Below are positions 1 to 64,000 of a stretch of 64,000 nucleotides of DNA, piece by piece. The stretch is taken from the IMG/VR virus record IMGVR_UViG_3300028393_000019, positions 186,001 through 250,000 of that record, one strand, 5' to 3'. The position numbers were made by a program, and so were the translations under genes. How positions within the stretch are numbered: position 1 is the stretch's first letter; each line of letters begins with the position of its first letter. The notes below the pieces were generated by a model. It was not told the origin of the DNA. It ran no database searches and worked only from the letters and a program-made list of their open reading frames with translations.

Positions 1-743
1 TGAGCCATTAGATCCCATTCCCACCATAATTTTCTAGTGTTCCAATCTCCGGGATTAGCATGATGGTTATTGTGCCAACCGTCTCCCAGACTCACAAGAT
101 TAGCAATCCAGCTGTTAGTACTTCGATCCTTGGTTTCAAAGTTTCTATAACCATGCCCGTGCCCAAATACATTGACTACTCCGATAAGGTGCACAGTCAT
201 GCTGGCAGGTACGACGTAGACAAATAACCAAAGTATAGGATCGATCACCACCAGCACCAACGAAAATACAAAAATAATTTTAAAATAATTATTAAAGATA
301 AATTTGTGTACAGGTTTTTTCATTAGATCTTTAACATAGGCCACTGGGATATTAGGGATAGCCCAATCATAGCCCCACCACACTTTTAAAGCCTGTGTAA
401 TATCAAGTTTATCATTAATATATGGACTGTGCGGATCACCTTCCTTGTCTGATCTAGCATGATGCTGTCGATGCAATCCTACCCAACTTATAGTAGGGCC
501 TATTGTCGATATTACACTAATCAGACTTAGTGCATTTTCAAGCCATGGATGTGTAGTAAAACTCTTGTGTGTTAATAGTCTATGCAATGTTACTACACTA
601 CTGATAGGACCAATAATAAGCCATGATACAAATGCAATACCTAGGAGATAGTACTGTGCCGTCACTAATGCATACACTATTGCAGGGACAGCCGCTATAT
701 GATTAAACGCTTGTAGTAGTCTAATTTTTGTATTTAAATTCAT
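1..743 (-). CDS. Membrane fatty acid desaturase (delta-9/OLE1-like), runs off the window edge
   Basis: Not in ORF track; translated by hand from ATG at 743 (MNLNTKIRLLQAFNH...). Three His boxes HRLLTH, HRQHH and WHNNHH plus hydrophobic segments. Confidence 0.9.
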   Translation of the reverse strand, partial: MNLNTKIRLLQAFNHIAAVPAIVYALVTAQYYLLGIAFVSWLIIGPISSVVTLHRLLTHKSFTTHPWLENALSLISVISTIGPTISWVGLHRQHHARSDKEGDPHSPYINDKLDITQALKVWWGYDWAIPNIPVAYVKDLMKKPVHKFIFNNYFKIIFVFSLVLVVIDPILWLFVYVVPASMTVHLIGVVNVFGHGHGYRNFETKDRSTNSWIANLVSLGDGWHNNHHANPGDWNTRKLWWEWDLMA

Positions 744-1354
744 TTACCTTGTTCCAGTTGTTGCCACTCGTTGTCGTCGATAATTTTAGTATTCCAATTT
801 ACAAAAGCGCCGGGCGTTGTTTCATAGTATACAAAATTCTGCCAACATTTTTGTACAGGCCATGGGCATGTTTGTATATAACCGGCACCCAACGTCCATT
901 TATTATCGCTTGCAATGGCCATTTGATTGACCCAAGTATCCCACCAACGCTTTCCGCCTCGGTTGCGATTTTGCATAGTAATCAAATATAAATCGTAGTT
1001 GTTTACTTTTTCTAATGCATCGATTAACTTACAGGTTACTCTAAACCCATCAGTCATATCCGTAGGCTTCATGCGAAACTCAGGAAATGTATAAAGCCTG
1101 TTAATCATCTTTGCTACGTTTTTTGGGTAACGATCGTCTCTGAATACTCCGCCCATTACCATAGGTTTGCCTGTGCTGGTTTGATAGACTACCCCATACC
1201 CTGTGTGATGCTCTACCACTAAATTTTCCTCAGTATAGTTATGTCGTAACCAGTTGTCTTCCTTTAGGCAAAGCTGTCTAGCTTCTTCAAATTTTGGAAG
1301 AGACTTGTAGTATATAACTATGTGGGTATCTTGTACATCATATCTGTTTTGCAT
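740..1354 (-). CDS. Putative GNAT-fold acyltransferase
   Basis: RLYTFPEFR resembles GNAT motif A (RLYVxPExR); ATGA overlap with the desaturase gene. Confidence 0.4.
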   Translation of the reverse strand: MQNRYDVQDTHIVIYYKSLPKFEEARQLCLKEDNWLRHNYTEENLVVEHHTGYGVVYQTSTGKPMVMGGVFRDDRYPKNVAKMINRLYTFPEFRMKPTDMTDGFRVTCKLIDALEKVNNYDLYLITMQNRNRGGKRWWDTWVNQMAIASDNKWTLGAGYIQTCPWPVQKCWQNFVYYETTPGAFVNWNTKIIDDNEWQQLEQGK

Positions 1355-1360
1355 GAAGTA

Positions 1361-1376
1361 ATATTTACTTAAATAT
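1361..1376. promoter_or_regulatory. Back-to-back late-type promoter motifs (ATATTTA-CT-TAAATAT)
   Basis: TAAATA on both strands in the divergent gap between 1354 and 1394. Confidence 0.65.
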
Positions 1377-1393
1377 GCGTAGGTGGGAAAAAA

Positions 1394-2023
1394 ATGTTAG
1401 ATAACGCAGTAACCAAGTTAAACTTCACAATTAAATTAGATAGTTTAAGAGAATACTATCATATTCTAGCGGCTGAGTATGACCATTTAAAATGGAATTG
1501 GGAACGTCACGGTAATGATATAACTGAAGAATGGCGCAACCGTATGATGTCAGACAAGGGCACATTACTTCCGTATGGATGGGCTATACAGAGTAATTTA
1601 GTTGATATAACTATCCCATGTCCACCATATAACATTAGTACCCATGATCGATGCGACTATAGAAATACTGAATTAGCATTTGGACTTGTGACTAAACTAC
1701 AGGAACTAATGCCGTATACATACCGTTGGAGTTTAGTAGTACAGCCACCTGGCGGTAAGGTGACTAGGCATACTGATCAGGGTGATGAATACACTGCACA
1801 CATTCCAATATACGAGGCACCTGCCGCAGTTTTTAAATTTTGGGATACAGACGAATCTCAACGATTATTTAATATGGATGCCGACGGCACTGTTTATCTA
1901 GTAGATACTATTATTCCTCACGAAACAGAAAACTATGATACTACAGATAGAATAGGACTAGTGTTTAGATTTAAAAGAGATGACTTGCCCAAGTTACTAA
2001 ACATTACTGGCGAAATATCATGA
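1394..2023 (+). CDS. Asp/Asn beta-hydroxylase-like Fe(II)/2OG oxygenase
   Basis: HxD (RHTD) and distal His (PHETEN) followed by R-x-x-L-V strand of a cupin fold. Confidence 0.7.
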   Translation: MLDNAVTKLNFTIKLDSLREYYHILAAEYDHLKWNWERHGNDITEEWRNRMMSDKGTLLPYGWAIQSNLVDITIPCPPYNISTHDRCDYRNTELAFGLVTKLQELMPYTYRWSLVVQPPGGKVTRHTDQGDEYTAHIPIYEAPAAVFKFWDTDESQRLFNMDADGTVYLVDTIIPHETENYDTTDRIGLVFRFKRDDLPKLLNITGEIS

Positions 2024-2661
2024 CTGTAATATATACTCCTATAGATATAGAATTTGATGTACCTAATGAACAAGATGTAATTGACTGGTTTCATGCTAAT
2101 AAAATAACCGACAACGACTATTGGGAATATAAAGAAGGCCGACACGAATGGTGTTATGTAGCATTGCGCGAAGAACCCAAGGATTGGCGATCATATCGTG
2201 CATGGTTAGATTGGGCTGAAGAACGCAAGCCAATTGACAATCCTGGCATATTCTTTTATCCTGGATTTGAAGAAAAGTTTCCAGGGCTGGCAAAGTGCGT
2301 TCGAGAATTGCCGTTCGATCAAATAGGCACTAGCGGATTTATTATGCAAATAGGCACTATCCCTCCACACCAAGATGCTACCTATGATATGACCGAGCCT
2401 CGCCGCTATATTATCTATATAACTGATCCTGCATATAACACATTTCATCTTCTACACAAAGGTAAAAAGATTTGGCCGCAAATAGATCCTAAATATCGAT
2501 GCTTTGCGTTCAACAATACAGACGTTGAACATGCCGCAGACCCTACCAGTAGAACTAAAATATTGTTAAGTACTGTTGGTATAATGAATAAAGAAAAGCA
2601 CGAAGCTTTATTAAAACGCAGTATAGAAAAATTTAAAGACAAGGTGATATATGGAGTTTGA
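2020..2661 (+). CDS. Fe(II)/2OG-type cupin oxygenase
   Basis: IPPHQD ... EHAA motif pair. Confidence 0.65.
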   Translation: MTVIYTPIDIEFDVPNEQDVIDWFHANKITDNDYWEYKEGRHEWCYVALREEPKDWRSYRAWLDWAEERKPIDNPGIFFYPGFEEKFPGLAKCVRELPFDQIGTSGFIMQIGTIPPHQDATYDMTEPRRYIIYITDPAYNTFHLLHKGKKIWPQIDPKYRCFAFNNTDVEHAADPTSRTKILLSTVGIMNKEKHEALLKRSIEKFKDKVIYGV

Positions 2662-3340
2662 ATATTATTATAATCATGTACCCGGTGAAGAGCCTAGCAG
2701 GAATAATTTAATTTATACTAGTCTTATAGATAAAAAGAAAAAGGTGTTTGTACAATGGTACTATAATGATACGGATTATCATCAAGGACAAAATGAAGTT
2801 GTTGATCCTAAACTGATGGAAGAAAAGTTTCATAGAGAATTACATTTTTTGAGCAACATGGCTTGGCGCAATCCACATATGGTTCCAAAGATTATAGAAG
2901 TTAATGTTCCAGAGCGTAAAATATATTTGGCTATCAATGGCGAGGATTTTTGGAATCAAGCAAAATGTAGCGTTGAAAATTATGACAACGTATTGCCTGA
3001 CTGGCAAGAGCAAATGTTAGCAATACTTCAAGCACACAAAGACAGAGGTTGGTATAAATTTAGTTTACATCCTAGCAGTTACTTTATTGTAGACGGTAAA
3101 TTAAAAAGTATAAATTATTTTTTTACATACAGTAGCAATGAAGGCCCTATTAGCATCGCAGATCATGCAAGTCATATATACAGTGCAAGACAAGATATTA
3201 TGCGAAAACAAGTTGACGCGATGGGGTTAGACTGGGATGCTCCACAACCGCTAGATAAATTACAGCAGTTATGTTTTGAAAGTTTTAGAACAAATTATCC
3301 AGATGACTTTATAGCAAAGGCCAAAGCAATATATGATTAA
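2651..3340 (+). CDS. Protein-kinase-like fold protein with degenerate catalytic residues
   Basis: FHRELHFL (alphaC), VPKIIEV, and KFSLHPSSYFIVDGKLKSINYFF aligning with HxDLHPxN...LKxIDF. Confidence 0.5.
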   Translation: MEFEYYYNHVPGEEPSRNNLIYTSLIDKKKKVFVQWYYNDTDYHQGQNEVVDPKLMEEKFHRELHFLSNMAWRNPHMVPKIIEVNVPERKIYLAINGEDFWNQAKCSVENYDNVLPDWQEQMLAILQAHKDRGWYKFSLHPSSYFIVDGKLKSINYFFTYSSNEGPISIADHASHIYSARQDIMRKQVDAMGLDWDAPQPLDKLQQLCFESFRTNYPDDFIAKAKAIYD

Positions 3341-4127
3341 AGGAATTAATGGACAGCCGTATATAGACATGTCTCCATATATTGATATGTGTGCATTTGA
3401 TCGTTTGCAACCTGAAATACTAAGAGGCTTTGCAGATGCACGTGAATATGCTAAAGAAGGCACTTGGATGAAACCTGCTTTTAAAATAGAGGATATGAGT
3501 TACATTCCAAATTGGAAACCTATCTATAAAGCAATTGAAGAATTTTTGGCATTGCCGGATGACAATCCGATTAAACAAGGCGGCATTGACTTGTACAGAG
3601 ATTTCCAAGATTTTACAATACGCAATAGATTTACGCGATATATCAAGATGGCTATGGGCGCATACGATCCTTACATCTATTATTTCCTATGGGAACAAGG
3701 TAGTTGGGACGATCGTGACTCACCGCGCAAACTCACACCCGAAGCTGAATATTTTCCGGGAGTAGTCAAATGGATTGAGGATATGATCGAACATCGTATT
3801 TTTGAAAGCATTGGCAGAGTTATTTTCTTTCACTGCGAAGCCGGTGGTATTCCGTTTGAACATAGAGATCTAGATGGCGAAAAAGGATTACAACAAGGGT
3901 ATACCGATAATGTAAATGAATTCATACACATACGCCCTAACACAAAGAAACCTTTTTACCTGTGGGATCCCGAAACACGTAATCACACATATATTAATAG
4001 TCGTGCCGCATGGTGGAATGACCAAGACTGGCATGGTGGTAATCCTATTATGGAGCAAAGTTACGGTTTACGTATTGACGGAAAATTTACAGAAGAATTT
4101 AAATTAACGATAGCCAGTAAAGGTTAG
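3333..4127 (+). CDS. Fe(II)/2OG-type oxygenase
   Basis: PFEHRD ... DWHGG ... LRIDG. Confidence 0.65.
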   Translation: MIKGINGQPYIDMSPYIDMCAFDRLQPEILRGFADAREYAKEGTWMKPAFKIEDMSYIPNWKPIYKAIEEFLALPDDNPIKQGGIDLYRDFQDFTIRNRFTRYIKMAMGAYDPYIYYFLWEQGSWDDRDSPRKLTPEAEYFPGVVKWIEDMIEHRIFESIGRVIFFHCEAGGIPFEHRDLDGEKGLQQGYTDNVNEFIHIRPNTKKPFYLWDPETRNHTYINSRAAWWNDQDWHGGNPIMEQSYGLRIDGKFTEEFKLTIASKG

Positions 4128-4649
4128 CAAGTATTTGGGAACTAGTCCTATATTAGTTCCAGCATGCCAGCTGTGTATGTGGTTGTACTGATAGATGATT
4201 CCCTGCGGTTCATTATAATAAGCATCCTGTTCGGTAACGAATACATGTCCCGGCGCAGGTTTACTTAAGAAACAAAAAAATCTCACTAGTTCGCCTAACT
4301 GCTTGTGCTCTTCTTCCCATGGATTGATATCCCAATGCCATGGTGTACATTTACCAGGACGTAGCTCACTGACCCAACACATCAAAGGGTTGGCATTAAC
4401 AGACATACTGATGGCAAGTTCATAGTTTTTATGGAAATGCAAACCAGATTGGTAATGTCGATATTCCACTGTATGTTCATTATATCCTGCAGAGGTCAGT
4501 GCGGCGGTTTGACTAATATACTCATTGTAGTAAGGATTAGATTCTTCCAGTGTCATGTGACCGTGACTGGGTTCAACTTTGCGTGTTTTTATTTCAGCGA
4601 TTAGACTTTCACACAAAGCCCCAGTGAGCGTAGCTACATATTTTTTCAT
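4104..4649 (-). CDS. Fe(II)/2OG-type cupin oxygenase, paralog of the 17.2-20.9 kb array
   Basis: PWHWD, PGHVF, SWHAGTNIG shared with the array. Confidence 0.65.
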   Translation of the reverse strand: MKKYVATLTGALCESLIAEIKTRKVEPSHGHMTLEESNPYYNEYISQTAALTSAGYNEHTVEYRHYQSGLHFHKNYELAISMSVNANPLMCWVSELRPGKCTPWHWDINPWEEEHKQLGELVRFFCFLSKPAPGHVFVTEQDAYYNEPQGIIYQYNHIHSWHAGTNIGLVPKYLLTFTGYR

Positions 4650-5311
4650 ATTATTTTAAACTCATTAGGTAAGATGCATTTCAACGAATTTAACTTGTCT
4701 TTTTCTATATTAAAATTTATTGTCACATTGCCGTATGAAAATTTGTTTATAAATCCTAGTTTATTTGCTTTGTTAAGCCAGGTGCTTATAGTGTTATCAA
4801 AAATAAATCTAGCATCGTCGGCATTTGCCACAGTTGAAGCTAAAGCCACGCTGACTGGATCTGTCAATTTATTCCTTTTTAGTAACTGTCTAACTACCAA
4901 CTGTACTCTAGCACGACGACCAAAGTTAGTAGCAGTATGTAAAACTCCTGCATCCATGTCGTACCATATTCCGTCTTGTACTAATTTGTGTAGTTGTGGT
5001 GTCACTAGGTCGATCAAGTAACATTGCTCGCCCAATATATTAAGATGATATCTATCATCTATATCTGCATGTGTTTGATAGCATTGATTAGGATCCAAAA
5101 TAATAATCCTCGCTTCGCCCTTCGGTACTGGCAACGAGTCATACAAAGTTTGCCAAACTGTATCTTTGTACTCATCCTTTAATACCCACGAGTCGTAGAA
5201 GAAATCACCTGTTGACTGGTTAATCGTAGTTTTCATACCACCAGTGGGCAACGAACTACAAGCCTCTTGAAATAACTTTGAATCTACTGTATAATCTGTT
5301 TGAGTAAGCAT
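4646..5311 (-). CDS. Asp/Asn beta-hydroxylase-like oxygenase
   Basis: THADIDDRYHLNI ... LHTATNFG..R; start moved to ATG 5311 (MLTQTDY), 4 nt after TAAATA. Confidence 0.65.
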   Translation of the reverse strand: MLTQTDYTVDSKLFQEACSSLPTGGMKTTINQSTGDFFYDSWVLKDEYKDTVWQTLYDSLPVPKGEARIIILDPNQCYQTHADIDDRYHLNILGEQCYLIDLVTPQLHKLVQDGIWYDMDAGVLHTATNFGRRARVQLVVRQLLKRNKLTDPVSVALASTVANADDARFIFDNTISTWLNKANKLGFINKFSYGNVTINFNIEKDKLNSLKCILPNEFKII

Positions 5312-5315
5312 GAAA

Positions 5316-5345
5316 TATTTATGTGCTACTATTATAGTGTAAATA
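5316..5345. promoter_or_regulatory. Divergent late-type promoter pair
   Basis: TAAATA on minus (5316-5321) and plus (5340-5345), each 4 nt before an ATG. Confidence 0.65.
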
Positions 5346-5349
5346 AAAC

Positions 5350-6207
5350 ATGGAACGTATACGCATCGCAGAATCCTATGACGAAAAATGGCTAGAGTCC
5401 GAGCGGCCACAGCCGTTGATAGATAATCATATCGAAGCATTAACTGCACAAGTTGTTAAGGGTGGAGTATTTAAGGATATTACAGATCAAGTATATATAG
5501 ATTATAAAAAGGAAATGACCAGGTGGTTATTACAGTCTAAAATTAATACAGTTACAGGATTAGATGATTTTAATCGTGTAGATATTATAAACGGTTGTAC
5601 ACAGTTTATAGACACAGCATATATGAACGGACCTGTACAAGTCTTAGCCGGTGACTATAGATATCATGCTAGACTAGGTAATTGTTATATACATCCTGGA
5701 TTCCTAAGTGAAGAAAAGCAATTAGTAATTGCTTGGCCATTTCCTAGTACAGGTGACACTCACCCAAAGATGAAGGAGATATTAGATGAAGCGCAAGACA
5801 AGGGAATTGGTGTACATGTGGACGGTGCTTGGCTTACTTGCTGCCGCGGAATTGACTTTGATTTATCACATCCATCTATTAAGTCAGTTGCTATAAGTTT
5901 GAGCAAAGGACTGGGACTGGGATGGAACAGAATTGGCTTACGTTGGACTAAGAGTAAGGATGCTGATGCTGTTACAATACAAAATGACTTCAATATGAAT
6001 CTTCGGGCTCCTGCTATGATCGGACTACATTTTTTACGGAATCTAGAACCGGATTACTTATGGAACACCCACAGCGATAGATACTATAAAATATGTCATG
6101 ACTTTGTACTCAAACCGACTAGAAGTATATACCTAGCACTACGCAACGGACAACCGGTTGGTGTTAGCCCATTGATAAGGTATTTAGAAAATGCAAACAT
6201 TTCATGA
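5350..6207 (+). CDS. PLP-dependent fold-type I enzyme (aminotransferase/aldolase-like)
   Basis: VHVDGAW (PLP Asp) and SLSKGLG (Schiff-base Lys). Confidence 0.75.
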   Translation: MERIRIAESYDEKWLESERPQPLIDNHIEALTAQVVKGGVFKDITDQVYIDYKKEMTRWLLQSKINTVTGLDDFNRVDIINGCTQFIDTAYMNGPVQVLAGDYRYHARLGNCYIHPGFLSEEKQLVIAWPFPSTGDTHPKMKEILDEAQDKGIGVHVDGAWLTCCRGIDFDLSHPSIKSVAISLSKGLGLGWNRIGLRWTKSKDADAVTIQNDFNMNLRAPAMIGLHFLRNLEPDYLWNTHSDRYYKICHDFVLKPTRSIYLALRNGQPVGVSPLIRYLENANIS

Positions 6208-6919
6208 TATAGACAGTGTGCGTATTCATTTGCGCGACGACTGGAAAAATGTTGCTATCAGTGTAAGTGGGGGGGCAGACTCTGCGCTATTAGCATACCT
6301 AATATGTTCGTTAGTAACAGATCAAACTGTACATATAATTTCTCACAACCGAATGTGGAAGACTCGTCCATGGCAAAGCTATGATAGTTTTAATGTATAT
6401 ACTTGGCTGTTAACAAGATTTCCAAATATTAGATTTGTAAGACATATTAATTTTATAGCACCAGACATCGAGTACGGAAATATAGGCCCTAATCTAACTG
6501 ACGAGTATGGCAAAAAGGTCAGCGGTGATAATATACAACAACGTGCTTACGCAGAATTTGTTTGTCACACTAACGACGTAGATGCATACTATAATGGTGT
6601 TACACGTAATCCTCGTCTAGCACAGTTCAATGGCATGCTAGAACGCGACATTGAACGTACCAACGATAATGAACATTTGGAATACATGATTCACATGGGA
6701 AGAGTTGCATGCCATCCGTTTCGATTTGTAGACAAATCATGGGTTGTAAACAAATACAAAGAGTTAGGCATTATGGATTTGTTTGACATTACACGCAGTT
6801 GCGAGGGTGAGTTTGAAGATATAAATTACACAAATTACAAAGCCGGGCAATACGTTCCCATATGTGGCGAATGTTTCTGGTGTAAAGAAAGGACCTGGGC
6901 AATTGAACAAAGCAAGTAA
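6191..6919 (+). CDS. QueC-like PP-loop ATPase
   Basis: SVSGGADS PP-loop; C-terminal SC...CGECFWCKER zinc site. Confidence 0.7.
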   Translation: MQTFHDIDSVRIHLRDDWKNVAISVSGGADSALLAYLICSLVTDQTVHIISHNRMWKTRPWQSYDSFNVYTWLLTRFPNIRFVRHINFIAPDIEYGNIGPNLTDEYGKKVSGDNIQQRAYAEFVCHTNDVDAYYNGVTRNPRLAQFNGMLERDIERTNDNEHLEYMIHMGRVACHPFRFVDKSWVVNKYKELGIMDLFDITRSCEGEFEDINYTNYKAGQYVPICGECFWCKERTWAIEQSK

Positions 6920-8168
6920 AACATTTTGTATGCACCCTTTTACAGGATTGGCTACTAGAGAAGACGGCGCCATACAGGCTTGCTGTCGTAGCCACCCTGT
7001 TGGTTTTATACAGCAGAACAGTTTGGAAGAAATTTGGAACAATGACACAATGAAACGTATACGTAAGTCAGTGCTTACTAACATACGTCCGCCAGAGTGC
7101 GAGCCATGTTTTAGACTAGAAGATCAGGGCGTCGAATCCTTGCGAGAACGTCATATAAGCGGTGTAATCCCCGAAGCACGGGTCAACTTGTACCCCAATG
7201 CGTTAAATGCGTTAAAAGACGATTACACTATGCCTTTTGAAATTCCTACGATGGAACTAAAGTTAAACAATCTGTGTAACCTCAAATGCCGCATGTGTCA
7301 CCCAGGAGACAGCACTAGTTGGAACGATTGGGATGTAGTAAAAAAGTACTATCAAGGTGAAGGTCAAGTTATTTTTAACATGGTTGAAGAACACGACTTA
7401 GAACGCAAGCCATTACTCGACAAGTTCAAAGATAATAAAGACTGGTGGACAAGTTTAGAAAAGAATTTGCCATATTTTAGACGTGTTGAGTTTGCCGGCG
7501 GCGAGCCTTTAATGGATCCACAGCATTATCGTATATTGGACATGCTCAAGCCATACGGGCATCAAATTGAAATCAAGTATGCTACCAATGGCACAACATT
7601 GGGAATCAAAGGTGGAAGGAATATACATGACTATTGGCCTCATTTTAGAAGTGTTGCCGTTAACGTCAGCATTGACGGCATTGACAATGTTTACAATTAC
7701 ATTCGCGGCAACGGTGATTGGAATCAGATTGTTACAAATATAAAAGAAATACAAACTATTCCAAATGTGAGTAGAGTAGTCGGCGCTGTAGCTGTACAAG
7801 TTGGTAATATTATGCATCTCGATAAAATGCTGAAATACTTTTTAGATGATTTAGGAATTGTATTTTATACCAATATGGTTAATCATCCCACGGTGCTGTC
7901 AACACAGGTACTACCTGCTCATCTCAAAGAACAAGCTACTATTAATTTAAATTTTGCTAAACTCTATGTACAAGATTACAAATTGGTAAAACAACATCCT
8001 ATGTTATTAGATCTTACTCTAAAACAGATAGACGGTGTTATTAATTATATGTGGGCAAATGATCATAGCGACCGATGGCAAGATTGCATAGCATTTAATC
8101 AAGCATTGGATAAAACACGCAATCAAAGTTTCTTTGATGTTATACCGGATTTTATAGATTATGCTTAA
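6864..8168 (+). CDS. Radical SAM protein with N-terminal twitch/SPASM-like domain
   Basis: N-terminal FCMHPF...ACC...SLEEIWN...CEPC; CNLKCRMC; FAGGEP. Start may be TTG 6903. Confidence 0.9.
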   Translation: MANVSGVKKGPGQLNKASKTFCMHPFTGLATREDGAIQACCRSHPVGFIQQNSLEEIWNNDTMKRIRKSVLTNIRPPECEPCFRLEDQGVESLRERHISGVIPEARVNLYPNALNALKDDYTMPFEIPTMELKLNNLCNLKCRMCHPGDSTSWNDWDVVKKYYQGEGQVIFNMVEEHDLERKPLLDKFKDNKDWWTSLEKNLPYFRRVEFAGGEPLMDPQHYRILDMLKPYGHQIEIKYATNGTTLGIKGGRNIHDYWPHFRSVAVNVSIDGIDNVYNYIRGNGDWNQIVTNIKEIQTIPNVSRVVGAVAVQVGNIMHLDKMLKYFLDDLGIVFYTNMVNHPTVLSTQVLPAHLKEQATINLNFAKLYVQDYKLVKQHPMLLDLTLKQIDGVINYMWANDHSDRWQDCIAFNQALDKTRNQSFFDVIPDFIDYA

Positions 8169-9057
8169 GGTAACTAGTCGCTGGCCTCATCAGAACTCTG
8201 TCAAGATTGAATGGAATCTTGGAAAACGTTGCAACTACGATTGCAGTTATTGCCCGAGTGAGATACACGACAACTCCAGTCAGCATACTGACATAGAAAT
8301 ACTTAAGAGTTCTGTGGATCAATTAATGAAACTAGGAAAACCTATTCGTATTAGTTTTACAGGAGGCGAGCCTACTGTGCATCCCAAGTTCGAAGAGTTG
8401 GTGAACTACTGTAAGAATCAAGGCGTAAGTTGGGTGAGCGTTACTACCAATGGCACACGCAAAGATGATTGGTATGCTAATCTACGTGCAGATCAGATTG
8501 TGTTTAGTGTACACATGGAGTACGATGTCCGACGAGTTTTAAATACAATCGTAAATGTTAACGAATACTTTGCAGGAAAAGTAATGGTACATGTCATGGC
8601 GCATCAGGATCATATGAAGCGCACTAGATATATTGCAGGTGCATTGGCCGCAAGTGCTGTTCCACACGCTGTCCGTAGAGTACGTTGGACACAAGGTGAT
8701 CATGATCTGTTTGACGATATGCGGTATGGAGCGGACGACCTAGCATGGGTCAAAGAATACGAGACCACTGTAGAAGGTAATTGTATCATTGATGATACTA
8801 AAAAGATGCATGCCAACGATGTTATTAAACTGCATCTAAACAAGTACAAAGATTGGACTTGTAACGCAGGTATAGAAAGTCTAATGATAAATTGGGATGG
8901 CGATGTACACAGAGCCACTTGTAGAGTTGGCGGTAGTTTGGGCAATATTTATGATGGTAGTTTTGTTGTGCCTAGTCAACCTGTAGTTTGTGATCGTAAC
9001 TTCTGTACCTGTGCGGCAGACATTCCACTTACAAAATATGCGTCTAACAAATCTTAA
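8161..9057 (+). CDS. Radical SAM protein with C-terminal twitch-like domain
   Basis: CNYDCSYC, FTGGEP, WTCNAG...C...CDRNFCTC. Confidence 0.9.
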   Translation: MLKVTSRWPHQNSVKIEWNLGKRCNYDCSYCPSEIHDNSSQHTDIEILKSSVDQLMKLGKPIRISFTGGEPTVHPKFEELVNYCKNQGVSWVSVTTNGTRKDDWYANLRADQIVFSVHMEYDVRRVLNTIVNVNEYFAGKVMVHVMAHQDHMKRTRYIAGALAASAVPHAVRRVRWTQGDHDLFDDMRYGADDLAWVKEYETTVEGNCIIDDTKKMHANDVIKLHLNKYKDWTCNAGIESLMINWDGDVHRATCRVGGSLGNIYDGSFVVPSQPVVCDRNFCTCAADIPLTKYASNKS

Positions 9058-9847
9058 TCCTTCTAAGTACAAAAGGTTCTTTGCCTTTGGTTGTAGTTTT
9101 ACGAAATATTCATGGCCAACTTGGGCAGATATTATAGGCCAAGATGTGCCTGTTTATCAAAATTGGGCTACACCCGGTGCTGGCAATCATTATATATTTA
9201 ATAGCATTATGGAAGCCGATGCACGATATAAATTTAATAACAATGACTTAGTGATAGTAATGTGGAGTTGTAAAGAGCGAGAAGATCGATACTCTAATAA
9301 CAAATGGCTGAGTGACACAAATTTATCACAAGAAAAAACTTACGGTAAAAAATGGGTTAAAAACTTTGGTACAGATTTGCGCGGCTTTCTAATTAGAGAT
9401 CTCGGTTACATAGCAGGAGCACAAAGTACAATACAAAAAGCTAGTTGGGAACAGTTTTGTCTGAACCCGTTAACAAACATCGATGATACTAAAGCAGTAT
9501 TAGATGGAGTTGACTTAGATTCTATTACTGAAGAGATTGGAAGAGAATATTGGATTAAGGCATTTGATAAACTATGCACCGGCAGTGATATTGATCCATA
9601 CCTTGATAATGCAGATGTTATAGAAACTTATAAGGATTTATTTTTAAATATTAACAAATCGCTTGAAGGTAGATGGACTTTTGAGTATGTTAAAAATCGT
9701 GTAGCACCAAACAATGATAACCATCCCACTCCTTTAGAAGCATTGGAATTTTTAAATAATGTATGGCCTGGCAATTCGTTAAGTATTGAAGCACAGAACC
9801 ATGCAAGACAATGGAACGTTAATCATTCGTTAATTACAAGACTTTAG
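9038..9847 (+). CDS. SGNH/GDSL-like hydrolase
   Basis: FAFGCSFT block I and NDNHP block V; start moved to ATG 9038. Confidence 0.55.
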   Translation: MRLTNLNPSKYKRFFAFGCSFTKYSWPTWADIIGQDVPVYQNWATPGAGNHYIFNSIMEADARYKFNNNDLVIVMWSCKEREDRYSNNKWLSDTNLSQEKTYGKKWVKNFGTDLRGFLIRDLGYIAGAQSTIQKASWEQFCLNPLTNIDDTKAVLDGVDLDSITEEIGREYWIKAFDKLCTGSDIDPYLDNADVIETYKDLFLNINKSLEGRWTFEYVKNRVAPNNDNHPTPLEALEFLNNVWPGNSLSIEAQNHARQWNVNHSLITRL

Positions 9848-10820
9848 ATTTAGTAATATGAGTATCCGATTGACAACTACAATAATTTAATGGACAAATG
9901 ATTTGCTCTGGGGTAACATCTGCATCAAACCCTTCACTAAAAAGATTTAAAGTTTTGCCACCAAATGCGTTTAATTGGCAAGATCCTGCTAGTAAATCTC
10001 CGGACGCATTTATACTAATAGATTCGTAACCAACATTACATTTCCAGTCTTTAAATTTATTCCATCCATTAGTTATTAGTGTATGTGGACGAGCAGTTAC
10101 CGCAGTATCATCATTAAATAAAACAACACTTTCGTGAAATTTAATTTCATTTATTCTTTTAAATATCCAAGTACTGTCCGGTATGCGTTTAAGGCTGTTA
10201 TTAACATAATCAAACTGTTCTGGAGTATATACATCTATACCGTGTCCTGGAGCATCGATAATTTCTTTAGTTTGTATGTACCAAGGATGTTTACTAGTCA
10301 TCATTCGATCAACATAACTAATACATTTGTCCCATTGTTTGGCATCCATCAGCATTAACGCAGTTACTTTCAAACCTGCTTCAAATAATAAATCACCCAC
10401 AGCAATATGATGATCAATATCCACATACTCGCTATGACAACTAAGAACTGCATCATCAAAATACGCAGAATTATCATTCCACCATCTTAAAGTTCTCGAT
10501 GCGTTTGTAACAATAGTAATATAAACATCGTGACTTTCTTTAAGTTCTTTGCAAAATTGTTCTATGTGTGGCCACATAGTGGGCTCGCCACCGCCCGCTA
10601 TAGTAAGATGAAATTTCTGTTTATTGAGCTTCTTTGTATATGCATCAAATAATTTTTTAAAATTTTTAATTACTAAATCTACATTTTTTGGGTATCGATA
10701 ACGTTCATCATGCGATCCTGGAAAACAATAGCTACAATTAAAATTACAGATATCTGTAGGGAAGAATACAACCTTTACTAAGTTTGTTTCTTGTGTAGAA
10801 ATAACTTTAATAGGTATCAT
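9834..10820 (-). CDS. Radical SAM protein with C-terminal twitch-like domain
   Basis: CNFNCSYC, GGGEP, WKCNVGYES...C...CPLNYCSC. Confidence 0.9.
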   Translation of the reverse strand: MIPIKVISTQETNLVKVVFFPTDICNFNCSYCFPGSHDERYRYPKNVDLVIKNFKKLFDAYTKKLNKQKFHLTIAGGGEPTMWPHIEQFCKELKESHDVYITIVTNASRTLRWWNDNSAYFDDAVLSCHSEYVDIDHHIAVGDLLFEAGLKVTALMLMDAKQWDKCISYVDRMMTSKHPWYIQTKEIIDAPGHGIDVYTPEQFDYVNNSLKRIPDSTWIFKRINEIKFHESVVLFNDDTAVTARPHTLITNGWNKFKDWKCNVGYESISINASGDLLAGSCQLNAFGGKTLNLFSEGFDADVTPEQIICPLNYCSCQSDTHITKSKVL

Positions 10821-12229
10821 AGTAGGTGTTCCAACTCAGGAAATACTTTCTTAGCCGTTAACTTGCGAATAGCATCCAAGTTAACAACATATTCTTTGAA
10901 ATCTGGCAGCAAGTGTGTATGGTCTTCTGCTTGTATAAATTTTAAAATAGCTTCCCAGCGTTTCCATCCGTAAGGATTATCTTTCCAGAAGTTGTCGTCC
11001 TGTCGGTAGTTGTCCCAAAGCCATTGTTTAAAGTCTGCAAACTGTTGCACGATTTCATCTTTGTCTGACTGTGGCAATATCCTAGCACTTAGAAATGTTG
11101 GAATATACAACAAGTGTAGGTTGATAATGCCACCGCCGGTTTCATAGTCGTCTAGTTTAAACTTATTAATTTTCTTAAAGCCTTGTGATAATTTCCATTT
11201 AGCAAAATCGATGATGTGTTTTACATTAAACACCTGTACTGCACATGCAATAGCACAGTGTATGGTATCAGGGGCATTGTCCATTAACCATAAACTACGT
11301 TCAATGTCGGCCCAGTCGGTAGGATATCGAATGTAATTGTTGCGTTCCATAACTGCATCTATACTAAAAGCATAACGTACTTGCTTGAACTGAGCCCATA
11401 CTGCAATAATATCTTCGTTGACAAATATACCATTGCTGTTGTATCGTAAACTAATGTTCTTAGCATAGCCGCGCTTGATAATTTCATCTAAAAATCTACG
11501 ATGCTCTTTTATCATCAAAGGCTCGCCACCGGCAAAGTATAATTGTGTTATGTTAGGAATCTGTTCAAAAACATCGTCCCAAAACTCTGGCTTTTCGTAC
11601 CACGTGTTATTGAATTCCTCTTTGTCAAAACCTACCTGCTTCAACACAATAGTACTTTTTGTTTTGGCAACTAGTTTATCATAATCTTGTAACCATCGAC
11701 TGCTGTCATGTGGACTGCACATGACACATTTTAAATTGCAAGTGTGTCCAAGTCTCAAGTCTAGATATCGGATAATAGGAGGCACAGCTCCAGTAGCATC
11801 GGTGTCAGCTACAAGTTTATTAAAATCAAGGCCGTCATGATTCCACTCGTACATTTCCCATAAGCGTTTGCTTACAACACCGTTGGACTCTTCTTCAAAG
11901 CACTTTGTACAGCTGGCAGGTATCTTGCCTTCTAACATGGTTAACCTTACACTGCGCATGTATTGATTATTGAATGCCTCTAATGGTGTTTCACGTCCAA
12001 AGTTTGCAGGTTTGCCATCTTCTTTCTTAACTAGTCCCACTTCGTGATCACCTGTTGACGCTCCACTGGCATTAGTTACACAGCATAATCTAGCATCACC
12101 ATTCGGTCGGGTAGCTACATGTATCCAGGGCAATGCACAAAAACTATAGCTACCTGTTTTTTGTTTTATAAGTTGTTGACCTGCTCCGATACGTGTATGT
12201 TCAGGTTGTAGCCAATATATGTTATTCAT
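10817..12229 (-). CDS. Radical SAM protein with N-terminal twitch/SPASM-like domain
   Basis: FCALPW...LCC...CTKC, then CNLKCVMC and FAGGEP. Confidence 0.9.
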   Translation of the reverse strand: MNNIYWLQPEHTRIGAGQQLIKQKTGSYSFCALPWIHVATRPNGDARLCCVTNASGASTGDHEVGLVKKEDGKPANFGRETPLEAFNNQYMRSVRLTMLEGKIPASCTKCFEEESNGVVSKRLWEMYEWNHDGLDFNKLVADTDATGAVPPIIRYLDLRLGHTCNLKCVMCSPHDSSRWLQDYDKLVAKTKSTIVLKQVGFDKEEFNNTWYEKPEFWDDVFEQIPNITQLYFAGGEPLMIKEHRRFLDEIIKRGYAKNISLRYNSNGIFVNEDIIAVWAQFKQVRYAFSIDAVMERNNYIRYPTDWADIERSLWLMDNAPDTIHCAIACAVQVFNVKHIIDFAKWKLSQGFKKINKFKLDDYETGGGIINLHLLYIPTFLSARILPQSDKDEIVQQFADFKQWLWDNYRQDDNFWKDNPYGWKRWEAILKFIQAEDHTHLLPDFKEYVVNLDAIRKLTAKKVFPELEHLL

Positions 12230-13313
12230 TAAACTCTCTAAGTTCTAAAAATTGATCTCTGCACTGGCTGACTTCTACTTCTGGAAATTTACCACATACC
12301 CTAGCGCACATTAGGATAGATTTGTCTTCAAATCTTTTGTTCCACATAGTTTGCCATGTTTCACTATCGACAATTTCTTGCATAGTATGGATTCGTAGAT
12401 CCAGCCCATCTATCCCGCCAAACTCTGTAATTGCCGTCAACAGTGAAGCTGTACTGTCGTTCATAAAATTATACACTAACTTGTCCGGAGTGGCGTATTG
12501 ATACGGCACACTGGCTAGGAAACAACAAGGCCATAGGTGCCCTTGTGCATCTATGTATATACTGCGTTCATCTTCTACTTGACAACTGATAGTGGCAGTC
12601 TTGATAACTTCTCTATAGTTTTCTACGGTCTTGCGATCAATAAAGGCGATCTTTTGCTCTCCAGGCGGCAATAGAGTATGCGTTACCGTGCCATCCTTAC
12701 CAAATACTTTAAATTCTTTGCTACCAATAAATCTACTAGTTTGCTTTTCGTGAAAACTTTCAAATCCCAAATCGTTAGCCATTTGTCTGCAAGTTTCTAA
12801 TTGATGCTCGTTATGTTGGAATGTAATAAAGTTCCAACGTGCTCTTCCGCCTGCCTCGATAAATGCTTGAGCATTGCGTATGATCATATCAAAGTCTGTA
12901 CCCACACGATATAAACTGTGTGTATCTGCTAGTCCATCGATCCCAAACAATACCAAATGATTCTTTGGCAATACCTGAGCAAGCTCTTGCCACCACTTGA
13001 CTGTCCTAGCACTGGCATTGGTATGTATGTGAATGTCAATTTTGGGATTCTCTGCCACAGTGTATCTGAGCATGGGGATCAAATCATTGTTCATAATTGG
13101 ATCACCAAAATTGCCACACATAGAGATACTACCTAATTGTGCTAGTAGACTAGGAATCATAGTATTCTTATAAAACTCTAAATCCATATTTCGTTCTATC
13201 AAATTTGGATTAGTCAATCCGCCGTGGTTATTCCTAGCACACATTGGGCATGATGCTTGGCATAGAGTTGATATCTCTAGGTGTATTTGACGAATCTCAT
13301 TATATTTGTACAT
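12222..13313 (-). CDS. Radical SAM/SPASM-type protein
   Basis: CQASCPMC, CGNFGDP, C-terminal WPCC...CARVCG. Confidence 0.9.
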   Translation of the reverse strand: MYKYNEIRQIHLEISTLCQASCPMCARNNHGGLTNPNLIERNMDLEFYKNTMIPSLLAQLGSISMCGNFGDPIMNNDLIPMLRYTVAENPKIDIHIHTNASARTVKWWQELAQVLPKNHLVLFGIDGLADTHSLYRVGTDFDMIIRNAQAFIEAGGRARWNFITFQHNEHQLETCRQMANDLGFESFHEKQTSRFIGSKEFKVFGKDGTVTHTLLPPGEQKIAFIDRKTVENYREVIKTATISCQVEDERSIYIDAQGHLWPCCFLASVPYQYATPDKLVYNFMNDSTASLLTAITEFGGIDGLDLRIHTMQEIVDSETWQTMWNKRFEDKSILMCARVCGKFPEVEVSQCRDQFLELREFNE

Positions 13314-13327
13314 GTGTGCAGGGTGGT

Positions 13328-13333
13328 TAAATA
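13328..13333 (+). promoter_or_regulatory. Late-type promoter motif TAAATA
   Basis: 4 nt before ATG 13338; a minus-strand copy lies at 13341-13346. Confidence 0.55.
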
Positions 13334-13337
13334 TACC

Positions 13338-14483
13338 ATGTATTTACAAAAACAAGATATTGCCTACTGCATTATAGACAACACTAATACTTACTCGTCA
13401 AATTGGGTTAAGTCATTAATGATCAACCAGGCCGACTATACTGTCACTAACATAGTGTCAAAAGGCTACAAGGTATTTTGGGAAACAAATGAAGACCGCG
13501 TGTTAAAACAAGTGGCAGATTTGGGATATAAACTTGCCATAGTGTTTAGCACAGGAACTGAATTTATCAATGGTGATGATTTCTTTGATCAAATACAAGT
13601 AAAAGCACTGGCTGACTTTTTCATTGCAGGCCATGTACTAGACAGAGCCGATGCCTATTACGAACTGCATCACCAGTGCTACGCAATCAATTTAAAAATG
13701 TATGCAACATTGGGATATCCTACTATTGGTAAATTTGAGCCCGGTAGACAACATACTGAATTCGAACCGTTGCGTAGTCAAGAAACATTCCATGATGCAC
13801 ACACTCCATTCTGGGTCAAACCTGGTACTAAAGAAAAATTGTATCAGCATTGCTGTCATGGCTGGAACATATTACGAACAGCATTTGAAAACAACTTGCC
13901 TGTAATAGTATTTGATACGCCTATTAGAAATTCTAAGAAACATTTTTATCCAGAAAATTTACAAGAGTTTTACAAACATTTGCCCTGGGCATATAAGCGA
14001 CAAGACTTTTGTCAAAATGAATTTATACACACTGAAAGCACAGATACTGCTTTGCCCAAGTTGACAAATATTTTGCAAGTGTTTACTCCCGCAAGTGGCA
14101 CAGCATGGACAGAAATAATTCATAAGACAGAACCTGTTAGTGTAGTATTTTATGACTACAGCGACAAAGCATTAGAATACTGGAAATCGCATGCTCCGCA
14201 GTTAGATAACGTTACATATTCATTTGCTAAAATAAATCTGTTACACGATGAGCTAGTGCTGTCTAGATATCTCGATACTAGCATCAAAGAAACATTTATT
14301 AATTTGACAAATGTATTTGCATACGAAGGCACTGCTTTTTTTAATAGTTTAGGTTATAGGACCATTCGAGAAAAACAATTAATAGATAATATTAAACAAG
14401 TTTTACCTGATGCTGTTATCTATCAGTCAGTTACAGCTAGTACAGGATTTGACAACACTCCACCGTGGCATACATATGATTGA
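13338..14483 (+). CDS. Hypothetical protein, possibly two domains
   Basis: Long ORF in operon; start moved to ATG 13338; no motif securely recognised. Confidence 0.6.
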   Translation: MYLQKQDIAYCIIDNTNTYSSNWVKSLMINQADYTVTNIVSKGYKVFWETNEDRVLKQVADLGYKLAIVFSTGTEFINGDDFFDQIQVKALADFFIAGHVLDRADAYYELHHQCYAINLKMYATLGYPTIGKFEPGRQHTEFEPLRSQETFHDAHTPFWVKPGTKEKLYQHCCHGWNILRTAFENNLPVIVFDTPIRNSKKHFYPENLQEFYKHLPWAYKRQDFCQNEFIHTESTDTALPKLTNILQVFTPASGTAWTEIIHKTEPVSVVFYDYSDKALEYWKSHAPQLDNVTYSFAKINLLHDELVLSRYLDTSIKETFINLTNVFAYEGTAFFNSLGYRTIREKQLIDNIKQVLPDAVIYQSVTASTGFDNTPPWHTYD

Positions 14484-15216
14484 TCAAGAAACATTAGACT
14501 TTTATAACCGCAACAAAAATCTCATTTGGGAGTTGCCGCCTATTCCATATAATCTTACAACTGATTACGAAATAGCCTATTGGGCTATGCACAATCCTAA
14601 AATAGGATGGATTGAACTAGATTTAAATTTAGACTTACCGGCCTGGAAAGCAGACTGTCGAGTAGCCAATGACTATTTTGTAGATCATCGAGGTCTAGAT
14701 CACCCCGGATGGAATAGCTGTTGCATACACGGGATAGATGTAGATAAAACAGGTAGCTACGATACATACGGTTATACTGATGAATCGCAAGTAAATTATC
14801 ACTGGACAGAACTAGCAGACAAAGTGCCAACTATTGCAAATTTCTGGCGCAACTTTCCAGTAGAGCAATATCGTAGAATACGCTTTATGGAGTTAGAGCC
14901 TAGAGGATATATTGCGCCACACAGTGACAACCCAGGCAACGTTGATGCACTAGAGCACGGCGCACCCTTAAACATAGCAGTTATTCACCCTAGTAATTGT
15001 CACATGGTTTTGGAAGGATTTGGAACTGTTCCTTGGGCAGAAGGGAAAGCGTTTATTGTTAATATTAGAAATCGTCATAGCGTGATAAATTTTAGCAATC
15101 AGCAACGTATACACGTTATAGGGCATGGAAAATACGGTAGTAGGCTAGCTGATTTTTGCAGTCTAGTAGCAAATAATTACAAGAAAAACTTTGATAAATA
15201 CCATGATAGGAGTTGA
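14476..15216 (+). CDS. Asp/Asn beta-hydroxylase-family oxygenase
   Basis: RIRFMELEPRGYIAPHSD ... RHSVIN...RIHVI; start moved to 14476. Confidence 0.75.
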   Translation: MIDQETLDFYNRNKNLIWELPPIPYNLTTDYEIAYWAMHNPKIGWIELDLNLDLPAWKADCRVANDYFVDHRGLDHPGWNSCCIHGIDVDKTGSYDTYGYTDESQVNYHWTELADKVPTIANFWRNFPVEQYRRIRFMELEPRGYIAPHSDNPGNVDALEHGAPLNIAVIHPSNCHMVLEGFGTVPWAEGKAFIVNIRNRHSVINFSNQQRIHVIGHGKYGSRLADFCSLVANNYKKNFDKYHDRS

Positions 15217-15911
15217 ACATGACAACATTTACTGAAACAGATATTAAAAAAGCTATTATAAAAAGCCAGCATTGCCAGCGTAATTGGGATTTAACTAAAG
15301 AAATTCCCGAAGAACATTTAGAGTTACTAAAGACCTCAGTTACACAAGCCCCAAGTTTGCAGAATGTAGCATTTTATAGAGTACACTGGATTCAGGATCG
15401 TGAAACTATTGAGAAAGTTCACGCTTGTACACACGGTGCTCCTTACAAAAATACCGAGAAGGGCAAAATGGTTGATCCACATCCTAGAGAAGATGATCAT
15501 CTTTACGAAATGGGAGATACTACCCAACCACAGACACTTGCTAATTTAGTAGTAGTGTTTGAAAAATATTTCAACCCAGAAGAATATTTTAAAGAAAAAA
15601 GAATCTTTAATACATCGTATGGCAGAACAGTAGAACATGGCGGAGAAGACTTTGATACAGTAACAGCACTAGGAATCGCATCTGGATACCTTAATTTAGT
15701 TTCTAGTTTATTGGGATATAAAACAGGATGCTGTATTAGCTTTAAACATTCTGAATTAAAAGAAGCATTAAACTTAGAAGGTGAACCATTACTTATTATG
15801 GGTGTAGGATTTAAAGATCCCGAAGTAAATCGTCGCTTACATCAAACTGACCACGATATAGTGTTCCCAACAAACCCAAGGCAAGAGGTTCCGGTTGTTG
15901 AGTACAAATAA
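15213..15911 (+). CDS. Nitroreductase-family flavoprotein
   Basis: SQHCQRNWD...APSLQN, LGIASGYLNLVSSLLGYKTGCC, LLIMGVG. Confidence 0.75.
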   Translation: MNMTTFTETDIKKAIIKSQHCQRNWDLTKEIPEEHLELLKTSVTQAPSLQNVAFYRVHWIQDRETIEKVHACTHGAPYKNTEKGKMVDPHPREDDHLYEMGDTTQPQTLANLVVVFEKYFNPEEYFKEKRIFNTSYGRTVEHGGEDFDTVTALGIASGYLNLVSSLLGYKTGCCISFKHSELKEALNLEGEPLLIMGVGFKDPEVNRRLHQTDHDIVFPTNPRQEVPVVEYK

Positions 15912-16479
15912 GTCTTATCACTCTCTAAATTTAAAAAACTGGGATAAGATAAAACAAAGATACTCGTCATACATTGCAGACGACATAACCGGTCAAGAGC
16001 TCATTATTTTTCAACAAGGTAATGAGGAACTTGACTGGTTAGAAGACAACATACTAGAAGATATCTGTAACTACACAGGTAAAGAACATAAAATAAAATT
16101 TGCCGCGCTTGGCGGCCTATGTGCTAACAATACTCTCAAAGAGCATATAGATGGTTTTTACCCTCCTCGACTAGGTTCGTCAAAATGGTCATTAAACATA
16201 CCAATTAAAAATTACGACAATTTTGAAATGCTCTGGTATGATGGTGACTATGAACATCAAGAAAGAACAGACCCCCCTGATTTAACTTCACCGTTAAAAG
16301 CAGATGAAATGCAGGTTATTAGGCCAAAATGGATTGGTGCCAAAAATCTTAAAGATTCCAGACTCATTAAAGGACCAACGATTGTCCAAATAAATATCCC
16401 ACACGTAGTACACAACTATAGCGATAGCACAAGGGTAGTACTTGCTGTAAGGTTTACACCCGACGTAGAAATAAAATGA
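15895..16479 (+). CDS. Fe(II)/2OG-type cupin oxygenase
   Basis: EHIDG...LNIP ... IPHVVHN...RVVLAVRF. Confidence 0.6.
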   Translation: MLSTNKSYHSLNLKNWDKIKQRYSSYIADDITGQELIIFQQGNEELDWLEDNILEDICNYTGKEHKIKFAALGGLCANNTLKEHIDGFYPPRLGSSKWSLNIPIKNYDNFEMLWYDGDYEHQERTDPPDLTSPLKADEMQVIRPKWIGAKNLKDSRLIKGPTIVQINIPHVVHNYSDSTRVVLAVRFTPDVEIK

Positions 16480-17240
16480 AAACACTTTGGATATTTGGAG
16501 ATTCTTTTAGCACTAGTAGAGACCCTGACGAACATGTTGCTTGGTCTAATCTTCTTTCCAACAAATTAAACGCACAAGTTAAAATCATAGCCGAAGGTGG
16601 TAGCTCTATTGGATGGTTAATGTATCAATCATTTTTAATGAAAGATCAATTTAAAAAAGATGATTATGTTATCTTTCAAACGTCGACGCTAGTTAGAGCG
16701 TTCCTTAATAAAAATAAACCAGGAATGACAGAGTTTTGGAAAGATTGTCCTTATTGGAACTCCTTGAGCAAAAGAGAAAAAGACGGGTATGCCTTTCATG
16801 TGACAAATATTCACGATGAAGAAATATTGCAACAACAAATACAGCTCTGGATATGGGGGATGGCACACTACACCTCTCATTTAATTACTAAGCCTGTATT
16901 ATCTAGAGGATGGGATATTGGCCCGTTAGAAGTGCCGGAAGACTGGACATTAAGCCAAGGATTCTTATTAGATGCTAGCCTTGACGAATTTGATAAATCA
17001 AGAGATGAAAGCATAGACTGGATGTTGCGTGTAGGAGGTGATCCAAGGAACAATCACCTTAGCGAGGTCAATCATTACATACTTGCAGAAATGTATTATG
17101 ATGCGCTGGTAAACAACTCTGTTCCAGATTTTAAAAAATTAAAAACAAAACTGTACAAGACATATTCTGAATTAGGAAATGAAAATCAAATACGTAATGA
17201 TATAGAAGATGAAAGTTTTGGTAAACGTTGGATAGCATGA
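16476..17240 (+). CDS. SGNH/GDSL-like hydrolase
   Basis: IFGDSFS and RNNHL. Confidence 0.6.
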   Translation: MKTLWIFGDSFSTSRDPDEHVAWSNLLSNKLNAQVKIIAEGGSSIGWLMYQSFLMKDQFKKDDYVIFQTSTLVRAFLNKNKPGMTEFWKDCPYWNSLSKREKDGYAFHVTNIHDEEILQQQIQLWIWGMAHYTSHLITKPVLSRGWDIGPLEVPEDWTLSQGFLLDASLDEFDKSRDESIDWMLRVGGDPRNNHLSEVNHYILAEMYYDALVNNSVPDFKKLKTKLYKTYSELGNENQIRNDIEDESFGKRWIA

Positions 17241-17944
17241 TAAAATACATTGGAAATTTTAAAGACTGGATCAAACCCGAGTGGATTGAGGAAGTCATGT
17301 CCAAACCGGGGTTTGATATGCCTAAACACGGTCTTAGAAATGAAGCAAGATTTAATCCAATACTATTTGACTACCTAGGCGGAGATGTAACTCGAGTACA
17401 CACTAAAGAAGAATACTTGCAATTTGTCAAAGAACTGTCAGAGATGGATGAAATTGATCCTGTTGTAAAACATGCTAGAACACACGTTGCATATTTAGAT
17501 CCAGACTTTCCAGTCGATGATGAATATAACATGTATAGAAATTCAGGATACGACATATGGGGTGTGTATTTTAGATTGCTAGAAAAATTTGATGTTAGTT
17601 TTGATATACTAAAAGATCCACCACCATTCTTAGATTATAAAGACAAACACATAACATGGTGGTTTAGTAAAATGAATCCTGGACAACGTATGCCAGTCCA
17701 CGTTGATAGAGCTAAGCCGGAAATAGAGATACACAAGTACTGGATGCCGTGGACCGATTACCAGCCCGGGCATATTTTTACCATAGGTGATAAAGTTATA
17801 ACTGACTACAAACAAGGTGATGTATATGAATTTGACTATGCTGGCGAATGGCATGGAGCATGCAACATAGGTCATACACCGAGAGTTGTGTTACAAATAA
17901 CTGACTACAAACCATCGAGAAATATAAATGAAACTTCTAGCTAA
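17237..17944 (+). CDS. Fe(II)/2OG-type cupin oxygenase, array copy 1
   Basis: MPVHVD, PGHIF, WHGACNIG..PR. Confidence 0.7.
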   Translation: MIKYIGNFKDWIKPEWIEEVMSKPGFDMPKHGLRNEARFNPILFDYLGGDVTRVHTKEEYLQFVKELSEMDEIDPVVKHARTHVAYLDPDFPVDDEYNMYRNSGYDIWGVYFRLLEKFDVSFDILKDPPPFLDYKDKHITWWFSKMNPGQRMPVHVDRAKPEIEIHKYWMPWTDYQPGHIFTIGDKVITDYKQGDVYEFDYAGEWHGACNIGHTPRVVLQITDYKPSRNINETSS

Positions 17945-18467
17945 TTATAAAGATTGGATTAAGCCTAAGTGGGTTGAGGAAGCCCTTGCATTAGATGGCT
18001 ATAAAGTCCCACACGATTTTTTTAAAGATAATAAACTTACGCTTGAAGAACAAGCAGGATTGCGAGAAGCAATGGATCCTTCAGAACGTGAGATATATGA
18101 TGTGTACGGTACTGATGGAGTGTTTTTTCATTTGCTTGAAAGCAGTTTGTTTAGCTTCGAAGTTGATCAACCACCATGGATTGCGCCCAGTGAAACATTC
18201 TGTTGGGAAGTAATAAAAATGCACACTGGAGAATTTATTCCAGTACACAGAGATATACTAAAACATCAAGATCCTAACTCAAAAAGATTTTGGGTTCCAA
18301 TGCTAGATTGGAAGGAAGGACATATTTTTATGTACGAAGACCTTTATGTACATAACTATAAAGCAGGTGATGTGTTTTTGTATGACGACCCTCGAGCATT
18401 ACACAGCGCAATTAATATTGGAGCAGATATTAGGTTAATTATGCAAGTAACAACTTACAAGGAATGA
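17928..18467 (+). CDS. Fe(II)/2OG-type cupin oxygenase, array copy 2
   Basis: IPVHRD, EGHIF, LHSAINIG. Confidence 0.7.
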   Translation: MKLLANYKDWIKPKWVEEALALDGYKVPHDFFKDNKLTLEEQAGLREAMDPSEREIYDVYGTDGVFFHLLESSLFSFEVDQPPWIAPSETFCWEVIKMHTGEFIPVHRDILKHQDPNSKRFWVPMLDWKEGHIFMYEDLYVHNYKAGDVFLYDDPRALHSAINIGADIRLIMQVTTYKE

Positions 18468-18988
18468 TCATGGAGTATGTGGGAAATTTAAAAGACTTGA
18501 TAGATACAAGTTGGGTGGAACCTTTATTAAAAGAAGTGTTAGGTAAGACTGGAATCTTAAGACCTAAAGAGGGAGGTAAACCTGACGGAGCAGAAGGCAA
18601 TGCAGAATGGCAGAAAGCTATTGATGCTGGGTACAGTCCCGATGCTGTGTATTTCCAAATGTTTAATCAATCTAATCTAACTACAGAAATACCCGAGTTT
18701 CATACTTGCGGAAGAGCAAGGCACTGGTGGATTACAAAAATGATGCCAGGGGATTTTATGCCCATGCACATTGACCCGCATACTAAACAAGAAAAAAATG
18801 TAGATCGTTTTTGGATTCCATTACAAGATTGGGAACAAGGACATATTTTTATGTACGAGGACGATGTTGTGACTAACTATAAAGCAGGTGACGTTTACAA
18901 GTATTCGTCTGCACAAGCATTACATGGTGCGGCAAACATAGGACTAGTTCCTAGATTAGTTTTGCAAGTAACCCTTTACGAGGAATAA
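18464..18988 (+). CDS. Fe(II)/2OG-type cupin oxygenase, array copy 3
   Basis: MPMHID, QGHIF, LHGAANIG..PR. Confidence 0.7.
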   Translation: MIMEYVGNLKDLIDTSWVEPLLKEVLGKTGILRPKEGGKPDGAEGNAEWQKAIDAGYSPDAVYFQMFNQSNLTTEIPEFHTCGRARHWWITKMMPGDFMPMHIDPHTKQEKNVDRFWIPLQDWEQGHIFMYEDDVVTNYKAGDVYKYSSAQALHGAANIGLVPRLVLQVTLYEE

Positions 18989-18990
18989 AA

Positions 18991-19545
18991 ATGGAATTTA
19001 TAGGAAACTACAAAGAATGGTTGAAGCCAGAGTGGGTTGAATATGTTCTAAATAATGATGGCTATGAAATGCCTAAATGGGAGTTTGAACAGAACGGAAT
19101 ACTTGAAGCCATCGAGCGAGGTGATCGCGCAGAGTTTTGTGAGTTTCAAAAGAAGTATGAAGAAGTAGGATTCAAACACAATTCTCTACTTTACTATTTG
19201 TTTGAGGAAGATAATTTTCCGTTTGAAGTGCCCTTGCCCCCTTTTATAAATTTAAAAGAAGGGCAAGGATATTATTGGAATTTATTTAAATACAAACCAG
19301 GAAACTTACTACCAGTGCATAGTGACCGAGTAACTAAGTTTGAAAAAAATTGTAAACGTTACTGGATGAGTTGGCTTGACTGGCAGGACGGCCATATTTT
19401 AATTTACGAAAATCAAATGATTGCACCGTATAAGGCTGCTGATACTTACATCTTTACTAATCCATTCGGAACACACGGCGCCGCTAACATTGGCTTAACA
19501 CCAAGAATATCATTTCAGATTACTATCTACGATGAGCAACATTAA
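18991..19545 (+). CDS. Fe(II)/2OG-type cupin oxygenase, array copy 4
   Basis: LPVHSD, DGHIL, THGAANIG..PR. Confidence 0.7.
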   Translation: MEFIGNYKEWLKPEWVEYVLNNDGYEMPKWEFEQNGILEAIERGDRAEFCEFQKKYEEVGFKHNSLLYYLFEEDNFPFEVPLPPFINLKEGQGYYWNLFKYKPGNLLPVHSDRVTKFEKNCKRYWMSWLDWQDGHILIYENQMIAPYKAADTYIFTNPFGTHGAANIGLTPRISFQITIYDEQH

Positions 19546-20323
19546 AAGAATAGTAGCGTTTGGATGCAGTTACACTGCCGGAGAAGAGTTGTTATACCAT
19601 CAACTTGGAGACCTCGACGAATATAGAAAAAGTACATCACACAATCCCCGATTATTTTTTCAAAAACTATCAAAGGATCCTGTTGCACAAGAAACTTTGA
19701 AAACCATACGATCTGATCAATTGAAATTAGCATGGCCGGCAAAACTTGCCGCATTATTGAATATTGACTATGTCAACTTTGCAGAAGCTGGCAACAGTAT
19801 GGATAAAATACTATGGCAAGTAGAACAGAAGAAATTAGAAAAATTCTTCCAACTCGGAGATGTAATATTTGTAGGTGCCACTAATCCTGATAGGAATATA
19901 TTCTTTAAGGACACTGGTCCTATGTCGTTTCAATTACCATCATTACATTGGGCGTCTGAAGAATCGCTAATAGGTGTTGATAGTGTCGGCAACATCGATG
20001 TTGTTATAAGCAAAAATGCAGATAAAGAGTTACTCAACTGGTTTACTGATGATCGAATTGTTTGGGATTATCTTAAATCGTTAAGGTCGTTAGCATCTCT
20101 GGGTGCTGCCATTGTAAATGCTATGTCGTGCGATATAAATTTAAATGTGCAATCATATAATGTTGAACTATTTAAAAACATAAAAGATAGCATACAATAT
20201 CTTCAAAGTAATGATATGGATTCGTTCGCAGGAAAAGATGATTACTTGGCATGGGGTCACCCTAATGAGCAAGTGCATCAACGATTTGCGGAAAGCATAT
20301 ATGAAATACTGCGGAAATTATAA
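19532..20323 (+). CDS. SGNH/GDSL-like hydrolase
   Basis: AFGCSYT and WGHP. Confidence 0.55.
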   Translation: MSNIKRIVAFGCSYTAGEELLYHQLGDLDEYRKSTSHNPRLFFQKLSKDPVAQETLKTIRSDQLKLAWPAKLAALLNIDYVNFAEAGNSMDKILWQVEQKKLEKFFQLGDVIFVGATNPDRNIFFKDTGPMSFQLPSLHWASEESLIGVDSVGNIDVVISKNADKELLNWFTDDRIVWDYLKSLRSLASLGAAIVNAMSCDINLNVQSYNVELFKNIKDSIQYLQSNDMDSFAGKDDYLAWGHPNEQVHQRFAESIYEILRKL

Positions 20324-20855
20324 ACACTTAATCAATCCAGAATGGATAGAGTTATTGTTATCAACAAAAGGTATCCCTATCAGCCCTTGGAAAGATCATA
20401 AAGTAGACGAGGTTAAAGAAGAAATTGATTTTGATCAATTGTTGACATCTACACAAGATGAACGAGATTTGTTTGTGACTGGACCGTATGGGGAAAGTCT
20501 CATCATGGCTGAGATGTTCACTGAAGAGAATATACCGTTTGTACTAGATTTCAAAGAAGTTCAACATCTATTTGCAGGTGACTGGTGGATCATAAAACAA
20601 CTGCCAGGGCAGTATATGCCGATACATAGAGATACTGCATTATTCTACCAAGAAAATAATAGAATATGGATGCCGCTTATAGACTATCAACAAGGTCACA
20701 TTTTTATTCATGAAGGTAATTTTATAAAAGATTACAAGGCCGGTGACATGTTTAAATATTTCAAAGATAACGATTTGCATGGTAGTATAAATTTAAGCTC
20801 GACCCCCAGAATTGTTTTGCAAATAAGCCAGAAACCTATACCATATGATCGTTAA
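20301..20855 (+). CDS. Fe(II)/2OG-type cupin oxygenase, array copy 5
   Basis: MPIHRD, QGHIF, LHGSINL..PR; start moved to 20301 (MKYCGNYK). Confidence 0.7.
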   Translation: MKYCGNYKHLINPEWIELLLSTKGIPISPWKDHKVDEVKEEIDFDQLLTSTQDERDLFVTGPYGESLIMAEMFTEENIPFVLDFKEVQHLFAGDWWIIKQLPGQYMPIHRDTALFYQENNRIWMPLIDYQQGHIFIHEGNFIKDYKAGDMFKYFKDNDLHGSINLSSTPRIVLQISQKPIPYDR

Positions 20856-21354
20856 TAATTTAAAAGTTGCTATAACAGGGCATACCGGAGAGGTAGGTTC
20901 TGCGTTATCTAAAGTGTTTACCGATGCTGGACATAGTATAGTCGGCATATCAAGATCTACTGGGTTTGATTTAAACAACAATGAAAACTACAAAGATATT
21001 ATTTCCACAATTGATCAATGCGATGTGTTTATCAATTGTTGTCAAATAGGTCAAGATGCACTACTACGGAATGTTTGGAATTTATGGCAGGGCTGTGAAT
21101 ACAAACGGATTATCAACATCAGTGCAATCAGCGCATCTGACCCTGCTGAGAATAAAGAGTATTATCAAAATAAAAGAAACTTAGAATCAACGTTCTGGGA
21201 ATTACTTAAAATAAATCAGTTCCCACCTATGACTATCGTTAGAGCAGGCCTAAGAGAACATGACCCTAGTTACGATAACTGGGCAAAGTTCTTAATGAAA
21301 TTGCTAAATGAACCTGAATATCATTTTTTAGAAGTGAGTTATTTTAAATTATGA
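20845..21354 (+). CDS. Short-chain dehydrogenase/reductase-like protein
   Basis: VAITGHTGEVG Rossmann motif, DVFINC, IINIS, YxxxK (YYQNK). Confidence 0.7.
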   Translation: MIVNNLKVAITGHTGEVGSALSKVFTDAGHSIVGISRSTGFDLNNNENYKDIISTIDQCDVFINCCQIGQDALLRNVWNLWQGCEYKRIINISAISASDPAENKEYYQNKRNLESTFWELLKINQFPPMTIVRAGLREHDPSYDNWAKFLMKLLNEPEYHFLEVSYFKL

Positions 21355-22136
21355 TTACTAATTTAAAACTTATACTCGAAAATAAATGTGCAACATTTGA
21401 AAGTTGGACCAATACGTTTGACAATTTTATAAACCATCAACCGAGAGATTCCGATAGTGTACTAGAAAAATATAAAAATTCTCCTGATTTCTGTACTTGG
21501 GAAATAGACGAAGACATTACAACTATTAGCTATCGTTATGTACATAGATTATGCAGTAATGGGGACATGCATTGTTTACAATCATACACTGAAGAAAAAT
21601 ATCAATCGTTAATAAATTACAAAACATTAGGTCTAGAACTTCCTATTTTAGAAATAATGTCTGTTGAGAATGATTTGTTGTATACAAAATTTACCAGCCC
21701 CACTGGGGACTTAGGATATCCACCACCCTATGTGTTATTGAACATAATGTATAACAGCAGTAATGTTATAGAGGAATTCCGTAACTATATTACTGTTATA
21801 ATTGATAATTATATAGAATTAACTAAGAAATGTATACAACACAATATACCATTTTTTAGCCCGGCTCGGACTATGACTAGCCATTACTTTGATAATATGT
21901 TTTATTTTAAAGATACTGTATTCTTTTCTAGCAACAAAGAGCTAACGGTTGAAGATATAGCAGATATCATTAGTAGTAACATTGACGGGTTTAGAAGAGC
22001 AAAAGGAATAATATCAGCATATCAAGGCAGAGCTGATTCACATCCGGATACTGTTGATTTGATTTATAAAGAAATAGAAAATCTAAAAAGTTATGCGAGG
22101 ACGCAATGTCTAAATTTAAAGAATGTAACTCTGTAA
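21351..22136 (+). CDS. Hypothetical protein
   Basis: 261-aa ORF coupled by ATGA overlap. Confidence 0.55.
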   Translation: MITNLKLILENKCATFESWTNTFDNFINHQPRDSDSVLEKYKNSPDFCTWEIDEDITTISYRYVHRLCSNGDMHCLQSYTEEKYQSLINYKTLGLELPILEIMSVENDLLYTKFTSPTGDLGYPPPYVLLNIMYNSSNVIEEFRNYITVIIDNYIELTKKCIQHNIPFFSPARTMTSHYFDNMFYFKDTVFFSSNKELTVEDIADIISSNIDGFRRAKGIISAYQGRADSHPDTVDLIYKEIENLKSYARTQCLNLKNVTL

Positions 22137-22287
22137 TAGCACACTACAAACACAATAAAAAATACATAGAGCTTGTTACTAGCCTATATGTATTTTCTGA
22201 AGCACAATCTACAGGGTCACCTACCCATTACGATGCAACTACTTGGCAATGGGGTGACAAAACTATTTTAATTCAAGAAGTAGGAAT

Positions 22288-23259
22288 TCATCCTGAGATT
22301 GAATAAGAAGGTATAGCTCTAGTTTGTCCGTTAATTGTAACTTTGATATATTTGACATCGTCAAAATTTACATTTTCTTTGCCTACTTCTTCTAACTCTA
22401 ATTCTAGAGTCGATGAAATCTTAGCACCATAGTAAGCATACAGTTTTCCGCTATTGGAAATCTTAACTCTTACCTCTGGCATAGCACCCGGGGTAGTACG
22501 TGTCACCCAATTCATTGCAGTTGGTAGGAATTCCTCAGTCGGATTACCGTCAACTGTAGCTGTCTGAGCCATGCCCCATTCCCATGGATCGTCACCGGCT
22601 TTACCTAACCAATCAAACGCATATATAAAATCGCCATCTTGCAATGGTAACGGATTTTCTGGGGTTCCTCTAAATCTGTTAAACGCCGTCCAACCTGCTT
22701 TATAAGGATTATTATCATAGCTGTCAAATCTCAATGCTGGCTGTTTAAAATTACCTTGCTGAGTGATTAATATACCTGTTGATTTTGTATCAATTGTAAG
22801 AGGCACTGGGTAATCAAATCTACATCCGCCCGACATCCACCAATCTTGCGATTTGTCTCGATCTTCAACAGCATTGTTATTGTTTACAATCTTTATACCT
22901 TTGGCAGATAAAACTCCTCTAGAGTCGATAGATACATACTCTTCTGTAAAGATTCCCTTAGTTGCTCCCAATATCAAACTAGCGTCTACGACGTCTTGAC
23001 CATCAACAACATCTTGTGTTACAATAGCACTTACAAATGCCGCATTAACATATGACGAATCGTTACCGCCTTTAGAGTATGCAGTAAATTTGAGCACACC
23101 GAGCTGATCCCCATTTTGGCAATTCTCAGGGGCATCAAGTGTTCCCCTTGAACTACCAATTTTAAGGCTAGGTTGGTTCTTTTTGAAGCCGCCGGTTATT
23201 CCACGAATGAATAGTGGAGTATCGAAGCCGTCTGTTTCAAGTATTTTCTCGTTGTTCAT
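22288..23259 (-). CDS. Fibre-like virion structural protein
   Basis: Two RGTxxxP...xGDxL motifs of the kind seen in phage tail fibres; start moved to ATG 23259, downstream of TATAAATA. Confidence 0.5.
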   Translation of the reverse strand: MNNEKILETDGFDTPLFIRGITGGFKKNQPSLKIGSSRGTLDAPENCQNGDQLGVLKFTAYSKGGNDSSYVNAAFVSAIVTQDVVDGQDVVDASLILGATKGIFTEEYVSIDSRGVLSAKGIKIVNNNNAVEDRDKSQDWWMSGGCRFDYPVPLTIDTKSTGILITQQGNFKQPALRFDSYDNNPYKAGWTAFNRFRGTPENPLPLQDGDFIYAFDWLGKAGDDPWEWGMAQTATVDGNPTEEFLPTAMNWVTRTTPGAMPEVRVKISNSGKLYAYYGAKISSTLELELEEVGKENVNFDDVKYIKVTINGQTRAIPSYSISG

Positions 23260-23278
23260 AGTATAAGTAATGTAAGCA

Positions 23279-23286
23279 TATTTATA
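23279..23286 (-). promoter_or_regulatory. T4-type late promoter TATAAATA
   Basis: Exact consensus on minus strand upstream of the fibre-like gene. Confidence 0.65.
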
Positions 23287-23299
23287 GTGGAAATTAATA

Positions 23300-24868
23300 A
23301 TGAAAATTTTAATCATCGGTGGTGGAACAGCAGGATGGATGACTGCCGGATATTTGGCCAAATATCGGGGCGGTGAAAATATTACACTTGTAGAGTCAGC
23401 AACTATACCTAAAATTGGTGTTGGGGAAAGTGTAACTCCGCACGTTTGTAACTTTTTTAAAGAAATCGGAATTGACGAATTTGACTGGATGAAAGTTACA
23501 GGTGCTGTACACAAATATGCCAATAAATTTGTCAATTGGCAGGGCACCGGTGATGAACAATATTTCAGTTTCAACTACACAGTACCTACCGAAAACTTTT
23601 ATAAAGATATACCAGTGAACAAAACGCAAGAAGATTTCACTAGAGTTGTTGATGCCCCTAGGAGCATTGACACAGTTAGCGAACTTTGCCAATCTAAAAT
23701 TTTTAATAGATTTGACAAATATTTTAATCCACAGTTTCACTACATGGAACAAAATGTAATGCCCTATAAAGATGGTCAAGATTTGTTGAACCAGCCATTT
23801 AGCCATGCGCACCATATCAATGCAGAATTAGCAGGCCCTTACATTAAAGATAAAATAGCAATACCTGCAGGTGTAAAACACGTTGTCAACGATGTTGTTA
23901 AAGTAAATATTGAAGGTAATCGCATAACATCAGTTTTGTTAGGTGATGGTACAGAATTAACCGCAGACTTGTACATAGACTGTTCTGGTTTTGCACGAGT
24001 ACTTTCAAATGCGCTTGGGTGGAAATTAGTAGAAAAAAATACACCAATTGACCGTGCATGGGTCTGTCAAACAGAGTATGTCGATCCAGAGACTGAGATG
24101 GTTAACTATACTCAAAGCATTGCTGAACCCTATGGCTGGCGATTTAAAATAGGTGTGTATCATCGTATGGGTAATGGCTATTGCTTTAGCAGTAAGCACA
24201 CCACTGAAGAAGAAGCACTAGATCACTTTATAAAACAAATTGGTCCGCAACGTAGACCACCTCGATTGATTAAATGGACTCCAACTAGATTAGAAAAATT
24301 CGGAGATGGTAACTGTGCGGCTATCGGACTAAGTTGCGGATTCACTGAGCCGTTAGAAGCCAATGCACTCTACACTATTATTACAAGCATACGTAGGCTG
24401 AATAATGTACTAGATGAAAGTACGTTAGATTTCAGTACCTACAATGAAAAAATGGCGTATACTATTGACGACATATCAGATTTTATTCTAGTACACTATA
24501 CATTGAGCAATAGATCAGATACTAAATTTTGGACTGACATGCAAGAATTAGGTAAAAAATTAAAACATCGAGAACTAGTTGTTAAAAAGATATACGAAGA
24601 AAAAAACACAATGAAATCAGCTGTTGAAGGCTACACAATGTTTCCGGACTATATGTGGGCACAATTAGCAGTATCATGGGGAATACCCTTTGACACGAAG
24701 TCAACAAGTGCTATAGAAAAAGAATTGTCTAAACAATATTTTGAATACAGCGAACACAAGCACCGGCTAGTATCTTCAATATGCAAAAATAATTATCAAT
24801 GGCATAAAGAAAATATCTTTAATAACATGCCAAACACTGAATGGGAGAAACAATGGATTTCGAAATAA
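23300..24868 (+). CDS. Tryptophan-halogenase-family flavoprotein
   Basis: GGGTAGW, IGVGES, GAVHKYANKFVNW, LYIDCSGF, GFTEPLE. Confidence 0.9.
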   Translation: MKILIIGGGTAGWMTAGYLAKYRGGENITLVESATIPKIGVGESVTPHVCNFFKEIGIDEFDWMKVTGAVHKYANKFVNWQGTGDEQYFSFNYTVPTENFYKDIPVNKTQEDFTRVVDAPRSIDTVSELCQSKIFNRFDKYFNPQFHYMEQNVMPYKDGQDLLNQPFSHAHHINAELAGPYIKDKIAIPAGVKHVVNDVVKVNIEGNRITSVLLGDGTELTADLYIDCSGFARVLSNALGWKLVEKNTPIDRAWVCQTEYVDPETEMVNYTQSIAEPYGWRFKIGVYHRMGNGYCFSSKHTTEEEALDHFIKQIGPQRRPPRLIKWTPTRLEKFGDGNCAAIGLSCGFTEPLEANALYTIITSIRRLNNVLDESTLDFSTYNEKMAYTIDDISDFILVHYTLSNRSDTKFWTDMQELGKKLKHRELVVKKIYEEKNTMKSAVEGYTMFPDYMWAQLAVSWGIPFDTKSTSAIEKELSKQYFEYSEHKHRLVSSICKNNYQWHKENIFNNMPNTEWEKQWISK

Positions 24869-25461
24869 TCAAAGTCCGTAACAACTTATGTAAAATTAAG
24901 TTAACGACACCGTATAGTTACGCACAGTTGTTAGCCGAATTTGAAAAAGAAGAATGGGTTAACCATGCTGACTATGAAGAACGTGCTGGTGATCCACACC
25001 TGTGCAGGTCGGCACTTCCTTATCCTAAAAGTATTATCTTACAGGAAATTGTAAACTACTTGTCGTCAGACGAAGTTAAAAGAAAGATCATAGACACTAT
25101 GTATGAGCTATTTCCAGGAATACAAAATATGTGGGATGGTTGGTCGAACAATAAAATGTTTAATTCAACGCTTTGGGGAGGACAATTTCTCAAAGACGAA
25201 CCTGGTTTTATAATTGAACCGCATATTGATACTAGACTACAAATATTAACATCACTAGTCTATTTTATAGAAGACAACGATCCTAAACAAGCAACTGTGT
25301 TTTACACAGACAAGAATCGTTCCGATCCGTGGACAGCTGAAACAGGTGTTGGGGTGGGGACTTTGCATATTAACGATTATGATGTATGGCACGAAGGTTC
25401 TAACAGATCGGATAAAGATCGATACCTCATGAGCTTAGGACTAATTGTAAATGTTAAATGA
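24841..25461 (+). CDS. Prolyl-hydroxylase-like Fe(II)/2OG oxygenase
   Basis: IEPHIDTR ... VWHEG...DRY. Confidence 0.7.
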   Translation: MGETMDFEIIKVRNNLCKIKLTTPYSYAQLLAEFEKEEWVNHADYEERAGDPHLCRSALPYPKSIILQEIVNYLSSDEVKRKIIDTMYELFPGIQNMWDGWSNNKMFNSTLWGGQFLKDEPGFIIEPHIDTRLQILTSLVYFIEDNDPKQATVFYTDKNRSDPWTAETGVGVGTLHINDYDVWHEGSNRSDKDRYLMSLGLIVNVK

Positions 25462-25867
25462 ATGGATATCTAGAATTTCAACACCTAAGGAAGAACTAGG
25501 TGGAATGAGTGTGTGTCCTTATGCTAAAAGTGCAGAGTATGAATTAATCGAAACTGACGGTAGTGATATAAATCCCCCACCCTGGGACTTTGAACTTATT
25601 GTATATAAACTACCCGATAGTTATTCTATAGAAGAGCTCAACGATATAGCAGTAGAATACAATAACTTATTTCCGGAGATGGTGTTTTTGCCCGATCATA
25701 AAGATAAAGCAACATTTATAAACGGCATTCCTACTAACAACGGTGTATATAATCTTATGCTATGTCAATGGCGTGATAATTTATCAAAGGCTCGAGAAAA
25801 ATTATCTAATACTGCCTATTATACCTACTGGGCAGAAGACTATTTGAAAGAAATATTAAACACATGA
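25451..25867 (+). CDS. DUF1415-like hypothetical protein
   Basis: N-terminal W...CPYAK resembling DUF1415 (LCPFA). Confidence 0.4.
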   Translation: MLNEWISRISTPKEELGGMSVCPYAKSAEYELIETDGSDINPPPWDFELIVYKLPDSYSIEELNDIAVEYNNLFPEMVFLPDHKDKATFINGIPTNNGVYNLMLCQWRDNLSKAREKLSNTAYYTYWAEDYLKEILNT

Positions 25868-26868
25868 TCTGGACTGAATGGGATCCTTTAGAGTCAATTA
25901 TTGTCGGTGACTGTTTTACCGATAGCGACCATCCTGGATTAAAAACGATCTTAAAAGAAACTAAAGAAGATCTAAATACTCTAGCAAATTACTTAACTAG
26001 TTTAGGTATAAAAGTCTATCGACCTAACGTTGCGCATAACTCTGCAATGGCTCCTATTGTTCCAAGAGATCAATACCTAGTGTATGGCGAAACAATATAT
26101 CAAACATACACATCAATGCCTGATAGATTCAATGATAGTTTAAACTACTTAGGCATATTTAGAGAGCTATTTCAACAAGGTCATAACTGGATCAGTCAAC
26201 CGCCGCCTGTGCTTGCACCTTTAAACTCTACAGACAAGTGGTGGAATGATGGTAAGCACATCTATCACGATCTAAACAAAGATAAAATACTGTGGCATAC
26301 TGCCACCATGTTTAAATGTGGAGATGCATTAATAACTAACAAACAAGGTCCAGGAACGCTACTTGGACTAGAATGGATGAAGCGTAACTTGCCCGGTACA
26401 CGTATTATTGAAAACAATAAGTGGGGCCACATTGATCACGGGTTTTTTATGATTGACGATGATACTGTTATTTGTATCAACCAGTCTTGGGTTCCCGAAG
26501 TGTTACAATCTAAAACACTTATTGAAATTGAAGAATATATTGAAGTTTTAGATTATAGTAAAATTGTAGAATCTTTTTCTACTACCAGTGGTACACTAAG
26601 TCAAGAGTGGATAGACAAATGGCTCAACGAGTGGAAGGGGTATGTGCAAGATGTTGCGTTTGACAGTAATGTGCTGGTAATAGATTCTAAGAATATCTTG
26701 TTCTCTAGTGAACAACCTAAGCTGTTTAATTTTTTAAAACAAAAAGGTATTACATGCCACGTAGTAAACATGCGTCATAGCATGTTTTGGGAAGGCGGAA
26801 TACATTGCCTAACACTAGATGTTAGTCGACGTGGAGAGAAGCGGCGAGTCGTTCCTGTAACTTTGTAA
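25864..26868 (+). CDS. Amidinotransferase (glycine/inosamine-phosphate amidinotransferase family)
   Basis: WTEWDPLESIIVG, PRD, GHID, GGIHCLT catalytic Asp/His/Cys. Confidence 0.9.
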   Translation: MIWTEWDPLESIIVGDCFTDSDHPGLKTILKETKEDLNTLANYLTSLGIKVYRPNVAHNSAMAPIVPRDQYLVYGETIYQTYTSMPDRFNDSLNYLGIFRELFQQGHNWISQPPPVLAPLNSTDKWWNDGKHIYHDLNKDKILWHTATMFKCGDALITNKQGPGTLLGLEWMKRNLPGTRIIENNKWGHIDHGFFMIDDDTVICINQSWVPEVLQSKTLIEIEEYIEVLDYSKIVESFSTTSGTLSQEWIDKWLNEWKGYVQDVAFDSNVLVIDSKNILFSSEQPKLFNFLKQKGITCHVVNMRHSMFWEGGIHCLTLDVSRRGEKRRVVPVTL

Positions 26869-27976
26869 AATATTCTGTATCAGCAATCAAAGGCAGTACT
26901 AACATAAGGTTATCCTGCCCATTATTCCATACTCCTATATGCAAACCGTTGTCATAGAATGTTTGTTCAGGAGTTGACTTAATATCTATATCAAACATTA
27001 ATCCGTAGTTTCTAAAAGTTAACCCCATACTAGTAAAAAGTCTGGTCGCAGTATCGACAGTTGCAGTGTATTGATTTAATAAATCTTCTGTTTCTAATAT
27101 TTCTAAATATTTTAAAGTTGAATAAATTCCACTTAATGAAAATGTATAGGTGAACCCGTGTCCCAAAAACTCATGCTTTACTACTTCGTTAACACGATCG
27201 CTTACTAGCGTAGCACTTAAAGGAAAGTATCCCCCAGTCAATGCCTTGCCCATGGTAAAAATATCAGGATCCAACTCAGTATCGAATCCAACAAACTTAC
27301 CTGTCTTGCCACCACACATGGCAATATCATCTAAAATAAAAATCACATCGTGATCTCTGCATGTTTGTCTAAGTTCTCGCCAAAAATCTTTAGTATACTG
27401 TTTAAGACCCTTATTCCACGAGCATGTTTCCATAACTAGGCAACAGGCTGTTTTAGTTTTAACAGCGTCTATTAATTCTTCTTGATTCAAAGCAATACAA
27501 TTTTCAACAGGATGTTTGGTCATATACTCTAATTGGCCGATGCCGGATGTTAGGTAAGTACTTCCGTGGTAAGAATTTTTAACACCGAGTATAGTGTGCC
27601 TAGGGTTACCTTTAGCTTCGTGATATATTTTGGCTAATTTAATTGCACCCTCGACTGCGTCACTTCCACTTAGGGCAAATATACTTCTATAACCACCAGT
27701 GATATCATATAGTTTATTTGTTAGATCTATAACTGCCTGATTAGTGGTCATGTATTCGCCGCCAGCGAATGGATTGTCTAACATTTTATCAGCAACATAG
27801 TGTATAATGTCTTTACGATCAAATCCTAGTAAAAAACAGCCGCAGGATCCTAGACTTAAATCTATTAAATCTTTGCCGTTTTCTACAAATCCAAATCTTG
27901 TATAATTATCAATCTTTCTTGCGTTAGAATGATCGTAGTTGTAGTTAAAAGGGAACAAGAGCTTTAAATTTTTCAT
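26822..27976 (-). CDS. Class III PLP aminotransferase (BioA-like)
   Basis: SGSDAVEGA, SYHGST, DDIAMCGGKTG, MGKALTGGYFPLSA. Confidence 0.9.
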   Translation of the reverse strand: MKNLKLLFPFNYNYDHSNARKIDNYTRFGFVENGKDLIDLSLGSCGCFLLGFDRKDIIHYVADKMLDNPFAGGEYMTTNQAVIDLTNKLYDITGGYRSIFALSGSDAVEGAIKLAKIYHEAKGNPRHTILGVKNSYHGSTYLTSGIGQLEYMTKHPVENCIALNQEELIDAVKTKTACCLVMETCSWNKGLKQYTKDFWRELRQTCRDHDVIFILDDIAMCGGKTGKFVGFDTELDPDIFTMGKALTGGYFPLSATLVSDRVNEVVKHEFLGHGFTYTFSLSGIYSTLKYLEILETEDLLNQYTATVDTATRLFTSMGLTFRNYGLMFDIDIKSTPEQTFYDNGLHIGVWNNGQDNLMLVLPLIADTEYFTKLQERLAASLHVD

Positions 27977-27980
27977 ACAG

Positions 27981-27998
27981 TATTTAACAAGGTAAATA
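27981..27998. promoter_or_regulatory. Divergent late-type promoter pair
   Basis: TAAATA on minus (27981-27986, 4 nt to ATG) and plus (27993-27998, 7 nt to ATG). Confidence 0.65.
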
Positions 27999-28005
27999 TG
28001 GTGTC

Positions 28006-29922
28006 ATGAAAAATGTCTATCTTATACAAACTGAAATTACTTCCGGACCCTCTAATGAGCACTACCTACCATTCAGTGTAGGATGTATTTGGGCCTATGC
28101 AAACCAATTTGATTATGTGAAAAATAACTATAAATTGCAAGATGTTATTTGGCGGAGAGATAGACAAAAAAATGTAATTGAAAAGATCATCGACCCTAGT
28201 ATCATTGGATTTAGTTGCTACGTATGGAATCATAAATGGAATCTAACCTTAGCTAAGAAATTAAAAGAACGTTTTCCAAACTGTCTAATAGTGTTTGGTG
28301 GTCCTAGTGTTAATGAAGAATGGCTCAAATACGATTTTATCGATGTTGCAATGTTTGGCGAGGGAGAAGTTGCATGGGCTAATCTTTTAAAGATGAATCT
28401 TAATAACGAGACTATTCCGAGATATTGGAATAACCCGAGACAAACAGATATTGAAAATTATCCTAGCCCTTACACTACAGGGTTCTTTGATAAAATTATT
28501 GCAGACAATCCAGATATTAGTTGGTTTATGATGCTAGAAACTAACAGAGGATGTCCTTATCACTGTACGTTTTGCGGCTGGGGAGCCGACTATCTTAACA
28601 AACTAAAAAACTTTAACCTACATAGGGTTGAGGAAGAAATCAAATGGGCTATAACACATAACATACATTGGATGTTTGTGATCGATGCTAACTCAGGTAT
28701 AATGAAAGAACGTGATGTCGAAGTAGCGTGGATGATCCGCAGAGCTATAGAAGCACCCAACAGCAAAATTAGACGTGTAACCTTTAACCATGCTAAAAAT
28801 TTAAATGAGCATTGTTTTGAAATGGAAAAGATTATTCAAGCATGGACTTACGGTTTAGAAATGGCTATACAAAGCATGCACCAGCCCACACTAGATGCTG
28901 TGAAAAGAATTAACATGGGTATGAACAATTTAGAACGTGCTTATGCCTTATGCCGTAAACACGGTATTAGATACTACACAGAGATGGTTTTAGGTTTACC
29001 TTTAGAAACCAAGGACACTTATATTAATGGCCTAATGAGATTAATGGAATTAGGACAACACGACAGCGTTAAAACTTATCCTGCTACTGTTATTCCTAAT
29101 AGTGAAATGGACAGTGAAGAGTATAGAAACAAATACGGAATTAAGTTGATATATCCTAAAGATATGTATCGTAGTCCCGAAGAACGCATATGGGACGACG
29201 AAGATAGTAGTCATGAAAATATTGCCATGGTGTCGAGCACAAATACTGCTACCAGCCAAGATATTGCAGATTCATTAGCGTACAGTTGGATGATGAGTCA
29301 ATTTCATTATTTAGGAATAACACAACTTACTTCACGGTACTTGTATGAAATGCATAATGTTCCATACCGTCAATATTATGATGCATTATACAACGCAATT
29401 AAGAACGACATTATAGGCGGTCCTATACTAAATGATGTAGAAGAAATATTTGTAAATTATTTCACTTACGGTGAAATGCCTGTAGGTGAAAAATGGAAGA
29501 ACGTAGTTGCATTGACTATGCCCGAAAGTTACGGTATGGACGATATATTTGAAAACAAGAATCATTTTATAGACCTCGGAGTTACCGTTGGAAACTTATT
29601 TCATACTATAGATCCAAGTGTCATAGAATTACAGTATGCTTTTATGTTGGATGAAAGCAAATCATATCCATTCATTCTAGAATCAGATATAGATATTGAT
29701 AGATGGGAACGTTTATCATGCTCATATTCGGTTAATAGGCGTTACATGGTTAGTCACATGCATGACCAAATGTATCAAAAATATTTGCTTAAAACTGATA
29801 TTGCAAATATTAATAATCCTTATGTTGAAACCGACATAGAAGATTCATATAAAGGCAATAAGATCTCAGTCATTCCTATTTTACCTATACCTACAACTAC
29901 CGCTAGTGGGAGAGTTATGTAA
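28006..29922 (+). CDS. Cobalamin-binding (class B) radical SAM protein
   Basis: N-terminal B12 domain (IGFSCYVWN, VFGGP, GEGE) and ETNRGCPYHCTFCGW. Confidence 0.9.
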   Translation: MKNVYLIQTEITSGPSNEHYLPFSVGCIWAYANQFDYVKNNYKLQDVIWRRDRQKNVIEKIIDPSIIGFSCYVWNHKWNLTLAKKLKERFPNCLIVFGGPSVNEEWLKYDFIDVAMFGEGEVAWANLLKMNLNNETIPRYWNNPRQTDIENYPSPYTTGFFDKIIADNPDISWFMMLETNRGCPYHCTFCGWGADYLNKLKNFNLHRVEEEIKWAITHNIHWMFVIDANSGIMKERDVEVAWMIRRAIEAPNSKIRRVTFNHAKNLNEHCFEMEKIIQAWTYGLEMAIQSMHQPTLDAVKRINMGMNNLERAYALCRKHGIRYYTEMVLGLPLETKDTYINGLMRLMELGQHDSVKTYPATVIPNSEMDSEEYRNKYGIKLIYPKDMYRSPEERIWDDEDSSHENIAMVSSTNTATSQDIADSLAYSWMMSQFHYLGITQLTSRYLYEMHNVPYRQYYDALYNAIKNDIIGGPILNDVEEIFVNYFTYGEMPVGEKWKNVVALTMPESYGMDDIFENKNHFIDLGVTVGNLFHTIDPSVIELQYAFMLDESKSYPFILESDIDIDRWERLSCSYSVNRRYMVSHMHDQMYQKYLLKTDIANINNPYVETDIEDSYKGNKISVIPILPIPTTTASGRVM

Positions 29923-31082
29923 TGTTAATGGGCTTTAATCAAACTAACATAGACCGATTACTAGCAAGTATAAATGGTACAGTTTTAGATCCAACAGTAA
30001 GCCTATGCCATCATTGCCATAGACATATACCAGCATGGCGCTACCATAAAGATAATCAGGTGTTTATAGCCAAGTCATGTCCCATACATGGTATTAGCCA
30101 TCATATGATCGAATCTGACTATGAGTTTTATGCTAATCTATATTACACCCAGGATAATCCAGATTTTAATTTTAATGGCGGAGTACTTATCGAAGGTAGT
30201 GACCGCTGTAATTTAGAATGCCCACATTGTTACCATTTACCAGAAAACGATGCCCGCGACCCTTCTATAGAAGAATTGCTCGATCAAATACGAGATATGC
30301 CGGTAGGCGAGGATGGAGTACATAGAATCATCCTCGCCGGTGCTGAAAGTACCTTACGCAAAGACTTTCCAGAATTGATAACAGCTATCCGTGAGTTAGA
30401 TCCCGAAATGGATGTTAGTGTAATGACTAATGGCATACGTTTCAATGACAGCGATTTTATTCATAAATGTGTTGAAGCTGGACTTGCAGGTGTTAACATT
30501 GGGCTTAATCATCCAAGTTACATCGATCACGAAACTGTAAGACGTAAACAAGTTAGTGCTATTGAAAACATGCACCGTGAAGATATCAAGATAGGTTACA
30601 TTAGTTATACTATGGTAGACTTCAGTGAGCTTGATTACATACTAACTGAGATTACTAGTAATCCTTGGACTCCTAAAAATTTCCGCATACGTAATGGTGC
30701 AGAAATAGGACGTAATGCCAGCACCGAACAACCGTTTGTTAGCAACTTATACAAACGTGCGGAGCAATGGTGCAAGGATCATAGTAAACAGTTTGAACGA
30801 ATCATAGAAGCAGACAATAATATCTATCATGTTATGGTTAAGATTGAAGATAAAATTGTGCGATTAATCAGCTGGTGCGATGAAACCAATATTGATATGG
30901 AAGAATTGCGTAGCGGACCTTGGTGTAACTTTGTACCCGACGGTATTACAAACTTCTTACATCAGATTATACGCAGAGATGTGTTTAAAAATAAAGGACT
31001 AGCCTTACCGGATAGCCCTCCTAGTCGATATAAATTTAATCGCACACCCGATAAGTCAAAACTTAATTTGCTAAATCTATAA
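29922..31082 (+). CDS. Radical SAM protein with Tes/MJ0619 (COG1964)-like N-terminal metal site
   Basis: SLCHHCHRHIPA...KSCPIHG, CNLECPHC, TNGIRF, C-terminal PDG. Confidence 0.8.
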   Translation: MLMGFNQTNIDRLLASINGTVLDPTVSLCHHCHRHIPAWRYHKDNQVFIAKSCPIHGISHHMIESDYEFYANLYYTQDNPDFNFNGGVLIEGSDRCNLECPHCYHLPENDARDPSIEELLDQIRDMPVGEDGVHRIILAGAESTLRKDFPELITAIRELDPEMDVSVMTNGIRFNDSDFIHKCVEAGLAGVNIGLNHPSYIDHETVRRKQVSAIENMHREDIKIGYISYTMVDFSELDYILTEITSNPWTPKNFRIRNGAEIGRNASTEQPFVSNLYKRAEQWCKDHSKQFERIIEADNNIYHVMVKIEDKIVRLISWCDETNIDMEELRSGPWCNFVPDGITNFLHQIIRRDVFKNKGLALPDSPPSRYKFNRTPDKSKLNLLNL

Positions 31083-31419
31083 AGCCATTTGACCTATCAA
31101 GGAATTTAGTTTTAATATTTAAAATATTAAACTTATTCAAAACTTTAACAACATCTGGTACATTAAATTTTTTACAACTATAAACATCTAGTTGTATTAG
31201 ACCAGTATCCCAAGTGTGCATGACAATATGACTAGTAGTTATAGCCATGAGTGCTGTGTATCCTTCGTTATCTAAAACTTCTGATCTATAGACATATGGC
31301 CCTCCTAGTATTTCCATGTCAATAGTTGATACAATATCTAGTAGAATGTTTTTAACATCTAATTCAGACAATTGTGTTTCAGCAGTACCTTGTATTAATA
31401 GGTGCAAATGATCTAACAC
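31063..31419 (-). CDS. speD: S-adenosylmethionine decarboxylase proenzyme (pyruvoyl-dependent)
   Basis: GYTALMAITTSHIVMHTW and DVYSC; GTG start. Confidence 0.8.
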   Translation of the reverse strand: MLDHLHLLIQGTAETQLSELDVKNILLDIVSTIDMEILGGPYVYRSEVLDNEGYTALMAITTSHIVMHTWDTGLIQLDVYSCKKFNVPDVVKVLNKFNILNIKTKFLDRSNGFIDLAN

Positions 31420-32013
31420 TTAAGGCTTCCTTCCTATGATCATGTAACGTGTGTACAGGGGTAATTTCATTTCGCCGCCCCAAAGAAAATGTAATCCACA
31501 AGTTTCCTTAAATTCATCAAATGATTTATGCCACCGCACATGCTCGGGGATATTATAATCATTACTTTGGATAATAATCAAACTACCGTTAGGCATTCTA
31601 TCCAACCATTTATCGTATTGTGCTTGTGTTAAGTGTTCACAGCTAGTATTAATAATAATATCTGCAACAGAAATTACATCGCACATATCTGCCGTATACG
31701 CTTTGAACCGACCTTCAATTTCTTCACCCTTGTTCATTAGCGTAGCAATAGGTTCGCAGGTTGGATCAATGTCAATACTGCGAATAGTAGTAATGGGAAT
31801 GTTGCTCTGAAATAACATGCTGGCAAGTGTACCAACCCAGCCGCCGAAGATGTCTATGCTAGATGCAAAATGCACATGCTCATCTAGACAATCAATCAAC
31901 CATTCTTTGCTTTTTAATTGCCCCGACCAAAAGGCATCCATAGTACGCATAGGGTCCGGGCTTTGACGGATGGCCTGCATCCAATGGTGTAAATGGTTTG
32001 TATCTATCTGCAT
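31420..32013 (-). CDS. Class I SAM-dependent methyltransferase-like protein
   Basis: IDIFGGWVG glycine motif, IRSIDID, TADM, IINTSCEH. Confidence 0.65.
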   Translation of the reverse strand: MQIDTNHLHHWMQAIRQSPDPMRTMDAFWSGQLKSKEWLIDCLDEHVHFASSIDIFGGWVGTLASMLFQSNIPITTIRSIDIDPTCEPIATLMNKGEEIEGRFKAYTADMCDVISVADIIINTSCEHLTQAQYDKWLDRMPNGSLIIIQSNDYNIPEHVRWHKSFDEFKETCGLHFLWGGEMKLPLYTRYMIIGRKP

Positions 32014-32960
32014 TTTGGTATCTTGCTGTCCGCACTACTAACACATCTAGTAGTCACGCATTTTTGTGGCACAGAAAACAAAGTAAATTTTTCTATCGTG
32101 CCCAGTGCGGCTTCGTGGCAACTGTAAGCACGTTTGACTTCCGTACCTTTTATTATAACACTCTGATAACCTGCATTACAAGTCCAATTGGCAAATTGAT
32201 TAAACCCCAGTGCATTAAACCGTTCTGCTTGATCTATAAAATAATTTTTATCACCATCCATTAAACGGATTTGATAACCTTCCTGCTGTTCAAAATCGTT
32301 TTGCATTATATCAACCATCTCAGCTGTGTAGCCTTCCACTATGGCGGTGGCACTGTCATTGCTTTGTGGTTTAAGTGTTACATTAATTCCACGAGCTCGA
32401 AATCGTTCACAGCGTTCTAGTGTTTCAAAGAACAGTTCTGGCACCATAACTTGATTAACAGTTACATGAACCCGCTCGTTCATTAACTGTAAACACTTGT
32501 CACCGAACTCGTGCTCCTTGGCGAACTCTGCATGAAAGCTGGCTGTAATACTGCGGCGCTGTAGACAATCAGTGATGCTACACCAGTTTTTCCACCAGCT
32601 GGGTCCCGGACTCAAATTGGTAGTCATATGTATACTTTGGTAGGGACTTTCTAATTCATCTATATGTTTGATCAATTCGGGCAACTGTTTGTACGCAGTA
32701 GGTTCACCTCCTGAGAAGCTCCAGTGAAATTGGGTGAATCCGTTCAAACGAGCTTGACGTTTTATCTCGTCGACTGTAGTCTTATAGACTTCTAAACTTT
32801 GGTAATCCAAATTGTCGCTTCGGGCATAGGGCCAACAATAGCTACATTTGTAATTACAAAATCTACCTAGGATCCAACTTATGTTAAATAATGGGCGATC
32901 CAACATTGTTTGTTGCCCAAAATGCGTTATGTCTTTGAAAGGAATGATTGCGAAGTTCAT
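32004..32960 (-). CDS. Radical SAM protein with C-terminal twitch-like domain
   Basis: CNYKCSYC, FSGGEP, WTCNAGYQS...C...CVTTRC. Confidence 0.9.
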   Translation of the reverse strand: MNFAIIPFKDITHFGQQTMLDRPLFNISWILGRFCNYKCSYCWPYARSDNLDYQSLEVYKTTVDEIKRQARLNGFTQFHWSFSGGEPTAYKQLPELIKHIDELESPYQSIHMTTNLSPGPSWWKNWCSITDCLQRRSITASFHAEFAKEHEFGDKCLQLMNERVHVTVNQVMVPELFFETLERCERFRARGINVTLKPQSNDSATAIVEGYTAEMVDIMQNDFEQQEGYQIRLMDGDKNYFIDQAERFNALGFNQFANWTCNAGYQSVIIKGTEVKRAYSCHEAALGTIEKFTLFSVPQKCVTTRCVSSADSKIPKCR

Positions 32961-32966
32961 TGACAG

Positions 32967-32972
32967 TATTTA
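32967..32972 (-). promoter_or_regulatory. Late-type promoter motif TAAATA
   Basis: 6 nt before ATG 32960. Confidence 0.55.
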
Positions 32973-32994
32973 CAAATGATAGTATAATATACAT

Positions 32995-33090
32995 GTAGAC
33001 GTGAGTGGAACTTGGTATACCTCCAGCTTGCTGGGACTGGGCCTGGCCCTTAGGGTGGCTTTGTAGGTTCGAATCCTACCGTCTACACCA
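32995..33090 (+). tRNA. Class II tRNA-like gene with Leu-type body and irregular anticodon arm (anticodon undetermined, possibly GCT)
   Basis: 7-bp acceptor GTAGACG/CGTCTAC, A73 and encoded CCA, T-arm GTAGG-TTCGAAT-CCTAC, D-loop GGAACTTGGTA, long variable arm. Confidence 0.8.
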
Positions 33091-33119
33091 TTTTACAACT
33101 TAGGCAAAGAAAGAGGCAA

Positions 33120-33455
33120 GTGATGAAGAAAGTACTTTTTATGTTGTTGTTAGCGGCATCTAGTGCTCAGGCAGAATATCGTGATGAGCCATTCAAAGAG
33201 TTCGATGCCACACGCAACCAAGTTAACCAGGCAACGATCATTTGGCGTCAAGAAGCCAATGTGACAGCGGCATGTGATTTTGAAAGCAAGCGCCGTGGTA
33301 ACAGCGGATTTGGTTTCAACGTTTTGGGTTGTGAATTTCATTATGATGTGAACAAGACAAGAGTCTGTACTATAATTACACCACTAAACACCACTTTGAC
33401 CAATCTAGGACACGAAGTGCGACACTGCTTCCAGGGAAGCTGGCACGGCTTTTAA
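33120..33455 (+). CDS. Secreted small protein with HExxH motif
   Basis: Signal peptide (LLLAASSAQA) and LGHEVRHC. Confidence 0.55.
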   Translation: MMKKVLFMLLLAASSAQAEYRDEPFKEFDATRNQVNQATIIWRQEANVTAACDFESKRRGNSGFGFNVLGCEFHYDVNKTRVCTIITPLNTTLTNLGHEVRHCFQGSWHGF

Positions 33456-33456
33456 T

Positions 33457-34014
33457 ATGAATAAACCAGTAGCAAGTAGCCCTGATCGACATACCTTTCA
33501 AAAGGAACGTAGCATCAAACGGGCAGAAGAAGCGGGCGAAGAGCCTAATCAAGCATACATCGAAATGTGGGAACAGGTTAAAATTGATGATGCCAACAAG
33601 ATCCACGATCCAGTTTGGCAACGAAACAATATGGAATACGATTTGCGCTCTAGTAAAGAACTATGCGATAAAGTCAAAGCCAGTGACAACTATGCTCAAA
33701 ACTTATACGCCGCAATGTGCAACATGACTTGGCAAAGCAGAGAGTTTTGGCAAGAGCTAAAAGGTGAAACTTGGAGTTGCAGTTGGCGTCACAGTGGTGG
33801 TATAATTGCTGATATGCGTGAACAAGGTGACTACATTGATTGGTACTGTAGCGGCATTGGTAATGCAGAATTGGGCAACGGATTAGACGGTACTGTGCCA
33901 GACACCACTGATGGTCGAGACTATGTACCAGAAGGTGTAGTGACTGAAGAAATTGAACTGGATCTAAATCGATTGGGTTGGCGTCCAGTTCCTTGGAGTG
34001 ATGATGAAGATTGA
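33457..34014 (+). CDS. Hypothetical protein
   Basis: 185-aa ORF in co-oriented run. Confidence 0.6.
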   Translation: MNKPVASSPDRHTFQKERSIKRAEEAGEEPNQAYIEMWEQVKIDDANKIHDPVWQRNNMEYDLRSSKELCDKVKASDNYAQNLYAAMCNMTWQSREFWQELKGETWSCSWRHSGGIIADMREQGDYIDWYCSGIGNAELGNGLDGTVPDTTDGRDYVPEGVVTEEIELDLNRLGWRPVPWSDDED

Positions 34015-34199
34015 GATTAAATAGAATTATGACACATTGGACTATAACAGTTGAAGAAGCAGATGACGGTAGCGGAGATCTAGTTCTCCCACTGCCGCAG
34101 GAGATGTTGGATTTGCAAGGATGGAAAGAAGGAGACACATTGGAATGGAACGATCTAGGTGACGGCTCGTGGACCATTTCAAAGGCAACAAATGGCTAA
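34011..34199 (+). CDS. AbrB/MazE-like DNA-binding protein
   Basis: DLVLPLPQEM...GWKEGDTLEW swapped-hairpin pattern. Confidence 0.6.
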   Translation: MRLNRIMTHWTITVEEADDGSGDLVLPLPQEMLDLQGWKEGDTLEWNDLGDGSWTISKATNG

Positions 34200-34410
34200 A
34201 GACGATATTATAGAATTGACAGGTTCAGTAGAAGAAGTATTGCCAGGCAACATGTTTAGAGTTAAAGTTGAGAACATGCCCAACCCGTTGCTGTGTTACA
34301 TGGGTGGCAAATTGAAGCAAAACAAAATTAGGATCATTCTGGGTGACAACGTTCGTTTAGAAGTTAGTCCATATGATCTTACCAAGGGCAGAGTAACGTA
34401 TAGGTTGTAA
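34192..34410 (+). CDS. infA: Translation initiation factor IF-1
   Basis: MAKDDIIELTGSVEEVLP...IRIILGDNVRLEVSPYDLTKGRVTYR. Confidence 0.95.
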   Translation: MAKDDIIELTGSVEEVLPGNMFRVKVENMPNPLLCYMGGKLKQNKIRIILGDNVRLEVSPYDLTKGRVTYRL

Positions 34411-34412
34411 AT

Positions 34413-35075
34413 ATGAACATCATTCTCGAACGTGTGTATAATGTATGTAAAAAAGTTCGAGAAGATAGTCCCGAACAGACCAATTTTAGAAACCTTATAG
34501 GTCGCACCCGCAACACATTCAAATTGCACAATTTTGATATTGCAATCAAAAGTAAAAAAGATAAAACTCTAGATCCAGACAAATGGTATGTTGTGGCTTA
34601 CTATGACAGTGAGAACGACTTCAATATGGACACTGCTATTGAAGTTGTGGTACAACACAATCTGCAAGGTACTGAACTATTTGGCCCACATCAAGTAACC
34701 AGTTTCCTCACTGAAATATTTGATGCCACAGTGCATGAGTTCCGACATCAGTATCAAAGTATGCGCAGAGATCATAATCAGTACGGTGAGCATTTTGATA
34801 CACCATATGAACTGTACCTTGCCGACGATGATGAGTTAGATGCGTATGCGTTTAGCATAGCCATTGAACTGCTACGTACTATGGATGCTGAACGTGCCAA
34901 ACGGCGTTTATCCAAAATCAGTGTGTTAAGTAAAATGCGTACAGGCGCCCAATATTCTAGCCCGCAGTTGAGAGCCTACATCGGACATTTTGGGCTCAGC
35001 ACTCTAACTAAAAAGTTAGCCAAAAAGGTCTATTTGCACCTACAAACTATTGACAAGCGATTTGTTTTCATGTAA
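34413..35075 (+). CDS. HExxH...E putative zinc metallopeptidase
   Basis: VHEFRHQYQ...DELDAYAF. Confidence 0.5.
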   Translation: MNIILERVYNVCKKVREDSPEQTNFRNLIGRTRNTFKLHNFDIAIKSKKDKTLDPDKWYVVAYYDSENDFNMDTAIEVVVQHNLQGTELFGPHQVTSFLTEIFDATVHEFRHQYQSMRRDHNQYGEHFDTPYELYLADDDELDAYAFSIAIELLRTMDAERAKRRLSKISVLSKMRTGAQYSSPQLRAYIGHFGLSTLTKKLAKKVYLHLQTIDKRFVFM

Positions 35076-35078
35076 AAT
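35050..35078 (+). promoter_or_regulatory. Sigma70 promoter
   Basis: TTGACA-17 nt-TAAAAT. Confidence 0.75.
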
Positions 35079-35104
35079 AACTGTACAATGAAAGGGCGAC
35101 CACT

Positions 35105-35356
35105 ATGAGTAAAGCGAAACATATTCCCAAACTATTTATTGACGGTGAAACTGCTGATCGTATTACAAGTTTAACGTTGAGAGACTACCGTGCGTATCTC
35201 AAGAAAGAATTAAAGCAGTGGAAGAAGAATCCCAAAAGTGATTCAAACCCAGACGGTTATTGGTTACATCCACACGATGTGGGACTCAATGTGCAAACCA
35301 TTGCCGCATTGGATTTGATTATCAGTCATTATGCAGAAGTACCGGAGATCAACTGA
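35105..35356 (+). CDS. Hypothetical protein
   Basis: ORF after promoter with SD-like GGGCG. Confidence 0.55.
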   Translation: MSKAKHIPKLFIDGETADRITSLTLRDYRAYLKKELKQWKKNPKSDSNPDGYWLHPHDVGLNVQTIAALDLIISHYAEVPEIN

Positions 35357-35577
35357 TGTACAAAACAATTTACACCGAAGTAGAAGTTGATGTTGACTTG
35401 AGTGAGTTTGATACAGATGATTTGATTGAAGAATTAGAGTCACGTGGGTCTGGTGTTATGGACTATGGTGACGGCAAGGAAGTGCTACAGTCCATATACG
35501 AAAAACGCAGGTTAGGGCAGGACTATCAACTAGAATTAGAAACATTGATCTATTTGGGATTAGGACGTATCATATGA
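35356..35577 (+). CDS. Small acidic hypothetical protein
   Basis: Start moved to ATG 35356 (MYKTIYTEVEVDVD). Confidence 0.55.
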   Translation: MYKTIYTEVEVDVDLSEFDTDDLIEELESRGSGVMDYGDGKEVLQSIYEKRRLGQDYQLELETLIYLGLGRII

Positions 35578-35789
35578 ATCAATGGATCCTGATCATTGCA
35601 ATGTACAGCCCCGGCGGAGACTTTATAGACAAAAACACTATTGAGTTTAGATCTAAAAAAGATTGTGAAGCAGTAAAAGTACAGTTGGTGCAATTGGATA
35701 GTCCAATGCGTGTAAAGCATAAAGGGCTGTGTGTGACACGAGATCATTGGGAAGGCAAAAAGAAAATGCCCGGTGTTGATTACGATTAA
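35574..35789 (+). CDS. Hypothetical protein
   Basis: ATGA-coupled ORF. Confidence 0.5.
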   Translation: MNQWILIIAMYSPGGDFIDKNTIEFRSKKDCEAVKVQLVQLDSPMRVKHKGLCVTRDHWEGKKKMPGVDYD

Positions 35790-35797
35790 GGAACGAT

Positions 35798-36403
35798 ATG
35801 AAACAAGAAAACGACGAGTACCTGTGCAAGGTTTACCCAAAGATGATGGTGAACCGCAACCGGGATATGAAAGAAACTTGCATGTGTTGGGGGTTTGAAT
35901 GTGGTGATGGCTGGTTCCAAATCCTAAATCAACTTATGGGTAATATTCAGCATCACATTGATTGGAAGATTAGACAGCGTGAAGTCGCTATCAAATTTAA
36001 TCAGATGGCTGAACAACTCAAAGCTGGTGACTCTACACTGTTCGATGAAGATATGAAAGACATGCTAAATCGAGATTACGTAGAAAAACGCAAGCAAGAA
36101 CTTATTGAAGATCCCCTGCGTGAAATTCCTGCAGAGATTCCGCAAGTAACATTGGATCAGGTTAAAGAGAAGTTTGGTACGCTACGCTTCTACTACACAG
36201 GTGGTGATGAATATATCTCTGGGCTGGTTAGCATGGCAGAATCTATGTCAGGTGTAACATGTGAAGAGTGTGGCAAGCCTGGCACACAGACTTCAGGTGG
36301 ATGGATCAAGACAGTGTGCAAAGAGCACGGTGGTGTAGATTATGACACTCCGGAAGATGAACTGACAGAAGACCAATTAATTAAACAAGGATTTGAACAA
36401 TGA
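35798..36403 (+). CDS. Phage hypothetical protein with zinc ribbon
   Basis: GFECGDGW, QVKEKFGTLRFY, CEECG...C. Confidence 0.6.
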   Translation: MKQENDEYLCKVYPKMMVNRNRDMKETCMCWGFECGDGWFQILNQLMGNIQHHIDWKIRQREVAIKFNQMAEQLKAGDSTLFDEDMKDMLNRDYVEKRKQELIEDPLREIPAEIPQVTLDQVKEKFGTLRFYYTGGDEYISGLVSMAESMSGVTCEECGKPGTQTSGGWIKTVCKEHGGVDYDTPEDELTEDQLIKQGFEQ

Positions 36404-37032
36404 TTACACTTAAAGAATGGATGGAACTAGTCGACTATAAGATTACCGAAGGTAGTGATTATGGTTGGGGTTGCTATGGCCCAAACAGCTTTACACTAGA
36501 TTCATGGAATGGCGTTCATGGCAAAGGTGGATACAGTTTCAGTATTGTATTCTCAACCAAAAGCCAAAAGATTTATGAAGTCACTATGTGCGACTATACC
36601 AACGACCGTGCGTACAGAATGATCAATCCCAAGTTCCAAGAAAAACATCGCAAAGAAGCAGAGACTCGCGGTGTCAATCTGAACGAAGCATGGGATAGTG
36701 TTGACTACGTTGATTTGGATGTGTTAGACGACTTTGTCCAAAAAGCCCTAGCCATTCGGGCAGGGGAATCTTATGATACCCGTGTGCAAGTACAGGTTGA
36801 CTTTTCGGATGAAGATCTGTTACAATATATGAAACTGGCACATGAACGTGACGTTACTTTCAATCAATTGATTGAAGAAGCACTGCGCAATGCTATTGAA
36901 GAAGTTGAGGCAGGACAGCTTACCAAAGAAGATGCCAAAAATTGGTTAGCAAGAAACGACTTGCCAAAATTTCCAACCGACTATAAAATAGTAGACTACA
37001 AGATAGTAGACGACGATTCAACAGAGGACTAA
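36400..37032 (+). CDS. Hypothetical protein
   Basis: 210-aa ORF in operon. Confidence 0.6.
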   Translation: MITLKEWMELVDYKITEGSDYGWGCYGPNSFTLDSWNGVHGKGGYSFSIVFSTKSQKIYEVTMCDYTNDRAYRMINPKFQEKHRKEAETRGVNLNEAWDSVDYVDLDVLDDFVQKALAIRAGESYDTRVQVQVDFSDEDLLQYMKLAHERDVTFNQLIEEALRNAIEEVEAGQLTKEDAKNWLARNDLPKFPTDYKIVDYKIVDDDSTED

Positions 37033-37893
37033 ATGAAAATTAAATTGGTGTCAGATCTCCATTTAGAGTTTGACGACATTAACATTCAAAATGATCAAGA
37101 CTATGATGTGTTGATCCTAGGTGGCGATATTATGATCGCCCAGGATCTTCACGATCATCCAGAGTCAACTAATACTAGTGATCAAGCGGCAATTGCCAAC
37201 GGTACTGGCTTGGGCAAGCGTCAGCAACGAGCACAGCGATTCCGTGATTTTTTCAAGCGTTGTAGTTTTCAATTTCCTCATGTGATCTACATCATGGGCA
37301 ATCACGAATTTTACAATGGCAAGTTCTACGCCAGCGTTGATCATATGCGTGAAGAATGTGCCAAGCATCCCAACGTGTATATGTTGGAACAAGATACAAA
37401 GATCATCGATGATGTTGTGTTTGTAGGCGGAACACTTTGGACCAACATGAACCGGCGTGATCCGCTGACCATGCATGCCATTGAAGGTATGATGAACGAC
37501 TTCCGTATCATCCGCAACGACTTTAGAAGTTATGCTACTATGAGTGCGTTGGATGTGGCTATCCGCCACGACAAAACTTTGGCTTACATCAAGCACATTA
37601 TCCAAGAACACAAGGACAAGAAGTGCGTTGTGGTGGGACATCATAGTCCCAGTTTCCAAAGTGTACACCCAATGTATGCTCACGAAACTTTGATGAACGG
37701 TGGATATCACAGCGACTTGAGTGAGTTCATTTTAGATCACCCACAGATTAAATTGTGGACACATGGTCACACGCATCATCCGTTTGATTATCAAATCGGT
37801 GAAACAAGAGTTGTATGTAACCCACGTGGTTACGAAAGTCCAGGCTACAGTGAAGACACTGGCTGGAACCCTAACATTTTATTGGAGATTTAA
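37033..37893 (+). CDS. Calcineurin-like metallophosphoesterase
   Basis: SDLH, GGD, GNHEFY, GHH, HGHTH. Confidence 0.9.
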   Translation: MKIKLVSDLHLEFDDINIQNDQDYDVLILGGDIMIAQDLHDHPESTNTSDQAAIANGTGLGKRQQRAQRFRDFFKRCSFQFPHVIYIMGNHEFYNGKFYASVDHMREECAKHPNVYMLEQDTKIIDDVVFVGGTLWTNMNRRDPLTMHAIEGMMNDFRIIRNDFRSYATMSALDVAIRHDKTLAYIKHIIQEHKDKKCVVVGHHSPSFQSVHPMYAHETLMNGGYHSDLSEFILDHPQIKLWTHGHTHHPFDYQIGETRVVCNPRGYESPGYSEDTGWNPNILLEI

Positions 37894-38067
37894 ATGACTG
37901 AAGAACTTAAAAACACAGTAACCGTTGCAGAAATGCTACGAACCACTGGCAAAAACACAGCCGAGTTTATGGAACAAGTGGCTTCCCATATTGAGAAATT
38001 AGAGGAAGGCATTGTACAGTTGCAGGCTCGAGTGTCTGGATTAGAGAACGCATCCAAATCAGAATGA
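37894..38067 (+). CDS. Small coiled-coil hypothetical protein (57 aa, not in ORF track)
   Basis: MTEELKNTVTVAEML...SKSE fills the gap exactly, with SD GGAG and ATGA overlap. Confidence 0.55.
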   Translation: MTEELKNTVTVAEMLRTTGKNTAEFMEQVASHIEKLEEGIVQLQARVSGLENASKSE

Positions 38068-38474
38068 AGTTCTTTGAACCTCTTCGTGACGATCTGATGG
38101 TGCAACAACAGATCAACAATGCCTGGGAACATATGGTGGGTGTCATCATGCTTAACCAAACTGGTCGCAAACCAGTCAAGATGACCTTACCAGAATTCCT
38201 TTATTGGTTTCCTACCCCGCAGGCCTTGCTCAACGCTGACGAGGACTTTGTCAAAACGATTTTGGCTCCTTTGGGCATGCTGAATGTGCGTTATCAAAGA
38301 TTGATTGGAATGAGTCGAGATTACTTGACTTGGGACGGAGAAGATGCTACAATGTTGTATGGCATTGGCAAGTACGGCAGTGACAGTTATGAAATATTTT
38401 TTAAACGCAACTATGCGGTCGAGCCCAAAGACAAAGAGCTTGTCCGTTATCTACGGGAGGAAGTAAATGTTTGA
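38064..38474 (+). CDS. MBD4-like HhH-GPD DNA glycosylase
   Basis: VIMLNQT and GIGKYGSDSY, matching the MBD4 catalytic domain. Confidence 0.75.
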   Translation: MKFFEPLRDDLMVQQQINNAWEHMVGVIMLNQTGRKPVKMTLPEFLYWFPTPQALLNADEDFVKTILAPLGMLNVRYQRLIGMSRDYLTWDGEDATMLYGIGKYGSDSYEIFFKRNYAVEPKDKELVRYLREEVNV

Positions 38475-38868
38475 CTGTTTAATTGTAGGAGATAGTATTG
38501 GAGTTGGCGTTGCCAACATTCGCAAAGAATGTGTAGCCTATGTTAAAGGTGGAATCAATTCTAAGCAGTGGTTGGATAAGAATATCCAAAATACTCCGCT
38601 GATTGCTAGCCATGTGATCATATCGCTTGGCTCAAATGATCATCAGTATATTAAAACTGAACAAGAGTTACGCACTATTAGACAGCTGACCAAAGCTGAT
38701 CGAGTTTACTGGGTTATGCCCAGTAACAAGTTTCCAGTACAGCGTGATGCTATTTGGCGAATCGCAAATGAATATCACGATACCGTACTTAAAACTGAAC
38801 GTATGCAAGCAGACAACGTTCATCCAAGTTGGGCAGGTTATAAAGAAATTGCAGAGGCATCAAAATGA
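38467..38868 (+). CDS. SGNH/GDSL hydrolase
   Basis: VGDSIG, SLGSND, DNVHP. Confidence 0.75.
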   Translation: MFDCLIVGDSIGVGVANIRKECVAYVKGGINSKQWLDKNIQNTPLIASHVIISLGSNDHQYIKTEQELRTIRQLTKADRVYWVMPSNKFPVQRDAIWRIANEYHDTVLKTERMQADNVHPSWAGYKEIAEASK

Positions 38869-39305
38869 AAATCGGACTAAGTTATAGTCGTTGTGTTCGA
38901 GATATTGTAGACGGCAAGGTAGACATCGACGATGTGCTAGTCTTAATTACTCGTACGGATTTTGATCCGCACGATGACGAACAATGGTCGGGCATTTGGA
39001 TTGGATACGGTGGCGGTACTGACAATGCTTACAGTAGCGGCTTCTTTAGCCAATCCAATCCAGAATGGGCAGGTTACCACGACGAGGATCAATTCCGTAG
39101 TGTCAGCATTGAACTTTGGGAGTCTGGCAAGATGCATCAGCCCCGTAAGTTTGGCGCACACCCAAAACGCCGTCCAGAAATTTGGCTAGAAGCTGTGTTG
39201 CCCAGCAGTGAATTGGCAAACAATCCTGCCGCAAAGACCGCTTGGGATAAATTCCAAACAGTGGCAGGCCTCACTAATGTAGAACTTAATGACAAATACC
39301 AATGA
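38865..39305 (+). CDS. Hypothetical protein
   Basis: 146-aa coupled ORF. Confidence 0.55.
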   Translation: MKIGLSYSRCVRDIVDGKVDIDDVLVLITRTDFDPHDDEQWSGIWIGYGGGTDNAYSSGFFSQSNPEWAGYHDEDQFRSVSIELWESGKMHQPRKFGAHPKRRPEIWLEAVLPSSELANNPAAKTAWDKFQTVAGLTNVELNDKYQ

Positions 39306-39706
39306 AACTTTTACCTGCACTTTTGGTTATCTTGCTGGCGGGTTGCAATAACTCGCCCATTCCTGTGGCTACAGCAGAGCCCATTCAAGAAGCACGGGTA
39401 GACAAGCCGCAAGGTTGCGTTATAGATACCAGCACTCGTTTGGTTACTCAACACCGAGTTGGCAACATCACAAACTTAACCAAAGAAGAAGTAGCCAACG
39501 GTTGGGAAAACTCATGCACTGTGCATTTTGATATAGAAGTCAATGGTGTTGTGCATCATTTGGACGAAACCGAAAAGGGACTTGAACAAATGGCCAGTAT
39601 CTGCTACTATGCCAAACAAAAGGCAAGAGAGAATCTATTGCTGGGATTGGGTGGTGAATTCAAGAGTGAAGCCAAAATCGATTGTGTTATTAAAGATCGA
39701 GGTTGA
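39302..39706 (+). CDS. Lipoprotein
   Basis: Lipobox LLAGC. Confidence 0.7.
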   Translation: MKLLPALLVILLAGCNNSPIPVATAEPIQEARVDKPQGCVIDTSTRLVTQHRVGNITNLTKEEVANGWENSCTVHFDIEVNGVVHHLDETEKGLEQMASICYYAKQKARENLLLGLGGEFKSEAKIDCVIKDRG

Positions 39707-39731
39707 CATTCCAGTCTAACTGCTGTATAAT
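39703..39731 (+). promoter_or_regulatory. Consensus sigma70 promoter
   Basis: TTGACA-17 nt-TATAAT. Confidence 0.85.
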
Positions 39732-39769
39732 AGTAACATGTTCAACAAACACACACAGAAAGGTTTAAT

Positions 39770-39898
39770 ATGTTGAAGTACATTGTGGTTTTTATCGCAG
39801 GCGGTATTTTCTTTACAGTTGGGTTTGGCGGTGTTGCTCGCATGCTGGACAAAGGCGTAGACACAGTTAAAACACAATCAGTGGAGTTGGCAAAATGA
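39770..39898 (+). CDS. Small membrane peptide (42 aa, not in ORF track)
   Basis: MLKYIVVFIAGGIFFTVGFGGVARMLDKGVDTVKTQSVELAK; SD GAAAGG. Confidence 0.6.
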   Translation: MLKYIVVFIAGGIFFTVGFGGVARMLDKGVDTVKTQSVELAK

Positions 39899-40044
39899 AC
39901 CAATACAGAATCAAAAATATCATGTGGACAGTTATCATTATGACATTCTTGATGCTGTTCCTACTCAGTGGTTGTAGCACAGTTTCAGGTATTGGCAAAG
40001 ACATTTCGTCAACTGCCGAATGGACTAAGGAAAAAATGAAATGA
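39895..40044 (+). CDS. Entericidin EcnA/B-like lipoprotein (49 aa, not in ORF track)
   Basis: LLSGCSTVSGIGKDISSTAEW matches the entericidin pattern LSGCxTxxGxGKDI. Confidence 0.65.
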   Translation: MNQYRIKNIMWTVIIMTFLMLFLLSGCSTVSGIGKDISSTAEWTKEKMK

Positions 40045-40592
40045 AAAAGACTCTATTACTATTACCCATTGTTGCTGTCTTAGCCGCTTGTGGTACAACT
40101 GATGTGTATCAAAAACGTGCTGATCAAGAACGTGAACGCCAAGAACGATATGTTGAACGTGCTATCGACAAGGCTCCGGATTGGATGACCAAAGTTCCAT
40201 TGAGTAACAGTGCAGTGTTTGAAGCTGGCTCTGCGGTAAGTGGAGACTTTAGCATGGCAGACATCAAAGCCAAAGCAGATGCCTATGGCAAGATCTGTAT
40301 GCTGGCAGGTGGTACTGCAACGCAACAAACCAAGATCTATCGTACAGACTCGGCCGTTGCCAGCACTGAAATGAGCGAAATGGCTCTGCGTACAAACTGC
40401 AAGGAAGTTGACCTTACTGGTGTAGAAGTACGTGACATCAAGCGCATCGCAGAAGGTGGACGCTTTCGTGTGTTCGTTCTAGTTGCTTTGCCCACAGGTG
40501 ATGCCAATCTTTTGAAGAAGGCCAAACTGGCACAGGCTCAACAAGATTTTGCTACTAAACGTGCTCCGGAAGCATTTAAAGAACTTAACTAA
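40041..40592 (+). CDS. Lipoprotein (LPP20-like)
   Basis: Lipobox LAAC. Confidence 0.65.
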   Translation: MKKTLLLLPIVAVLAACGTTDVYQKRADQERERQERYVERAIDKAPDWMTKVPLSNSAVFEAGSAVSGDFSMADIKAKADAYGKICMLAGGTATQQTKIYRTDSAVASTEMSEMALRTNCKEVDLTGVEVRDIKRIAEGGRFRVFVLVALPTGDANLLKKAKLAQAQQDFATKRAPEAFKELN

Positions 40593-40603
40593 AAGGAAAA
40601 AAT

Positions 40604-41302
40604 ATGTTTGGAACAAATTATTCAGCTGACGGAATCGTTAGTTATCGTTCGGCAGGCGAAGTCAATCAAGCTATGGGCCGTGTGTACGGTTACATGGGGC
40701 TTGCCACACTGGTAAGTATGCTGGTCAGTTTCTTCGTAGGAACTGATCCAGAACTTGTGAAGTTTTTCTTTACAGGTGCAATGCATTGGGTAGTAATTTT
40801 TGCCCCACTAGTTGCTGTATTTGGAATTAGCATTGCACTCAACGCTAATCCTCCAAAAGAAACTGCTGTACTATTGTTGGCAGGCTTTGCGGCCATTATG
40901 GGATTGAGCTTTGCTGTAATCTTTGCTGTCTATACTATGGCTAGTATCTTTAGTGCGTTCATGGGTGCCAGTGTGTTGTTTGGAACTATGAGCTTCTATG
41001 GATACTTTACCAAGAAAGATTTGGACAGTCTAGGTAAGTTTATGTTTGTGGGATTGATTGCTATTATCATTGCCAGCATTATCAATATCTTTATCGGTAG
41101 CTCAGTAATGCAGATGGTTATCTCAGCCCTGGCTATCGTAATCTTCATGGGTCTAACTGCTTACGACACACAGCAGATTCGTGAAATGGTCAGTACCGAT
41201 TCTAGCCCTGCCGCAGAAGTGATAGGTGCGTTAACTCTGTACTTGGATTTTATCAATATCTTCCTCAGTTTGCTACAGTTGTTCGGAGACAAGAAAGACT
41301 AA
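40604..41302 (+). CDS. yccA: Bax inhibitor-1/YccA family membrane protein
   Basis: About 7 TM helices; TAYDTQQI and ALTLYLDFINIFLSLL. Confidence 0.9.
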   Translation: MFGTNYSADGIVSYRSAGEVNQAMGRVYGYMGLATLVSMLVSFFVGTDPELVKFFFTGAMHWVVIFAPLVAVFGISIALNANPPKETAVLLLAGFAAIMGLSFAVIFAVYTMASIFSAFMGASVLFGTMSFYGYFTKKDLDSLGKFMFVGLIAIIIASIINIFIGSSVMQMVISALAIVIFMGLTAYDTQQIREMVSTDSSPAAEVIGALTLYLDFINIFLSLLQLFGDKKD

Positions 41303-41303
41303 T

Positions 41304-41756
41304 ATGAAGTTGTTTGAACGCTCAGGCGGGTATTGGTTGTTTTGGTGGAGTGCTGTTTACTTCATCATTGGCATGCTAGATCTCTTTGTGCTCAAAACAG
41401 ATTTGTTTCCATTGACACAGTTAGCATGGTTATGTATAATTGCATTACCGTTGGTTTGTAATCCGCTGGCTCGCTGGCTCAATATGAAAGAAAATACCAT
41501 GTTTGATTTGTTTAAGAAAAATAAAATGCCAAAAAATGTAGTACCGTTTCCTGCTCCTCGAGCCGTAGCACCAGTTGAACCGCCTGCTCCTAAAGAAAAG
41601 GATCCAACTACATACTACGAAATTGGGCATACCTCTGACAACCGTGTATCTCTAAAAATGGGTTATACCACACTTACTATGAACTATCAAGGTGTTCAAA
41701 ATCTTATAGATCAGCTGGAGTTATATCAAAGCCAATTACACCAGGAAACAGAATGA
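41304..41756 (+). CDS. Membrane-anchored hypothetical protein
   Basis: Two N-terminal hydrophobic segments and a Pro-rich linker. Confidence 0.5.
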   Translation: MKLFERSGGYWLFWWSAVYFIIGMLDLFVLKTDLFPLTQLAWLCIIALPLVCNPLARWLNMKENTMFDLFKKNKMPKNVVPFPAPRAVAPVEPPAPKEKDPTTYYEIGHTSDNRVSLKMGYTTLTMNYQGVQNLIDQLELYQSQLHQETE

Positions 41757-42040
41757 AATTTAGAAAAAAACCCGTAGTGATCGAAGCAGTTCGATTTATC
41801 TATGATGAACAGGGAATGATTGCTGTCAAATCTTTTTGTGGCACAGCATTGGGTAATGTGAGCAAGGATCGTCATCCTAGCGCACTAGCAGAAGCAGAAA
41901 TTGGAACATTGGAAGATGGTGTTCATTTGACTGTGAAACACATTGCCACAGAAGGGGATTGGATTATCAAAGGTGTGCAGGGCGAGTTCTATGCTTGCAA
42001 GCCAGACATCTTTGAACAAACATACGAGCCAGCAGAATGA
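41753..42040 (+). CDS. Conserved phage hypothetical protein
   Basis: MKFRKKPVVIEA...GDWIIKGVQGEFYACKPDIFEQTYE. Confidence 0.7.
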   Translation: MKFRKKPVVIEAVRFIYDEQGMIAVKSFCGTALGNVSKDRHPSALAEAEIGTLEDGVHLTVKHIATEGDWIIKGVQGEFYACKPDIFEQTYEPAE

Positions 42041-42414
42041 CCAATCCATTTAGAGATCAAGAAAAGTTTATGAAAGCCTGTGATCAAGTCGCAGGTGGTG
42101 AGTTTAATCGAGATCAGTTTGCAATGTATCTCAGACTCATTGAAGAAGAATACAAAGAGCTTTGGGAAGCTGTCAACAACAATAATCAGTTAGAAACGTT
42201 AGATGCACTTATAGATATTCTAGTAGTCACTATCGGTGCCATTCATAGTACAGGTAGCGATGCCGAGGGTGCATGGAAAGAAGTTATGCGCACTAACTTT
42301 GCCAAGATCGATCACGAAACAGGCAAGGTGCGCAAGCGTGAAGACGGCAAGGTTCTAAAGCCAATTGGCTGGACTCCGCCAGAATTAAAACAATTTATTA
42401 AGGAACAATTATGA
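42037..42414 (+). CDS. MazG-like/PRA-PH family NTP pyrophosphohydrolase
   Basis: LIEEEYKEL...DALIDILVV, KVRKREDGKVLKP. Confidence 0.75.
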   Translation: MTNPFRDQEKFMKACDQVAGGEFNRDQFAMYLRLIEEEYKELWEAVNNNNQLETLDALIDILVVTIGAIHSTGSDAEGAWKEVMRTNFAKIDHETGKVRKREDGKVLKPIGWTPPELKQFIKEQL

Positions 42415-42938
42415 CACAACTAGTACCAAATGTAACATTTGCATTTCGCCAAGGCGATCTAGCACCCGAGGGCGGTGGTTGCCCAATCGGTGGAGAATTT
42501 GTATTCAAGACTACAGCAGAGCTGTTTGACAACAAGCGAGTAGTGGTATTCAGCTTGCCGGGAGCATTTACCCCAACTTGTTCAACATACCAACTACCCG
42601 GCTTTGAAGAGCAGTATGAAGACTTTAGAGCACAAGGTATTGATGATATCTATTGTGTCAGTGTTAATGATGCGTTCGTTATGAACGAGTGGGCTCGTAG
42701 TTTGAACATTCAAAATGTACATCCTATTCCAGACGGAGCAGGAGTGTTTACAGAAGGTATGGGCATGTTGATAGATATGAGTGCAATTGGTTTTGGAAAA
42801 CGCAGTCGCCGTTATGCGGCCATCATCGATAATGGGCAAGTACAGCACATGTTCATCGAACCCGAAGCTAGCGACACTGATCCAGATCCCTACGGCGTAT
42901 CAAGCCCAGAAAACGTAATGAAGCATCTTAAAGGATAA
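42411..42938 (+). CDS. Peroxiredoxin (Prx5/type II)
   Basis: [17 protein letters not shown]. Confidence 0.92.
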
Positions 42939-42940
42939 AA

Positions 42941-43531
42941 ATGCCAAACCTAGTACCAATGGTGATCGAGCAAGAAGCTCGTGGAGAACGTAGTTATGAT
43001 ATTTACAGTCGCTTGCTCAAGGACCGTATTGTTATGCTGGACACAGATGTTAATGAACATTCGGCAAGTTTGCTGGTAGCACAGCTACTATTTTTGGAGA
43101 GTCAAGGAAATGAAGACATTACTTTTTTCATCAATAGTCCTGGGGGTGTGGTTACTGCCGGCATGGCTATCTATGACACAATGCAATTTATTAAACCAGA
43201 CGTCTGTACCGTCGTTATGGGTCAGGCTTGCAGTATGGGTTCCTTGCTCGCTACTGCTGGGGCTCCTGGCAAACGCAAAATGCTTCCAAACGCTCGCCAC
43301 ATGATTCACCAGCCAAGCGGTGGTGCAGGTGGACAAGCTACAGACATGGAAATCCAAGTAAACGAAATCATTAAAATGAAAAAGAACTTGACCCAAATTT
43401 ATGTAGACCATAACAGCAAGGGCAAGACGTTTGAGCAGTTCCACTCTGCTATGGAACGTGATAACTTTATGAGTGCGCAAGAAGCACTAGATTTTGGATT
43501 AATTGACGAGATCATAACAAAACGCCCATAA
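42941..43531 (+). CDS. clpP: ATP-dependent Clp protease proteolytic subunit
   Basis: [34 protein letters not shown]; triad intact. Confidence 0.97.
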
Positions 43532-43562
43532 AGTGCGTATATAATTGGTTGCTGTAGTAAAC

Positions 43563-43570
43563 TATAAATA
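43563..43570 (+). promoter_or_regulatory. T4-type late promoter TATAAATA
   Basis: Exact consensus, followed by AGGAG SD and ATG 43591. Confidence 0.65.
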
Positions 43571-43590
43571 GCTATGTCTAGGAGTTTACT

Positions 43591-44316
43591 ATGGCCCAAC
43601 TACCATTCGATTGGTCGGAATTAACCCGCAGTAATCTGTACTCTATGTTCTATTCGCTCAACAGCGAAATAGTGGGCAAAGAGCTATCTCCCAGTCAAAT
43701 CCAAAAACGCATTATTCGCCACATTAAGGCGCACCTGCCTGTTAAACTCAAAAAGTGTTTGTATGCTCCTACTACACCTGGATTTGTATTCATGGGCGGA
43801 GTTTACTACAGCGATTTGGATCACAAAGGCAAGCCTGCGATTGAAGTCAATTTCAACTACAATCCAAACGATCGAAAGTTACGATTAACCAATCATCGTT
43901 TTAAACGTATGGCTATCCGATTTGCTGATGTAGTACTGCATGAAATTGTACATCAGCGCCAATTCCGTGCCCGTAACTTTAAAAACATTCCCGGATACGA
44001 AAGCACTGCCTATTATGCTACTGATCGTAAAAAGCAAGAGTACTATGGTGACAGAGACGAAATGGGCGCACATGCGTTCAATTGTGCCTGTGAATTGATT
44101 GATCGATTTGGATACGATCCTACAACAATTGGACGATACCTAGATTCAAATCAATGCCGTAGACATAAAAATTCAACTTGGAATGATTATTTGAAGTCAT
44201 TTGATTGGAATCACAATCATCCAATTATACGCAGAATGCGTAATTTGATCTTGCGCCAATTGGAAAATGCCTATTACGGCAAGCCATTTAAGACCACAAA
44301 CCACTTGACATACTAG
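43591..44316 (+). CDS. HExxH...E putative zinc metallopeptidase, paralog of 34413
   Basis: LHEIVHQRQ...YYGDRDEMGAHAF. Confidence 0.5.
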   Translation: MAQLPFDWSELTRSNLYSMFYSLNSEIVGKELSPSQIQKRIIRHIKAHLPVKLKKCLYAPTTPGFVFMGGVYYSDLDHKGKPAIEVNFNYNPNDRKLRLTNHRFKRMAIRFADVVLHEIVHQRQFRARNFKNIPGYESTAYYATDRKKQEYYGDRDEMGAHAFNCACELIDRFGYDPTTIGRYLDSNQCRRHKNSTWNDYLKSFDWNHNHPIIRRMRNLILRQLENAYYGKPFKTTNHLTY

Positions 44317-44333
44317 CAGTTAGGCTGTATAAT
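44305..44333 (+). promoter_or_regulatory. Consensus sigma70 promoter
   Basis: TTGACA-17 nt-TATAAT. Confidence 0.85.
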
Positions 44334-44366
44334 ATAAACTTATACAGCAACTTATAGGAGTCAAAC

Positions 44367-45692
44367 ATGAGCGTTTGTGCCAGTCACATTTGGGCCCTAG
44401 AAACCCATCCAAGCCGTTTAAACAAAGAAGCCATAATCCTAGCCATAGCTGAAGAAGGCAATAAAGAATTCTTTGAAGGTTGTCGTCTTGCGCTAGATCC
44501 AATGATCACTTTTGGACTCAAACAGATACCTGAGAAAACAGATGCGGATGGTGCTGGCTTACCTTGGGACAGTTTTACTCTCGCTCTTACTGGTTTTGTT
44601 ACACGTCAAGTTACTGGTAATACAGCACGTGATATGATTGCCGCCATGATGAAGTCAGCAACCAAAGCAGAATGGAATGGTTGGTATCGTAGGATTTTAA
44701 TCAAAGACTTGCGCTGTGGTGTAAGCGAAAAAACAATTAACAAAGTAGTGGAGAAGAAGTATGCTGACTATGCTATTCCTGTATTCGGTTGTCAGCTTGC
44801 TCATGATAGTGCTAATCATGAGTCGAAGGTATCGGGCAAAAAACTTATTGAAGTTAAACTCGACGGAGTTAGAGTTATTACTATTGTACGTAGTGACGGT
44901 CGGGTGGATATGTTCAGTCGCAATGGTAAAGAACTTGCTAACTTTCCTCACATAGCACAACAGATTTCAAACGTGATTCAACTCAAAGGCGCCAGCAAGA
45001 GTATGGACATTGTACTGGATGGAGAAATTATGTCCAGCAGTTTCCAAGACTTGATGAAGCAAGTACATCGCAAGGACAATGTAGAAGCGGGTGATGCTGT
45101 GCTTAACCTGTTTGATGTGGTGCCATTGGAAGATTTTGAAAAAGGCATTTACAACAAGGATCAAACTACTCGAAGTAGCATGGTCAAATTTTGGGTTGAA
45201 CAAAATCAAGACATGATGCCCAATGTGACTTATGTGGCCAATGAGCTTGTTGATTTGGACACTGAAGCAGGACAAGTTCGCTACAAAGAGATCAATGCAA
45301 AAGCGATTGCAGGCGGATACGAAGGCATCATGCTTAAGGATCCTGCCGCTGGATATGAGTGTAAACGCAGTGTTGCATGGTTGAAGCTCAAGCCATTCAT
45401 TGAAGTTAGTCTTACTGTGGTTGCCACAGAAGAAGGTACAGGTCGTAACGTAGGTAAATTAGGTGCATTAGTTTGCGAAGGAGAAGATGATGGAAAAAGT
45501 ATTAAAGTTAACGTGGGCAGTGGTTTCAGCGACAGCGACCGCGATAGTTATTGGAGTGGCCGCGATCATGTTGTCGGAACTGTTGTTGAAGTAAGGGCAG
45601 ACGCTGTAACGCAAAATCAAGACGGTACTTATTCGTTGAGATTTCCTAGATTCTTAAAATTTAGAGGATTCGAAGCGGGTGAAAAGATTTAA
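44367..45692 (+). CDS. ATP-dependent DNA ligase
   Basis: EVKLDGVR, LDGEI, EGIMLK, WLKLK, SLRFPRF. Confidence 0.95.
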   Translation: MSVCASHIWALETHPSRLNKEAIILAIAEEGNKEFFEGCRLALDPMITFGLKQIPEKTDADGAGLPWDSFTLALTGFVTRQVTGNTARDMIAAMMKSATKAEWNGWYRRILIKDLRCGVSEKTINKVVEKKYADYAIPVFGCQLAHDSANHESKVSGKKLIEVKLDGVRVITIVRSDGRVDMFSRNGKELANFPHIAQQISNVIQLKGASKSMDIVLDGEIMSSSFQDLMKQVHRKDNVEAGDAVLNLFDVVPLEDFEKGIYNKDQTTRSSMVKFWVEQNQDMMPNVTYVANELVDLDTEAGQVRYKEINAKAIAGGYEGIMLKDPAAGYECKRSVAWLKLKPFIEVSLTVVATEEGTGRNVGKLGALVCEGEDDGKSIKVNVGSGFSDSDRDSYWSGRDHVVGTVVEVRADAVTQNQDGTYSLRFPRFLKFRGFEAGEKI

Positions 45693-45936
45693 GAACACTG
45701 TACTGTTTGTTATATTAACGATACTCATTATGGCCTTGTGGCCATTCCGCAACCTGCTAAGTATTGAGGAAGATGTTCATACACGCAGATTCTGTGCTTA
45801 TGGACAGGTGTATGTAGAGTTTGAACATGCAGGTAAGACCTGGGGTACTACTTTTTTAGGTGTAAGTGGTAAACCTGTAGCATGTAATGAAAATGACACA
45901 CTATCAACACCAGCATTACACAAGGAAATTATATGA
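45679..45936 (+). CDS. Membrane-anchored hypothetical protein
   Basis: N-terminal TM segment. Confidence 0.45.
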   Translation: MKRFKNTVLFVILTILIMALWPFRNLLSIEEDVHTRRFCAYGQVYVEFEHAGKTWGTTFLGVSGKPVACNENDTLSTPALHKEII

Positions 45937-46769
45937 GATCACACTATTGGACATGTTCGAAATTTGCAGACTGGTTACGTGGCACACCAAAACCAGGAGC
46001 CCAAACCAGTGAAGGCTGGGATGAGTGGACTGAAAAAGCCAAGTCAGCACATCCTGTTCGTTGGTGGATTGCCGAAGAAGGATTAGATCACCTTCAAAAA
46101 TTTGTTTATTATATTCCGGATCGACTAAATGACATACGCTATTATATTAACAATCGCTGGGTTAGTTACAGCCATGCTCTTACCGCACATCCTCGAGACA
46201 TACAACCGGGTAACTGGAGTGATGTTGGCAATCGCTTTCTTCCTTGTATGTTCAATGAGCTTGTGGACTTTGTTGAAATAGAACAAGCATGGCATCACTG
46301 CATGTGGAGTGATGAAGCCAAAACCAAATTTGATGTGCCTTGGTGGCGCAGTGGCTGGCTACGTTTGCGTACATGGCGCAATGCCGAAGCAGGTATGGAA
46401 TATCTCAAATGGGCTAGCGAGCTTGTCGTTGGTGAAGACATGGGTGCTACTCCTGGGGACAAAGGATTCGGCGAGCCCACCTATCAAGCCAAATCCGCTA
46501 AAGAAATCATCGAGCTTTACACTTGGTGGACTGTTACATATCGCAATCGTCCTGACCCATACGAAGCAAGTGGCTGGACTGCGGCATGCGAAGCCAGTCG
46601 TTTGGCCAACGGTGGCCGACTGAGTTTCAGCGGTGAGAAAGATCCTACACTTAAAAAAGCCAGCGACAAGGCTCACAAGCTACTTCAAAAGATTGAAAAG
46701 GCTTATGAAGCAGAAGACGAAGCTATGATGATTCGCCTTATCAAAATCCGTCAGAGTCTATGGACATAA
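45933..46769 (+). CDS. Trp-rich hypothetical protein
   Basis: 278-aa ORF with SD AAGGA. Confidence 0.6.
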   Translation: MRSHYWTCSKFADWLRGTPKPGAQTSEGWDEWTEKAKSAHPVRWWIAEEGLDHLQKFVYYIPDRLNDIRYYINNRWVSYSHALTAHPRDIQPGNWSDVGNRFLPCMFNELVDFVEIEQAWHHCMWSDEAKTKFDVPWWRSGWLRLRTWRNAEAGMEYLKWASELVVGEDMGATPGDKGFGEPTYQAKSAKEIIELYTWWTVTYRNRPDPYEASGWTAACEASRLANGGRLSFSGEKDPTLKKASDKAHKLLQKIEKAYEAEDEAMMIRLIKIRQSLWT

Positions 46770-48121
46770 ACAAGTTTAGAGATGAACTTAATAGTGTCAG
46801 TCCATCATTTTGTGCCGCTAAGTGGAAGCAGGTAACGCTTCATCTCCAAACTGGGCATAACCATAGTTGCCATCATCCGGCACCTCACAAGATACCGTTA
46901 GAAGAACTGTCAGCCAATCCATCAGCGTTACACAATACCAAGTTTAAAAAACTACAACGTAAGATGATGCTGAGTGGCGAACGTCCGGCAGAGTGTGACT
47001 ACTGCTGGCGTGTTGAAGACAACAGTAACTCACTAAGTGATAGAATTTTTAAAAGTGCCGACAAGTGGGCGGCACCTCATATTCAAGACATAGCCAGTAA
47101 ACCCTGGGACCATGATGTTGTACCCAGCTACGTAGAAGTTAGCTTTGGTAATGTGTGTAATTTTAAATGCAGTTATTGTGCGCCCAATGTCAGCTCACGT
47201 TGGATGGAAGAAATTGAAAAGTTTGGACCATATCCCACATCGGGCAAGTTCAACAACCTGGAGTGGCTGAAACAAACAGATCAGATGCCCATACCACACA
47301 AGGACGACAATCCCTATGTTGATGCATTTTGGGAATGGTGGCCTACTGCTTATCGTGAGCTAGAGCATTTTCGTATCACTGGCGGTGAACCTTTACTGAA
47401 CAAAAATACATTTAAGATTCTAGATTACATAATTGCTAATCCCAATCCAAACTTGGACTTTAGTATTAATGCCAACATGTGTCCACCGAGTGACATACTA
47501 GATAAGTTTATTGAAAAGATTAAACTGTTGGAAGGCAAAGTAAAAAGATTCAAAATCTTTACTAGTGCAGAGGCATATGGCGCTCAGGCAGAGTATATAC
47601 GCAATGGTATGGACTATGCTCAATGGATCGATAATATTGAACGTGTGCTAAAAGAAGTACCAAGTGTAGGGTTTACAATCATGAGCACCTACAATGCCCT
47701 AAGCGTTCCCAGCTATACCAAATTCTTGCAAGATGTATTGAGACTCAAAACACAATATTACAAACCAGAATATAAGCAAACTGCTGTACTATTAGACATA
47801 CCGTATCTGCGGTGGCCTCCACATCAGTCAATCTTTATTCTAACAAAGGACTTTGCCACAACAATCAAAGAGCATGTGGACTTTGTGCAGTCTTATGCAG
47901 AAGGCACTGCAACAGAAACATACCAAGGATTTGATCGTCTTGAAGTCGAACGTATGAAACGAATATACGAAATATTTCAATCACACGATGAACCAGATAC
48001 TGTAAAGAATCAAAAAGACTTTGTAGCGTTTGTTGACGAGCATGATCGCAGACGTGGCACAAACTTCTCGGCTACATTTCCCGAGATGGTAAAATTTTAC
48101 AATTACTGTCAACAGCTATGA
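46760..48121 (+). CDS. Radical SAM protein with N-terminal twitch-like domain
   Basis: FCAAKW...SCHH...CDYCW, then CNFKCSYC and TGGEP. Confidence 0.9.
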   Translation: MDINKFRDELNSVSPSFCAAKWKQVTLHLQTGHNHSCHHPAPHKIPLEELSANPSALHNTKFKKLQRKMMLSGERPAECDYCWRVEDNSNSLSDRIFKSADKWAAPHIQDIASKPWDHDVVPSYVEVSFGNVCNFKCSYCAPNVSSRWMEEIEKFGPYPTSGKFNNLEWLKQTDQMPIPHKDDNPYVDAFWEWWPTAYRELEHFRITGGEPLLNKNTFKILDYIIANPNPNLDFSINANMCPPSDILDKFIEKIKLLEGKVKRFKIFTSAEAYGAQAEYIRNGMDYAQWIDNIERVLKEVPSVGFTIMSTYNALSVPSYTKFLQDVLRLKTQYYKPEYKQTAVLLDIPYLRWPPHQSIFILTKDFATTIKEHVDFVQSYAEGTATETYQGFDRLEVERMKRIYEIFQSHDEPDTVKNQKDFVAFVDEHDRRRGTNFSATFPEMVKFYNYCQQL

Positions 48122-49527
48122 AATATCAATTGCATTTTTTCTACGACTACGTATTTCCTAACTACATCTTGCCAAATGCATTGATGCCAGAATACGCTAT
48201 CTTAAATTACTTTAACAGTCAATATTCAAACAAAGACAGAGAAAATTGTTTTACAGATCCAGGTGCCAGTGATGTAACACGATCTGTCTTTAATAAAAAA
48301 TTCGGTGATTGGCCAAACAGTATTAGACACAACGGCTCGCATCTTGATAGGGGAGTATACTCTAATAAGGTACAAATAATTGAAAACTCTTTGTACCTTG
48401 GCAAGCATCAGGTCAATCGATATATCTACCCTATAAAACTAGGGCCGCATCTGCATGAATTTGTAGGAGTTAATTTAAGGCCAGGCAACAAACTAAATGG
48501 CGAATACTTTTGGAAACACATGAGTGAAGAAGCCTTACAAGATGCACAATCAAGAAGAGCTATCATATTCATAGATTATGGACAAGAGAACTTTATAGAA
48601 AAAGAAACTTATATAAATTTACATGAAGTTCTTAGATACAGCGGAATACCTAAGGAACAAGTTATCCTAGCGTTTAACACGTTCAATGGTCGAGAAGTAT
48701 ACGAATCATGGTTTAGACCCGACGAACGTAGACTAGAAGTACACAACTGGTGCTATGTAATGAGCGAAGCATCTATGTTTTACTTTGAGAACCCTAGCTT
48801 CCGTCTGAGCGTTGAGCAATTTAGAAACAGCAGATATTTTAAAAGACCAAATCATTTCTTATTTAAAATTAGAAACTCTCGAAATCATAGACTGGCTCTG
48901 CTGTATAAGATGGCCACAGATGGATTATTAAGTCAGGGAGATTGGTCTTGCTTGACTAAACTACAAGTTAATGATCGTATGCTAGATTATTATAGGAATC
49001 TTTATCAGTTTGACATAAACACTGACACAGTAAAAGAGCTATGCAATTCAACGCCGCATGTCCTACAAAGTGAAAGAGACAATCGTCATGAGCTAGTAAG
49101 CGCATGGACTGACAAAGATGCCAAGCCACATGCTGACAGTTATTTCTATATCTGCACAGAAACTTTTGTACACGGAGAGCACAAGTCACTTACTGAAAAA
49201 GTGTTTAAGCCAATTGCAAATTTCCAACCGTTTTTATTTGTAGCATATCCAGGCGCATTAGCTTTGTTAAGAAGTTTGGGATTCAAAACCTTTAGTCCGT
49301 TTATAGACGAAAGCTACGATATTGAATCTGACGAAGGTCGTCGTGTACATATGATCTATAAAGAAATTGCCAGACTATGTGCTATGACTCAAGACCAACT
49401 GCATGATTGGTATTGGCAGATGGAGTCTATATTAGAACACAATCATAATCTGTTGTTGACACTACACAAGAACGATCCTAGCAGTATTGAATTAATAAAA
49501 TATCTGCACCAACGAACCAACGAATAA
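48118..49527 (+). CDS. Putative glycosyltransferase (GT10/GT-B-like C-terminal motif)
   Basis: TET...LTEKVFKPIANFQPF...GFKTFSPFIDESYD. Confidence 0.5.
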   Translation: MKYQLHFFYDYVFPNYILPNALMPEYAILNYFNSQYSNKDRENCFTDPGASDVTRSVFNKKFGDWPNSIRHNGSHLDRGVYSNKVQIIENSLYLGKHQVNRYIYPIKLGPHLHEFVGVNLRPGNKLNGEYFWKHMSEEALQDAQSRRAIIFIDYGQENFIEKETYINLHEVLRYSGIPKEQVILAFNTFNGREVYESWFRPDERRLEVHNWCYVMSEASMFYFENPSFRLSVEQFRNSRYFKRPNHFLFKIRNSRNHRLALLYKMATDGLLSQGDWSCLTKLQVNDRMLDYYRNLYQFDINTDTVKELCNSTPHVLQSERDNRHELVSAWTDKDAKPHADSYFYICTETFVHGEHKSLTEKVFKPIANFQPFLFVAYPGALALLRSLGFKTFSPFIDESYDIESDEGRRVHMIYKEIARLCAMTQDQLHDWYWQMESILEHNHNLLLTLHKNDPSSIELIKYLHQRTNE

Positions 49528-49530
49528 ATA
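49525..49530 (+). promoter_or_regulatory. Late-type promoter motif TAAATA
   Basis: 5 nt before ATG 49536; includes the upstream TAA stop. Confidence 0.55.
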
Positions 49531-49535
49531 TTTCC

Positions 49536-50081
49536 ATGAATTACAAAGACAGTAACTGGCAAACAGTAGACACAGCATATCTAAATACCTTTGGTAAAGA
49601 AGTCCCTGTGTACTCGCCTGCTGTTTATAGAGAGTACAGGGGAGAGATATTTACTACCTATCATTCTACTGCGCACCCTGTTAACCAAATATTACCAAAC
49701 GATGTGCAAGTTCATACTAGATTTTCAAAATCATATCAAGGTGTACTGCGTGGACTACACTATGATGACAAAACTTGGAAGCTGGTTCAAGCTCTAGTCG
49801 GCGATATCTATCTAGTAGTGCTTGATGTAAGACAAGACAGCGATACATTTGGCAAATGGGAATCTTACATCATAAGTGAAAAGACCAGAGACCAAGTACT
49901 GGTACCCCCGGGATTTGCTAACGGGCACTATGCACTGACAGATTGCATTTTTCACTACAGCCTATTTTATCAAGGCGACTATGTTAATGAAAATAATCAG
50001 GGTGTAATAAAATGGAATGACCCGGCTTACAATATAGAATGGCCTACTAAAGATCCTATAATACAAGGGCGTGACAAATGA
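49536..50081 (+). CDS. rmlC: NDP-4-keto-6-deoxyhexose 3,5-epimerase (RmlC family)
   Basis: GVLRGLHY, KLVQALVG.IY.V.LDVR.DS.TFGKW, VPPGFANGH. Confidence 0.9.
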   Translation: MNYKDSNWQTVDTAYLNTFGKEVPVYSPAVYREYRGEIFTTYHSTAHPVNQILPNDVQVHTRFSKSYQGVLRGLHYDDKTWKLVQALVGDIYLVVLDVRQDSDTFGKWESYIISEKTRDQVLVPPGFANGHYALTDCIFHYSLFYQGDYVNENNQGVIKWNDPAYNIEWPTKDPIIQGRDK

Positions 50082-50707
50082 TAACTAATTTAGACCAGTA
50101 TCCCGTCGTGCGAGATATCGATCATACACCAGATAGTTTGATCAAGTTTGAAGATTCGATCATAGCTCTATGGGAAGGTGCTCGAGTTCGAGGACCTATA
50201 CACTTGTCAAACGGCAATGAACACAGTTTGATCGAAATATTTAAACGTGTTAATACAACTGATTGGGTGTTCAGTACCTGGCGCAGTCATTATCATGCAC
50301 TGCTTAAAGGCCTAGATCCTCAATGGATAACTGCAGAAATTCTCAAAGGAAAGTCAATTAGTATTTGCAATGTTGATGAAAAATTTTACAGCAGTGCCAT
50401 AGTTGGCGGAACACTGCCCGTTGCACTGGGTGTTGCTCAGCAAATCAAACGTGCAGGTTCTACAGATAAAGTATGGTGCTTTATTGGTGACATGAGTTTT
50501 GAAAGCGGTATATTCTACGAGATACACAAGTATGCTAGAAACTTTGATTTACCATTATACTTTGTAGTGGAAGACAATGCAGTATCAACATATACTCCAA
50601 CAGATACCACATGGAATGGTAAACGTAGCGTACCCCATGATGTAGTACACTACCATTACAAATCTAAGTATCCGCATTACGGCACAGGCAAATGGATAGT
50701 ATTCTAA
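50078..50707 (+). CDS. TPP-dependent dehydrogenase E1 alpha-like subunit (short)
   Basis: HLSNGNE, STWRSHYHAL, SAIVGG, GD...EDN TPP motif. Confidence 0.85.
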   Translation: MITNLDQYPVVRDIDHTPDSLIKFEDSIIALWEGARVRGPIHLSNGNEHSLIEIFKRVNTTDWVFSTWRSHYHALLKGLDPQWITAEILKGKSISICNVDEKFYSSAIVGGTLPVALGVAQQIKRAGSTDKVWCFIGDMSFESGIFYEIHKYARNFDLPLYFVVEDNAVSTYTPTDTTWNGKRSVPHDVVHYHYKSKYPHYGTGKWIVF

Positions 50708-52050
50708 AAATAGTTTATGACAATTGGTATCAATCTGTACCGCTGTCCAACGGACTTCATCCCATACTGGCCAATCATATCAAAAGTTCTATACCAAGTA
50801 TCGATTCTGTAGAAAGTACAGCTACTAGTCTAATGAATAGTGACATGTTCCCATTCAGGTGGCATAACAACTTTTTTAAATATTTTAAAAATCATGCTAT
50901 GGTTGATCCGGATCAAATTGTGGACGATGCTGATATCTACATCTACCCGATTGAAATACGCACTTCACTAAATTCACTATTTCAAGATCACTCATTTAAC
51001 ATAGGAGGAAATAGTTGTACTTACAATATCAGCGATACCATCTCCCCCAAAGTGTTAAACCATCTGCGATCTGGCAAAGTAAAACTGGTTATAAATTACA
51101 TTCATGATCCTGTCTCCAACGAAGAAGACCTACTGAAGTTTGATTCATTATTGCAATCAATAGGTATTAACGGCAAGAATGTAATAGTAGTTGCGGGAAA
51201 CGAATTCGCTGTGTCTGGTTGTAGTATAAGAGTAGTTGGTGGACCTTTGTTATTTCCTAGAGAAGATGCTGAAAGAATAACATCAAGGCCTCGACCAGGT
51301 CGACTTGGCTACATGAACGATTTTGTCAAACAGCATGAGTTGAATCCTGATAAAATACGCCCTCACAAATTCATGTGCTTCAATAGACAATTAAGTAATC
51401 GCGCACACAGAATATCACTGGCATACCTAGCATTGAAATACAATCTGCTAGATCATAATGTGTTCAGTTTCCTTGAACAGATAACTGAGCGACAGGTGCT
51501 GGACAGTTCCAGGGCGTGGAGTACCTATTACAAAGATGTAGACCTGTCAGAAATGGCTAGACAAATTGTAAAGATACTGCCTTGGGAAGTTGACACGCAT
51601 CTTTTGAGTCAGTCTGAAAAAACTAACTTTTCAACACACAACAACAAAAAAGAACTTTATCTCAACACTTATATTCATATTGTATCTGAAACAAGATTTC
51701 ACGATGGTGATAGTCCCTTTATGTCGGAAAAGACATATAGGCCTATAGCAAACTTTCAACCGTTTTTATATGTAGGTAATTATAATTCTTTGAAAGACCT
51801 GCATGAATTAGGGTTTAGAACATTTCATCCTTATATTAACGAGGAATACGATCTTGAACAAGATCCCGAATTGCGCATGGCGCTGATAGAACACGAATTA
51901 AAAAAATTAAATGATTTAACACTTGAACAAATTCACGAATTGTATTTTAGTGTAAAAGATATATTGATCCATAATCGAAACCATCTGACTACATTTATCA
52001 ATGCACAACCTTACCAAAATTTAATAAGAGACCTTCAACATGGAATTTAA
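50692..52050 (+). CDS. Putative glycosyltransferase, paralog of 48118
   Basis: SET...MSEKTYRPIANFQPF...GFRTFHPYINEEYD. Confidence 0.5.
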   Translation: MDSILKIVYDNWYQSVPLSNGLHPILANHIKSSIPSIDSVESTATSLMNSDMFPFRWHNNFFKYFKNHAMVDPDQIVDDADIYIYPIEIRTSLNSLFQDHSFNIGGNSCTYNISDTISPKVLNHLRSGKVKLVINYIHDPVSNEEDLLKFDSLLQSIGINGKNVIVVAGNEFAVSGCSIRVVGGPLLFPREDAERITSRPRPGRLGYMNDFVKQHELNPDKIRPHKFMCFNRQLSNRAHRISLAYLALKYNLLDHNVFSFLEQITERQVLDSSRAWSTYYKDVDLSEMARQIVKILPWEVDTHLLSQSEKTNFSTHNNKKELYLNTYIHIVSETRFHDGDSPFMSEKTYRPIANFQPFLYVGNYNSLKDLHELGFRTFHPYINEEYDLEQDPELRMALIEHELKKLNDLTLEQIHELYFSVKDILIHNRNHLTTFINAQPYQNLIRDLQHGI

Positions 52051-53023
52051 AAATAAAAATATAGTCGTTACAGGTGCCAACGGACTAGTGGGATTACCTG
52101 CGGTTCGCAAGTGCTTAGAAGAAGGTGCTCATGCAGTTTATGCAGTGGACATTAATATAGGAGAAGGATTGATTTCCTTAAGAGAACAATACTCTAATCT
52201 AATACTGGTAATGAAAGACCTAACATATTTGGACAACTGCGAGTCACTGTTTGAAGAACAACCGATTGATATTGTACTGCATATTGCAGGAATAAAAGGA
52301 TCGCCAGCACGTAGTAGCAAACAACCTGCAGACTACTTGTTTCCTATGTTGATGTTCAATACCAACATGATCAAGGCCGCATTTGATGCCAAGGTCGGTT
52401 GGTTTGTTTATCTTTCAAGTGTAGGTGTTTACCAACCTACAGAGATCATGCGTGAAGAAGATGTATGGGTCACTGTGCCCAGTAAGAATGATTGGTATCC
52501 GGGGTGGACCAAACGTATGGGTGAAGCTACATTAGAAAGCCTACAAGTACAGTATGGATGGGACAACTGGACTGTGATACGTCCCAGCAACATCTACGGA
52601 CTCAATGACAACTTTGCACAAGACGCTACTGTGATCAGTAGCAACGTCTGGAAGTTGTACAACGTTGAGGGCAAAGATATAGTGTGTTGGGGTAACGGCA
52701 GTGCAAGGCGTGACTTTGTGTTCGGCGATGATGTTGCACAGGCTAGTGTTGATGTGGTCAAGAAAGAAGTAAAAGATATTATCAACTTTGGTTGTGCAGA
52801 AGCCATCACTATCAAAGAAACCATTGAGACTATAGTTGACTGCTATAAAGAAATATCAGGTGAAACTAAGAACATTGTCTGGGACGAAACAAAAATGAAT
52901 GGAGATCCTGTTCGTTGTCTAAGTCCAGATCGTCAAAAGAAATACGGTATACTTCCGCAAACAACCTTGCGTGATGGTATCAAGCAGACCATCCTAGCAT
53001 ACAAACAAAGGTTAGGCCAATGA
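52040..53023 (+). CDS. Extended SDR, GDP-fucose synthase (Fcl)-like epimerase/reductase
   Basis: VTGANGLVG, RPSNIYGLNDNF, WGNGSARRDF. Confidence 0.85.
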   Translation: MEFKNKNIVVTGANGLVGLPAVRKCLEEGAHAVYAVDINIGEGLISLREQYSNLILVMKDLTYLDNCESLFEEQPIDIVLHIAGIKGSPARSSKQPADYLFPMLMFNTNMIKAAFDAKVGWFVYLSSVGVYQPTEIMREEDVWVTVPSKNDWYPGWTKRMGEATLESLQVQYGWDNWTVIRPSNIYGLNDNFAQDATVISSNVWKLYNVEGKDIVCWGNGSARRDFVFGDDVAQASVDVVKKEVKDIINFGCAEAITIKETIETIVDCYKEISGETKNIVWDETKMNGDPVRCLSPDRQKKYGILPQTTLRDGIKQTILAYKQRLGQ

Positions 53024-54012
53024 AAACTACAGATAAGATTTTGGTAACAGGGGCAAGCGGATTCATTGGCTCCAATGTGCTTCGAGTGCTGTATCAACAA
53101 GGGTTCACTAATCTACGTGCTAGCACACTACAGAGAGGCTTACGGAATGACTTTAACGGATCGGAAACTATCGAACTAGTTAAGGGTGATCTGCGTGATG
53201 CAGACTTTGCTAAATTTGTGTCGCAAGACATTGATGTGGTAATACACTGCGCGGCTAACACTAGTAATGCACTGGATACTAAGTTCAATCCGTTATTACA
53301 TGTTACTCCCAATGTTGAGATGAATAACAACATAATGGAACAAAGCTGGAAGAACAAGGTGCGTAAATTTATCTTTATCAGCACAGCAAACGTCAATGGC
53401 GACCTTGGTTCAGTGTATGCTGTAGAAGACGCCAACTTTATGAACTTGCCGCTAGTACCTGTGTACAAAGCAGTGGGTGCTATGAAACGCTTTGGCGAGA
53501 TGATGTGCGACTTCTTTAGTAATCAAATACATGATCCAATGCAGTGCGTCATTATTCGTCCAAGCAACGCATTTGGGCCCAATGACAAGTATGACTTTGA
53601 GAAATGCCATGTTACACCTGCAAACATTCGCAAAGTGGCGGACAGGCTGAATCCAATTCCTGTTTGGGGTGATGGTACAGAAATACGTGATGTGCTACAC
53701 GCAGACGACATGGCCGGAGGCATTGTGTATGTTGCAGAGCATGTGGACACCTATGATATCTACAATGTGTGCTACGGTCAAGGCTACAGCGTTAACCAAT
53801 TACTTGAGTGGATGAAAGAAGCCGACGGCAATACTAACCCAATTGAGTACGTTAACAATCGAGCACCTATGATTCCAGTTCGTCTAGTATCTAGTGAAAA
53901 GATTAATGCGCTAGGCTGGAAACCAAAGCGTGAGATTAAACAAGCACTAAAGGATACTATCGAATGGTATCGTGCGCACAAAGAACAATTTGATCCAAAT
54001 AGCAAGCCATGA
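53020..54012 (+). CDS. Extended SDR, Fcl-like epimerase/reductase
   Basis: VTGASGFIG, RPSNAFGPNDKY, WGDGTEIRD. Confidence 0.85.
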   Translation: MKTTDKILVTGASGFIGSNVLRVLYQQGFTNLRASTLQRGLRNDFNGSETIELVKGDLRDADFAKFVSQDIDVVIHCAANTSNALDTKFNPLLHVTPNVEMNNNIMEQSWKNKVRKFIFISTANVNGDLGSVYAVEDANFMNLPLVPVYKAVGAMKRFGEMMCDFFSNQIHDPMQCVIIRPSNAFGPNDKYDFEKCHVTPANIRKVADRLNPIPVWGDGTEIRDVLHADDMAGGIVYVAEHVDTYDIYNVCYGQGYSVNQLLEWMKEADGNTNPIEYVNNRAPMIPVRLVSSEKINALGWKPKREIKQALKDTIEWYRAHKEQFDPNSKP

Positions 54013-54947
54013 AGCGAGTACTAATCACAGGCGGTGCTGGCTACCTAGGCTCTACACTAGCTGAACATTTACTAACACAGGGCTACAGTGTAACTGTATT
54101 TGATAACTTGTTGTACAAACAGTTATCCTTGTTGCATCTATTTAACAGACAGGGCTTTAAATTTGTCTTAGGTGATGTTAGAGATACTAGACAACTACAG
54201 GCATTGGTTAAAGAACATGATATCATTATTCCCCTAGCCGCAATCGTGGGAATGCCTGCTTGCCGAGCCAATCCCGAACTGGCCAGAGATGTAAACTACA
54301 AGCATATAAGATACATAGTGGAAGTACTGGCCAGTGATCAAAAGCTGATCATTCCCAACACCAACAGCCAATACGGATCAAGTGACGAAATCATTACCGA
54401 AGATAGTCCATTCAAACCTTTGAGTTTATATGCCGAAACCAAATGCGATGCAGAAGATGCTGTGCTGTATCATGGCAACGGTGTTGCACTAAGACTGGCC
54501 ACAGTGTTTGGTGTCAGTCCACGTATGCGTCAAGACTTGCTGGTAAATGACTTTGTTTATAAAGCAGTTACTGATGGATACTTGGTATTGTTTGAAGCGC
54601 ACTTTAAACGCAATTACATTCATGTACAGGACATTGCCCAAACGTTTCAGTTTATAATTGAAAACTACGACCAGTGTCGAGGGCAGGCTTATAATGTAGG
54701 ATTGTCTACTGCTAACCTAAGCAAGCTGGAACTTGCAGAGTGCATTAAAAAGTATGTGCCTAAACTGGCAATCAAGCAGGACGAGTTTGCCAAAGACTTT
54801 GATCAGCGCAATTACATAGTGAGCAATGCCAAATTGGAAGCATTAGGATGGAATCCCACTTTTAGTTTAGACTACGGCATTGAACAACTAATTACAGCAT
54901 ATCAGATGACAATAGTCCACAACAACCGGAACTTTACAAACCTATGA
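54009..54947 (+). CDS. NAD-dependent epimerase/dehydratase
   Basis: ITGGAGYLG, PLAAIVG, YAETK, RLATVFGVSPRMR. Confidence 0.9.
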   Translation: MKRVLITGGAGYLGSTLAEHLLTQGYSVTVFDNLLYKQLSLLHLFNRQGFKFVLGDVRDTRQLQALVKEHDIIIPLAAIVGMPACRANPELARDVNYKHIRYIVEVLASDQKLIIPNTNSQYGSSDEIITEDSPFKPLSLYAETKCDAEDAVLYHGNGVALRLATVFGVSPRMRQDLLVNDFVYKAVTDGYLVLFEAHFKRNYIHVQDIAQTFQFIIENYDQCRGQAYNVGLSTANLSKLELAECIKKYVPKLAIKQDEFAKDFDQRNYIVSNAKLEALGWNPTFSLDYGIEQLITAYQMTIVHNNRNFTNL

Positions 54948-55390
54948 CCGAACGCAGATACCTACAGACATTTAGCGAGCTGATCGATAGATTGAGCATC
55001 GTACAGCTTAAAGAAGTATTCATTACAGATTACAAAAAAGAGTACGGTGAAGAGATCGCCGATATCGTGCATGACATACAGTTGATTATGGACCAGCATC
55101 CGGATGCCAAAGTGGATGCAGAAACTATTCGAGCCATTGTGGTGTTGGCTCAAATGAACTTGCATATTTGGCACAACGAATCAAACTACCGCAGAGGAAT
55201 CAAAGACGGCAACAATTTGGAATTGACACACGGCTTGAACGGAATCCGCAACACTAGCAAAAATATCATTCAAGAAGTTGTGGGCGGACGCAAAGACTAC
55301 AAAGTTGATTGTTTGGCTGCAGACTTCCAGGGTTGGGAAATCAGCTGGAACAAAGATGTTTCACAAGACAACAAGCCATCAGTGCCATGA
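54944..55390 (+). CDS. Helical hypothetical protein
   Basis: LIDRLSIVQLKE; coupled within the sugar operon. Confidence 0.55.
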   Translation: MTERRYLQTFSELIDRLSIVQLKEVFITDYKKEYGEEIADIVHDIQLIMDQHPDAKVDAETIRAIVVLAQMNLHIWHNESNYRRGIKDGNNLELTHGLNGIRNTSKNIIQEVVGGRKDYKVDCLAADFQGWEISWNKDVSQDNKPSVP

Positions 55391-55926
55391 CCAAACCACA
55401 AACATCAATTTACAAAGACGCTTTGACTGAAGCTATGACCTATTTGGGTGAGCAAATCGATACTGTATTCATTGGACAGCAGATTGTGTATCCGGGTAAC
55501 CCGATGAGTACTACTTTAGTAAACGTAGCCAAAGACAAGATGATCGAAGTTCCAGTAATGGAAGAAACACAAATGGGCATGAGTTTGGGCATGAGTATGA
55601 TGGGCCAAACTGTGATCAGCTTTTATCCTCGCTGGAACTTTTTGATCTGCGCGGCTAATCAATTGATCAATCATGTGGACAAGTACGAGGAAATGACTGG
55701 CAAACAAGCCAATATAATCATTCGAGTGGCCAAAGGTGCAGACGAGCCGTTGGATCCGGGTCCACAGCACAAAGCCAATTTCATTGCAGAGTTTACCAGC
55801 ATGTGTCCAAATACTCGATTTTACGATCTAAAATCTGCAGATAGCATTTTGGACACTTATAAAAATGCTTACAAAACGGGCGGAATCCACATTGTGGCAG
55901 AATACCCACAGTTATATATTGCTTGA
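55387..55926 (+). CDS. TPP enzyme E1 beta/transketolase pyrimidine-binding domain (no C-terminal domain)
   Basis: FIGQQI, PVMEETQMGMSLGMS, QLINH, GPQH; start moved to 55387. Confidence 0.8.
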   Translation: MTKPQTSIYKDALTEAMTYLGEQIDTVFIGQQIVYPGNPMSTTLVNVAKDKMIEVPVMEETQMGMSLGMSMMGQTVISFYPRWNFLICAANQLINHVDKYEEMTGKQANIIIRVAKGADEPLDPGPQHKANFIAEFTSMCPNTRFYDLKSADSILDTYKNAYKTGGIHIVAEYPQLYIA

Positions 55927-55951
55927 CATAGCATCAATTTGGTGCTATAAT
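55923..55951 (+). promoter_or_regulatory. Consensus sigma70 promoter with extended -10
   Basis: TTGACA-17 nt-TATAAT, with TGn before the -10 box. Confidence 0.85.
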
Positions 55952-55983
55952 ATAAGTATTGTTTAACTAGTTAGGAGCATGAA

Positions 55984-57183
55984 TTGGCTAAAGTCGCTAC
56001 AAAACCCCGTGTTACAAAAAAGCAGGTAATTGCACATCGTACACGAGCTGTAAAAGATCACAGCCCAGTTTGGGAAGGTTGTGAGTCTTGGGACGCAGAT
56101 ACATTCCACCGCTTCTTTAAGAAGGCAATGGACTACTACCGCTTAGAAAGCGATATCAAAACTTACAAGCCCGCTGTGATTCGTTGGATGGAATCAGTTG
56201 GCTGTACTAAAGCAGACATTACAGCGTTTAAGAAAGTCAAAGATTCGCGTATTGGTACCACAATGGGTGCTGTGGCTTGCTGTTTGAATCGCGGAATGAC
56301 AGCTAATCGTGCAGACTTCAATCAAGGTCGTGACACTGCCGCTTGGTTGCGATCAGAGATTGTCAAAGTTATTGCGGCAGGCAAGCATGACGTTGATCCA
56401 GAAGAAACAAAATTGCTGGAAGCAAGCAAACCTGTAGTGATTCAACCCACTATCCAAGAGCGTGTGCGTGAAACTGCCATGAAGATGACAGAAGAAATTG
56501 AAGACGCAATTGAAGGCTTCCAAACTGACCCAGACACATTTGATCCAAAAGCATTCAAGATGCTGAACTTGCTCAAAGGCAAAGAAGTCAAAGCCGCACA
56601 TGCTAGAATCATCAAAACGTTTTATGCTCGAGATTTAGCAGAACTTGAAGAACTTGCAAGCGGTAGCAAAGATGAGCAGTTGATCGAAGGCTACAGTCAT
56701 CGTACTAAGAAGCAGATTCGTAATTTGATTGCGTTTTATCAAGAGATCATGAGTGCGTGTGACATGCTAGCGCAAGAAGCTAAAGTTAATCGTGCGCCAC
56801 GTGCTAAGAAAGCACAACCTAAAGAAAAGGTTGTGGCCAAGTTGAAGTATAAGAAGAGTGACGAGCCCATGAAGCTAGTGTCTATCAATCCTGTAGACAT
56901 CATTGGTGCTAAGGAACTTTGGATCTACAATACCAAGACTCGTAAGTTAGGCAAGTACGTGGCTAACGAGTACATGGAACTTGGAGTCAAGGGTACTACT
57001 ATTACAGGCTTCAACGAAAATACTAGCGTTTGCAAAACACTACGCAAGCCCGAAGACAAGCTAAAAGAGTTCAAAGCCGCTGGTAAGGTACAACTACGCA
57101 AGTTCTTAGAAGACATTAATGCTACAGACACTAAGATGAATGGACGCATTAACGAAGAAACTATCCTAGTTAAAGTAGCTTAA
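55984..57183 (+). CDS. Basic hypothetical protein
   Basis: 399-aa ORF, TTG start after AGGAG SD. Confidence 0.7.
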   Translation: MAKVATKPRVTKKQVIAHRTRAVKDHSPVWEGCESWDADTFHRFFKKAMDYYRLESDIKTYKPAVIRWMESVGCTKADITAFKKVKDSRIGTTMGAVACCLNRGMTANRADFNQGRDTAAWLRSEIVKVIAAGKHDVDPEETKLLEASKPVVIQPTIQERVRETAMKMTEEIEDAIEGFQTDPDTFDPKAFKMLNLLKGKEVKAAHARIIKTFYARDLAELEELASGSKDEQLIEGYSHRTKKQIRNLIAFYQEIMSACDMLAQEAKVNRAPRAKKAQPKEKVVAKLKYKKSDEPMKLVSINPVDIIGAKELWIYNTKTRKLGKYVANEYMELGVKGTTITGFNENTSVCKTLRKPEDKLKEFKAAGKVQLRKFLEDINATDTKMNGRINEETILVKVA

Positions 57184-59423
57184 TTGATGTTAACGGTTGT
57201 CCCCGATGTAGCAGTTGGGGCAATCCTAACAGCATTAAATGTTGGAATACCGTTAGCATCAGTATTGTTTAGCCCCTGTGCATCTGCGGCGCTAGATTGT
57301 ACTTGTATATAAATTGTATAAGGATAAGTTTGTCCAGTAGGCATGTTTACTATCCATTCTGGCGCACATAATAAATTGAAAAAACTTTGTCCACTAGTCT
57401 GCGCAATACGTTCAACTAACATTCTTTCTTGAGCCACACCACTGTTCAAAAGTTCCCCAGTTCCTGATGTACCGCTACTGAATAGTCCGCATTTAATGAA
57501 TTCTGCGGCACCGCTTGCCCTAATACGTAAATTAGCCCACACACGCCATATACCCGAGCTTGGTATTACTATACTACCTAAACTGACCCAAGTTGTTGAA
57601 GTAAATGCCACAGCGGACAAGTTAGCGGTTACATAGGACAAGTTAGGTGTATAGTTGTTGATAGTAGTAGCACCACCGCCTGTACTTGAACCAATAGTAA
57701 TGTTTGTAGTTGATCCGCTTACACCTCCAGTACCAATGTTTATGGCTTTGGTGGTCGCTGAAAGTGTTGCACCTGTGGCAAAATTATATGTACTTGCACC
57801 AGTTGATGCTGTAAACATGTTTACAGTTTGAGCACCTGTTGCTGTATTTGCCAAACTGTATGTTGTTGCCGCGCCAAATTCAGCAACAGTTGTTGCCGCA
57901 TTTGCTAAGTTAAGAGTAGTTGCGGCTCCTAATAATGCTACAGTGCCATTCGGAGTAGCAAATGCGCTAGTCAATCCTGTAGTACCATCTATACTTGTTA
58001 GTCCAGCTAAGGTAGTTGATGATCCACCTAACGAAACCGCAGTGCTACCAAATGTCACTGAGCTATTGGCCAACATGGTGTTTGATACTGTGCCTGTATC
58101 ACCAGTGCCAATTAGTGTGCCTGTTGTGATTGGTAAGGATAAAGTTGGAGTACCTGCTGTAGCTGTTGCTTGTACTGTTACCGTACCGCTGGTACTGCCG
58201 GGAAACGCTACTGAACTGATACCGGTCAAAGCCAGATTGGCCGTAGCTCTATTGATAGCCACACTGGTTGTACCTATGAACATTGTTTGATTATTCAAAG
58301 GCACAGTACCAGTTGTGCTTGGTAATGTAATTGTTGTTGAATCAGTACCGGCTAGCGTAATAGTGTTACTAACTGAAAATGTTTTACCATCTGCCACTGC
58401 CAGTGTTGAACCGGTAGCTGGTGCAGTAATTGCCATCTTGTTGACACTGGTAGCAGTAGCTACTCCTAGTGTGGGAGTGGTCAATGATGGACTTGTTGCC
58501 AGTACCACATTACCTGTACCAGTTGAACTGGTCAATGTAGGCGCTTGAGCAACAGAACCAGTACCAGTTGATGTTAAGAACTGCGGTGTTGTTGATGTGT
58601 TGCCAGTAACAAACAATGTGGTATTTGCGGCTGACTGATATGGAATATAGCCGACTGCTCCGCCAGTTATGCCCGCGGCATAGCCATCAATACTGGTAAT
58701 ACCAGTCAATGCCAAACTTGCACTGGCACGATTGATAGCCACACTGGTTGAACCTATGAAAAATGTTTGGTTGTTTAACGGCACTGTACCAGTTGTGCCG
58801 GGCAATGTTATTGTTGTTGAATCAGTGCCAGCTAAGGTAATTGTGTTTTGCACTGCAAATGTTTTAAGATTGGTCAGTGTAAATGTACCTGTACTAGATG
58901 TAATTGTTAGTCCGTTCAAACTGGTAGCAGTTGCAACACCTAATGTAGGAGTTACTAGCGAAGGACTTGTTCCAAATACTACGTTACCTGTTCCGGTAAC
59001 ACCGGTTGATGTTATTCCATCTAGAGAAAATGTACCGGCTGCACCTAGCACCAAGTTGTTTACATTAAGTGTACCAGTTCCCGGATTATAACTCAACGGA
59101 GTAGTTGTGCTTTCATAGTAGAGTGTACTACTAGTATAGGTGCCTGTAGCAGGATTAAATGTTCCAGGTGCTGTGGTGAACACAGGGTAATAAGTACCAG
59201 CTGAGTTCTGTGCTGTAATCGTTGTTAGTGCGCCTGTACCGTTACCAGTGTTTGTAATGGTGATTTTACGGTTTGCAGTATCTGAAGTAAGCGTAATACC
59301 GAACCCGCCCACTATGGTAAGTGTACCGCCCACGCCGGGTGCTGTTAATGTTCCGTCAACTTCCCCTGCGTTTGTGCCGCTGGTTGCGACATAACGGAAA
59401 GCATCTGCAATGGCTACTGACAT
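57180..59423 (-). CDS. Gly/Thr/Ser-rich tail fibre-like protein
   Basis: Low-complexity beta-rich repeats (TPTLGVATAT) and an internal duplication. Confidence 0.7.
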   Translation of the reverse strand: MSVAIADAFRYVATSGTNAGEVDGTLTAPGVGGTLTIVGGFGITLTSDTANRKITITNTGNGTGALTTITAQNSAGTYYPVFTTAPGTFNPATGTYTSSTLYYESTTTPLSYNPGTGTLNVNNLVLGAAGTFSLDGITSTGVTGTGNVVFGTSPSLVTPTLGVATATSLNGLTITSSTGTFTLTNLKTFAVQNTITLAGTDSTTITLPGTTGTVPLNNQTFFIGSTSVAINRASASLALTGITSIDGYAAGITGGAVGYIPYQSAANTTLFVTGNTSTTPQFLTSTGTGSVAQAPTLTSSTGTGNVVLATSPSLTTPTLGVATATSVNKMAITAPATGSTLAVADGKTFSVSNTITLAGTDSTTITLPSTTGTVPLNNQTMFIGTTSVAINRATANLALTGISSVAFPGSTSGTVTVQATATAGTPTLSLPITTGTLIGTGDTGTVSNTMLANSSVTFGSTAVSLGGSSTTLAGLTSIDGTTGLTSAFATPNGTVALLGAATTLNLANAATTVAEFGAATTYSLANTATGAQTVNMFTASTGASTYNFATGATLSATTKAINIGTGGVSGSTTNITIGSSTGGGATTINNYTPNLSYVTANLSAVAFTSTTWVSLGSIVIPSSGIWRVWANLRIRASGAAEFIKCGLFSSGTSGTGELLNSGVAQERMLVERIAQTSGQSFFNLLCAPEWIVNMPTGQTYPYTIYIQVQSSAADAQGLNNTDANGIPTFNAVRIAPTATSGTTVNIN
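58221..58998 (-). repeat. Internal duplication of about 100 aa, period about 480 nt
   Basis: TGTGNVV...TITLAGTDSTTITLP.TTGTVPLNNQT.FIG.TSVAINRA at about 58701-58998 and 58221-58524. Confidence 0.85.
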
Positions 59424-59443
59424 AAAAAGTCCTCTTTATATGA

Positions 59444-59474
59444 TATTTAGTGTAATTTGGGCTTAAGATAAATA
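59444..59474. promoter_or_regulatory. Divergent late-type promoter pair between the two fibre genes
   Basis: TAAATA on minus (59444-59449) and plus (59469-59474). Confidence 0.6.
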
Positions 59475-59492
59475 CTTGAAAGAGAACCCTAT

Positions 59493-60944
59493 ATGGCCCA
59501 ACTATTAAATGTAACAGAAGACGGCACCGTCATAATGGACAAAGTAGCCCTGAAATACACATCAGGGAGCATAATCCATTCTGGAAGTCTTGAAGTAATC
59601 AACTCTGTACAGATCGACAACAATCTAGTTGTTGCTGGAACCATCACGGCCGACACGTTCAATGTTAAGAATTTAATCACAGAAAACGGCAGTCTAGCAT
59701 CTGTAGGCAATTGGATTTACAACTCAGAAGCTGAACTAAACGGCAAAGGTTTTACCTGGAGCTGGGGTACTGGACAAACACAACTGGTGTATCGTTCGGG
59801 TAGCAGAATTTGGGCCAACGCTAGTTTTGACATCACAGCAGAATCCAGTTACCGTATTGACAACATTGCTGTGCTTACCAGTAACAGTTTGGGTGCCACT
59901 ATTACCAACAGTAGCCTGACCAGTATAGGCACTCTAAATTCACTTGCAGTGTCCGGCAGTAGCACATTTGCAGACTTTGTTTACATTGACAGCGACAGTA
60001 ATAGAATTGGTATAGGCACACCCGAGCCCAACAGTTCGCTCAGTATTTTAGACAACAACGTGGAACTCACTATAGGCAGTCCGCAGATCAGTCTAGGTGC
60101 CATTGGTACACACAGCAGTCACGATCTTGCTATTGTTACAGACAATATTCCACGTATCACAGTCAAGAATATGGGCGAAGTGCAGATAGGCAACGCTCAA
60201 AGCAACGGTGCTGTGCTACGTGTTTACGGTACTATCTATGCTGATCGTATCGAATCAGCTGGCAGCACAGGCATACCAAAAAGCGTAGAATTCGTATCCA
60301 CGCAAGAATCCAGTATGTTTGGTACAGGTCTAGTATGGACCAGTGGTGCTTTATCACATCAGTTGGTCATGATGGATCATCCTCGCAGACTTTGGACTAC
60401 AGAAAACTTTGATCTTGACAAAGATCGCTCGTATCATATCAACGGTGAAGTGGCCCTTAGCGCCGGCACCCTGGGATCATCTATCACTATCAGCAATTTG
60501 ACCAAATTAGGCATACTGAGTGATCTGCACGTGAGCGGTCCTGCAGTGGTAAAATCAATCACAGCTGGATCTCTAACAGTGGATAACACAGTGTATGGAT
60601 CCGGTGGCTTCTCATATGAAGGACAACCAGTGATCACAGCCTATGGCAATCAAACTATCATAGGCAATAGAGATGTACAAACTGCTCCGGTCAAGATATT
60701 TGGACCGTTGAGCGTGAATGTAAACAATCCAGAACCGGGTGTACAGTTCAGCGTCAACGGTGATGTCAGTATCGGCGGCAAAAAGTTTACCAATGGTATA
60801 GGTGTTCCAAGTAGTGGTACATTTACACAGGGCGACATTTGCTGGAACATAGGACCGCAGCCAGGCGGATATGCGGGTTGGATTTGTACAGCCAGTGGAA
60901 CCCCAGGAGCATGGGCGCCGTTTGGATTGATTGCTAGCCAATAG
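59493..60944 (+). CDS. Virion fibre/structural protein
   Basis: Two SxLTxxGxLxxLxVSG repeats, IGIGT motif, C-terminal PGGYAGWICTASGTPGAW. Confidence 0.6.
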   Translation: MAQLLNVTEDGTVIMDKVALKYTSGSIIHSGSLEVINSVQIDNNLVVAGTITADTFNVKNLITENGSLASVGNWIYNSEAELNGKGFTWSWGTGQTQLVYRSGSRIWANASFDITAESSYRIDNIAVLTSNSLGATITNSSLTSIGTLNSLAVSGSSTFADFVYIDSDSNRIGIGTPEPNSSLSILDNNVELTIGSPQISLGAIGTHSSHDLAIVTDNIPRITVKNMGEVQIGNAQSNGAVLRVYGTIYADRIESAGSTGIPKSVEFVSTQESSMFGTGLVWTSGALSHQLVMMDHPRRLWTTENFDLDKDRSYHINGEVALSAGTLGSSITISNLTKLGILSDLHVSGPAVVKSITAGSLTVDNTVYGSGGFSYEGQPVITAYGNQTIIGNRDVQTAPVKIFGPLSVNVNNPEPGVQFSVNGDVSIGGKKFTNGIGVPSSGTFTQGDICWNIGPQPGGYAGWICTASGTPGAWAPFGLIASQ

Positions 60945-60946
60945 AG

Positions 60947-60974
60947 TTGACCTTTACAGTTAAATCTGTATAAT
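60947..60974 (+). promoter_or_regulatory. Sigma70 promoter of queD
   Basis: TTGACC-16 nt-TATAAT. Confidence 0.65.
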
Positions 60975-60980
60975 TACTAT

Positions 60981-61053
60981 ATGCGGACTTAGGCATTCAT
61001 CCCGCAATATAAACTCTGCATGCCATTGCTTAATCAAGGAGATTACAATGGCA
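60981..61053 (+). ncRNA. Candidate riboswitch-like 5' leader (H-type pseudoknot plus start-codon-sequestering hairpin)
   Basis: P1 TGCGG/CCGCA, P2 GGCAT/ATGCC, A-rich linker; competing hairpin TGCCATTG/CAATGGCA plus TAATC/GATTA. Confidence 0.5.
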
Positions 61054-61533
61054 AAATTTTACTCAACAAAAACTTACGGAAACGACCGCGGCTTATCATG
61101 CTGTTTTAGACAATGGCGTGCCACACACAGCCACTGCTCGACACTACATGGTTACTCAATCGGCATCAAGCTAATCTTTGAATGCGATACACTAGATGAC
61201 AAAAACTGGTGTATGGACTTTGGTGGGCTTAAAGAATTTAAAGCGTGGGCAGACTATATGTTTGATCACACGTTAGTAATCGCAGAAGATGATCCTCACT
61301 TAGAAACATTCCAAAAACTAAATGCAATTAAGGGCGGTTTTGAAGACAGCGGAATATGTGATCTACGCATTGTGCCCGGAGTAGGCTGTGAAATGTTTGC
61401 TAAAATAGCCTACGATAAAATGGCTGAACTTTTGGCAAGTGGTGATATGCGTTATCCAATTAATCCAACAGTAAGAATCAAATCGGTCGAGGTGTTCGAA
61501 CATGGCGCAAATTCGGCTACCTACGAAGGTTGA
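61048..61533 (+). CDS. queD: 6-carboxytetrahydropterin synthase / PTPS family
   Basis: SCCFRQWRATHSHCSTLHGY, MDFGGLK, FDHT, VEVFEH. Confidence 0.85.
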   Translation: MAKFYSTKTYGNDRGLSCCFRQWRATHSHCSTLHGYSIGIKLIFECDTLDDKNWCMDFGGLKEFKAWADYMFDHTLVIAEDDPHLETFQKLNAIKGGFEDSGICDLRIVPGVGCEMFAKIAYDKMAELLASGDMRYPINPTVRIKSVEVFEHGANSATYEG

Positions 61534-61747
61534 TTTTTATATTGAGTGGCTCGCTACTGTATCATTTTTATGTTCAGTGGCGTTGACCTCTCTTAACTAC
61601 TATCCAACTTATCTATATATCAGTCTATTAACCAATGTACTTTGGTTAATAGTAGGTATTATCTGGCGCAAATGGTCGCTCATAACAGTTGAATTTGTCG
61701 TCTGTTTCATGTATACTATAGGTATTATAAACTACTGGCTACACTAA
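61502..61747 (+). CDS. Small multi-pass membrane protein
   Basis: Three hydrophobic segments; true start probably slightly downstream. Confidence 0.5.
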   Translation: MAQIRLPTKVDFYIEWLATVSFLCSVALTSLNYYPTYLYISLLTNVLWLIVGIIWRKWSLITVEFVVCFMYTIGIINYWLH

Positions 61748-62772
61748 TGAAACGTCTCGGCTTTGCCTGCAAGTGGATCGATCGTCCAGATCAAGTGGAC
61801 GGTATCAGTCCAAAAGACGATGCAAAAAAATACAACACTGGTTCGACTACAGTTTCTTGGTTAAATAGACAATCGAGAGATCAAGCGGAACAAAAGTTAT
61901 GGGACCTAATGGTAGGCAATATCGAGGCAACTCGAAAGTTGGTAGAACGTGTCAGCACACTTGACCCTCATCTTAGGATGGTTAGGATTAGCAGTGACAT
62001 TCTCCCTGTTTATACTCACGCTGACTTTGCTGATTATTGGCGTAAACCTGACGTGGTTTCATACGCCGAAACCGCGTTTAAAAGAGTGGGCGATCTTGCT
62101 CGCAATAGCAATGTTCGGTTGTCTATGCATCCTGGGCAGTTTACTGTCCTGGCAAGCGATAACCCAGGCATTGTCGAACGCTCAATCGCAGAGTTCGAAT
62201 ATCACACAGACATGGCCCGCTGGATGGGCTATGGAAAGTCGTTTCAAGACTTTAAAATCAATGTACACATATCAGGTAAACAAGGTCCCGAAGGTATCAG
62301 ACGAGCCTACGGAAAACTAACACCCGAAGCTCGAAACTGTATTACAATCGAAAACGAAGAAAACTCATGGGGGCTAGATGATTGTCTCACTATTAGCGAT
62401 ATTATACCTATTGTTCTTGACGTTCATCATTTTTGGATTCGAGAAGGAAGTTACTTAGATCCTAGCGATATCCGAGTTACACGGGTTGTTGACAGCTGGC
62501 GCGGCCTTCGTCCTACTATGCATTACTCCATATCAAGAGAAGACTATCTTGTTGGACACGATCCAATGGTTCCACCAGACCATAAACAGCTTCTTTTAGA
62601 CGGTTACAAAAAGCAAAAGCTCAGAGCCCACTCTGACTTTTATTGGAATACAAAAGTTAGTGAATGGGCCTTGAGCTTTTTAGAAACACACGATATTATG
62701 TGCGAATCTAAGGGTAAGAACTTGGCTAGCTTTGCTCTATACGAGCAAGCTAAACTACTTAAACTGCTTTAG
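61747..62772 (+). CDS. uvsE: UV-damage endonuclease (UvsE/UvdE)
   Basis: RLGFAC, RISSDILP, RLSMHPGQFTVLAS, IENEE, VLDVHH, AHSD, MCESKGK. Confidence 0.93.
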   Translation: MKRLGFACKWIDRPDQVDGISPKDDAKKYNTGSTTVSWLNRQSRDQAEQKLWDLMVGNIEATRKLVERVSTLDPHLRMVRISSDILPVYTHADFADYWRKPDVVSYAETAFKRVGDLARNSNVRLSMHPGQFTVLASDNPGIVERSIAEFEYHTDMARWMGYGKSFQDFKINVHISGKQGPEGIRRAYGKLTPEARNCITIENEENSWGLDDCLTISDIIPIVLDVHHFWIREGSYLDPSDIRVTRVVDSWRGLRPTMHYSISREDYLVGHDPMVPPDHKQLLLDGYKKQKLRAHSDFYWNTKVSEWALSFLETHDIMCESKGKNLASFALYEQAKLLKLL

Positions 62773-62974
62773 GCTTACGTGGAGCACGTGGCTTTTTAAC
62801 AGCTGGTGCTTTCTTAGCCGCTGGCTTTTTCTTAGCTGGTGCCATAGATTCTACAACTGCTTGTGTAGCTTGTTCAGCAACTGCTGTAGGTGCAGGAGTT
62901 TCCACTTTATAAGGAACTTCTGCTTCTACTGCTTTAGGCTTAATACCAAATAGTTTTTTAATGTGATGTAACAT
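62759..62974 (-). CDS. Small protein with histone-H1-like Lys/Ala/Pro tail
   Basis: AKKKPAAKKAPAVKKPRAPRKPKAV; start 62974 after SD AGGAG. Confidence 0.65.
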   Translation of the reverse strand: MLHHIKKLFGIKPKAVEAEVPYKVETPAPTAVAEQATQAVVESMAPAKKKPAAKKAPAVKKPRAPRKPKAV

Positions 62975-62994
62975 AGTTAAATCTCCTAGTCCAA

Positions 62995-63009
62995 TATTTA
63001 TAATAAATA
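62995..63009. promoter_or_regulatory. Back-to-back late promoter pair
   Basis: TATAAATA on minus (62995-63002) and TAAATA on plus (63004-63009, 5 nt to ATG). Confidence 0.65.
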
Positions 63010-63014
63010 TCATT

Positions 63015-63575
63015 ATGTATAACTTTATTAGGTACGTTAGTTTAAATGAGGGCTACTCTCCCAAAACATTGGAGCAATCTCCCTTGCCATACGCCAAGGA
63101 TGATTTAGAGCCAGTCAAAAGTGAAGATACTATAAACTATCATTATGGAACACTGTACAAAGGATATGTAGATCGCTACAACAAAGGTGAAGGAGATCCC
63201 GACTTCAACGAAGCAGGTGCTTTTTTACATGACATTTATTTCAAACAGTTTCATAAACCCACAGGTAACAATCATCCCGATCACATAGCTTTGAATTTTA
63301 TCAACAAACACTTTAAGACTTTTGAAAATTTCCGAGACAAAGTGCAAAAGTCAGCTATGGGTATACAGGGGTCTGGTTGGGTATACCTGGCTCGTGATGG
63401 GTCAATCAAAACTATCAAGAATCATGAGATTCGAATGGATATCATACTGCTGATTGACTGGTGGGAACATGCTTGGGCTTTGGATTATCAAGCTGACAAA
63501 AAAGCCTACTTGCGAAACATCTACAAAATAATCAACTGGAATGTGATTGGCTCTAGAGTTGGTCGAGTGTCTTAA
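63015..63575 (+). CDS. Fe/Mn superoxide dismutase
   Basis: LPYAKDDLEP, HY, LHD, GSGWVYL, DWWEHAW. Confidence 0.92.
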   Translation: MYNFIRYVSLNEGYSPKTLEQSPLPYAKDDLEPVKSEDTINYHYGTLYKGYVDRYNKGEGDPDFNEAGAFLHDIYFKQFHKPTGNNHPDHIALNFINKHFKTFENFRDKVQKSAMGIQGSGWVYLARDGSIKTIKNHEIRMDIILLIDWWEHAWALDYQADKKAYLRNIYKIINWNVIGSRVGRVS

Positions 63576-63840
63576 GACTGCTGGCCGGCATTGACCATAC
63601 TTTTCTAGCTTCCACGCCCTTGAGCTGGGCAAACTTTTTAGCGTCACAATCACCACACACATGGTATACATTGTTGCTTAGTCGCTTGGGATCCATTGAT
63701 CCCCTATCTCGTGTAAACACTTCCTGACAACAGTCGCATCTGAACACAAGTACTTGCTTTTCTCGCACATAGGTGTGAGTAAATCCCCGATTACTGGTTC
63801 TTACATAGTGGTTTTGTCGCTGTTCTGTTCTGATATACAT
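63553..63840 (-). CDS. Zinc-ribbon hypothetical protein
   Basis: CDCC...CGDC; start moved to ATG 63840, 5 nt after TAAATA. Confidence 0.6.
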   Translation of the reverse strand: MYIRTEQRQNHYVRTSNRGFTHTYVREKQVLVFRCDCCQEVFTRDRGSMDPKRLSNNVYHVCGDCDAKKFAQLKGVEARKVWSMPASSLKTLDQL

Positions 63841-63845
63841 TAATG

Positions 63846-63881
63846 TATTTACATTAAGGTTATAAAATTCTATGCTAAATA
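63846..63881. promoter_or_regulatory. Divergent late-type promoter pair
   Basis: TAAATA on minus (63846-63851) and plus (63876-63881). Confidence 0.55.
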
Positions 63882-63898
63882 TTACAACAAGGGACAAC

Positions 63899-64000
63899 AT
63901 GATCACTATTTCTGCTTCGGCCAAGACTAAAATTAAAGATTTGATCTACGAAGAGGGCAATCCTAACCTAGCACTGCGTACATTTGTACAGGGCGGCGGG
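63899..64000 (+). CDS. A-type Fe-S carrier (ErpA/IscA/HesB), 5' part only
   Basis: MITISASAKTKIKDLIYEEGNPNLALRTFVQGGG. Confidence 0.85.
   Translation, partial: MITISASAKTKIKDLIYEEGNPNLALRTFVQGGG

What the first reader, a model, noticed from the sequence alone, without database searches (positions are those of the whole stretch)
1..32972. 33-kb phage tailoring-enzyme island with no visible scaffold gene
Seen: about 40 consecutive genes, most of them modifying enzymes: 8 radical SAM, about 13 Fe/2OG cupins, a halogenase-like flavoprotein, an amidinotransferase, 2 PLP enzymes, a QueC-like ATPase, AdoMetDC, a methyltransferase, a nitroreductase, an SDR, a desaturase and 3 SGNH proteins. There is no NRPS/PKS, no obvious RiPP precursor and no transporter. 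Known: this palette resembles natural-product clusters and phage base-hypermodification pathways. Inference: the substrate is a macromolecule or host pool (virion proteins, DNA bases, envelope lipids), and late-type promoters point to decoration during assembly.
Basis: partly seen in the sequence, partly recalled or inferred. Interest (0 to 1): 0.8.

Follow-up and report, generated by a model that had tools for sequence, protein, structure and literature searches.

The report
Scaffold-free enzyme island in jumbo phage
A freshwater jumbo phage carries a 33-kb block of 41 back-to-back genes, nearly all soluble modifying enzymes; related uncultured phages keep the same block, and it probably builds an unknown nitrogen-rich compound from host metabolites, though nothing here shows the product or target.

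Summary
Window 1-32960 is 99.5% coding. It has 41 ORFs on a 265,680-bp viral contig and lower G+C (about 37%) than its right flank (about 42%).

Confirmed:
- 8 radical SAM enzymes
- a PrnA/RebH-type halogenase
- an AGAT/StrB1/HsvA-type amidinotransferase
- an omega-transaminase
- an AdoMetDC homologue, a nitroreductase, a short Rossmann protein and a desaturase

Of 13 proposed cupins, 9 are well supported, 3 moderately and 1 by motif only. The second PLP enzyme, the PP-loop "QueC-like" protein and the methyltransferase fold have moderate support. The three SGNH calls are weak.

There is no NRPS/PKS, transporter or conserved precursor peptide. The flanks are phage genes.

New findings: the block is a conserved viral module. 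In 75 non-identical IMG/VR loci the amidinotransferase travels with a 138-aa Cys protein, the transaminase, a B12 radical SAM and a Zn-ribbon radical SAM. Smaller relatives occur in Campylobacter phage CP220 and T4-like cyanophages.

Best reading (0.4): a scaffold-free small-molecule pathway in which a carbonyl becomes an amine and then a guanidine, followed by radical, hydroxylating and halogenating tailoring. Rivals are virion-protein decoration, GTP-derived base modification and an unrelated gene grab-bag. The product is unknown.

The parts
1..743 (-). Membrane fatty-acid desaturase; its 3' end runs off the window start
   Evidence: His boxes in the translation. Pfam FA_desaturase on the full 255-aa gene.
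740..1354 (-). 204-aa protein, unknown
   Evidence: No Pfam or PHROG hit.
1394..2023 (+). Cupin, Asp/Asn beta-hydroxylase family
   Evidence: Pfam Asp_Arg_Hydrox 1.7e-4. hhalign to 14476 at 93%. Invariant H126xD...H176.
2020..2661 (+). Probable cupin
   Evidence: Invariant HQD...H. hhalign 77% to the 18464 family.
2651..3340 (+). Protein-kinase-like fold protein
   Evidence: Profile A6 against PDB TTK kinase domain, 5e-5. 57-64% identical in relatives.
3333..4127 (+). Cupin / 2OG-oxygenase fold, virus-specific family
   Evidence: AF2 pLDDT 64; Foldseek proline hydroxylase and PHD2, 6e-5. Invariant H177xD179...H234. Nearly absent from cellular genomes.
4104..4649 (-). Cupin, paralogue of the tandem family
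   Evidence: blastp and hhalign 100% to 17237-20855.
4646..5311 (-). Cupin, Asp/Asn beta-hydroxylase-like
   Evidence: hhalign 89% to 1394. Pfam E 0.13. Invariant HAD...H.
5350..6207 (+). Probable PLP fold-type-I enzyme
   Evidence: Atlas score 0.99 to viral Aminotran_1_2 / class V clusters. SLSK stretch noted by eye in the translation. No Pfam or PDB hit.
6191..6919 (+). PP-loop ATPase, QueC-like
   Evidence: Invariant SGGADS and C-terminal CGECFWC. Pfam QueC 0.03. No significant PDB or NCBIfam match.
6903..8168 (+). N-terminal-twitch radical SAM
   Evidence: NCBIfam N_Twi_rSAM 1.8e-99, above cutoff. Pfam Radical_SAM + SPASM.
8161..9057 (+). Radical SAM, one of three paralogues
   Evidence: Pfam 1.7e-14. 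hhalign 100% to 9834 and 32004.
9038..9847 (+). Possible SGNH-like protein (weak)
   Evidence: FGCSFT block noted by eye in the translation. N-terminal similarity to 19532 only.
9834..10820 (-). Radical SAM, paralogue of 8161
   Evidence: Pfam 1.5e-12.
10817..12229 (-). N-terminal-twitch radical SAM
   Evidence: NCBIfam N_Twi_rSAM 5e-113.
12222..13313 (-). Radical SAM, related to CP220 gp080/083/084
   Evidence: Pfam 3.2e-7. tblastn to the CP220 array, 4e-17.
13338..14483 (+). 381-aa virus-only family; methyltransferase-like lead
   Evidence: Atlas: viral clusters only, one of them fused to Asp_Arg_Hydrox.
14476..15216 (+). Cupin, Asp/Asn beta-hydroxylase family
   Evidence: Pfam 1.1e-9.
15219..15911 (+). 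Nitroreductase-family flavoprotein; a possible flavin reductase for the halogenase (inference)
   Evidence: Pfam 2.3e-7.
15898..16479 (+). Possible cupin (motif only)
   Evidence: HxD/E...H pattern only; no homologues in fetched loci.
16476..17240 (+). Possible SGNH-like protein (weak)
   Evidence: N-terminal FGDSFS block noted by eye; no profile support.
17237..17944 (+). Cupin, tandem paralogue 1
   Evidence: blastp and hhalign. Pfam Asp_Arg_Hydrox 0.008.
17928..18467 (+). Cupin, tandem paralogue 2
18464..18988 (+). Cupin, tandem paralogue 3; the most conserved one, 61% identical in relatives
   Evidence: Family profile against PDB 7v4f beta-hydroxylase, 0.02.
18991..19545 (+). Cupin, tandem paralogue 4
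19532..20323 (+). Possible SGNH/GDSL hydrolase (weak)
   Evidence: Pfam Lipase_GDSL 0.022.
20301..20855 (+). Cupin, tandem paralogue 5
20845..21354 (+). Short Rossmann / SDR-like protein (169 aa)
   Evidence: Pfam Epimerase 4e-6, N-terminal part only. Neighbour of the amidinotransferase in 21-25 of 75 loci.
21351..22136 (+). 261-aa protein, unknown
   Evidence: No hits.
22106..22306 (+). 66-aa ORF, found only in this strain
22288..23259 (-). 323-aa protein, unknown
   Evidence: Only sub-threshold Pfam hits. No PHROG hit.
23300..24868 (+). Flavin-dependent halogenase, tryptophan-halogenase type
   Evidence: Pfam 3e-93. PrnA/RebH 2e-56 and viral VirX1 9e-53; Lys and Glu equivalents kept; WxWxIP degenerate.
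24853..25461 (+). Probable cupin
   Evidence: HID...H conserved. hhalign 45%.
25451..25867 (+). 138-aa protein with invariant Cys22 (CPxAK); the closest-lying partner of the amidinotransferase
   Evidence: Adjacent to it in 37-41 of 75 loci. phrog_10325. Homologues in T4-like cyanophages. AF2 pLDDT 81 with no PDB fold match.
25864..26868 (+). Arginine-dependent amidinotransferase (AGAT/StrB1/HsvA superfamily)
   Evidence: Profile against PDB, 1e-37 to 3e-26. 176 viral relatives.
26822..27976 (-). Class III (omega) aminotransferase
   Evidence: Pfam 2e-44. PDB omega-, putrescine-, polyamine- and BioA-type transaminases. Neighbour in 44 of 75 loci.
28006..29922 (+). B12-binding radical SAM (class B, methylase-like)
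   Evidence: Pfam B12-binding + Radical_SAM. Nearest NCBIfam family is KedN5, below cutoff. Neighbour in 32-41 of 75 loci, in both context types.
29922..31082 (+). Zn-ribbon radical SAM (HMPTM/Tes/TrsS-like)
   Evidence: Pfam Zn_ribbon_HMPTM 5e-13 + Radical_SAM 9e-18. NCBIfam scores below cutoffs.
31063..31419 (-). Pyruvoyl decarboxylase of the AdoMetDC/SpeD family; substrate untested
   Evidence: Pfam 2e-12. NCBIfam 34.8 bits, below the 75.65 cutoff.
31420..32013 (-). Class I SAM-dependent transferase fold protein
   Evidence: GGWxG...DxDP pattern. Atlas: viral methyltransferase-fold clusters. No Pfam or PDB hit.
32004..32960 (-). Radical SAM, paralogue of 8161
   Evidence: Pfam 1.6e-12. hhalign 100%.

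Best explanation
The island is one conserved, virus-specific, cytoplasmic pathway. It makes or remodels a nitrogen-rich small molecule from host primary metabolites. That is why it needs no NRPS, PKS or precursor-peptide gene.

SHOWN. The enzyme families, their intact catalytic motifs, and their co-inheritance across divergent phages.

INFERRED, step by step.
1. The omega-transaminase converts a carbonyl on the substrate into a primary amine.
2. The AGAT-type amidinotransferase, always next to a 138-aa Cys protein, uses arginine to turn that amine into a guanidine.
3. The B12 radical SAM and the Zn-ribbon radical SAM methylate or rearrange unactivated carbons.
4. The twitch-type and the three paralogous radical SAMs do further radical chemistry.
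5. The roughly 13 Asp/Asn-hydroxylase-type cupins hydroxylate different positions or different congeners.
6. The PrnA-type halogenase halogenates an indole-like or other electron-rich moiety. The nitroreductase-family flavoprotein may be its flavin reductase.
7. The SpeD homologue supplies decarboxylated SAM, or a decarboxylated arginine or ornithine. The adjacent SAM-transferase-fold protein would use it.

The acceptor scaffold is unknown. It could be a polyamine or amino acid, a sugar or cyclitol, or a GTP-derived heterocycle. The biological role is also unknown. Candidates are a DNA counter-ion, an inhibitor of the host or of competitors, or a precursor later attached to a macromolecule.
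For: CO-INHERITANCE.
- Relatives whose halogenase is only 39-65% identical keep the same gene set, with partly shuffled order.
- A compact version of about 21 kb has the same families between a desaturase and the radical SAM genes. Another version is flanked by an Mtd_N gene.
- In 75 non-identical IMG/VR loci, the amidinotransferase's commonest neighbours are the Cys protein (41, median 0.7 kb away), the omega-transaminase (44, 1.1 kb), the B12 rSAM (32-41) and the Zn-ribbon rSAM (31). Cupins, SDR, SpeD and the halogenase follow.

SMALL-MOLECULE CHARACTER OF THE CORE.
- Amidinotransferase hits are HsvA, StrB1, AGAT and SxtG.
- Transaminase hits are amine:pyruvate, putrescine, polyamine, BioA and GABA transaminases.
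- The halogenase is nearest to free-tryptophan halogenases and to viral VirX1.

ENZYMES LOOK ACTIVE. CxxxCxxC and HxD...H are conserved in essentially all homologues. The halogenase Lys and Glu are kept.

LOCATION AND ORIGIN.
- All island proteins except the desaturase lack transmembrane segments.
- The 3333 family is essentially virus-only. Atlas look-alikes are more than 90% viral.

SUPPORT GENES. Fe-S, redox and SOD genes lie nearby in the genome.

RNA. Fragments of the genes occur in two lake metatranscriptomes.

PRECEDENT. Iyer et al. 2010 (PMC2938197) proposed amino-acid-derived metabolites for cyanophage dioxygenase/halogenase arrays.
Against: - No product, substrate or phenotype is known.
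- There is no exporter, resistance gene or regulator.
- Twitch/SPASM radical SAMs and Asp/Asn beta-hydroxylases are classic peptide and protein modifiers.
- The island and its relatives sit beside tail-fibre or baseplate genes.
- In cyanophage S-SCSM2R, an amidinotransferase and a prolyl hydroxylase were found in the virion proteome.
- In about 17 loci the same amidinotransferase family sits between FolE and PTPS, which points to nucleobase or pterin chemistry.
- All enzymes except the N-twitch rSAMs score far below NCBIfam equivalog cutoffs, so reaction types are extrapolated.
- Co-inheritance within one phage clade could partly reflect plain vertical descent.
Confidence: 0.4

Rival explanations
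1. The enzymes post-translationally decorate phage structural proteins, such as tail fibres or receptor-binding proteins. The modifications would be hydroxylation, halogenation, radical cross-links or methylations, and possibly guanidinylation of lysines. They would occur late in infection and would alter adsorption or resistance to host proteases and defences.
For: - An Mtd_N-type tail-fibre gene flanks the island in the window's genome and in a 51%-identity relative.
- The CP220 homologous array lies between baseplate and tail-fibre genes.
- The cyanophage homologue of the Cys protein lies next to baseplate wedge genes.
- In S-SCSM2R, an amidinotransferase and a prolyl hydroxylase were detected in purified virions.
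- The Asp_Arg_Hydrox and twitch/SPASM families often act on peptides.
- The TAAATAT start motif is shared with the tail-fibre-like gene 57180-59423.
Against: - AGAT-type amidinotransferases, omega-transaminases and SpeD-type decarboxylases are not known to act on proteins (established enzymology).
- No conserved small precursor exists.
- No candidate substrate protein has been shown to co-vary with the island.
Confidence: 0.2
2. The island hypermodifies a nucleobase or nucleotide. This could be in phage DNA or in tRNA, or it could yield a free nucleoside analogue. The starting point would be a GTP-derived 7-deazaguanine or pterin intermediate. For example, an aminomethyl or aldehyde side chain could be aminated and then guanidinylated, then methylated and hydroxylated.
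For: - In about 17 of 75 loci the same amidinotransferase family and B12 rSAM sit with GTP cyclohydrolase I, PTPS, a HIT protein, a cytidylyltransferase and NDP-sugar enzymes.
- The window has a PTPS/QueD-family gene at 61048-61533, a PP-loop QueC-like protein and an rSAM with the pterin-methylase-type Zn ribbon.
- CP220 DNA is fully 7-amido-7-deazaguanine-modified (PMC10516641). CP220 carries a homologous amidinotransferase/rSAM array near a QueD gene.
- An odd tRNA-like gene abuts the island.
Against: - The window has no FolE, no QueE equivalog and no DpdA/TGT hit.
- The QueD and QueC-like scores are far below family cutoffs.
- The FolE/PTPS context and the big-island context do not overlap in any of the 75 loci.
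- The rest of the 265-kb contig was not examined.
Confidence: 0.2
3. The region is a hyperplastic dumping ground of unrelated auxiliary metabolic genes. It would contain several small independent functions, with tandem duplications, and no single pathway.
For: - G+C is lower than in the flank.
- The middle part, 13.3-23.3 kb, is a lineage-specific expansion that compact relatives lack.
- Gene order is shuffled between relatives.
- The halogenase accompanies the amidinotransferase in only 18 of 75 loci.
- Cyanophages carry scattered members of the same families.
Against: - The same 20 or so families stay together at 40-65% identity in many samples.
- Adjacency within the core is tight.
- Genes overlap and the block is 99.5% coding, which is operon-like packing.
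Confidence: 0.13
4. The island remodels host envelope lipids or lipopolysaccharide. This would follow the logic of LpxO/OlsC-type acyl hydroxylation plus desaturation and acyl hydrolysis.
For: - A desaturase sits at the island edge in three lineages.
- Asp_Arg_Hydrox is also the LpxO/OlsC family (established knowledge).
- There are possible SGNH proteins.
- The Zn-ribbon rSAM and the B12 rSAM show weak similarity to Tes and to a lipid biosynthesis (ladderane-type) B12 rSAM model.
Against: - Every protein except the desaturase lacks transmembrane segments.
- The SGNH evidence is weak.
- The conserved core is amine and guanidine chemistry.
Confidence: 0.05

Closest known systems
Cyanophage Syn9-type tandem dioxygenase / tryptophan-halogenase arrays (Iyer, Abhiman, de Souza & Aravind 2010, PMC2938197)
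   Same: - Phage-encoded run of many distinct Fe/2OG-type dioxygenases with flavin halogenases and a small conserved-Cys protein.
- No synthetase.
- Function still unknown.
- The 138-aa Cys protein and the halogenase have 37-40% and 29-34% identical homologues in T4-like cyanophages.
   Different: - The island here adds 8 radical SAMs, an amidinotransferase, an omega-transaminase, a SpeD homologue, a PP-loop protein and a kinase-like protein.
- Its cupins are of the Asp/Asn-hydroxylase type. No JmjC/MINA member was seen.
- The host is probably not a cyanobacterium.
- The Cys protein was not compared directly with the Syn9 protein. Its model has no dUTPase-like match.
Campylobacter phage CP220 (Firehammervirus) radical SAM array with amidinotransferase (Timms et al. 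2010, PMC2853527)
   Same: - Homologous amidinotransferase (25% identity, 4e-20) inside a run of 5-6 radical SAM genes.
- Three of those rSAMs match 12222-13313 (4e-17).
- NDP-sugar transferases, QueD and a ThDP protein are nearby.
- The array lies next to tail genes.
   Different: - CP220 has no cupin array, no halogenase, no transaminase and no Cys protein.
- It is much smaller.
- CP220 is a T4-like phage of a pathogen-associated host with dADG DNA.
Guanidino-aminocyclitol logic of streptomycin biosynthesis (StsC, StsE, StrB1)
   Same: - The chemical order is carbonyl to amine (aminotransferase), then phosphorylation (kinase-fold enzyme), then amidino transfer from arginine (StrB1 is the second-best PDB hit, 3e-31).
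- Twitch and B12 radical SAMs and dTDP-sugar enzymes also occur in aminoglycoside clusters.
- A dTDP-sugar-like cluster lies 14 kb to the right.
   Different: - No inositol-phosphate or deoxy-scyllo-inosose synthase.
- No glycosyltransferase in the island.
- The transaminase is class III, not DegT/StsC type.
- This is an analogy of logic only, drawn from established knowledge.
Phage polyamine modules (SpeD/SpeE and neofunctionalised SpeD decarboxylases; PMC9992855, PMC10407285)
   Same: - A small pyruvoyl AdoMetDC-family gene in a phage, next to a SAM-transferase-fold gene.
- HsvA, the best PDB match of the amidinotransferase, is described as a polyamine amidinotransferase (own knowledge).
   Different: - No recognisable spermidine synthase.
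- The SpeD homologue scores below the equivalog cutoff.
- Polyamine synthesis would not explain about 35 further enzymes.

Membership tests
Canonical natural-product gene cluster (NRPS/PKS/RiPP) | Scaffold synthase, or a precursor-peptide gene | tested here: not met
   No NRPS/PKS domain in Pfam scans of all 41 ORFs or of the flanks. The only small ORFs (66 aa here, 45 aa in one subclade) are not conserved across relatives.
Canonical natural-product gene cluster (NRPS/PKS/RiPP) | Co-clustered tailoring enzymes | tested here: met
   8 rSAM, about 13 cupins, a halogenase, transferases and PLP enzymes.
Canonical natural-product gene cluster (NRPS/PKS/RiPP) | Exporter or self-resistance gene | tested here: not met
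   No transmembrane segments outside the desaturase. No transporter Pfam hit.
Syn9-type cyanophage dioxygenase/halogenase array | Tandem array of several non-identical Fe/2OG dioxygenases | tested here: met
   Five tandem paralogues plus eight further HxD...H proteins from at least three groups.
Syn9-type cyanophage dioxygenase/halogenase array | Tryptophan-halogenase-type flavoprotein in the array | tested here: met
   Cyanophage homologues at 29-34% identity.
Syn9-type cyanophage dioxygenase/halogenase array | JmjC/MINA-clade dioxygenase, and a conserved-Cys protein with a dUTPase-like fold | tested here: inconclusive
   No JmjC/Cupin_8 Pfam hit. The conserved-Cys protein is present and shared with cyanophages, but its model matches no PDB fold. 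The Syn9 proteins themselves were not compared.
Phage 7-deazaguanine DNA modification (FolE-QueD-QueE-QueC-DpdA) | GTP cyclohydrolase I and a QueE radical SAM | tested here: not met
   No GTP_cyclohydroI in the window. rSAM hits to QueE models score 23-42 bits against cutoffs of 206-260.
Phage 7-deazaguanine DNA modification (FolE-QueD-QueE-QueC-DpdA) | QueD and QueC | tested here: inconclusive
   PTPS-family gene 61048-61533 scores 35 bits against the QueD cutoff of 89. The PP-loop protein shows QueC-like motifs only.
Phage 7-deazaguanine DNA modification (FolE-QueD-QueE-QueC-DpdA) | DpdA transglycosylase | not testable with these tools
   None was seen in the 64-kb window plus about 12 kb of flanks. 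The other roughly 190 kb of the contig was not read.
Thymidine hypermodification pathway (5-hmdU kinase, aGPT-Pplase) | dNMP hydroxymethylase, 5-HMUDK and amino-acid:DNA transferase genes | tested here: not met
   No such Pfam or PHROG hits in the window. Divergent members could have been missed.
Polyamine biosynthesis module (SpeD + aminopropyltransferase) | AdoMetDC with the processing serine, plus a spermidine-synthase-family enzyme | tested here: inconclusive
   AdoMet_dc Pfam domain present, with a TSH site where ESH is usual. It scores below the equivalog cutoff. The adjacent 31420 has a class I SAM-transferase fold but no Spermine_synth hit.
CP220-type phage rSAM/amidinotransferase array | Homologous amidinotransferase embedded among homologous radical SAM genes in a phage | tested here: met
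   tblastn gives 4e-20 for the amidinotransferase and 4e-17 for the rSAM; the genes are adjacent in CP220.

The most novel reading that the evidence does not exclude
A widespread clade of uncultured freshwater jumbo phages encodes the largest dedicated biosynthetic pathway yet seen in a bacteriophage. It has about 25 conserved core enzymes, expanded to 41 genes here, and needs no scaffold synthase. The pathway would make a new class of compound. One option is a guanidinylated, C-methylated, polyhydroxylated and possibly halogenated metabolite. The other is a new hypermodified GTP-derived base. The previously undescribed unit of Cys protein, amidinotransferase, omega-transaminase and B12 rSAM would be its heart.
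Probability: 0.35. Interest if true: 0.85.

Novelty: new variant of a known kind. Interest (0 to 1): 0.62.

Why it matters
Phage auxiliary genes are usually single steps that boost host pathways. A conserved block of 25 to 41 enzymes would mean that viruses run long, self-contained chemistry of their own.

Finding the product would do three things:
- It would explain dioxygenase/halogenase and radical SAM arrays that have been known since 2010 in cyanophages and Campylobacter phages and remain unexplained.
- It could reveal a new metabolite class or a new DNA or protein modification.
- It would supply many divergent radical SAM, cupin and halogenase enzymes that have no close cellular counterparts.

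The conserved five-gene core gives a small, testable entry point.

Tried and rejected
SIMILARITY SEARCHES THAT FOUND LITTLE.
- Megablast of 50 kb of the window against GenBank phages: no match.
- Rfam at gathering thresholds: nothing.
- PDB profile searches for 31420, 25451, 3333 and 6191, and phmmer for 5350: no significant hit.
- Foldseek of the 138-aa Cys protein model: no match with E below 0.28.
- PHROGs for nine unknown proteins: only phrog_10325, for the Cys protein.
- Scan of 185,579 species genomes with the 3333 profile: one 4.5-kb MAG contig and one weak hit, so no cellular homologous cluster to borrow a function from.

IDEAS TESTED AND DROPPED.
- RiPP precursor. The 66-aa ORF is strain-specific. 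The 45-aa ORF of relatives is confined to one subclade.
- Sigma70 promoter or terminator enrichment. Counts are within the shuffle range.
- T4-late TATAAATA. Three sites in 64 kb.
- TAAATAT overall count. Not enriched (28 found, 25 expected). Only its position at gene starts stands out.
- Equivalog assignment for QueD, QueC, QueE, SpeD, KedN5, Tes or viperin. All scores are far below cutoffs.
- Cellular origin of the contig. Rejected.

LIMITED RESULT. Laid metatranscriptome contigs show only that the genes are present in RNA libraries. They give no strand or timing.

Full report
WHAT IS THERE

The window is part of a 265,680-bp viral contig (IMG/VR UViG_3300028393_000019, JGI Ga0304728_1000002). 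Window position 1 corresponds to about contig position 186,001. Near-identical copies occur in several freshwater lake metagenomes. GenBank phages hold no nucleotide-level relative.

Positions 1-32960 contain 41 ORFs with overlapping or abutting ends and are 99.5% coding. G+C is 0.34-0.395 over the island. It steps up to 0.40-0.44 from about 32 kb, apart from a dip at 48-52 kb.

To the left, just outside the window, lie a 199-aa gene and a 690-aa Mtd_N-type tail-fibre-like protein. To the right come:
- a perfect sigma70-consensus promoter at 32960-32988;
- a 96-nt tRNA-like gene;
- a run of small genes;
- a metallophosphatase, a MazG-like protein, a redoxin, ClpP and an ATP-dependent DNA ligase.

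So the contig is viral, and no scaffold synthase hides just outside the island.

CHECKING THE INVENTORY

Radical SAM. All eight proteins are confirmed by Pfam. CxxxCxxC is conserved in essentially all aligned homologues. Genes 6903-8168 and 10817-12229 are N-terminal-twitch rSAMs that pass the NCBIfam cutoff. A third paralogue, 46760-48121, lies outside the island in a sugar cluster. Genes 8161, 9834 and 32004 form a second paralogous trio. Gene 28006 is a B12-binding class B enzyme. Gene 29922 carries the HMPTM-type zinc ribbon.

Cupins. Thirteen proteins carry an HxD...H triad that is invariant in their homologues.
- Six of them are clear paralogues, five of them in tandem at 17.2-20.9 kb.
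- Three more hit Asp_Arg_Hydrox directly or through profiles.
- Gene 3333 is supported by a modest AF2 model that matches proline and prolyl hydroxylases.
- Genes 2020 and 24853 have weaker profile links.
- Gene 15898 rests on the motif alone.

Other enzymes.
- The halogenase is solid: Pfam 3e-93, PrnA/RebH 2e-56 and the cyanophage enzyme VirX1 9e-53. The catalytic Lys and Glu equivalents are kept, but the WxWxIP motif is degenerate.
- The amidinotransferase is solid against HsvA, StrB1, AGAT and SxtG.
- The class III transaminase is solid and of the omega-amine type.
- Also confirmed are the AdoMet_dc homologue, the nitroreductase-family protein, a short Rossmann protein and the desaturase.
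- The second PLP enzyme (5350), the PP-loop 'QueC-like' protein (6191; invariant SGGADS and CGECFWC) and the SAM-transferase fold of 31420 have moderate support.
- The three SGNH calls are weak.

- A protein-kinase-like protein, 2651.
- A 138-aa protein with an invariant cysteine, 25451.
- A virus-only 381-aa family, 13338, which other viruses carry fused to an Asp/Asn hydroxylase domain.

Nothing in the island has a transmembrane segment except the desaturase.

A CONSERVED VIRAL MODULE

IMG/VR contigs whose halogenase is only 39-65% identical share most island families.

One relative (JGI 3300022841) has a compact version of about 21 kb. It runs: desaturase, cupins, kinase-like protein, Zn-ribbon rSAM, cupins, twitch rSAM, rSAM, a homologue of 9038-9847, twitch rSAM, halogenase, Cys protein, transaminase, amidinotransferase, SpeD, SAM-transferase fold, rSAMs. 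Another relative is flanked by an Mtd_N gene. The window's 13.3-23.3 kb segment is therefore a lineage-specific expansion.

A profile scan with the amidinotransferase found 176 viral relatives. In 75 non-identical loci, most of them cut off by contig ends, its neighbours were:

| Neighbour | Loci of 75 | Note |
|---|---|---|
| omega-transaminase | 44 | median 1.1 kb away |
| Cys protein | 41 | median 0.7 kb away |
| B12 rSAM | 32-41 | |
| Zn-ribbon rSAM | 31 | |
| cupins | 23-30 | |
| 8161-type rSAMs | 25 | |
| SDR-like protein | 21-25 | |
| SpeD homologue | 18-21 | |
| halogenase | 18 | |

Two contexts separate cleanly.
- Type A, about 45 loci, is the big island seen here.
- Type B, about 17 loci, places the amidinotransferase and a B12 rSAM among GTP cyclohydrolase I, PTPS, a HIT protein, a cytidylyltransferase, an NDP-sugar dehydratase and a protein that by eye looks like a GT2-type glycosyltransferase (no Pfam hit).

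The 3333 family is practically absent from 185,579 species genomes. Atlas look-alikes of three island proteins are more than 90% viral.

RELATIVES IN CULTURED PHAGES

- Campylobacter phage CP220 has a homologous amidinotransferase inside an array of radical SAM genes. Three of those are homologous to 12222-13313. QueD, a ThDP protein and two NDP-sugar transferases are nearby, and the array lies between baseplate and tail-fibre genes.
- T4-like cyanophages carry the Cys protein (37-40% identity) and distant halogenases.
- Iyer et al. 2010 described the Syn9 array of ten dioxygenases, two halogenases and a small Cys protein. They proposed amino-acid-derived metabolites.
- A 2025 description of cyanophage S-SCSM2R lists amidinotransferases, a PLP enzyme, an rSAM, SpeD and PrnA as unexplained 'antibiotic synthesis genes'. 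It found an amidinotransferase and a prolyl hydroxylase in the virion proteome.
- My searches of the held library found no functional characterisation of any of these arrays.

HOW IT MOST LIKELY WORKS

What is shown: the enzyme families, their intact active-site motifs, their tight packing and their co-inheritance.

What is inferred: the conserved core reads as small-molecule amine chemistry. An omega-transaminase would make a primary amine from a carbonyl. An arginine-dependent amidinotransferase would convert it to a guanidine. A B12 rSAM and a Zn-ribbon rSAM would act on unactivated carbons. Accessory layers would add:
- hydroxylation, by many paralogous cupins;
- halogenation, with a possible flavin reductase in the nitroreductase-family protein;
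- SAM- or arginine-derived amine supply, through the SpeD homologue next to a SAM-transferase fold (phage SpeD homologues can be AdoMet, arginine or ornithine decarboxylases);
- ATP-dependent activation, by the PP-loop and kinase-like proteins.

Because the building blocks would be host metabolites (arginine, SAM, 2-oxoglutarate and an unknown acceptor), no scaffold synthase is needed. I give this reading 0.4.

The genome also carries redoxin, Fe-SOD and an IscA-like Fe-S gene. These fit a heavy Fe-S enzyme load.

RIVALS

- Virion-protein decoration (0.2). It is favoured by the repeated adjacency to tail-fibre and baseplate genes, by the virion-proteome report and by the peptide-modifier reputation of the twitch/SPASM and AspH families. 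It is disfavoured by the small-molecule nature of the core and by the lack of a conserved substrate gene.
- GTP-derived base or pterin modification (0.2). It is favoured by the type B contexts, the window's PTPS gene, the PP-loop protein, the pterin-methylase-type zinc ribbon and the CP220 parallel (CP220 DNA is fully dADG). It is disfavoured by the absence of FolE, QueE and DpdA in what I could read, and by the non-overlap of type A and type B contexts.
- Unrelated-gene grab-bag (0.13). It fits the low G+C, the lineage-specific middle segment and the facultative halogenase. It does not fit the persistence of about 20 families together.
- Lipid remodelling (0.05). It has little beyond the desaturase.

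REGULATION AND EXPRESSION

Sigma70-like sites and terminators are not above chance. The T4 late box is essentially absent.

Every intergenic gap in the island carries TAAATAT 3-19 nt upstream of the first gene and in the matching orientation. The gaps have these motif positions: 1361/1370, 5315, 13328, 23278 and 27993. The motif also precedes the tail-fibre-like gene 57180-59423 and the RmlC-like gene. Ten of 28 occurrences fall in the 1.8% of sequence that is intergenic. It may be a phage promoter or a translation-start element. Calling it late-type is unproven.

Two lake metatranscriptomes contain 100%-identical fragments spread over 26.9-32.9 kb at low depth. This is compatible with transcription, but DNA carry-over is not excluded.

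VERDICT

The island is a large, conserved and so far uncharacterised variant of phage enzyme arrays that have been noticed before but never explained. The new element is the recognition of a widespread viral core (Cys protein, amidinotransferase, omega-transaminase, B12 rSAM, Zn-ribbon rSAM) and of its two genomic contexts.

The product and its target remain unknown.

Noticed in passing
window 32960-33090: A perfect sigma70 consensus (TTGACA-17-TATAAT) at 32960-32988 is followed at once by a 96-nt tRNA-like gene with an encoded CCA end, clean acceptor and T arms, and a long variable region. ARAGORN calls it tRNA-Pro(GGG) with the anticodon at an odd position. The Rfam tRNA score is 28.4 bits, just under the 29-bit gathering score.
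   Followed up: partly
window 35050-35078 and 39703-39731: Two further near-perfect or perfect sigma70 consensus promoters (11/12 and 12/12) lie on the + strand, in the stretch of small genes right of the island. This looks like an early-gene region, in contrast to the island.
   Followed up: no
window 46760-55926: A second enzyme cluster for nucleotide-sugar chemistry. It holds a third N-twitch radical SAM, two unknown proteins of about 460 aa, an RmlC-like epimerase, three SDR epimerase/dehydratases, and a ThDP-dependent E1-like enzyme split into alpha (50078-50707) and beta (55387-55926) parts. This suggests a branched or two-carbon-extended sugar. G+C dips to 0.375 at 48-52 kb.
   Followed up: partly
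window 42411-43531, 61048-61533, 63015-63575 and just beyond the right end: Redoxin/AhpC, ClpP, a PTPS/QueD-family gene, UvdE and Fe-SOD lie in the window. Beyond it come an IscA/HesB-type Fe-S assembly gene and a 4416-aa ORF. These could be redox and Fe-S support for the many Fe-S and Fe(II) enzymes.
   Followed up: no
window 34159-34410 and 40604-41302: An IF1/eIF-1a-fold protein and a Bax1-I (BI-1/YccA-like) membrane protein are encoded by the phage.
   Followed up: no
window intergenic gaps (1361, 1370, 5315, 13328, 23278, 27993, 34408, 49525, 59443): TAAATAT lies 3-19 nt upstream of start codons and is oriented with the gene. Ten of 28 hits fall in the 1.8% of sequence that is intergenic, although the overall count is not enriched.
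   Followed up: partly
left of window (L108 1-1220) and L113 18588-20213: An Mtd_N-domain protein flanks the island in two divergent lineages. This is the major tropism determinant type that is the variable target of diversity-generating retroelements in Bordetella phage. No reverse transcriptase or template repeat was looked for.
   Followed up: no
L117 (JBDNIA010000100.1, 4.5 kb): The only close cellular-genome hit of the 3333 family (67% identity) is a short contig binned into a Crocinitomicaceae (Bacteroidota) MAG. It is probably a mis-binned phage fragment, but it may hint at the host.
   Followed up: no
window 13338-15216: The 381-aa unknown protein and the following Asp/Asn hydroxylase overlap by 8 nt. 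An atlas cluster of 688-aa viral proteins, 97% of whose members carry Asp_Arg_Hydrox, is a feature look-alike (score 0.81) of the 381-aa protein. This suggests the two are fused in other viruses.
   Followed up: no
L175 and 16 similar loci (type B context): In another viral lineage the same amidinotransferase family lies between GTP cyclohydrolase I and PTPS. A HIT protein, a B12 rSAM, a cytidylyltransferase, a possible GT2-type glycosyltransferase (judged by eye, no Pfam hit) and an NDP-sugar dehydratase are alongside. This is a compact, separate candidate pathway worth its own study.
   Followed up: partly

What the first reader, a model, noticed from the sequence alone, without database searches (positions are those of the whole stretch)
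1354..63881. TAAATA late-promoter motif at nearly every divergent junction, often 4-7 nt before ATG (leaderless late mRNAs)
Seen: TAAATA sits 4-7 nt before the start codon of ten genes (ATG at 1354, 5311, 5350, 13338, 27976, 28006, 32960, 49536, 63015, 63840), mostly without a clear SD. A second class has about 17-20 nt of spacer, usually with an SD (23259, 43591, 59423, 59493, 62974, 63899). Copies are often back-to-back on both strands. Known: the T4 gp55 late promoter is TATAAATA with +1 a few nt downstream. Inference: the first class gives leaderless transcripts and mainly heads enzyme operons, while structural genes use leadered mRNAs. This also implies the biosynthetic island is a late-phase programme.
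Basis: partly seen in the sequence, partly recalled or inferred. Interest (0 to 1): 0.7.

Follow-up and report, generated by a model that had tools for sequence, protein, structure and literature searches.

The report
Late promoters abutting start codons
A lake jumbo phage puts a T4-style late-promoter box (TAAATA) before about 55 genes. In half of them the box sits only 4-7 bases from the ATG, so those late mRNAs should have almost no leader, a layout absent from T4 and from its cultured relatives.

Summary
The window is part of a 265.7-kb, about 72%-complete IMG/VR record of a freshwater jumbo phage.

- **Spacing.** TAAATA is depleted overall. Genome-wide it ends 3-7 nt before 29 called starts (0.5 expected; at most 8 in 2000 shuffles), 16-27 nt before 26 starts, and never 8-15 nt.
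- **Conservation.** The hexamer is invariant while its flanks vary. Upstream of the terminase gene, about 44 distinct relatives show terminator hairpin, 3 nt, TAAATA, 4-5 nt, ATG. Orthologues in a 345-kb relative keep their spacing class.
- **Sigma factor.** The clade encodes a gp55-family late sigma factor next to gp47/gp46 homologues. That block lies beyond the end of this record.
- **Early genes.** They use perfect TTGACA-N17-TATAAT promoters with Shine-Dalgarno (SD) leaders.

TAAATA is therefore most likely the T4-type late promoter already proposed for relatives such as CBB (ATAAATA). The new part is the short-spacing class. T4, CBB and PA5oct have the box only 13-45 nt upstream.

Leaderless transcription is inferred from geometry and conservation. 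The metatranscriptome contigs were too sparse to map 5' ends.

The parts
1362..1367 (-). TAAATA box, short class; 7 nt to ATG 1354 (204-aa ORF 740-1354)
1370..1375 (+). TAAATA box, long class; 18 nt with SD AGGTGG to ATG 1394 (hydroxylase-like). Back-to-back with the box at 1362-1367
5316..5321 (-). TAAATA box, short class; 4 nt to ATG 5311
5340..5345 (+). TAAATA box, short class; 4 nt to ATG 5350. The whole divergent gap is 38 nt
13328..13333 (+). TAAATA box, short class; 4 nt to ATG 13338
13341..13346 (-). TAAATA box 27 nt before ATG 13313 of the minus-strand operon, with no clear SD. Uncertain member
15195..15200 (+). TAAATA box, long class; 18 nt with SD AGGAG to ATG 15219.
23279..23284 (-). 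TAAATA box, long class; 19 nt to ATG 23259. No SD seen, and my caller did not call this ORF
27981..27986 (-). TAAATA box, short class; 4 nt to ATG 27976 (class-III aminotransferase)
27993..27998 (+). TAAATA box, short class; 7 nt to ATG 28006 (B12-binding radical SAM). The divergent gap is 29 nt. The box is kept at 4-7 nt in relatives 63-77% identical, except one at 28 nt
32967..32972 (-). TAAATA box, short class; 6 nt to ATG 32960 (radical SAM). It lies inside the spacer of the opposite sigma70-type promoter
32960..32988 (+). Perfect TTGACA-N17-TATAAT promoter facing the tRNA-like gene at 32995-33090. This is the contrasting early/host-type promoter class
34018..34023 (+). TAAATA box, short class; 5 nt to ATG 34029 (56-aa ORF with a homologue in G001).
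43565..43570 (+). TAAATA box, long class; 20 nt with SD AGGAG to ATG 43591
49525..49530 (+). TAAATA box, short class; 5 nt to ATG 49536 (dTDP-4-dehydrorhamnose epimerase-like). Its TAA is the stop codon of the upstream gene
59444..59449 (-). TAAATA box, long class; 20 nt with an SD to ATG 59423 (747-aa virion structural protein)
59469..59474 (+). TAAATA box, long class; 18 nt to ATG 59493 (tail-fibre-like protein). The class is kept in G001 (spacer 21)
62995..63000 (-). TAAATA box, long class; 20 nt with SD AGGAG to ATG 62974
63004..63009 (+). TAAATA box, short class; 5 nt to ATG 63015 (Fe/Mn superoxide dismutase). The same class and spacer are found in G001
63846..63851 (-). TAAATA box, short class; 5 nt to ATG 63840 (95-aa ORF). 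The G001 orthologue is 72% identical and has the box at 4 nt
63876..63881 (+). TAAATA box, long class; 17 nt with SD AAGGGA to ATG 63899. The G001 orthologue has the same spacing

Best explanation
TAAATA, usually aTAAATA, is the core of this phage's late promoter. It is a -10-type box without a -35 partner, read by host RNA polymerase carrying a phage sigma factor of the T4 gp55 family. It comes in two layouts.

- **Long layout** (16-27 nt to the ATG). Transcription starts about 5-6 nt after the box. This gives a 10-20-nt leader that usually holds a Shine-Dalgarno (SD) sequence, as in T4.
- **Short layout** (4-7 nt, mostly 4-5). The predicted start falls on the A of the ATG or 1-3 nt before it. 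These mRNAs are then leaderless or nearly so, and would be started by ribosomes binding the 5'-terminal AUG.

Back-to-back boxes in gaps of 29-40 nt fire divergent late operons, including those of the biosynthetic island.

Shown: the positional enrichment, the conservation, the presence of the sigma family in the clade, and the contrast with early promoters. Inferred: the timing, the exact start sites and the mode of translation.
For: - **Positional statistics.** 29, 26 and 0 starts at 3-7, 16-27 and 8-15 nt, far from every shuffle. Two relatives, G001 and G002, show the same bimodal spacing.
- **Footprints.** Among 50 distinct terminase upstream sequences, about 44 read hairpin with compensatory changes, T-run, 3 variable nt, invariant TAAATA, 4-5 variable nt, ATG. 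Three have a different upstream gene. The B12-radical-SAM gene keeps the box at 4-7 nt, and keeps the back-to-back pair, in relatives 63-77% identical; one relative has it at 28 nt.
- **Class stability.** Orthologues in G000 and G001 agree as short/short 6 times and long/long 9 times, with no swaps.
- **Extended consensus.** A is favoured just before the box (55-76%), no -35 signal is seen, and G is disfavoured just after the box. This matches T4's TATAAATA at -13 to -6 except for the first T.
- **Sigma factor.** G001 (94% complete, terminase 84% identical) has a 277-aa protein matching phrog_12791 at 2.6e-71 and phrog_234 at 1e-24. It sits next to SbcD/SbcC homologues, as genes 55-47-46 do in T4. 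At least 593 IMG/VR stretches encode it. It aligns with T4 gp55 over the N-terminal motif and the sigma-2-like core.
- **Genes served.** These include the tail tube, terminase, head-tail adaptor, tail-fibre-like proteins and virion proteins.
- **Early contrast.** There are 44 TTGACA-N17-TATAAT hits against about 8 in shuffles, clustered before small genes with SD leaders.
- **Start-site hints.** 19 of 20 sites with spacer 4-5 have a pyrimidine before the ATG, against 49% of other genes (p = 3e-5). The fifth base after the box is A in 42-64% of sites in both classes. No short-class gene has a downstream in-frame start with an SD.
- **Published relative.** CBB has ATAAATA at 35 sites before structural genes, plus a gp55-like sigma factor (PMC5259590).
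Against: - No 5' end was mapped. Three lake metatranscriptome runs hold the phage only as sparse, low-depth contigs.
- The record itself has no gp55-like gene. Its presence is inferred from synteny in three relatives.
- gp33 and the gp45 clamp were not found by sequence in G000 or G001. Only a gp44-type clamp loader was found.
- The pyrimidine preference before the ATG is not significant in G001.
- 18 of 29 short-class genes follow a gene on the same strand, so read-through transcripts could also carry them.
- Gene starts come from a home-made caller.
Confidence: 0.62

Rival explanations
1. TAAATA is a late promoter in both layouts, but short-class genes are mainly expressed from longer transcripts that start further upstream: in the preceding gene, or inside the divergent neighbour. 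The box next to the ATG would then be a minor internal promoter, and translation would rely on coupling or A/U-rich entry rather than on a 5'-terminal AUG.
For: 18 of 29 short-class genes have a same-strand gene directly upstream, and in 5 of them the TAA of the box is that gene's stop codon. Many genes in the island lack an SD and overlap their neighbours. That pattern fits translational coupling.
Against: 11 short-class sites are at divergent junctions with gaps of 29-40 nt. At the terminase gene and at G000 135428 a strong terminator ends 3-6 nt before the box. Coupling alone does not explain an invariant hexamer held at 4-7 nt while the spacer sequence drifts.
Confidence: 0.2
2. In the short layout the hexamer is a translation signal, not a promoter. 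It would be an A/U-rich ribosome-entry or enhancer element placed where an SD would be.
For: It occupies the position of an SD, and these genes have none.
Against: The same hexamer, with the same flanking preferences, sits 16-27 nt upstream of genes that have their own SD, and never at 8-15 nt. It is the motif that relatives use at leadered distance only. An exact 6-mer requirement is unlike known A/U-rich enhancers (own knowledge).
Confidence: 0.06
3. The box is read by the host's primary sigma factor as a weak -10 element, or by an unrecognised phage RNA polymerase, not by a gp55-type factor.
For: No gp55 gene is present in the record itself. The record is only about 72% complete.
Against: Early promoters are near-perfect TTGACA-N17-TATAAT. 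TAAATA lacks the last T of TATAAT and has no -35 or TG extension. No T7-type or multisubunit polymerase domain was found in the record. The gp55 family is present throughout the clade.
Confidence: 0.07

Closest known systems
Bacteriophage T4 late promoters (TATAAATA at -13 to -6) read by gp55, with gp33 and the gp45 clamp
   Same: An A/T-rich -10-type box with no -35 element, used on both strands before virion genes. A gp55-family sigma factor sits next to gp47/gp46 homologues in the clade. Long-layout spacing is like T4.
   Different: The first T of the box is not conserved; G is favoured there. The sigma factor is 277 aa against 185 aa in T4, with an insertion of about 120 aa. gp33 and gp45 were not detectable by sequence. 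T4 has no box 3-7 nt from a start: TATAAATA lies 13-34 nt upstream, mode 28, and TAAATA-N3-7-ATG is not above its control.
ATAAATA late motif of Pectobacterium phage CBB and Cronobacter phage GAP32, with gp55-like CBB_244 (PMC5259590)
   Same: The same heptamer, before structural genes, and the same sigma family, phrog_12791.
   Different: In CBB the box lies 23-45 nt from starts and there is no short class. The terminase is only 44% identical.
Pseudomonas phage PA5oct, the nearest cultured relative (terminase 52% identical)
   Same: It encodes a gp55-like protein 47% identical to G001's, and a bS21 homologue. TAAATA is enriched 16-35 nt from starts.
   Different: It has no short class, and its terminase gene has no nearby box. 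The paper reports only sigma70-like promoters (PMC7318152).
Leaderless mRNAs: lambda cI from PRM, and many genes of Actinobacteria and Deinococcus (own knowledge; PMC4633059 appeared in the listing but was not read)
   Same: A -10 element a few bases before the start codon, so that the transcript begins with AUG and has no SD.
   Different: Here the layout is tied to a phage late sigma factor. It covers about half of the predicted late promoters of a phage whose early genes use strong SDs.
Poxvirus late promoters (TAAATG initiator overlapping the ATG). Analogy from own knowledge, not tested
   Same: A TAAAT-type late element fused to the start codon, giving late mRNAs with essentially no templated leader.
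   Different: An unrelated polymerase and unrelated factors. The ATG overlaps the element itself, and the mRNAs carry 5' poly(A) heads.

Membership tests
T4-type (gp55-dependent) late promoter | Conserved A/T-rich box TATAAATA at the -10 position | tested here: met
   TAAATA is invariant at about 55 sites in G000 and 62 in G001. A precedes it in 55-76% of sites. The first T of the T4 octamer is not kept. T4 relatives such as Aeh1 also vary at -13/-12 (PMC2988020).
T4-type (gp55-dependent) late promoter | No -35 element | tested here: met
   There is no positional signal from -29 to -14 in either class or either genome. Divergent gaps of 29-40 nt hold two boxes and leave no room for a -35.
T4-type (gp55-dependent) late promoter | The phage encodes a gp55-family sigma factor | tested here: inconclusive
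   It is absent from the record. It is present in G001, G002, PA5oct, CBB and at least 593 IMG/VR stretches. In three relatives it lies about 16-17 kb beyond the homologue of the record's first gene, inside the block the record lacks.
T4-type (gp55-dependent) late promoter | Co-activator gp33 and sliding clamp gp45 | tested here: not met
   PF02916 finds nothing in G000 or G001. phmmer and tblastn with T4 gp45 and gp33 give no credible hit. A gp44-type clamp loader is present in G001 (phrog_168, 4e-78), so a divergent clamp probably exists. CBB's authors also found neither protein.
T4-type (gp55-dependent) late promoter | Transcription starts about 6 nt after the box, late in infection, coupled to replication | not testable with these tools
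   The RNA runs hold only sparse contigs. There is no culture and no time course.
Leaderless mRNA | The primary 5' end is at the A of the AUG, or within a few nt of it | not testable with these tools
   Only geometry is available. Spacer 5 puts +1 on the A in T4 numbering, and spacer 4 is one base off. The pyrimidine before the ATG adds support.
Leaderless mRNA | No SD and no alternative downstream start | tested here: met
   Spacers of 4-7 nt hold no SD. No short-class gene has a downstream in-frame start with an SD within 30 codons. Orthologue alignments begin at residue 1.
Sigma70-type promoter (considered for the box) | -35 TTGACA, 17-nt spacer, -10 TATAAT ending in T | tested here: not met
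   The box has A at the last position and no -35. Genuine sigma70-consensus promoters exist elsewhere in the genome and form a separate class.

The most novel reading that the evidence does not exclude
A whole clade of freshwater jumbo phages has rebuilt about half of its gp55-type late promoters so that late mRNAs begin at the AUG. That would give the phage a second, SD-independent translation channel late in infection. Such a channel could keep working while SD-led host and early-phage messages are shut off, or after ribosomes are remodelled. The phage also carries its own ribosomal protein bS21.
Probability: 0.15. Interest if true: 0.8.

Novelty: new variant of a known kind. Interest (0 to 1): 0.6.

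Why it matters
T4-type late transcription is a textbook system, and its promoters are always described with leadered, SD-bearing mRNAs. In this clade the same minimal promoter is fused to the start codon at dozens of genes, including the terminase and the tail tube.

If 5' ends confirm it, this would be the first bulk use of leaderless mRNAs by a gp55-type late programme that I could find in the searchable literature. It would also be a natural system for asking how ribosomes of an SD-using host handle leaderless messages late in infection.

Practically, the two-layout rule fixes start codons, and it predicts late expression for the accessory biosynthetic island in uncultured phages.

Tried and rejected
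- **Near relatives among cultured phages.** Megablast of the window against cultured phages found nothing.
- **5' ends from RNA runs.** They returned only short contigs at depth 2-14, none covering the terminase or tail-tube promoters and no pile-up of ends. One X17 contig begins exactly at 63899, but at this depth that means nothing.
- **Sigma or polymerase in the record.** Sigma70 region 2, RNA polymerase beta, T7-type polymerase, CBB_244, phrog_234 and phrog_12791 all gave no hit. The missing block explains this.
- **Same-strain contig joining the record's end to the sigma gene.** Nothing was found. There is no blastn overlap with 80 gp55 loci. There is an 80% match over only 69 bases in one 165-kb contig, and no exact match to the end sequence. 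Only relatives 70-83% identical appeared.
- **bS21 as the cause of the short class.** PA5oct has bS21 but no short class, so no simple link holds.
- **Terminator-promoter modules as a general rule.** Only 2 of 29 short-class sites have one.
- **C-terminal clamp-binding motif of gp55 in the homologues.** The alignment is unclear.
- **Not done.** The whole genome of phage Phosso was not fetched; only its terminase upstream region was read, and it has no box.


Full report
**What the DNA is.** The window is bases 186001-250000 of a 265,680-bp linear IMG/VR virus record, rated about 72% complete, with 42% G+C. DNA and RNA runs that hold it come from lake and freshwater samples. It encodes a tail sheath, tail tube, terminase and many virion proteins. 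The nearest cultured phages by terminase are Pseudomonas PA5oct (52% identity), Sinorhizobium Phosso (51%) and the CBB/Rak2-like group (44%). IMG/VR holds hundreds of closer relatives with terminase 77-100% identical.

**The observation.**
I add a short-class site at 34029 and long-class sites at 1394 and 15219.
- The raw count is not enriched: the window has 56 copies against 85 expected. The signal is positional.
- I used a gene caller that ignores the motif. Genome-wide, the box ends 3-7 nt before 29 starts (13 at exactly 4 nt), 16-27 nt before 26 starts, and never 8-15 nt.
- Shuffled upstream regions give means of 1.95, 4.5 and 3.0 for those three ranges, and never reach the observed values.
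- TAAATA is the top hexamer in both ranges, ahead of the Shine-Dalgarno hexamers.
- 67 of 186 copies are intergenic, against 10% intergenic DNA.
- All nine divergent junctions in the window carry the box, six or seven of them on both sides.

**Conservation.**
- Upstream of the terminase gene I collected 50 distinct sequences from relatives. About 44 show one module: a hairpin whose stem changes by compensatory substitutions, a T-run, three variable bases, invariant TAAATA, four or five variable bases ending in T, then ATG. Three have another gene upstream instead.
- The B12-binding radical SAM gene of the window keeps the box at 4-7 nt in relatives only 63-77% identical. Those relatives often keep the opposite-strand box back-to-back. 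One relative has the box at 28 nt.
- In G001, a 345-kb, 94%-complete relative, the same two-peak spacing recurs: 17 short and about 45 long. It recurs again in G002.
- Orthologous genes never change class: 6 short/short, 9 long/long, 0 swaps.
- The junction at 63840/63899 is conserved in G001 with spacers 4 and 17.

**What reads the box.**
- In T4 numbering the octamer TATAAATA spans -13 to -6 (PMC2988020). Here the last six bases are fixed, A is favoured at -12, G rather than T is favoured at -13, and there is no -35 signal.
- The record has no sigma70 region 2, no multisubunit or T7-type polymerase, and no gp55-like gene.
- G001 has a 277-aa protein that matches the "sigma factor for late transcription" family of CBB (phrog_12791, 2.6e-71) and the T4 gp55 family (phrog_234, 1e-24). 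It is followed by SbcD- and SbcC-like genes, which is the 55-47-46 order of T4.
- Gene-order comparison shows that the two ends of our record flank a block of about 105 kb in G001. That block holds this sigma factor, the major capsid protein, the portal and the DNA polymerase.
- Two further contigs link a homologue of the record's first gene to the sigma gene. So the factor is very probably encoded by this phage, but I could not show it directly.
- gp33 and the gp45 clamp were not found by sequence. A gp44-type clamp loader was.

**Contrast with early genes.**
- A cluster of small minus-strand genes at 100-120 kb, and stretches at 120-156 and 172-183 kb, carry near-perfect TTGACA-N17-TATAAT promoters with leaders of about 25-35 nt and strong AGGAG sites. 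There are 44 hits against about 8 in shuffles.
- The host therefore uses ordinary promoters and ordinary Shine-Dalgarno initiation, and the box marks a separate class.
- The box precedes the tail tube, terminase, head-tail adaptor, tail-fibre-like proteins and virion proteins. That fits late expression.
- The low-GC biosynthetic island (window 1-32 kb) includes an aminotransferase, a B12-binding radical SAM enzyme, a second radical SAM enzyme and a hydroxylase-like protein. It has only TAAATA boxes and two one-mismatch sigma70-like hits. Late expression of the island is a fair inference, not a measurement.

**The short layout.**
- With T4 geometry, a 5-nt spacer puts +1 exactly on the A of ATG. 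A 4-nt spacer is one base off, within normal start-site play. Spacers of 6-7 nt predict leaders of 1-3 nt; four of six 7-nt spacers read NNNNACT-ATG, with A as the fifth base.
- The base before the ATG is a pyrimidine in 19 of 20 sites with spacer 4-5, against 49% elsewhere (p = 3e-5). In G001 the figure is 11 of 16, which is not significant.
- The fifth base after the box is A in 42-64% of sites in both classes.
- At the terminase gene and at G000 135428 a terminator ends just before the box, so upstream transcripts should stop there.
- Eleven short-class sites are at divergent junctions too short for any other promoter.
- No short-class gene has a later start with an SD.
- These points make leaderless or near-leaderless late mRNAs the best reading, but no 5' end was observed.

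**Comparison with known systems.**
- The motif itself is not new. CBB's authors reported ATAAATA at 35 sites before structural genes and a gp55-like factor, and the same was predicted for GAP32 (PMC5259590).
- The short layout is new. Running the same pipeline on other phages gives CBB boxes only at 23-45 nt, PA5oct mainly at 16-35 nt, and T4 TATAAATA at 13-34 nt, with no peak at 4-7 nt. The T4 pattern count equals its control.
- PA5oct's terminase gene has no nearby box.
- Full-text searches for leaderless late genes in T4-like or jumbo phages found nothing relevant. The phiKZ dRNA-seq study, which covered the early infection phase, reported no leaderless phage transcript.

Inside the window the short class does head enzymes and the long class heads virion proteins. 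Genome-wide the short class also heads the tail tube, the terminase and two virion proteins. The split is at most a tendency.

**Verdict.** This is a real, strongly non-random and conserved regulatory motif. It is best explained as a T4-type late promoter, a known kind, used in an unreported leaderless layout at about half of its sites. Confidence is about 0.8 for "late promoter of the gp55 type" and about 0.6-0.65 for "short class gives leaderless mRNAs".

Noticed in passing
G000:C1:153166-153321 (+), outside the window; L270: A phage-encoded ribosomal protein bS21 homologue (PF01165, 70 bits, above cut-off). It is also present in G001 and PA5oct, but not above cut-off in CBB or T4. It lies among sigma70-type promoters, so it is probably made before the late genes.
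   Followed up: partly
window 32995-33090 (+): ARAGORN calls a 96-nt 'tRNA-Pro(ggg)' with its anticodon at position 39. Rfam's tRNA model scores 28.4 bits, just under the gathering score of 29, with a long insertion in the variable region. A perfect sigma70-type promoter ends about 7 nt before its 5' end.
   Followed up: partly
window 1-32000: A low-GC (36-39%) accessory biosynthetic island: class-III aminotransferase, B12-binding radical SAM, a second radical SAM, an Asp/Arg-hydroxylase-like protein and many unknowns. It is mostly absent from G001, but the radical SAM gene occurs on other IMG/VR contigs.
   Followed up: partly
window 63015-63575 (+): An Fe/Mn superoxide dismutase gene (Sod_Fe_C, 9e-22), headed by a short-class box and conserved in G001.
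   Followed up: partly
G000:C1 ends; G001:C1:88000-194000: The record is a linear fragment. The block between its two ends, seen in G001, holds the major capsid protein, portal, DNA polymerase, gp46/47 homologues, late sigma factor, clamp loader, PhoH, dCMP deaminase and endolysin.
   Followed up: yes
G000:C1:8307-28235, 81638-93881, 250226-263476: Giant ORFs of 2925, 3701, 2305, 1439 and 4416 aa. The 1439-aa one matches a virion structural family.
   Followed up: no
G000:C1:32553-34169 (+): A tryptophan-halogenase-like gene (phrog_2928, 8e-150), headed by a long-class box.
   Followed up: no
G000:C1:100000-120000 (-), 172000-183000 (+); window 32960, 39703, 41412, 44305, 55923: Near-perfect TTGACA-N17-TATAAT promoters, often followed by ATATACACTT. 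There are 44 against about 8 in shuffles, marking the presumed early and middle genes.
   Followed up: partly
whole genome: TAAATA, with 186 copies, is among the rarest of the fifteen A4T2 hexamers (range 185-377), and the window has 56 copies against 85 expected. This suggests selection against stray copies inside genes.
   Followed up: no
window 46760-48121, 49536-50081: Further sugar and radical SAM genes outside the island: a radical-SAM-domain protein and a dTDP-4-dehydrorhamnose 3,5-epimerase-like protein.
   Followed up: no

What the first reader, a model, noticed from the sequence alone, without database searches (positions are those of the whole stretch)
6864..13313. Mirror-image pairs of N-twitch and C-twitch radical SAM genes
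Seen: on the plus strand an rSAM with N-terminal Fe-S twitch domain (6864) precedes one with a C-terminal twitch (8161). On the minus strand the same order recurs (10817 then 9834), converging on an SGNH gene. Further members lie at 32004 (C-type, WxCNxG motif) and 46760 (N-type). Known from recall: N-terminal twitch rSAMs are an uncharacterised family found mostly in uncultured aquatic samples. Inference: the two types work as an obligate pair or in sequential steps.
Basis: partly seen in the sequence, partly recalled or inferred. Interest (0 to 1): 0.6.

Follow-up and report, generated by a model that had tools for sequence, protein, structure and literature searches.

The report
Radical SAM gene pairs, jumbo phage
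A freshwater jumbo phage packs all nine of its radical-SAM enzyme genes into one island, including two head-to-head couples of an uncharacterised 'N-terminal twitch' enzyme followed by a small 'C-terminal twitch' enzyme. The coupling is real and conserved in related phages, but it is not a rule of the family, and the island most likely tailors an unusual sugar or glycoconjugate.

Summary
Genes 6864-8168(+), 10817-12229(-) and 46760-48121(+) are clear members of NCBIfam NF033640 (N-terminal twitch rSAM). Genes 8161-9057(+), 9834-10820(-) and 32004-32960(-) are about 300-aa rSAMs with a C-terminal WxCNxG Cys-rich domain, and their best structural matches are the twitch enzymes SkfB and BlsE. All nine rSAM genes of the 265.7-kb jumbo myophage lie in this window.

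The two N->C couples are parts of two convergent, translationally coupled operons. In 79 related viral loci, N1 is followed by C1 in 52 of 60 cases and N2 by a C-type in 47 of 81. The N1-C1 module stays together through rearrangements.

The pairing is specific to these two subfamilies and is not obligate. No N3-clade gene is paired. In Bdellovibrionota the family forms tandem N-N arrays of 4-13 copies per genome, and only 28% of N genes have a C-type within 3 kb, although C-types are strongly enriched beside N-types (7 of 12, against 0.19 expected). Cultured jumbo phages carry N-types without C-types.

Context points to consecutive radical steps on a nucleotide-sugar or glycoconjugate substrate: RmlC, SDR dehydratases, UDP-Glc dehydrogenase, a split TPP E1, aminotransferase-like and QueC-like genes, and GT2 in bacteria. 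The substrate remains unproven.

The parts
4646..5449 (-). Cupin / 2-His-1-carboxylate oxygenase-like protein, a conserved flank of the cassette
   Evidence: H-x-D ... H motif is invariant in 13 homologues. The family is present in 45 related loci. No Pfam match.
5350..6207 (+). First gene of the plus-strand operon: class-I aminotransferase-like (PLP motif) protein of 285 aa
   Evidence: D158, S183, K186 and R194 are invariant within PFPSTG / HIDGAW / SLSKGLGLGWNRIG blocks. Best PDB profile hits are aminotransferases 3if2 and 3g7q, at E 0.13-0.23, which is not significant. The family is the immediate neighbour of N-type rSAMs in phages and in 9 or more Bdellovibrionota loci. A promoter-like site (11 of 12 matches) lies at 5267-5295.
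6191..6919 (+). QueC-like PP-loop ATPase (SGGxDS, C-terminal CxxCxxC)
   Evidence: Alignment motifs. Atlas look-alike clusters score 0.98 with Pfam QueC in 17-59% of members. PHROG QueC-like at E 1e-4. Pfam QueC itself gives no match.
6864..8168 (+). N1: N-terminal-twitch radical SAM (NF033640)
   Evidence: 333.6 bits against a cut-off of 170. SPASM at 22-82 plus Radical_SAM. AF2 pLDDT 92.8. Gene callers elsewhere start it 13-22 codons later.
8161..9057 (+). C1: small radical SAM with a C-terminal twitch-like domain, 8 nt overlapped with N1
9038..9847 (+). X: DUF6071 / SGNH-like candidate, last gene of the plus-strand operon (ORF opens at 8990)
   Evidence: No family match. Atlas look-alikes are DUF6071 and Lipase_GDSL at 0.94-0.96. 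Gene callers give 269 aa.
9834..10820 (-). C2: small radical SAM with a C-terminal twitch-like domain, 4 nt overlapped with N2
10817..12229 (-). N2: N-terminal-twitch radical SAM (NF033640)
   Evidence: 378.1 bits. More than 580 viral relatives.
12222..13313 (-). R3: third radical SAM of the minus-strand operon. It has no N-terminal twitch and has a C-terminal Cys-rich (SPASM-like 'PCC') region
   Evidence: Radical_SAM 31.1 bits. PHROG 21308 E 2.7e-23. Cys pattern. R3->N2 adjacency in 31 related loci.
28006..29922 (+). B12-binding radical SAM (class B, KedN5-like C-methyltransferase family)
   Evidence: PF02310 plus PF04055. NF033712 at 155 bits, below its cut-off. The family occurs in 15 related loci.
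29922..31082 (+). Radical SAM with an N-terminal HMPTM-type zinc ribbon
   Evidence: PF04055 65.4 bits and PF23545 48.8 bits.
31420..32013 (-). 197-aa protein with class-I methyltransferase-like motifs, downstream of C3
   Evidence: GGWxG ... DIDP motifs are invariant. Present in 64 of 79 related loci, usually as C3 > this gene > R3 > N2. Homologues occur in 5 bacterial loci. No PDB or Pfam match.
32004..32960 (-). C3: C-type radical SAM (WTCNAG motif). In relatives it lies directly upstream of R3/N2
46760..48121 (+). N3: N-terminal-twitch radical SAM (NF033640), unpaired, within a deoxysugar operon
   Evidence: 346 bits. No member of the N3 clade is paired (0 of 32).
49536..55926 (+). Nucleotide-sugar genes downstream of N3: RmlC-like 3,5-epimerase (49536-50081), TPP E1-alpha-like (50078-50707), unknown (50692-52050), three SDR epimerase/dehydratases (52040-54947), transketolase-pyrimidine (E1-beta-like) domain (55309-55926)

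Best explanation
The two 'mirror-image pairs' are the cores of two convergent, translationally coupled operons. One reads aminotransferase-like > QueC-like > N1 > C1 > X. The other reads R3 > N2 > C2. Both sit in a flexible biosynthetic island of a freshwater jumbo myophage, and that island holds all nine of the phage's radical SAM genes.

Each N-type and each C-type keeps its own CX3CX2C cluster motif, its GGE SAM motif and its own auxiliary-cluster Cys set. Each is therefore most likely an independent SAM-cleaving enzyme (inferred). The coupled N and C enzymes most likely carry out consecutive radical steps on one small substrate, such as oxidation, dehydration, decarboxylation, epimerisation or C-C chemistry. 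Their twitch clusters would serve as electron sinks or conduits, as in BtrN and BlsE (inferred by analogy).

The most likely substrate class is a nucleotide-activated sugar, sugar acid or glycoconjugate. It would be further processed by the PLP-like, PP-loop, methyltransferase-like, cupin-oxygenase, B12-rSAM, SDR, RmlC and TPP-E1 enzymes of the island (inferred from context).

The coupling belongs to two viral subfamily pairs (N1/C1 and N2/C2), not to NF033640 as a whole.

Shown: family membership, domain architecture, operon overlaps, conservation and limits of adjacency, and N/C co-localisation in Bdellovibrionota. Inferred: activity, order of steps, substrate.
For: Membership and architecture.

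Coupling:
- Stop/start overlaps are conserved.
- N1->C1 in 52 of 60 and N2->C in 47 of 81.
- On trees, 51 of 57 genes in the N1 clade and 48 of 81 in the N2 clade are followed by a C-type.
- 44 of 49 genes in the C1 clade and 46 of 58 in the C2 clade are preceded by an N-type.
- The N1-C1 module moves as a unit in L015, L026, L038, L042, L049, L051, L067 and L074.
- N/C co-localisation recurs in 5 Bdellovibrionota genomes (7 of 12 against 0.19 expected), with variable order and stoichiometry.

Both partners keep catalytic motifs.

Sugar context:
- The N3 operon holds RmlC, E1-alpha, three SDRs and a transketolase domain.
- UDP-Glc/GDP-Man dehydrogenase and a GDP-mannose-dehydratase-like SDR lie inside the cassette in relatives. 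L032 and L043 read R3 > C3 > dehydrogenase > SDR > MTase-like > N2.
- GT2 is the commonest non-rSAM neighbour in bacterial loci, with 24 genes in 14 loci.
- BlsE, which acts on a glucuronate nucleoside, is the top or joint-top structural match of both N1 (Z 13.2) and C1 (Z 17.2).
- The aminotransferase-like family travels with N-type rSAMs in both phages and bacteria. This recalls the DesI/DesII pairing of a PLP enzyme with an rSAM, which I cite from established knowledge.
Against: - No enzyme activity or substrate is shown.
- Structural matches to BlsE, SkfB, anSME, MoaA and viperin lie within about 1-2 Z units of each other, so they do not separate sugar from peptide substrates.
- The window's own cassette (5350-13313) holds no recognisable sugar enzyme, and the record gives no Pfam GT2 match.
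- In Bdellovibrionota chromosomes some arrays sit among housekeeping genes with no sugar genes nearby.
- The island also carries a Trp halogenase, a nitroreductase, a class-III aminotransferase and AspH-like oxygenases, which would equally fit peptide or small-molecule tailoring.
- The aminotransferase-like, methyltransferase-like and SGNH-like calls rest on motifs or look-alikes, not on significant matches.
- The 79 viral loci are related by descent, so the counts are not independent events.
Confidence: 0.45

Rival explanations
1. Obligate two-component enzyme. N-type and C-type form a stable heterodimer in which one auxiliary cluster feeds or drains electrons for the other, and neither works alone.
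For: Conserved 4-nt and 8-nt stop/start overlaps favour equimolar co-translation. Adjacency is very high from the C side: 44 of 49 for C1 and 46 of 58 for C2. Intermolecular electron transfer between rSAM molecules has been proposed in the literature (title and abstract of PMC10470005, seen but not read in full).
Against: Both partners have complete catalytic and auxiliary motifs. The N3 clade is never paired. 72% of N genes in 5 Bdellovibrionota genomes have no C-type within 3 kb, and where linked the ratio is 2-3 N per C. C-types also follow R3. Cultured phages carry N without C. No N-C fusion was found.
Confidence: 0.12
2. RiPP or protein maturation. The rSAMs are SPASM/twitch-type peptide-modifying enzymes acting on a phage- or host-encoded peptide or protein. 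The AspH-like hydroxylases, halogenase, nitroreductase and B12-rSAM methylase would be further peptide tailoring enzymes.
For: SkfB (a twitch RiPP maturase) is the joint-top structural match of C1 (Z 17.3). Low-level NCBIfam hits go to many RiPP maturases. PF05118 AspH-like paralogues, a Trp halogenase, weak daptide-aminotransferase similarity and weak RiPP C-methyltransferase similarity are present.
Against: No RRE/PqqD-like domain was detected: the N-terminus of the N-type is a twitch, and the C-type starts directly at the cluster motif. No conserved small precursor-like ORF lies next to the cassette in phages, or inside a 7-gene bacterial array. All RiPP family scores are far below their cut-offs. 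The enzymes have one-cluster twitch domains rather than full seven-Cys SPASM domains. Sugar genes are embedded in the cassette in relatives.
Confidence: 0.15
3. DNA or nucleotide hypermodification. The cassette builds a modified base or a sugar or amino-acid adduct on phage DNA or on a nucleotide pool.
For: A QueC-like PP-loop gene lies directly upstream of N1. ThyX is adjacent to C3 in 6 relatives. The C-type's best NCBIfam hits include viperin and QueE, covering the cluster-binding region only. From established knowledge, phage thymidine hypermodification pathways are known to use PLP and rSAM enzymes.
Against: The record (72% complete) gives no TGT/DpdA, no Pfam QueC and no ThyA-family hydroxymethylase. 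Viperin and QueE scores are far below their cut-offs. The family's expansion to 4-13 copies in Bdellovibrionota chromosomes does not fit a phage-DNA role.
Confidence: 0.13
4. Adjacency is inherited synteny without a functional link. The rSAM genes are independent auxiliary genes that happen to be neighbours in a gene-dense island.
For: All 79 viral loci were retrieved through N2 orthologues of 56% identity or more, so they share ancestry. The island is mosaic.
Against: In a mosaic island with frequent insertions and inversions, N1-C1 and N2-C2 stay together more than most neighbours do. Overlapping reading frames are conserved. N/C co-localisation recurs in Bdellovibrionota with a different order.
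Confidence: 0.08

Closest known systems
NCBIfam NF033640 (N_Twi_rSAM, twitch domain-containing radical SAM protein)
   Same: N1, N2 and N3 score 334-378 bits against a cut-off of 170. They have the N-terminal four-Cys SPASM/twitch module ahead of the CX3CX2C core.
   Different: The family has a name but no known function. The subfamily-specific coupling to a small C-twitch rSAM and the phage/Bdellovibrionota distribution were not found described in the searched literature.
BlsE (cytosylglucuronate decarboxylase) and BtrN: twitch radical SAM enzymes acting on sugars
   Same: BlsE is the top or joint-top structural match for both models: Z 17.2 over 260 residues for C1 and Z 13.2 for N1. The BtrN twitch domain aligns to the N-terminal module of the N-type profile (E 0.004). 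Each has one auxiliary cluster and a small-molecule-sized enzyme.
   Different: Sequence identity is 15-19%. The TIGR04466 BlsE model was not among the best 25 NCBIfam rows shown for the N- and C-types. In the N-type the twitch is at the opposite terminus.
SkfB (sporulation killing factor maturase, twitch rSAM)
   Same: Joint-top structural match of C1 (Z 17.3, 251 residues) and best PDB sequence hit of the N-type profile (E 6.6e-8).
   Different: SkfB has an N-terminal peptide-binding region and an adjacent precursor gene. Neither was found here.
DesI/DesII (PLP aminotransferase plus radical SAM in desosamine biosynthesis) - from established knowledge
   Same: A PLP-type enzyme travels with an rSAM in a deoxysugar context. 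DesII is among the structural matches (Z 14.6 for C1).
   Different: The aminotransferase-like protein here has class-I rather than DegT-type motifs and is only 285 aa. Homology is not statistically established.
Two-rSAM systems such as CofG/CofH, HxsB/HxsC and ScmE/ScmF - from established knowledge and NCBIfam names
   Same: Two different rSAM genes kept adjacent and presumably acting on one substrate.
   Different: Those pairs co-occur consistently or are fused (FbiC). Here pairing holds only for two viral subfamilies and no fusion was seen.

Membership tests
NF033640 N_Twi_rSAM | Whole-protein score above the curated cut-off (170 bits) | tested here: met
   333.6, 378.1 and 346.0 bits for 6864, 10817 and 46760. 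Confirmed on the genome.
NF033640 N_Twi_rSAM | SPASM/twitch-like Cys module N-terminal to the CX3CX2C core | tested here: met
   Pfam SPASM at residues 22-82 (E 2.5e-8). C22, C41, C79 and C82 are invariant in 31 sequences. The AF2 model shows a beta-hairpin plus helices at 28-87. BtrN twitch match at E 0.004.
NF033640 N_Twi_rSAM | Binding of two [4Fe-4S] clusters and reductive SAM cleavage | not testable with these tools
   Only the motifs CX3CX2C and GGE are seen.
C-terminal twitch radical SAM (BlsE/SkfB/BtrN type) | CX3CX2C near the N-terminus, a partial TIM barrel, and a C-terminal beta-hairpin/helix module with 3-4 conserved Cys | tested here: met
   C24, C28 and C31 invariant. C234, C277 and C282 are conserved in at least 90% of sequences. 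Full-length structural matches to SkfB (Z 17.3) and BlsE (Z 17.2).
C-terminal twitch radical SAM (BlsE/SkfB/BtrN type) | Sequence-profile match of the C-terminal module to Pfam SPASM (PF13186) | tested here: not met
   Pfam gives only Radical_SAM and a weak Fer4_12 match for 8161, 9834 and 32004.
Viperin (NF038283) / QueE / MoaA | Score above the family cut-off over the whole protein | tested here: not met
   The best C-type hit to viperin is 57.8 bits against a cut-off of 180, and covers only the first 100 residues or so. MoaA and QueE are likewise far below cut-off.
RiPP rSAM/SPASM maturases | RRE/leader-binding domain, an adjacent precursor peptide gene, a seven-Cys SPASM domain | tested here: not met
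   No RRE-type domain or precursor-like conserved small ORF was found. Only one auxiliary Cys set is present. All maturase models score far below cut-off.
Obligate two-component rSAM pair (CofG/CofH-like) | Partners co-occur in essentially all genomes that have either one, or occur fused | tested here: not met
   N3 clade: 0 of 32 paired. 31 of 43 bacterial N genes have no C-type within 3 kb. Phages RsoM2USA and K566 carry N-types only. No N-C fusion.
Obligate two-component rSAM pair (CofG/CofH-like) | Physical complex of the two proteins | tested here: inconclusive
   The complex prediction gave no verdict. It counts neither for nor against.
SGNH/GDSL hydrolase (gene X, 9038-9847) | Profile match and the four conserved blocks (GDS, G, GxND, DxxH) | tested here: inconclusive
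   No Pfam, NCBIfam or PHROG match. Block I reads G-C-S, and an N-D-N-H-P stretch lies near the C-terminus. Atlas look-alikes are DUF6071 and Lipase_GDSL at 0.94-0.96.

The most novel reading that the evidence does not exclude
N-terminal-twitch rSAMs and their coupled C-twitch partners make up a previously unrecognised two-enzyme radical module. It would perform a new kind of transformation on nucleotide sugars or envelope glycoconjugates, for example successive radical oxidation/decarboxylation and C-C rearrangement. The module would be shared by two kinds of bacterial predators, jumbo phages and Bdellovibrionota, perhaps to mark 'self' glycans or to remodel the prey or host envelope.
Probability: 0.15. 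Interest if true: 0.75.

Novelty: new variant of a known kind. Interest (0 to 1): 0.55.

Why it matters
NF033640 is a large radical SAM family with an unusual inverted domain order and no known chemistry. More than 580 viral contigs matched in a single scan, and some Bdellovibrionota genomes hold up to 13 copies.

This work narrows where to look in three ways:
- It shows which subfamilies are coupled to a second rSAM.
- It shows which accessory genes travel with them across phages and bacteria: an aminotransferase-like protein, a methyltransferase-like protein and a QueC-like ATPase.
- It shows that nucleotide-sugar genes are interleaved with the cassette in related phages.

A phage that devotes nine oxygen-sensitive Fe-S enzymes to one island, in oxic lake water, is a notable case of viral auxiliary metabolism.

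Cultured handles exist for experiments: Ralstonia phage RsoM2USA gp202 and Vibrio phage K566 genes 0303-0308.

Tried and rejected
- Complex prediction of N1 with C1 gave score 0.00, 'no answer'. It is not evidence either way.
I did not pursue it by another route.
- Nucleotide search of 6100-14000 against cultured phages found no match.
- NCLDV capsid and T4 gp23 families were not found. The virus type was settled by tail sheath, TerL and RNR hits.
- Canonical 7-deazaguanine or hydroxymethyl-pyrimidine routes were not found: no Pfam QueC, TGT or ThyA. There is also no Pfam GT2 match in the record.
- PDB profile searches gave nothing significant for the QueC-like, aminotransferase-like and methyltransferase-like proteins.
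- Foldseek and VIA rankings could not separate sugar-acting from peptide-acting rSAM relatives.
- An inverted-duplication origin of the 'mirror image' is rejected. N1-N2 identity is 31% and C1-C2 is 30%. N2 groups with bacterial sequences (support 99) before it joins N1.
- A Rosetta-stone search found N3-type proteins with long extensions (716-1495 aa). The extensions have no Pfam match and no homology to window genes.
- The promoter/terminator scan was not above shuffled background.
- Literature searches found no paper on the family. One paper notes a marine T4-like viral genome with 12 rSAM genes (PMC5332604).
- No alternative genetic code was needed.

Full report
WHAT THE WINDOW IS

The window is bases 186001-250000 of a 265,680-bp IMG/VR viral record estimated 72% complete. 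Tail sheath (E 1.7e-193), large terminase, virion proteins and class I ribonucleotide reductase identify it as a jumbo myophage. NCLDV capsid and T4 gp23 families gave no hit. The exact N2 protein occurs on contigs from JGI samples 3300009151, 3300009182, 3300027747 and 3300010885. That these are freshwater lake samples is my recollection, not a tool result. No cultured phage matches the DNA.

CHECK OF THE OBSERVATION

- N-type. 6864-8168(+), 10817-12229(-) and 46760-48121(+) score 333.6, 378.1 and 346.0 bits on NCBIfam NF033640 'twitch domain-containing radical SAM protein' (cut-off 170).
- Pfam places a SPASM-type module at residues 22-82 of N1, ahead of the Radical_SAM core.
- In 31 viral and bacterial homologues, four N-terminal Cys, the CX3CX2C triad and the GGE motif are invariant.
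- The N-terminal part of the profile aligns to the C-terminal twitch of BtrN (E 0.004).
- C-type. 8161-9057(+), 9834-10820(-) and 32004-32960(-) are 298-328 aa. They carry CX3CX2C at about residue 24, a GGEP motif and a shared C-terminal W-x-C-N-x-G ... C ... C-x4-C block.
- Pfam does not call SPASM in the C-types. The AF2 model of C1 (pLDDT 89.9) aligns over nearly its full length to the twitch enzymes SkfB (Z 17.3) and BlsE (Z 17.2), about 2 Z units above MoaA, viperin and anSME. Foldseek puts BlsE first (TM 0.61).

So 'N-twitch' and 'C-twitch' are both justified.

- The 'SGNH gene' is the third gene of the plus-strand operon. Its ORF opens at 8990, gene callers start it at 9038, and its 3' end overlaps that of C2 by 14 nt. 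No profile library recognises it. Only language-model look-alikes (DUF6071, some Lipase_GDSL, 0.94-0.96) point to SGNH.
- The interval also contains a third rSAM, R3 (12222-13313). It overlaps N2 by 8 nt and has a C-terminal Cys-rich region but no N-terminal twitch.
- Two more rSAM genes lie at 28006-29922 (B12-binding class B) and 29922-31082 (zinc-ribbon type). A Radical_SAM scan of the whole record finds nine genes, all between window 6864 and 48121.

ANATOMY

The plus-strand operon reads 5350-6207 > 6191-6919 > N1 > C1 > X. The minus-strand operon reads R3 > N2 > C2. Successive genes overlap by 4-20 nt.

- 6191-6919 has the PP-loop SGGxDS motif and a C-terminal CxxCxxC. It looks like viral QueC-like proteins (0.98), although Pfam QueC itself does not match.
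- 5350-6207 has invariant residues in PFPSTG, HIDGAW and SLSKGLGLGWNRIG blocks. These resemble the class-I aminotransferase PLP signature. Its best PDB profile hits are aminotransferases, at non-significant E values of 0.13-0.23.
- The 197-aa gene downstream of C3 (31420-32013) has methyltransferase-like GxGxG and DIDP motifs but no database match.
- At least eight paralogues with an HxD...H triad occur in the window, three of which match PF05118. So does the 4646-5449 family.
- The window also holds a nitroreductase, a Trp halogenase and a class-III aminotransferase.

IS THE ADJACENCY CONSERVED?

A scan of IMG/VR with the N-type alignment gave more than 580 confirmed relatives. The best 80 loci have N2 orthologues of 56-100% identity. 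I classified their ORFs against the window's rSAMs. The typical cassette is:

C3 > methyltransferase-like > R3 > N2 > C2 > < C1 < (one inserted gene) < N1 < QueC-like < aminotransferase-like

So the 'further member at 32004' belongs to the same cassette in most relatives. In this phage it has moved about 20 kb away.

| Measure (79 loci, excluding L001, which matches the window itself at 100% identity) | Count |
|---|---|
| N1 followed within two same-strand genes by C1 | 52 of 60 |
| N2 followed by a C-type | 47 of 81 |
| R3 followed by N | 43 of 89 |
| R3 followed by a C-type | 36 of 89 |
| N2/C2 junction is a 4-nt overlap | 39 of 43 |
| N1/C1 junction is an 8-nt overlap | 20 of 37 |
| Full convergent layout seen (many contigs are truncated) | 29 of 79 |

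Where the cassette is rearranged (L015, L026, L038, L042, L049, L051, L067, L074), N1-C1 moves as one unit.

Results on trees:

| Clade | Members | Pairing |
|---|---|---|
| N1 | 57 viral (support 100) | 51 followed by a C-type |
| N2 | 81 | 48 followed by a C-type |
| N3 | 33 (28 bacterial) | none of 32 scorable genes |
| C1 | 49 | 44 preceded by N |
| C2 | 58 | 46 preceded by N, 2 by R3 |
| C3 | 51 | 4 preceded by N, 8 by R3, 35 by neither |

The two couples are not a recent inverted duplication. N1-N2 identity is 31% and C1-C2 is 30%. N2 groups with 32 bacterial sequences (support 99) before it joins N1.

OUTSIDE THE PHAGE CLADE

In GTDB species genomes the family is concentrated in Bdellovibrionota MAGs and chromosomes.

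- There N-type genes form tandem arrays of 2-7 paralogues.
- Only 22 of 195 are followed by a C-type, and 41 of 80 loci have neither C nor R3 within 6 kb.
- Five whole genomes carry 4-13 copies above cut-off. Fourteen control genomes carry none.
- In an even sample of the phylum, 31 of 151 genomes carry the family.
- In those five genomes 12 C-type matches exist and 7 lie within 3 kb of an N-type gene, against 0.19 expected (P about 1.6e-10). Only 12 of 43 N genes have a C-type that close, and the arrangements vary: N-N-N>C, C>N-N, N-N> <C.
- Two chromosomal arrays sit among nuo, atp, mfd and lon genes. One is seven rSAMs long with no other pathway gene.
- Cultured jumbo phages carry N-types without C-types: Ralstonia RsoM2USA gp202 (36% identical to N3) and four N-like genes in Vibrio K566.
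- No N-C fusion was seen. N3-type proteins fused to long unknown extensions do exist.

Conclusion on pairing. N and C types are functionally linked, since they co-localise in two very distant lineages with different gene orders. The link is that of members of one pathway, with tight coupling only in the viral N1/C1 and N2/C2 subfamilies. It is not an obligate 1:1 partnership. Both partners keep full catalytic motifs, which argues for two radical reactions rather than one enzyme plus a scaffold.

WHAT THE PATHWAY MIGHT BE

Evidence for a nucleotide-sugar or glycoconjugate substrate:

- N3 lies in one same-strand run with an RmlC-type 3,5-epimerase (116.6 bits), a TPP E1-alpha-like protein, three SDR epimerase/dehydratases (one GDP-fucose-synthase-like) and a transketolase pyrimidine-binding domain.
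- In relatives, a UDP-glucose/GDP-mannose dehydrogenase and a GDP-mannose-dehydratase-like SDR lie inside the cassette. L032 and L043 read R3 > C3 > dehydrogenase > SDR > methyltransferase-like > N2. In L055, L068 and L071 the dehydrogenase and another gene lie just upstream of C3.
- GT2 glycosyltransferases are the commonest non-rSAM neighbours in bacteria, with 24 genes in 14 loci.
- BlsE is the first or joint-first structural neighbour of both models.
- The aminotransferase-like family is the immediate neighbour of N-type genes in nine or more Bdellovibrionota loci as well as in phages. The methyltransferase-like family recurs in five. A PLP enzyme paired with an rSAM recalls DesI/DesII in desosamine biosynthesis (established knowledge).
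- A QueC-like ATPase could amidate a uronate carboxylate (inference only).

Against this reading:

- The structural ranking does not exclude peptide-acting relatives.
- The window's own cassette lacks a recognisable sugar enzyme.
- The record gives no Pfam GT2 match.
- Some bacterial arrays have no sugar genes nearby.
- The island's halogenase, nitroreductase and AspH-like oxygenases would also suit peptide, lipid A or small-molecule chemistry. A fatty-acid desaturase in relatives, patatin in bacteria and PagP next to the K566 cluster hint at lipids.

I put about 0.7 on 'consecutive steps of one pathway' and about 0.45-0.5 on 'sugar or glycoconjugate substrate'. The confidence of 0.45 in the best explanation is a rounded figure for the combined reading.

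RIVALS

- Obligate heterodimer (0.12). Favoured by translational coupling. Disfavoured by the family-wide counts.
- RiPP or protein maturation (0.15). No RRE, no precursor-like ORF, single-cluster twitch domains, and all maturase models far below cut-off.
- DNA or nucleotide hypermodification (0.13). The QueC-like gene and ThyX in relatives favour it. There is no TGT, QueC or ThyA family, and the expansion in bacterial chromosomes argues against it.
- Mere inherited synteny (0.08). Argued against by module integrity in a mosaic island and by co-localisation in Bdellovibrionota.

NOVELTY

The family is catalogued but uncharacterised. Three targeted literature searches found nothing on it. One paper notes a marine T4-like viral genome with 12 rSAM genes, without analysing them (PMC5332604).

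I did not find the following described in the searched literature:
- the subfamily-specific N>C coupling;
- the six-to-nine-rSAM phage cassette and its accessory genes;
- the expansion in Bdellovibrionota.

It is a new variant of a known kind, a multi-rSAM tailoring cluster, not a new category.

LIMITS

- The viral loci share ancestry, so the counts are not independent events.
- ORF starts in my gene maps are first-start approximations.
- Classification was by best BLAST hit to the window's paralogues.
- The aminotransferase-like, methyltransferase-like and SGNH-like calls are at motif or look-alike level.

Noticed in passing
window 28006-31082: Two more radical SAM genes lie back to back: a B12-binding class-B enzyme (KedN5-like, 155 bits) and an rSAM with an HMPTM-type zinc ribbon. 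The B12 type recurs in 15 related loci.
   Followed up: partly
window 23300-24868: A flavin-dependent tryptophan-halogenase family gene (PF04820, 313.6 bits) lies in the phage island.
   Followed up: no
window 1394-2023, 4104-4649, 4646-5449, 14410-15216, 17228-20855: At least nine paralogous HxD...H (cupin / AspH-LpxO-like) oxygenase-type genes are present, three of which match PF05118. This is an unusual expansion beside the rSAM genes.
   Followed up: partly
window 1-32000 and 48001-52000: GC content is 0.34-0.39 here against 0.41-0.44 in the rest of the window. The rSAM/oxygenase island and the N3 sugar operon look like lower-GC flexible islands.
   Followed up: no
window 32995-33090: ARAGORN calls a tRNA-Pro(GGG) of 96 nt, which is unusually long. 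It could hold an intron or be a false call.
   Followed up: no
window 50078-50707 and 55309-55926: A split TPP-dependent E1-alpha-like gene and a transketolase-pyrimidine (E1-beta-like) gene lie among sugar genes. This resembles two-carbon branching enzymes of branched-chain deoxysugar pathways (recalled, not tested).
   Followed up: no
L168 8707-18489; G001-G005; 151-genome sample of the phylum: NF033640 is strongly expanded in Bdellovibrionota. Five genomes have 4-13 copies and 31 of 151 sampled genomes carry it. One array of seven sits between the nuo and atp operons. None of 14 model genomes has a copy.
   Followed up: yes
L174 228-4715(-), L173 1949-4558(-), L172 1877-4027(-): N3-type rSAMs are fused to long extensions (total lengths 1495, 869 and 716 aa). 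The extensions have no Pfam match and no similarity to window genes. They are possible Rosetta-stone clues to function.
   Followed up: partly
L085, L089 (Crocinitomicaceae MAG); P0106 (Bacteroidota MAG): Close relatives of the phage cassette are binned into Bacteroidota MAGs on short contigs. This may hint at the host, or may be binning contamination.
   Followed up: no
L170 (Vibrio phage K566 161548-168284); L171 (Ralstonia phage RsoM2USA gp202): Cultured jumbo phages carry N-type rSAM genes annotated only as hypothetical or generic radical SAM proteins. In K566 a PagP-like gene lies about 3 kb downstream of the cluster.
   Followed up: partly
window 44367-45692: An ATP-dependent DNA ligase (PF01068 plus an OB domain) lies just upstream of the N3 operon. 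A homologue lies near the N3-type gene in RsoM2USA (28% identity).
   Followed up: no
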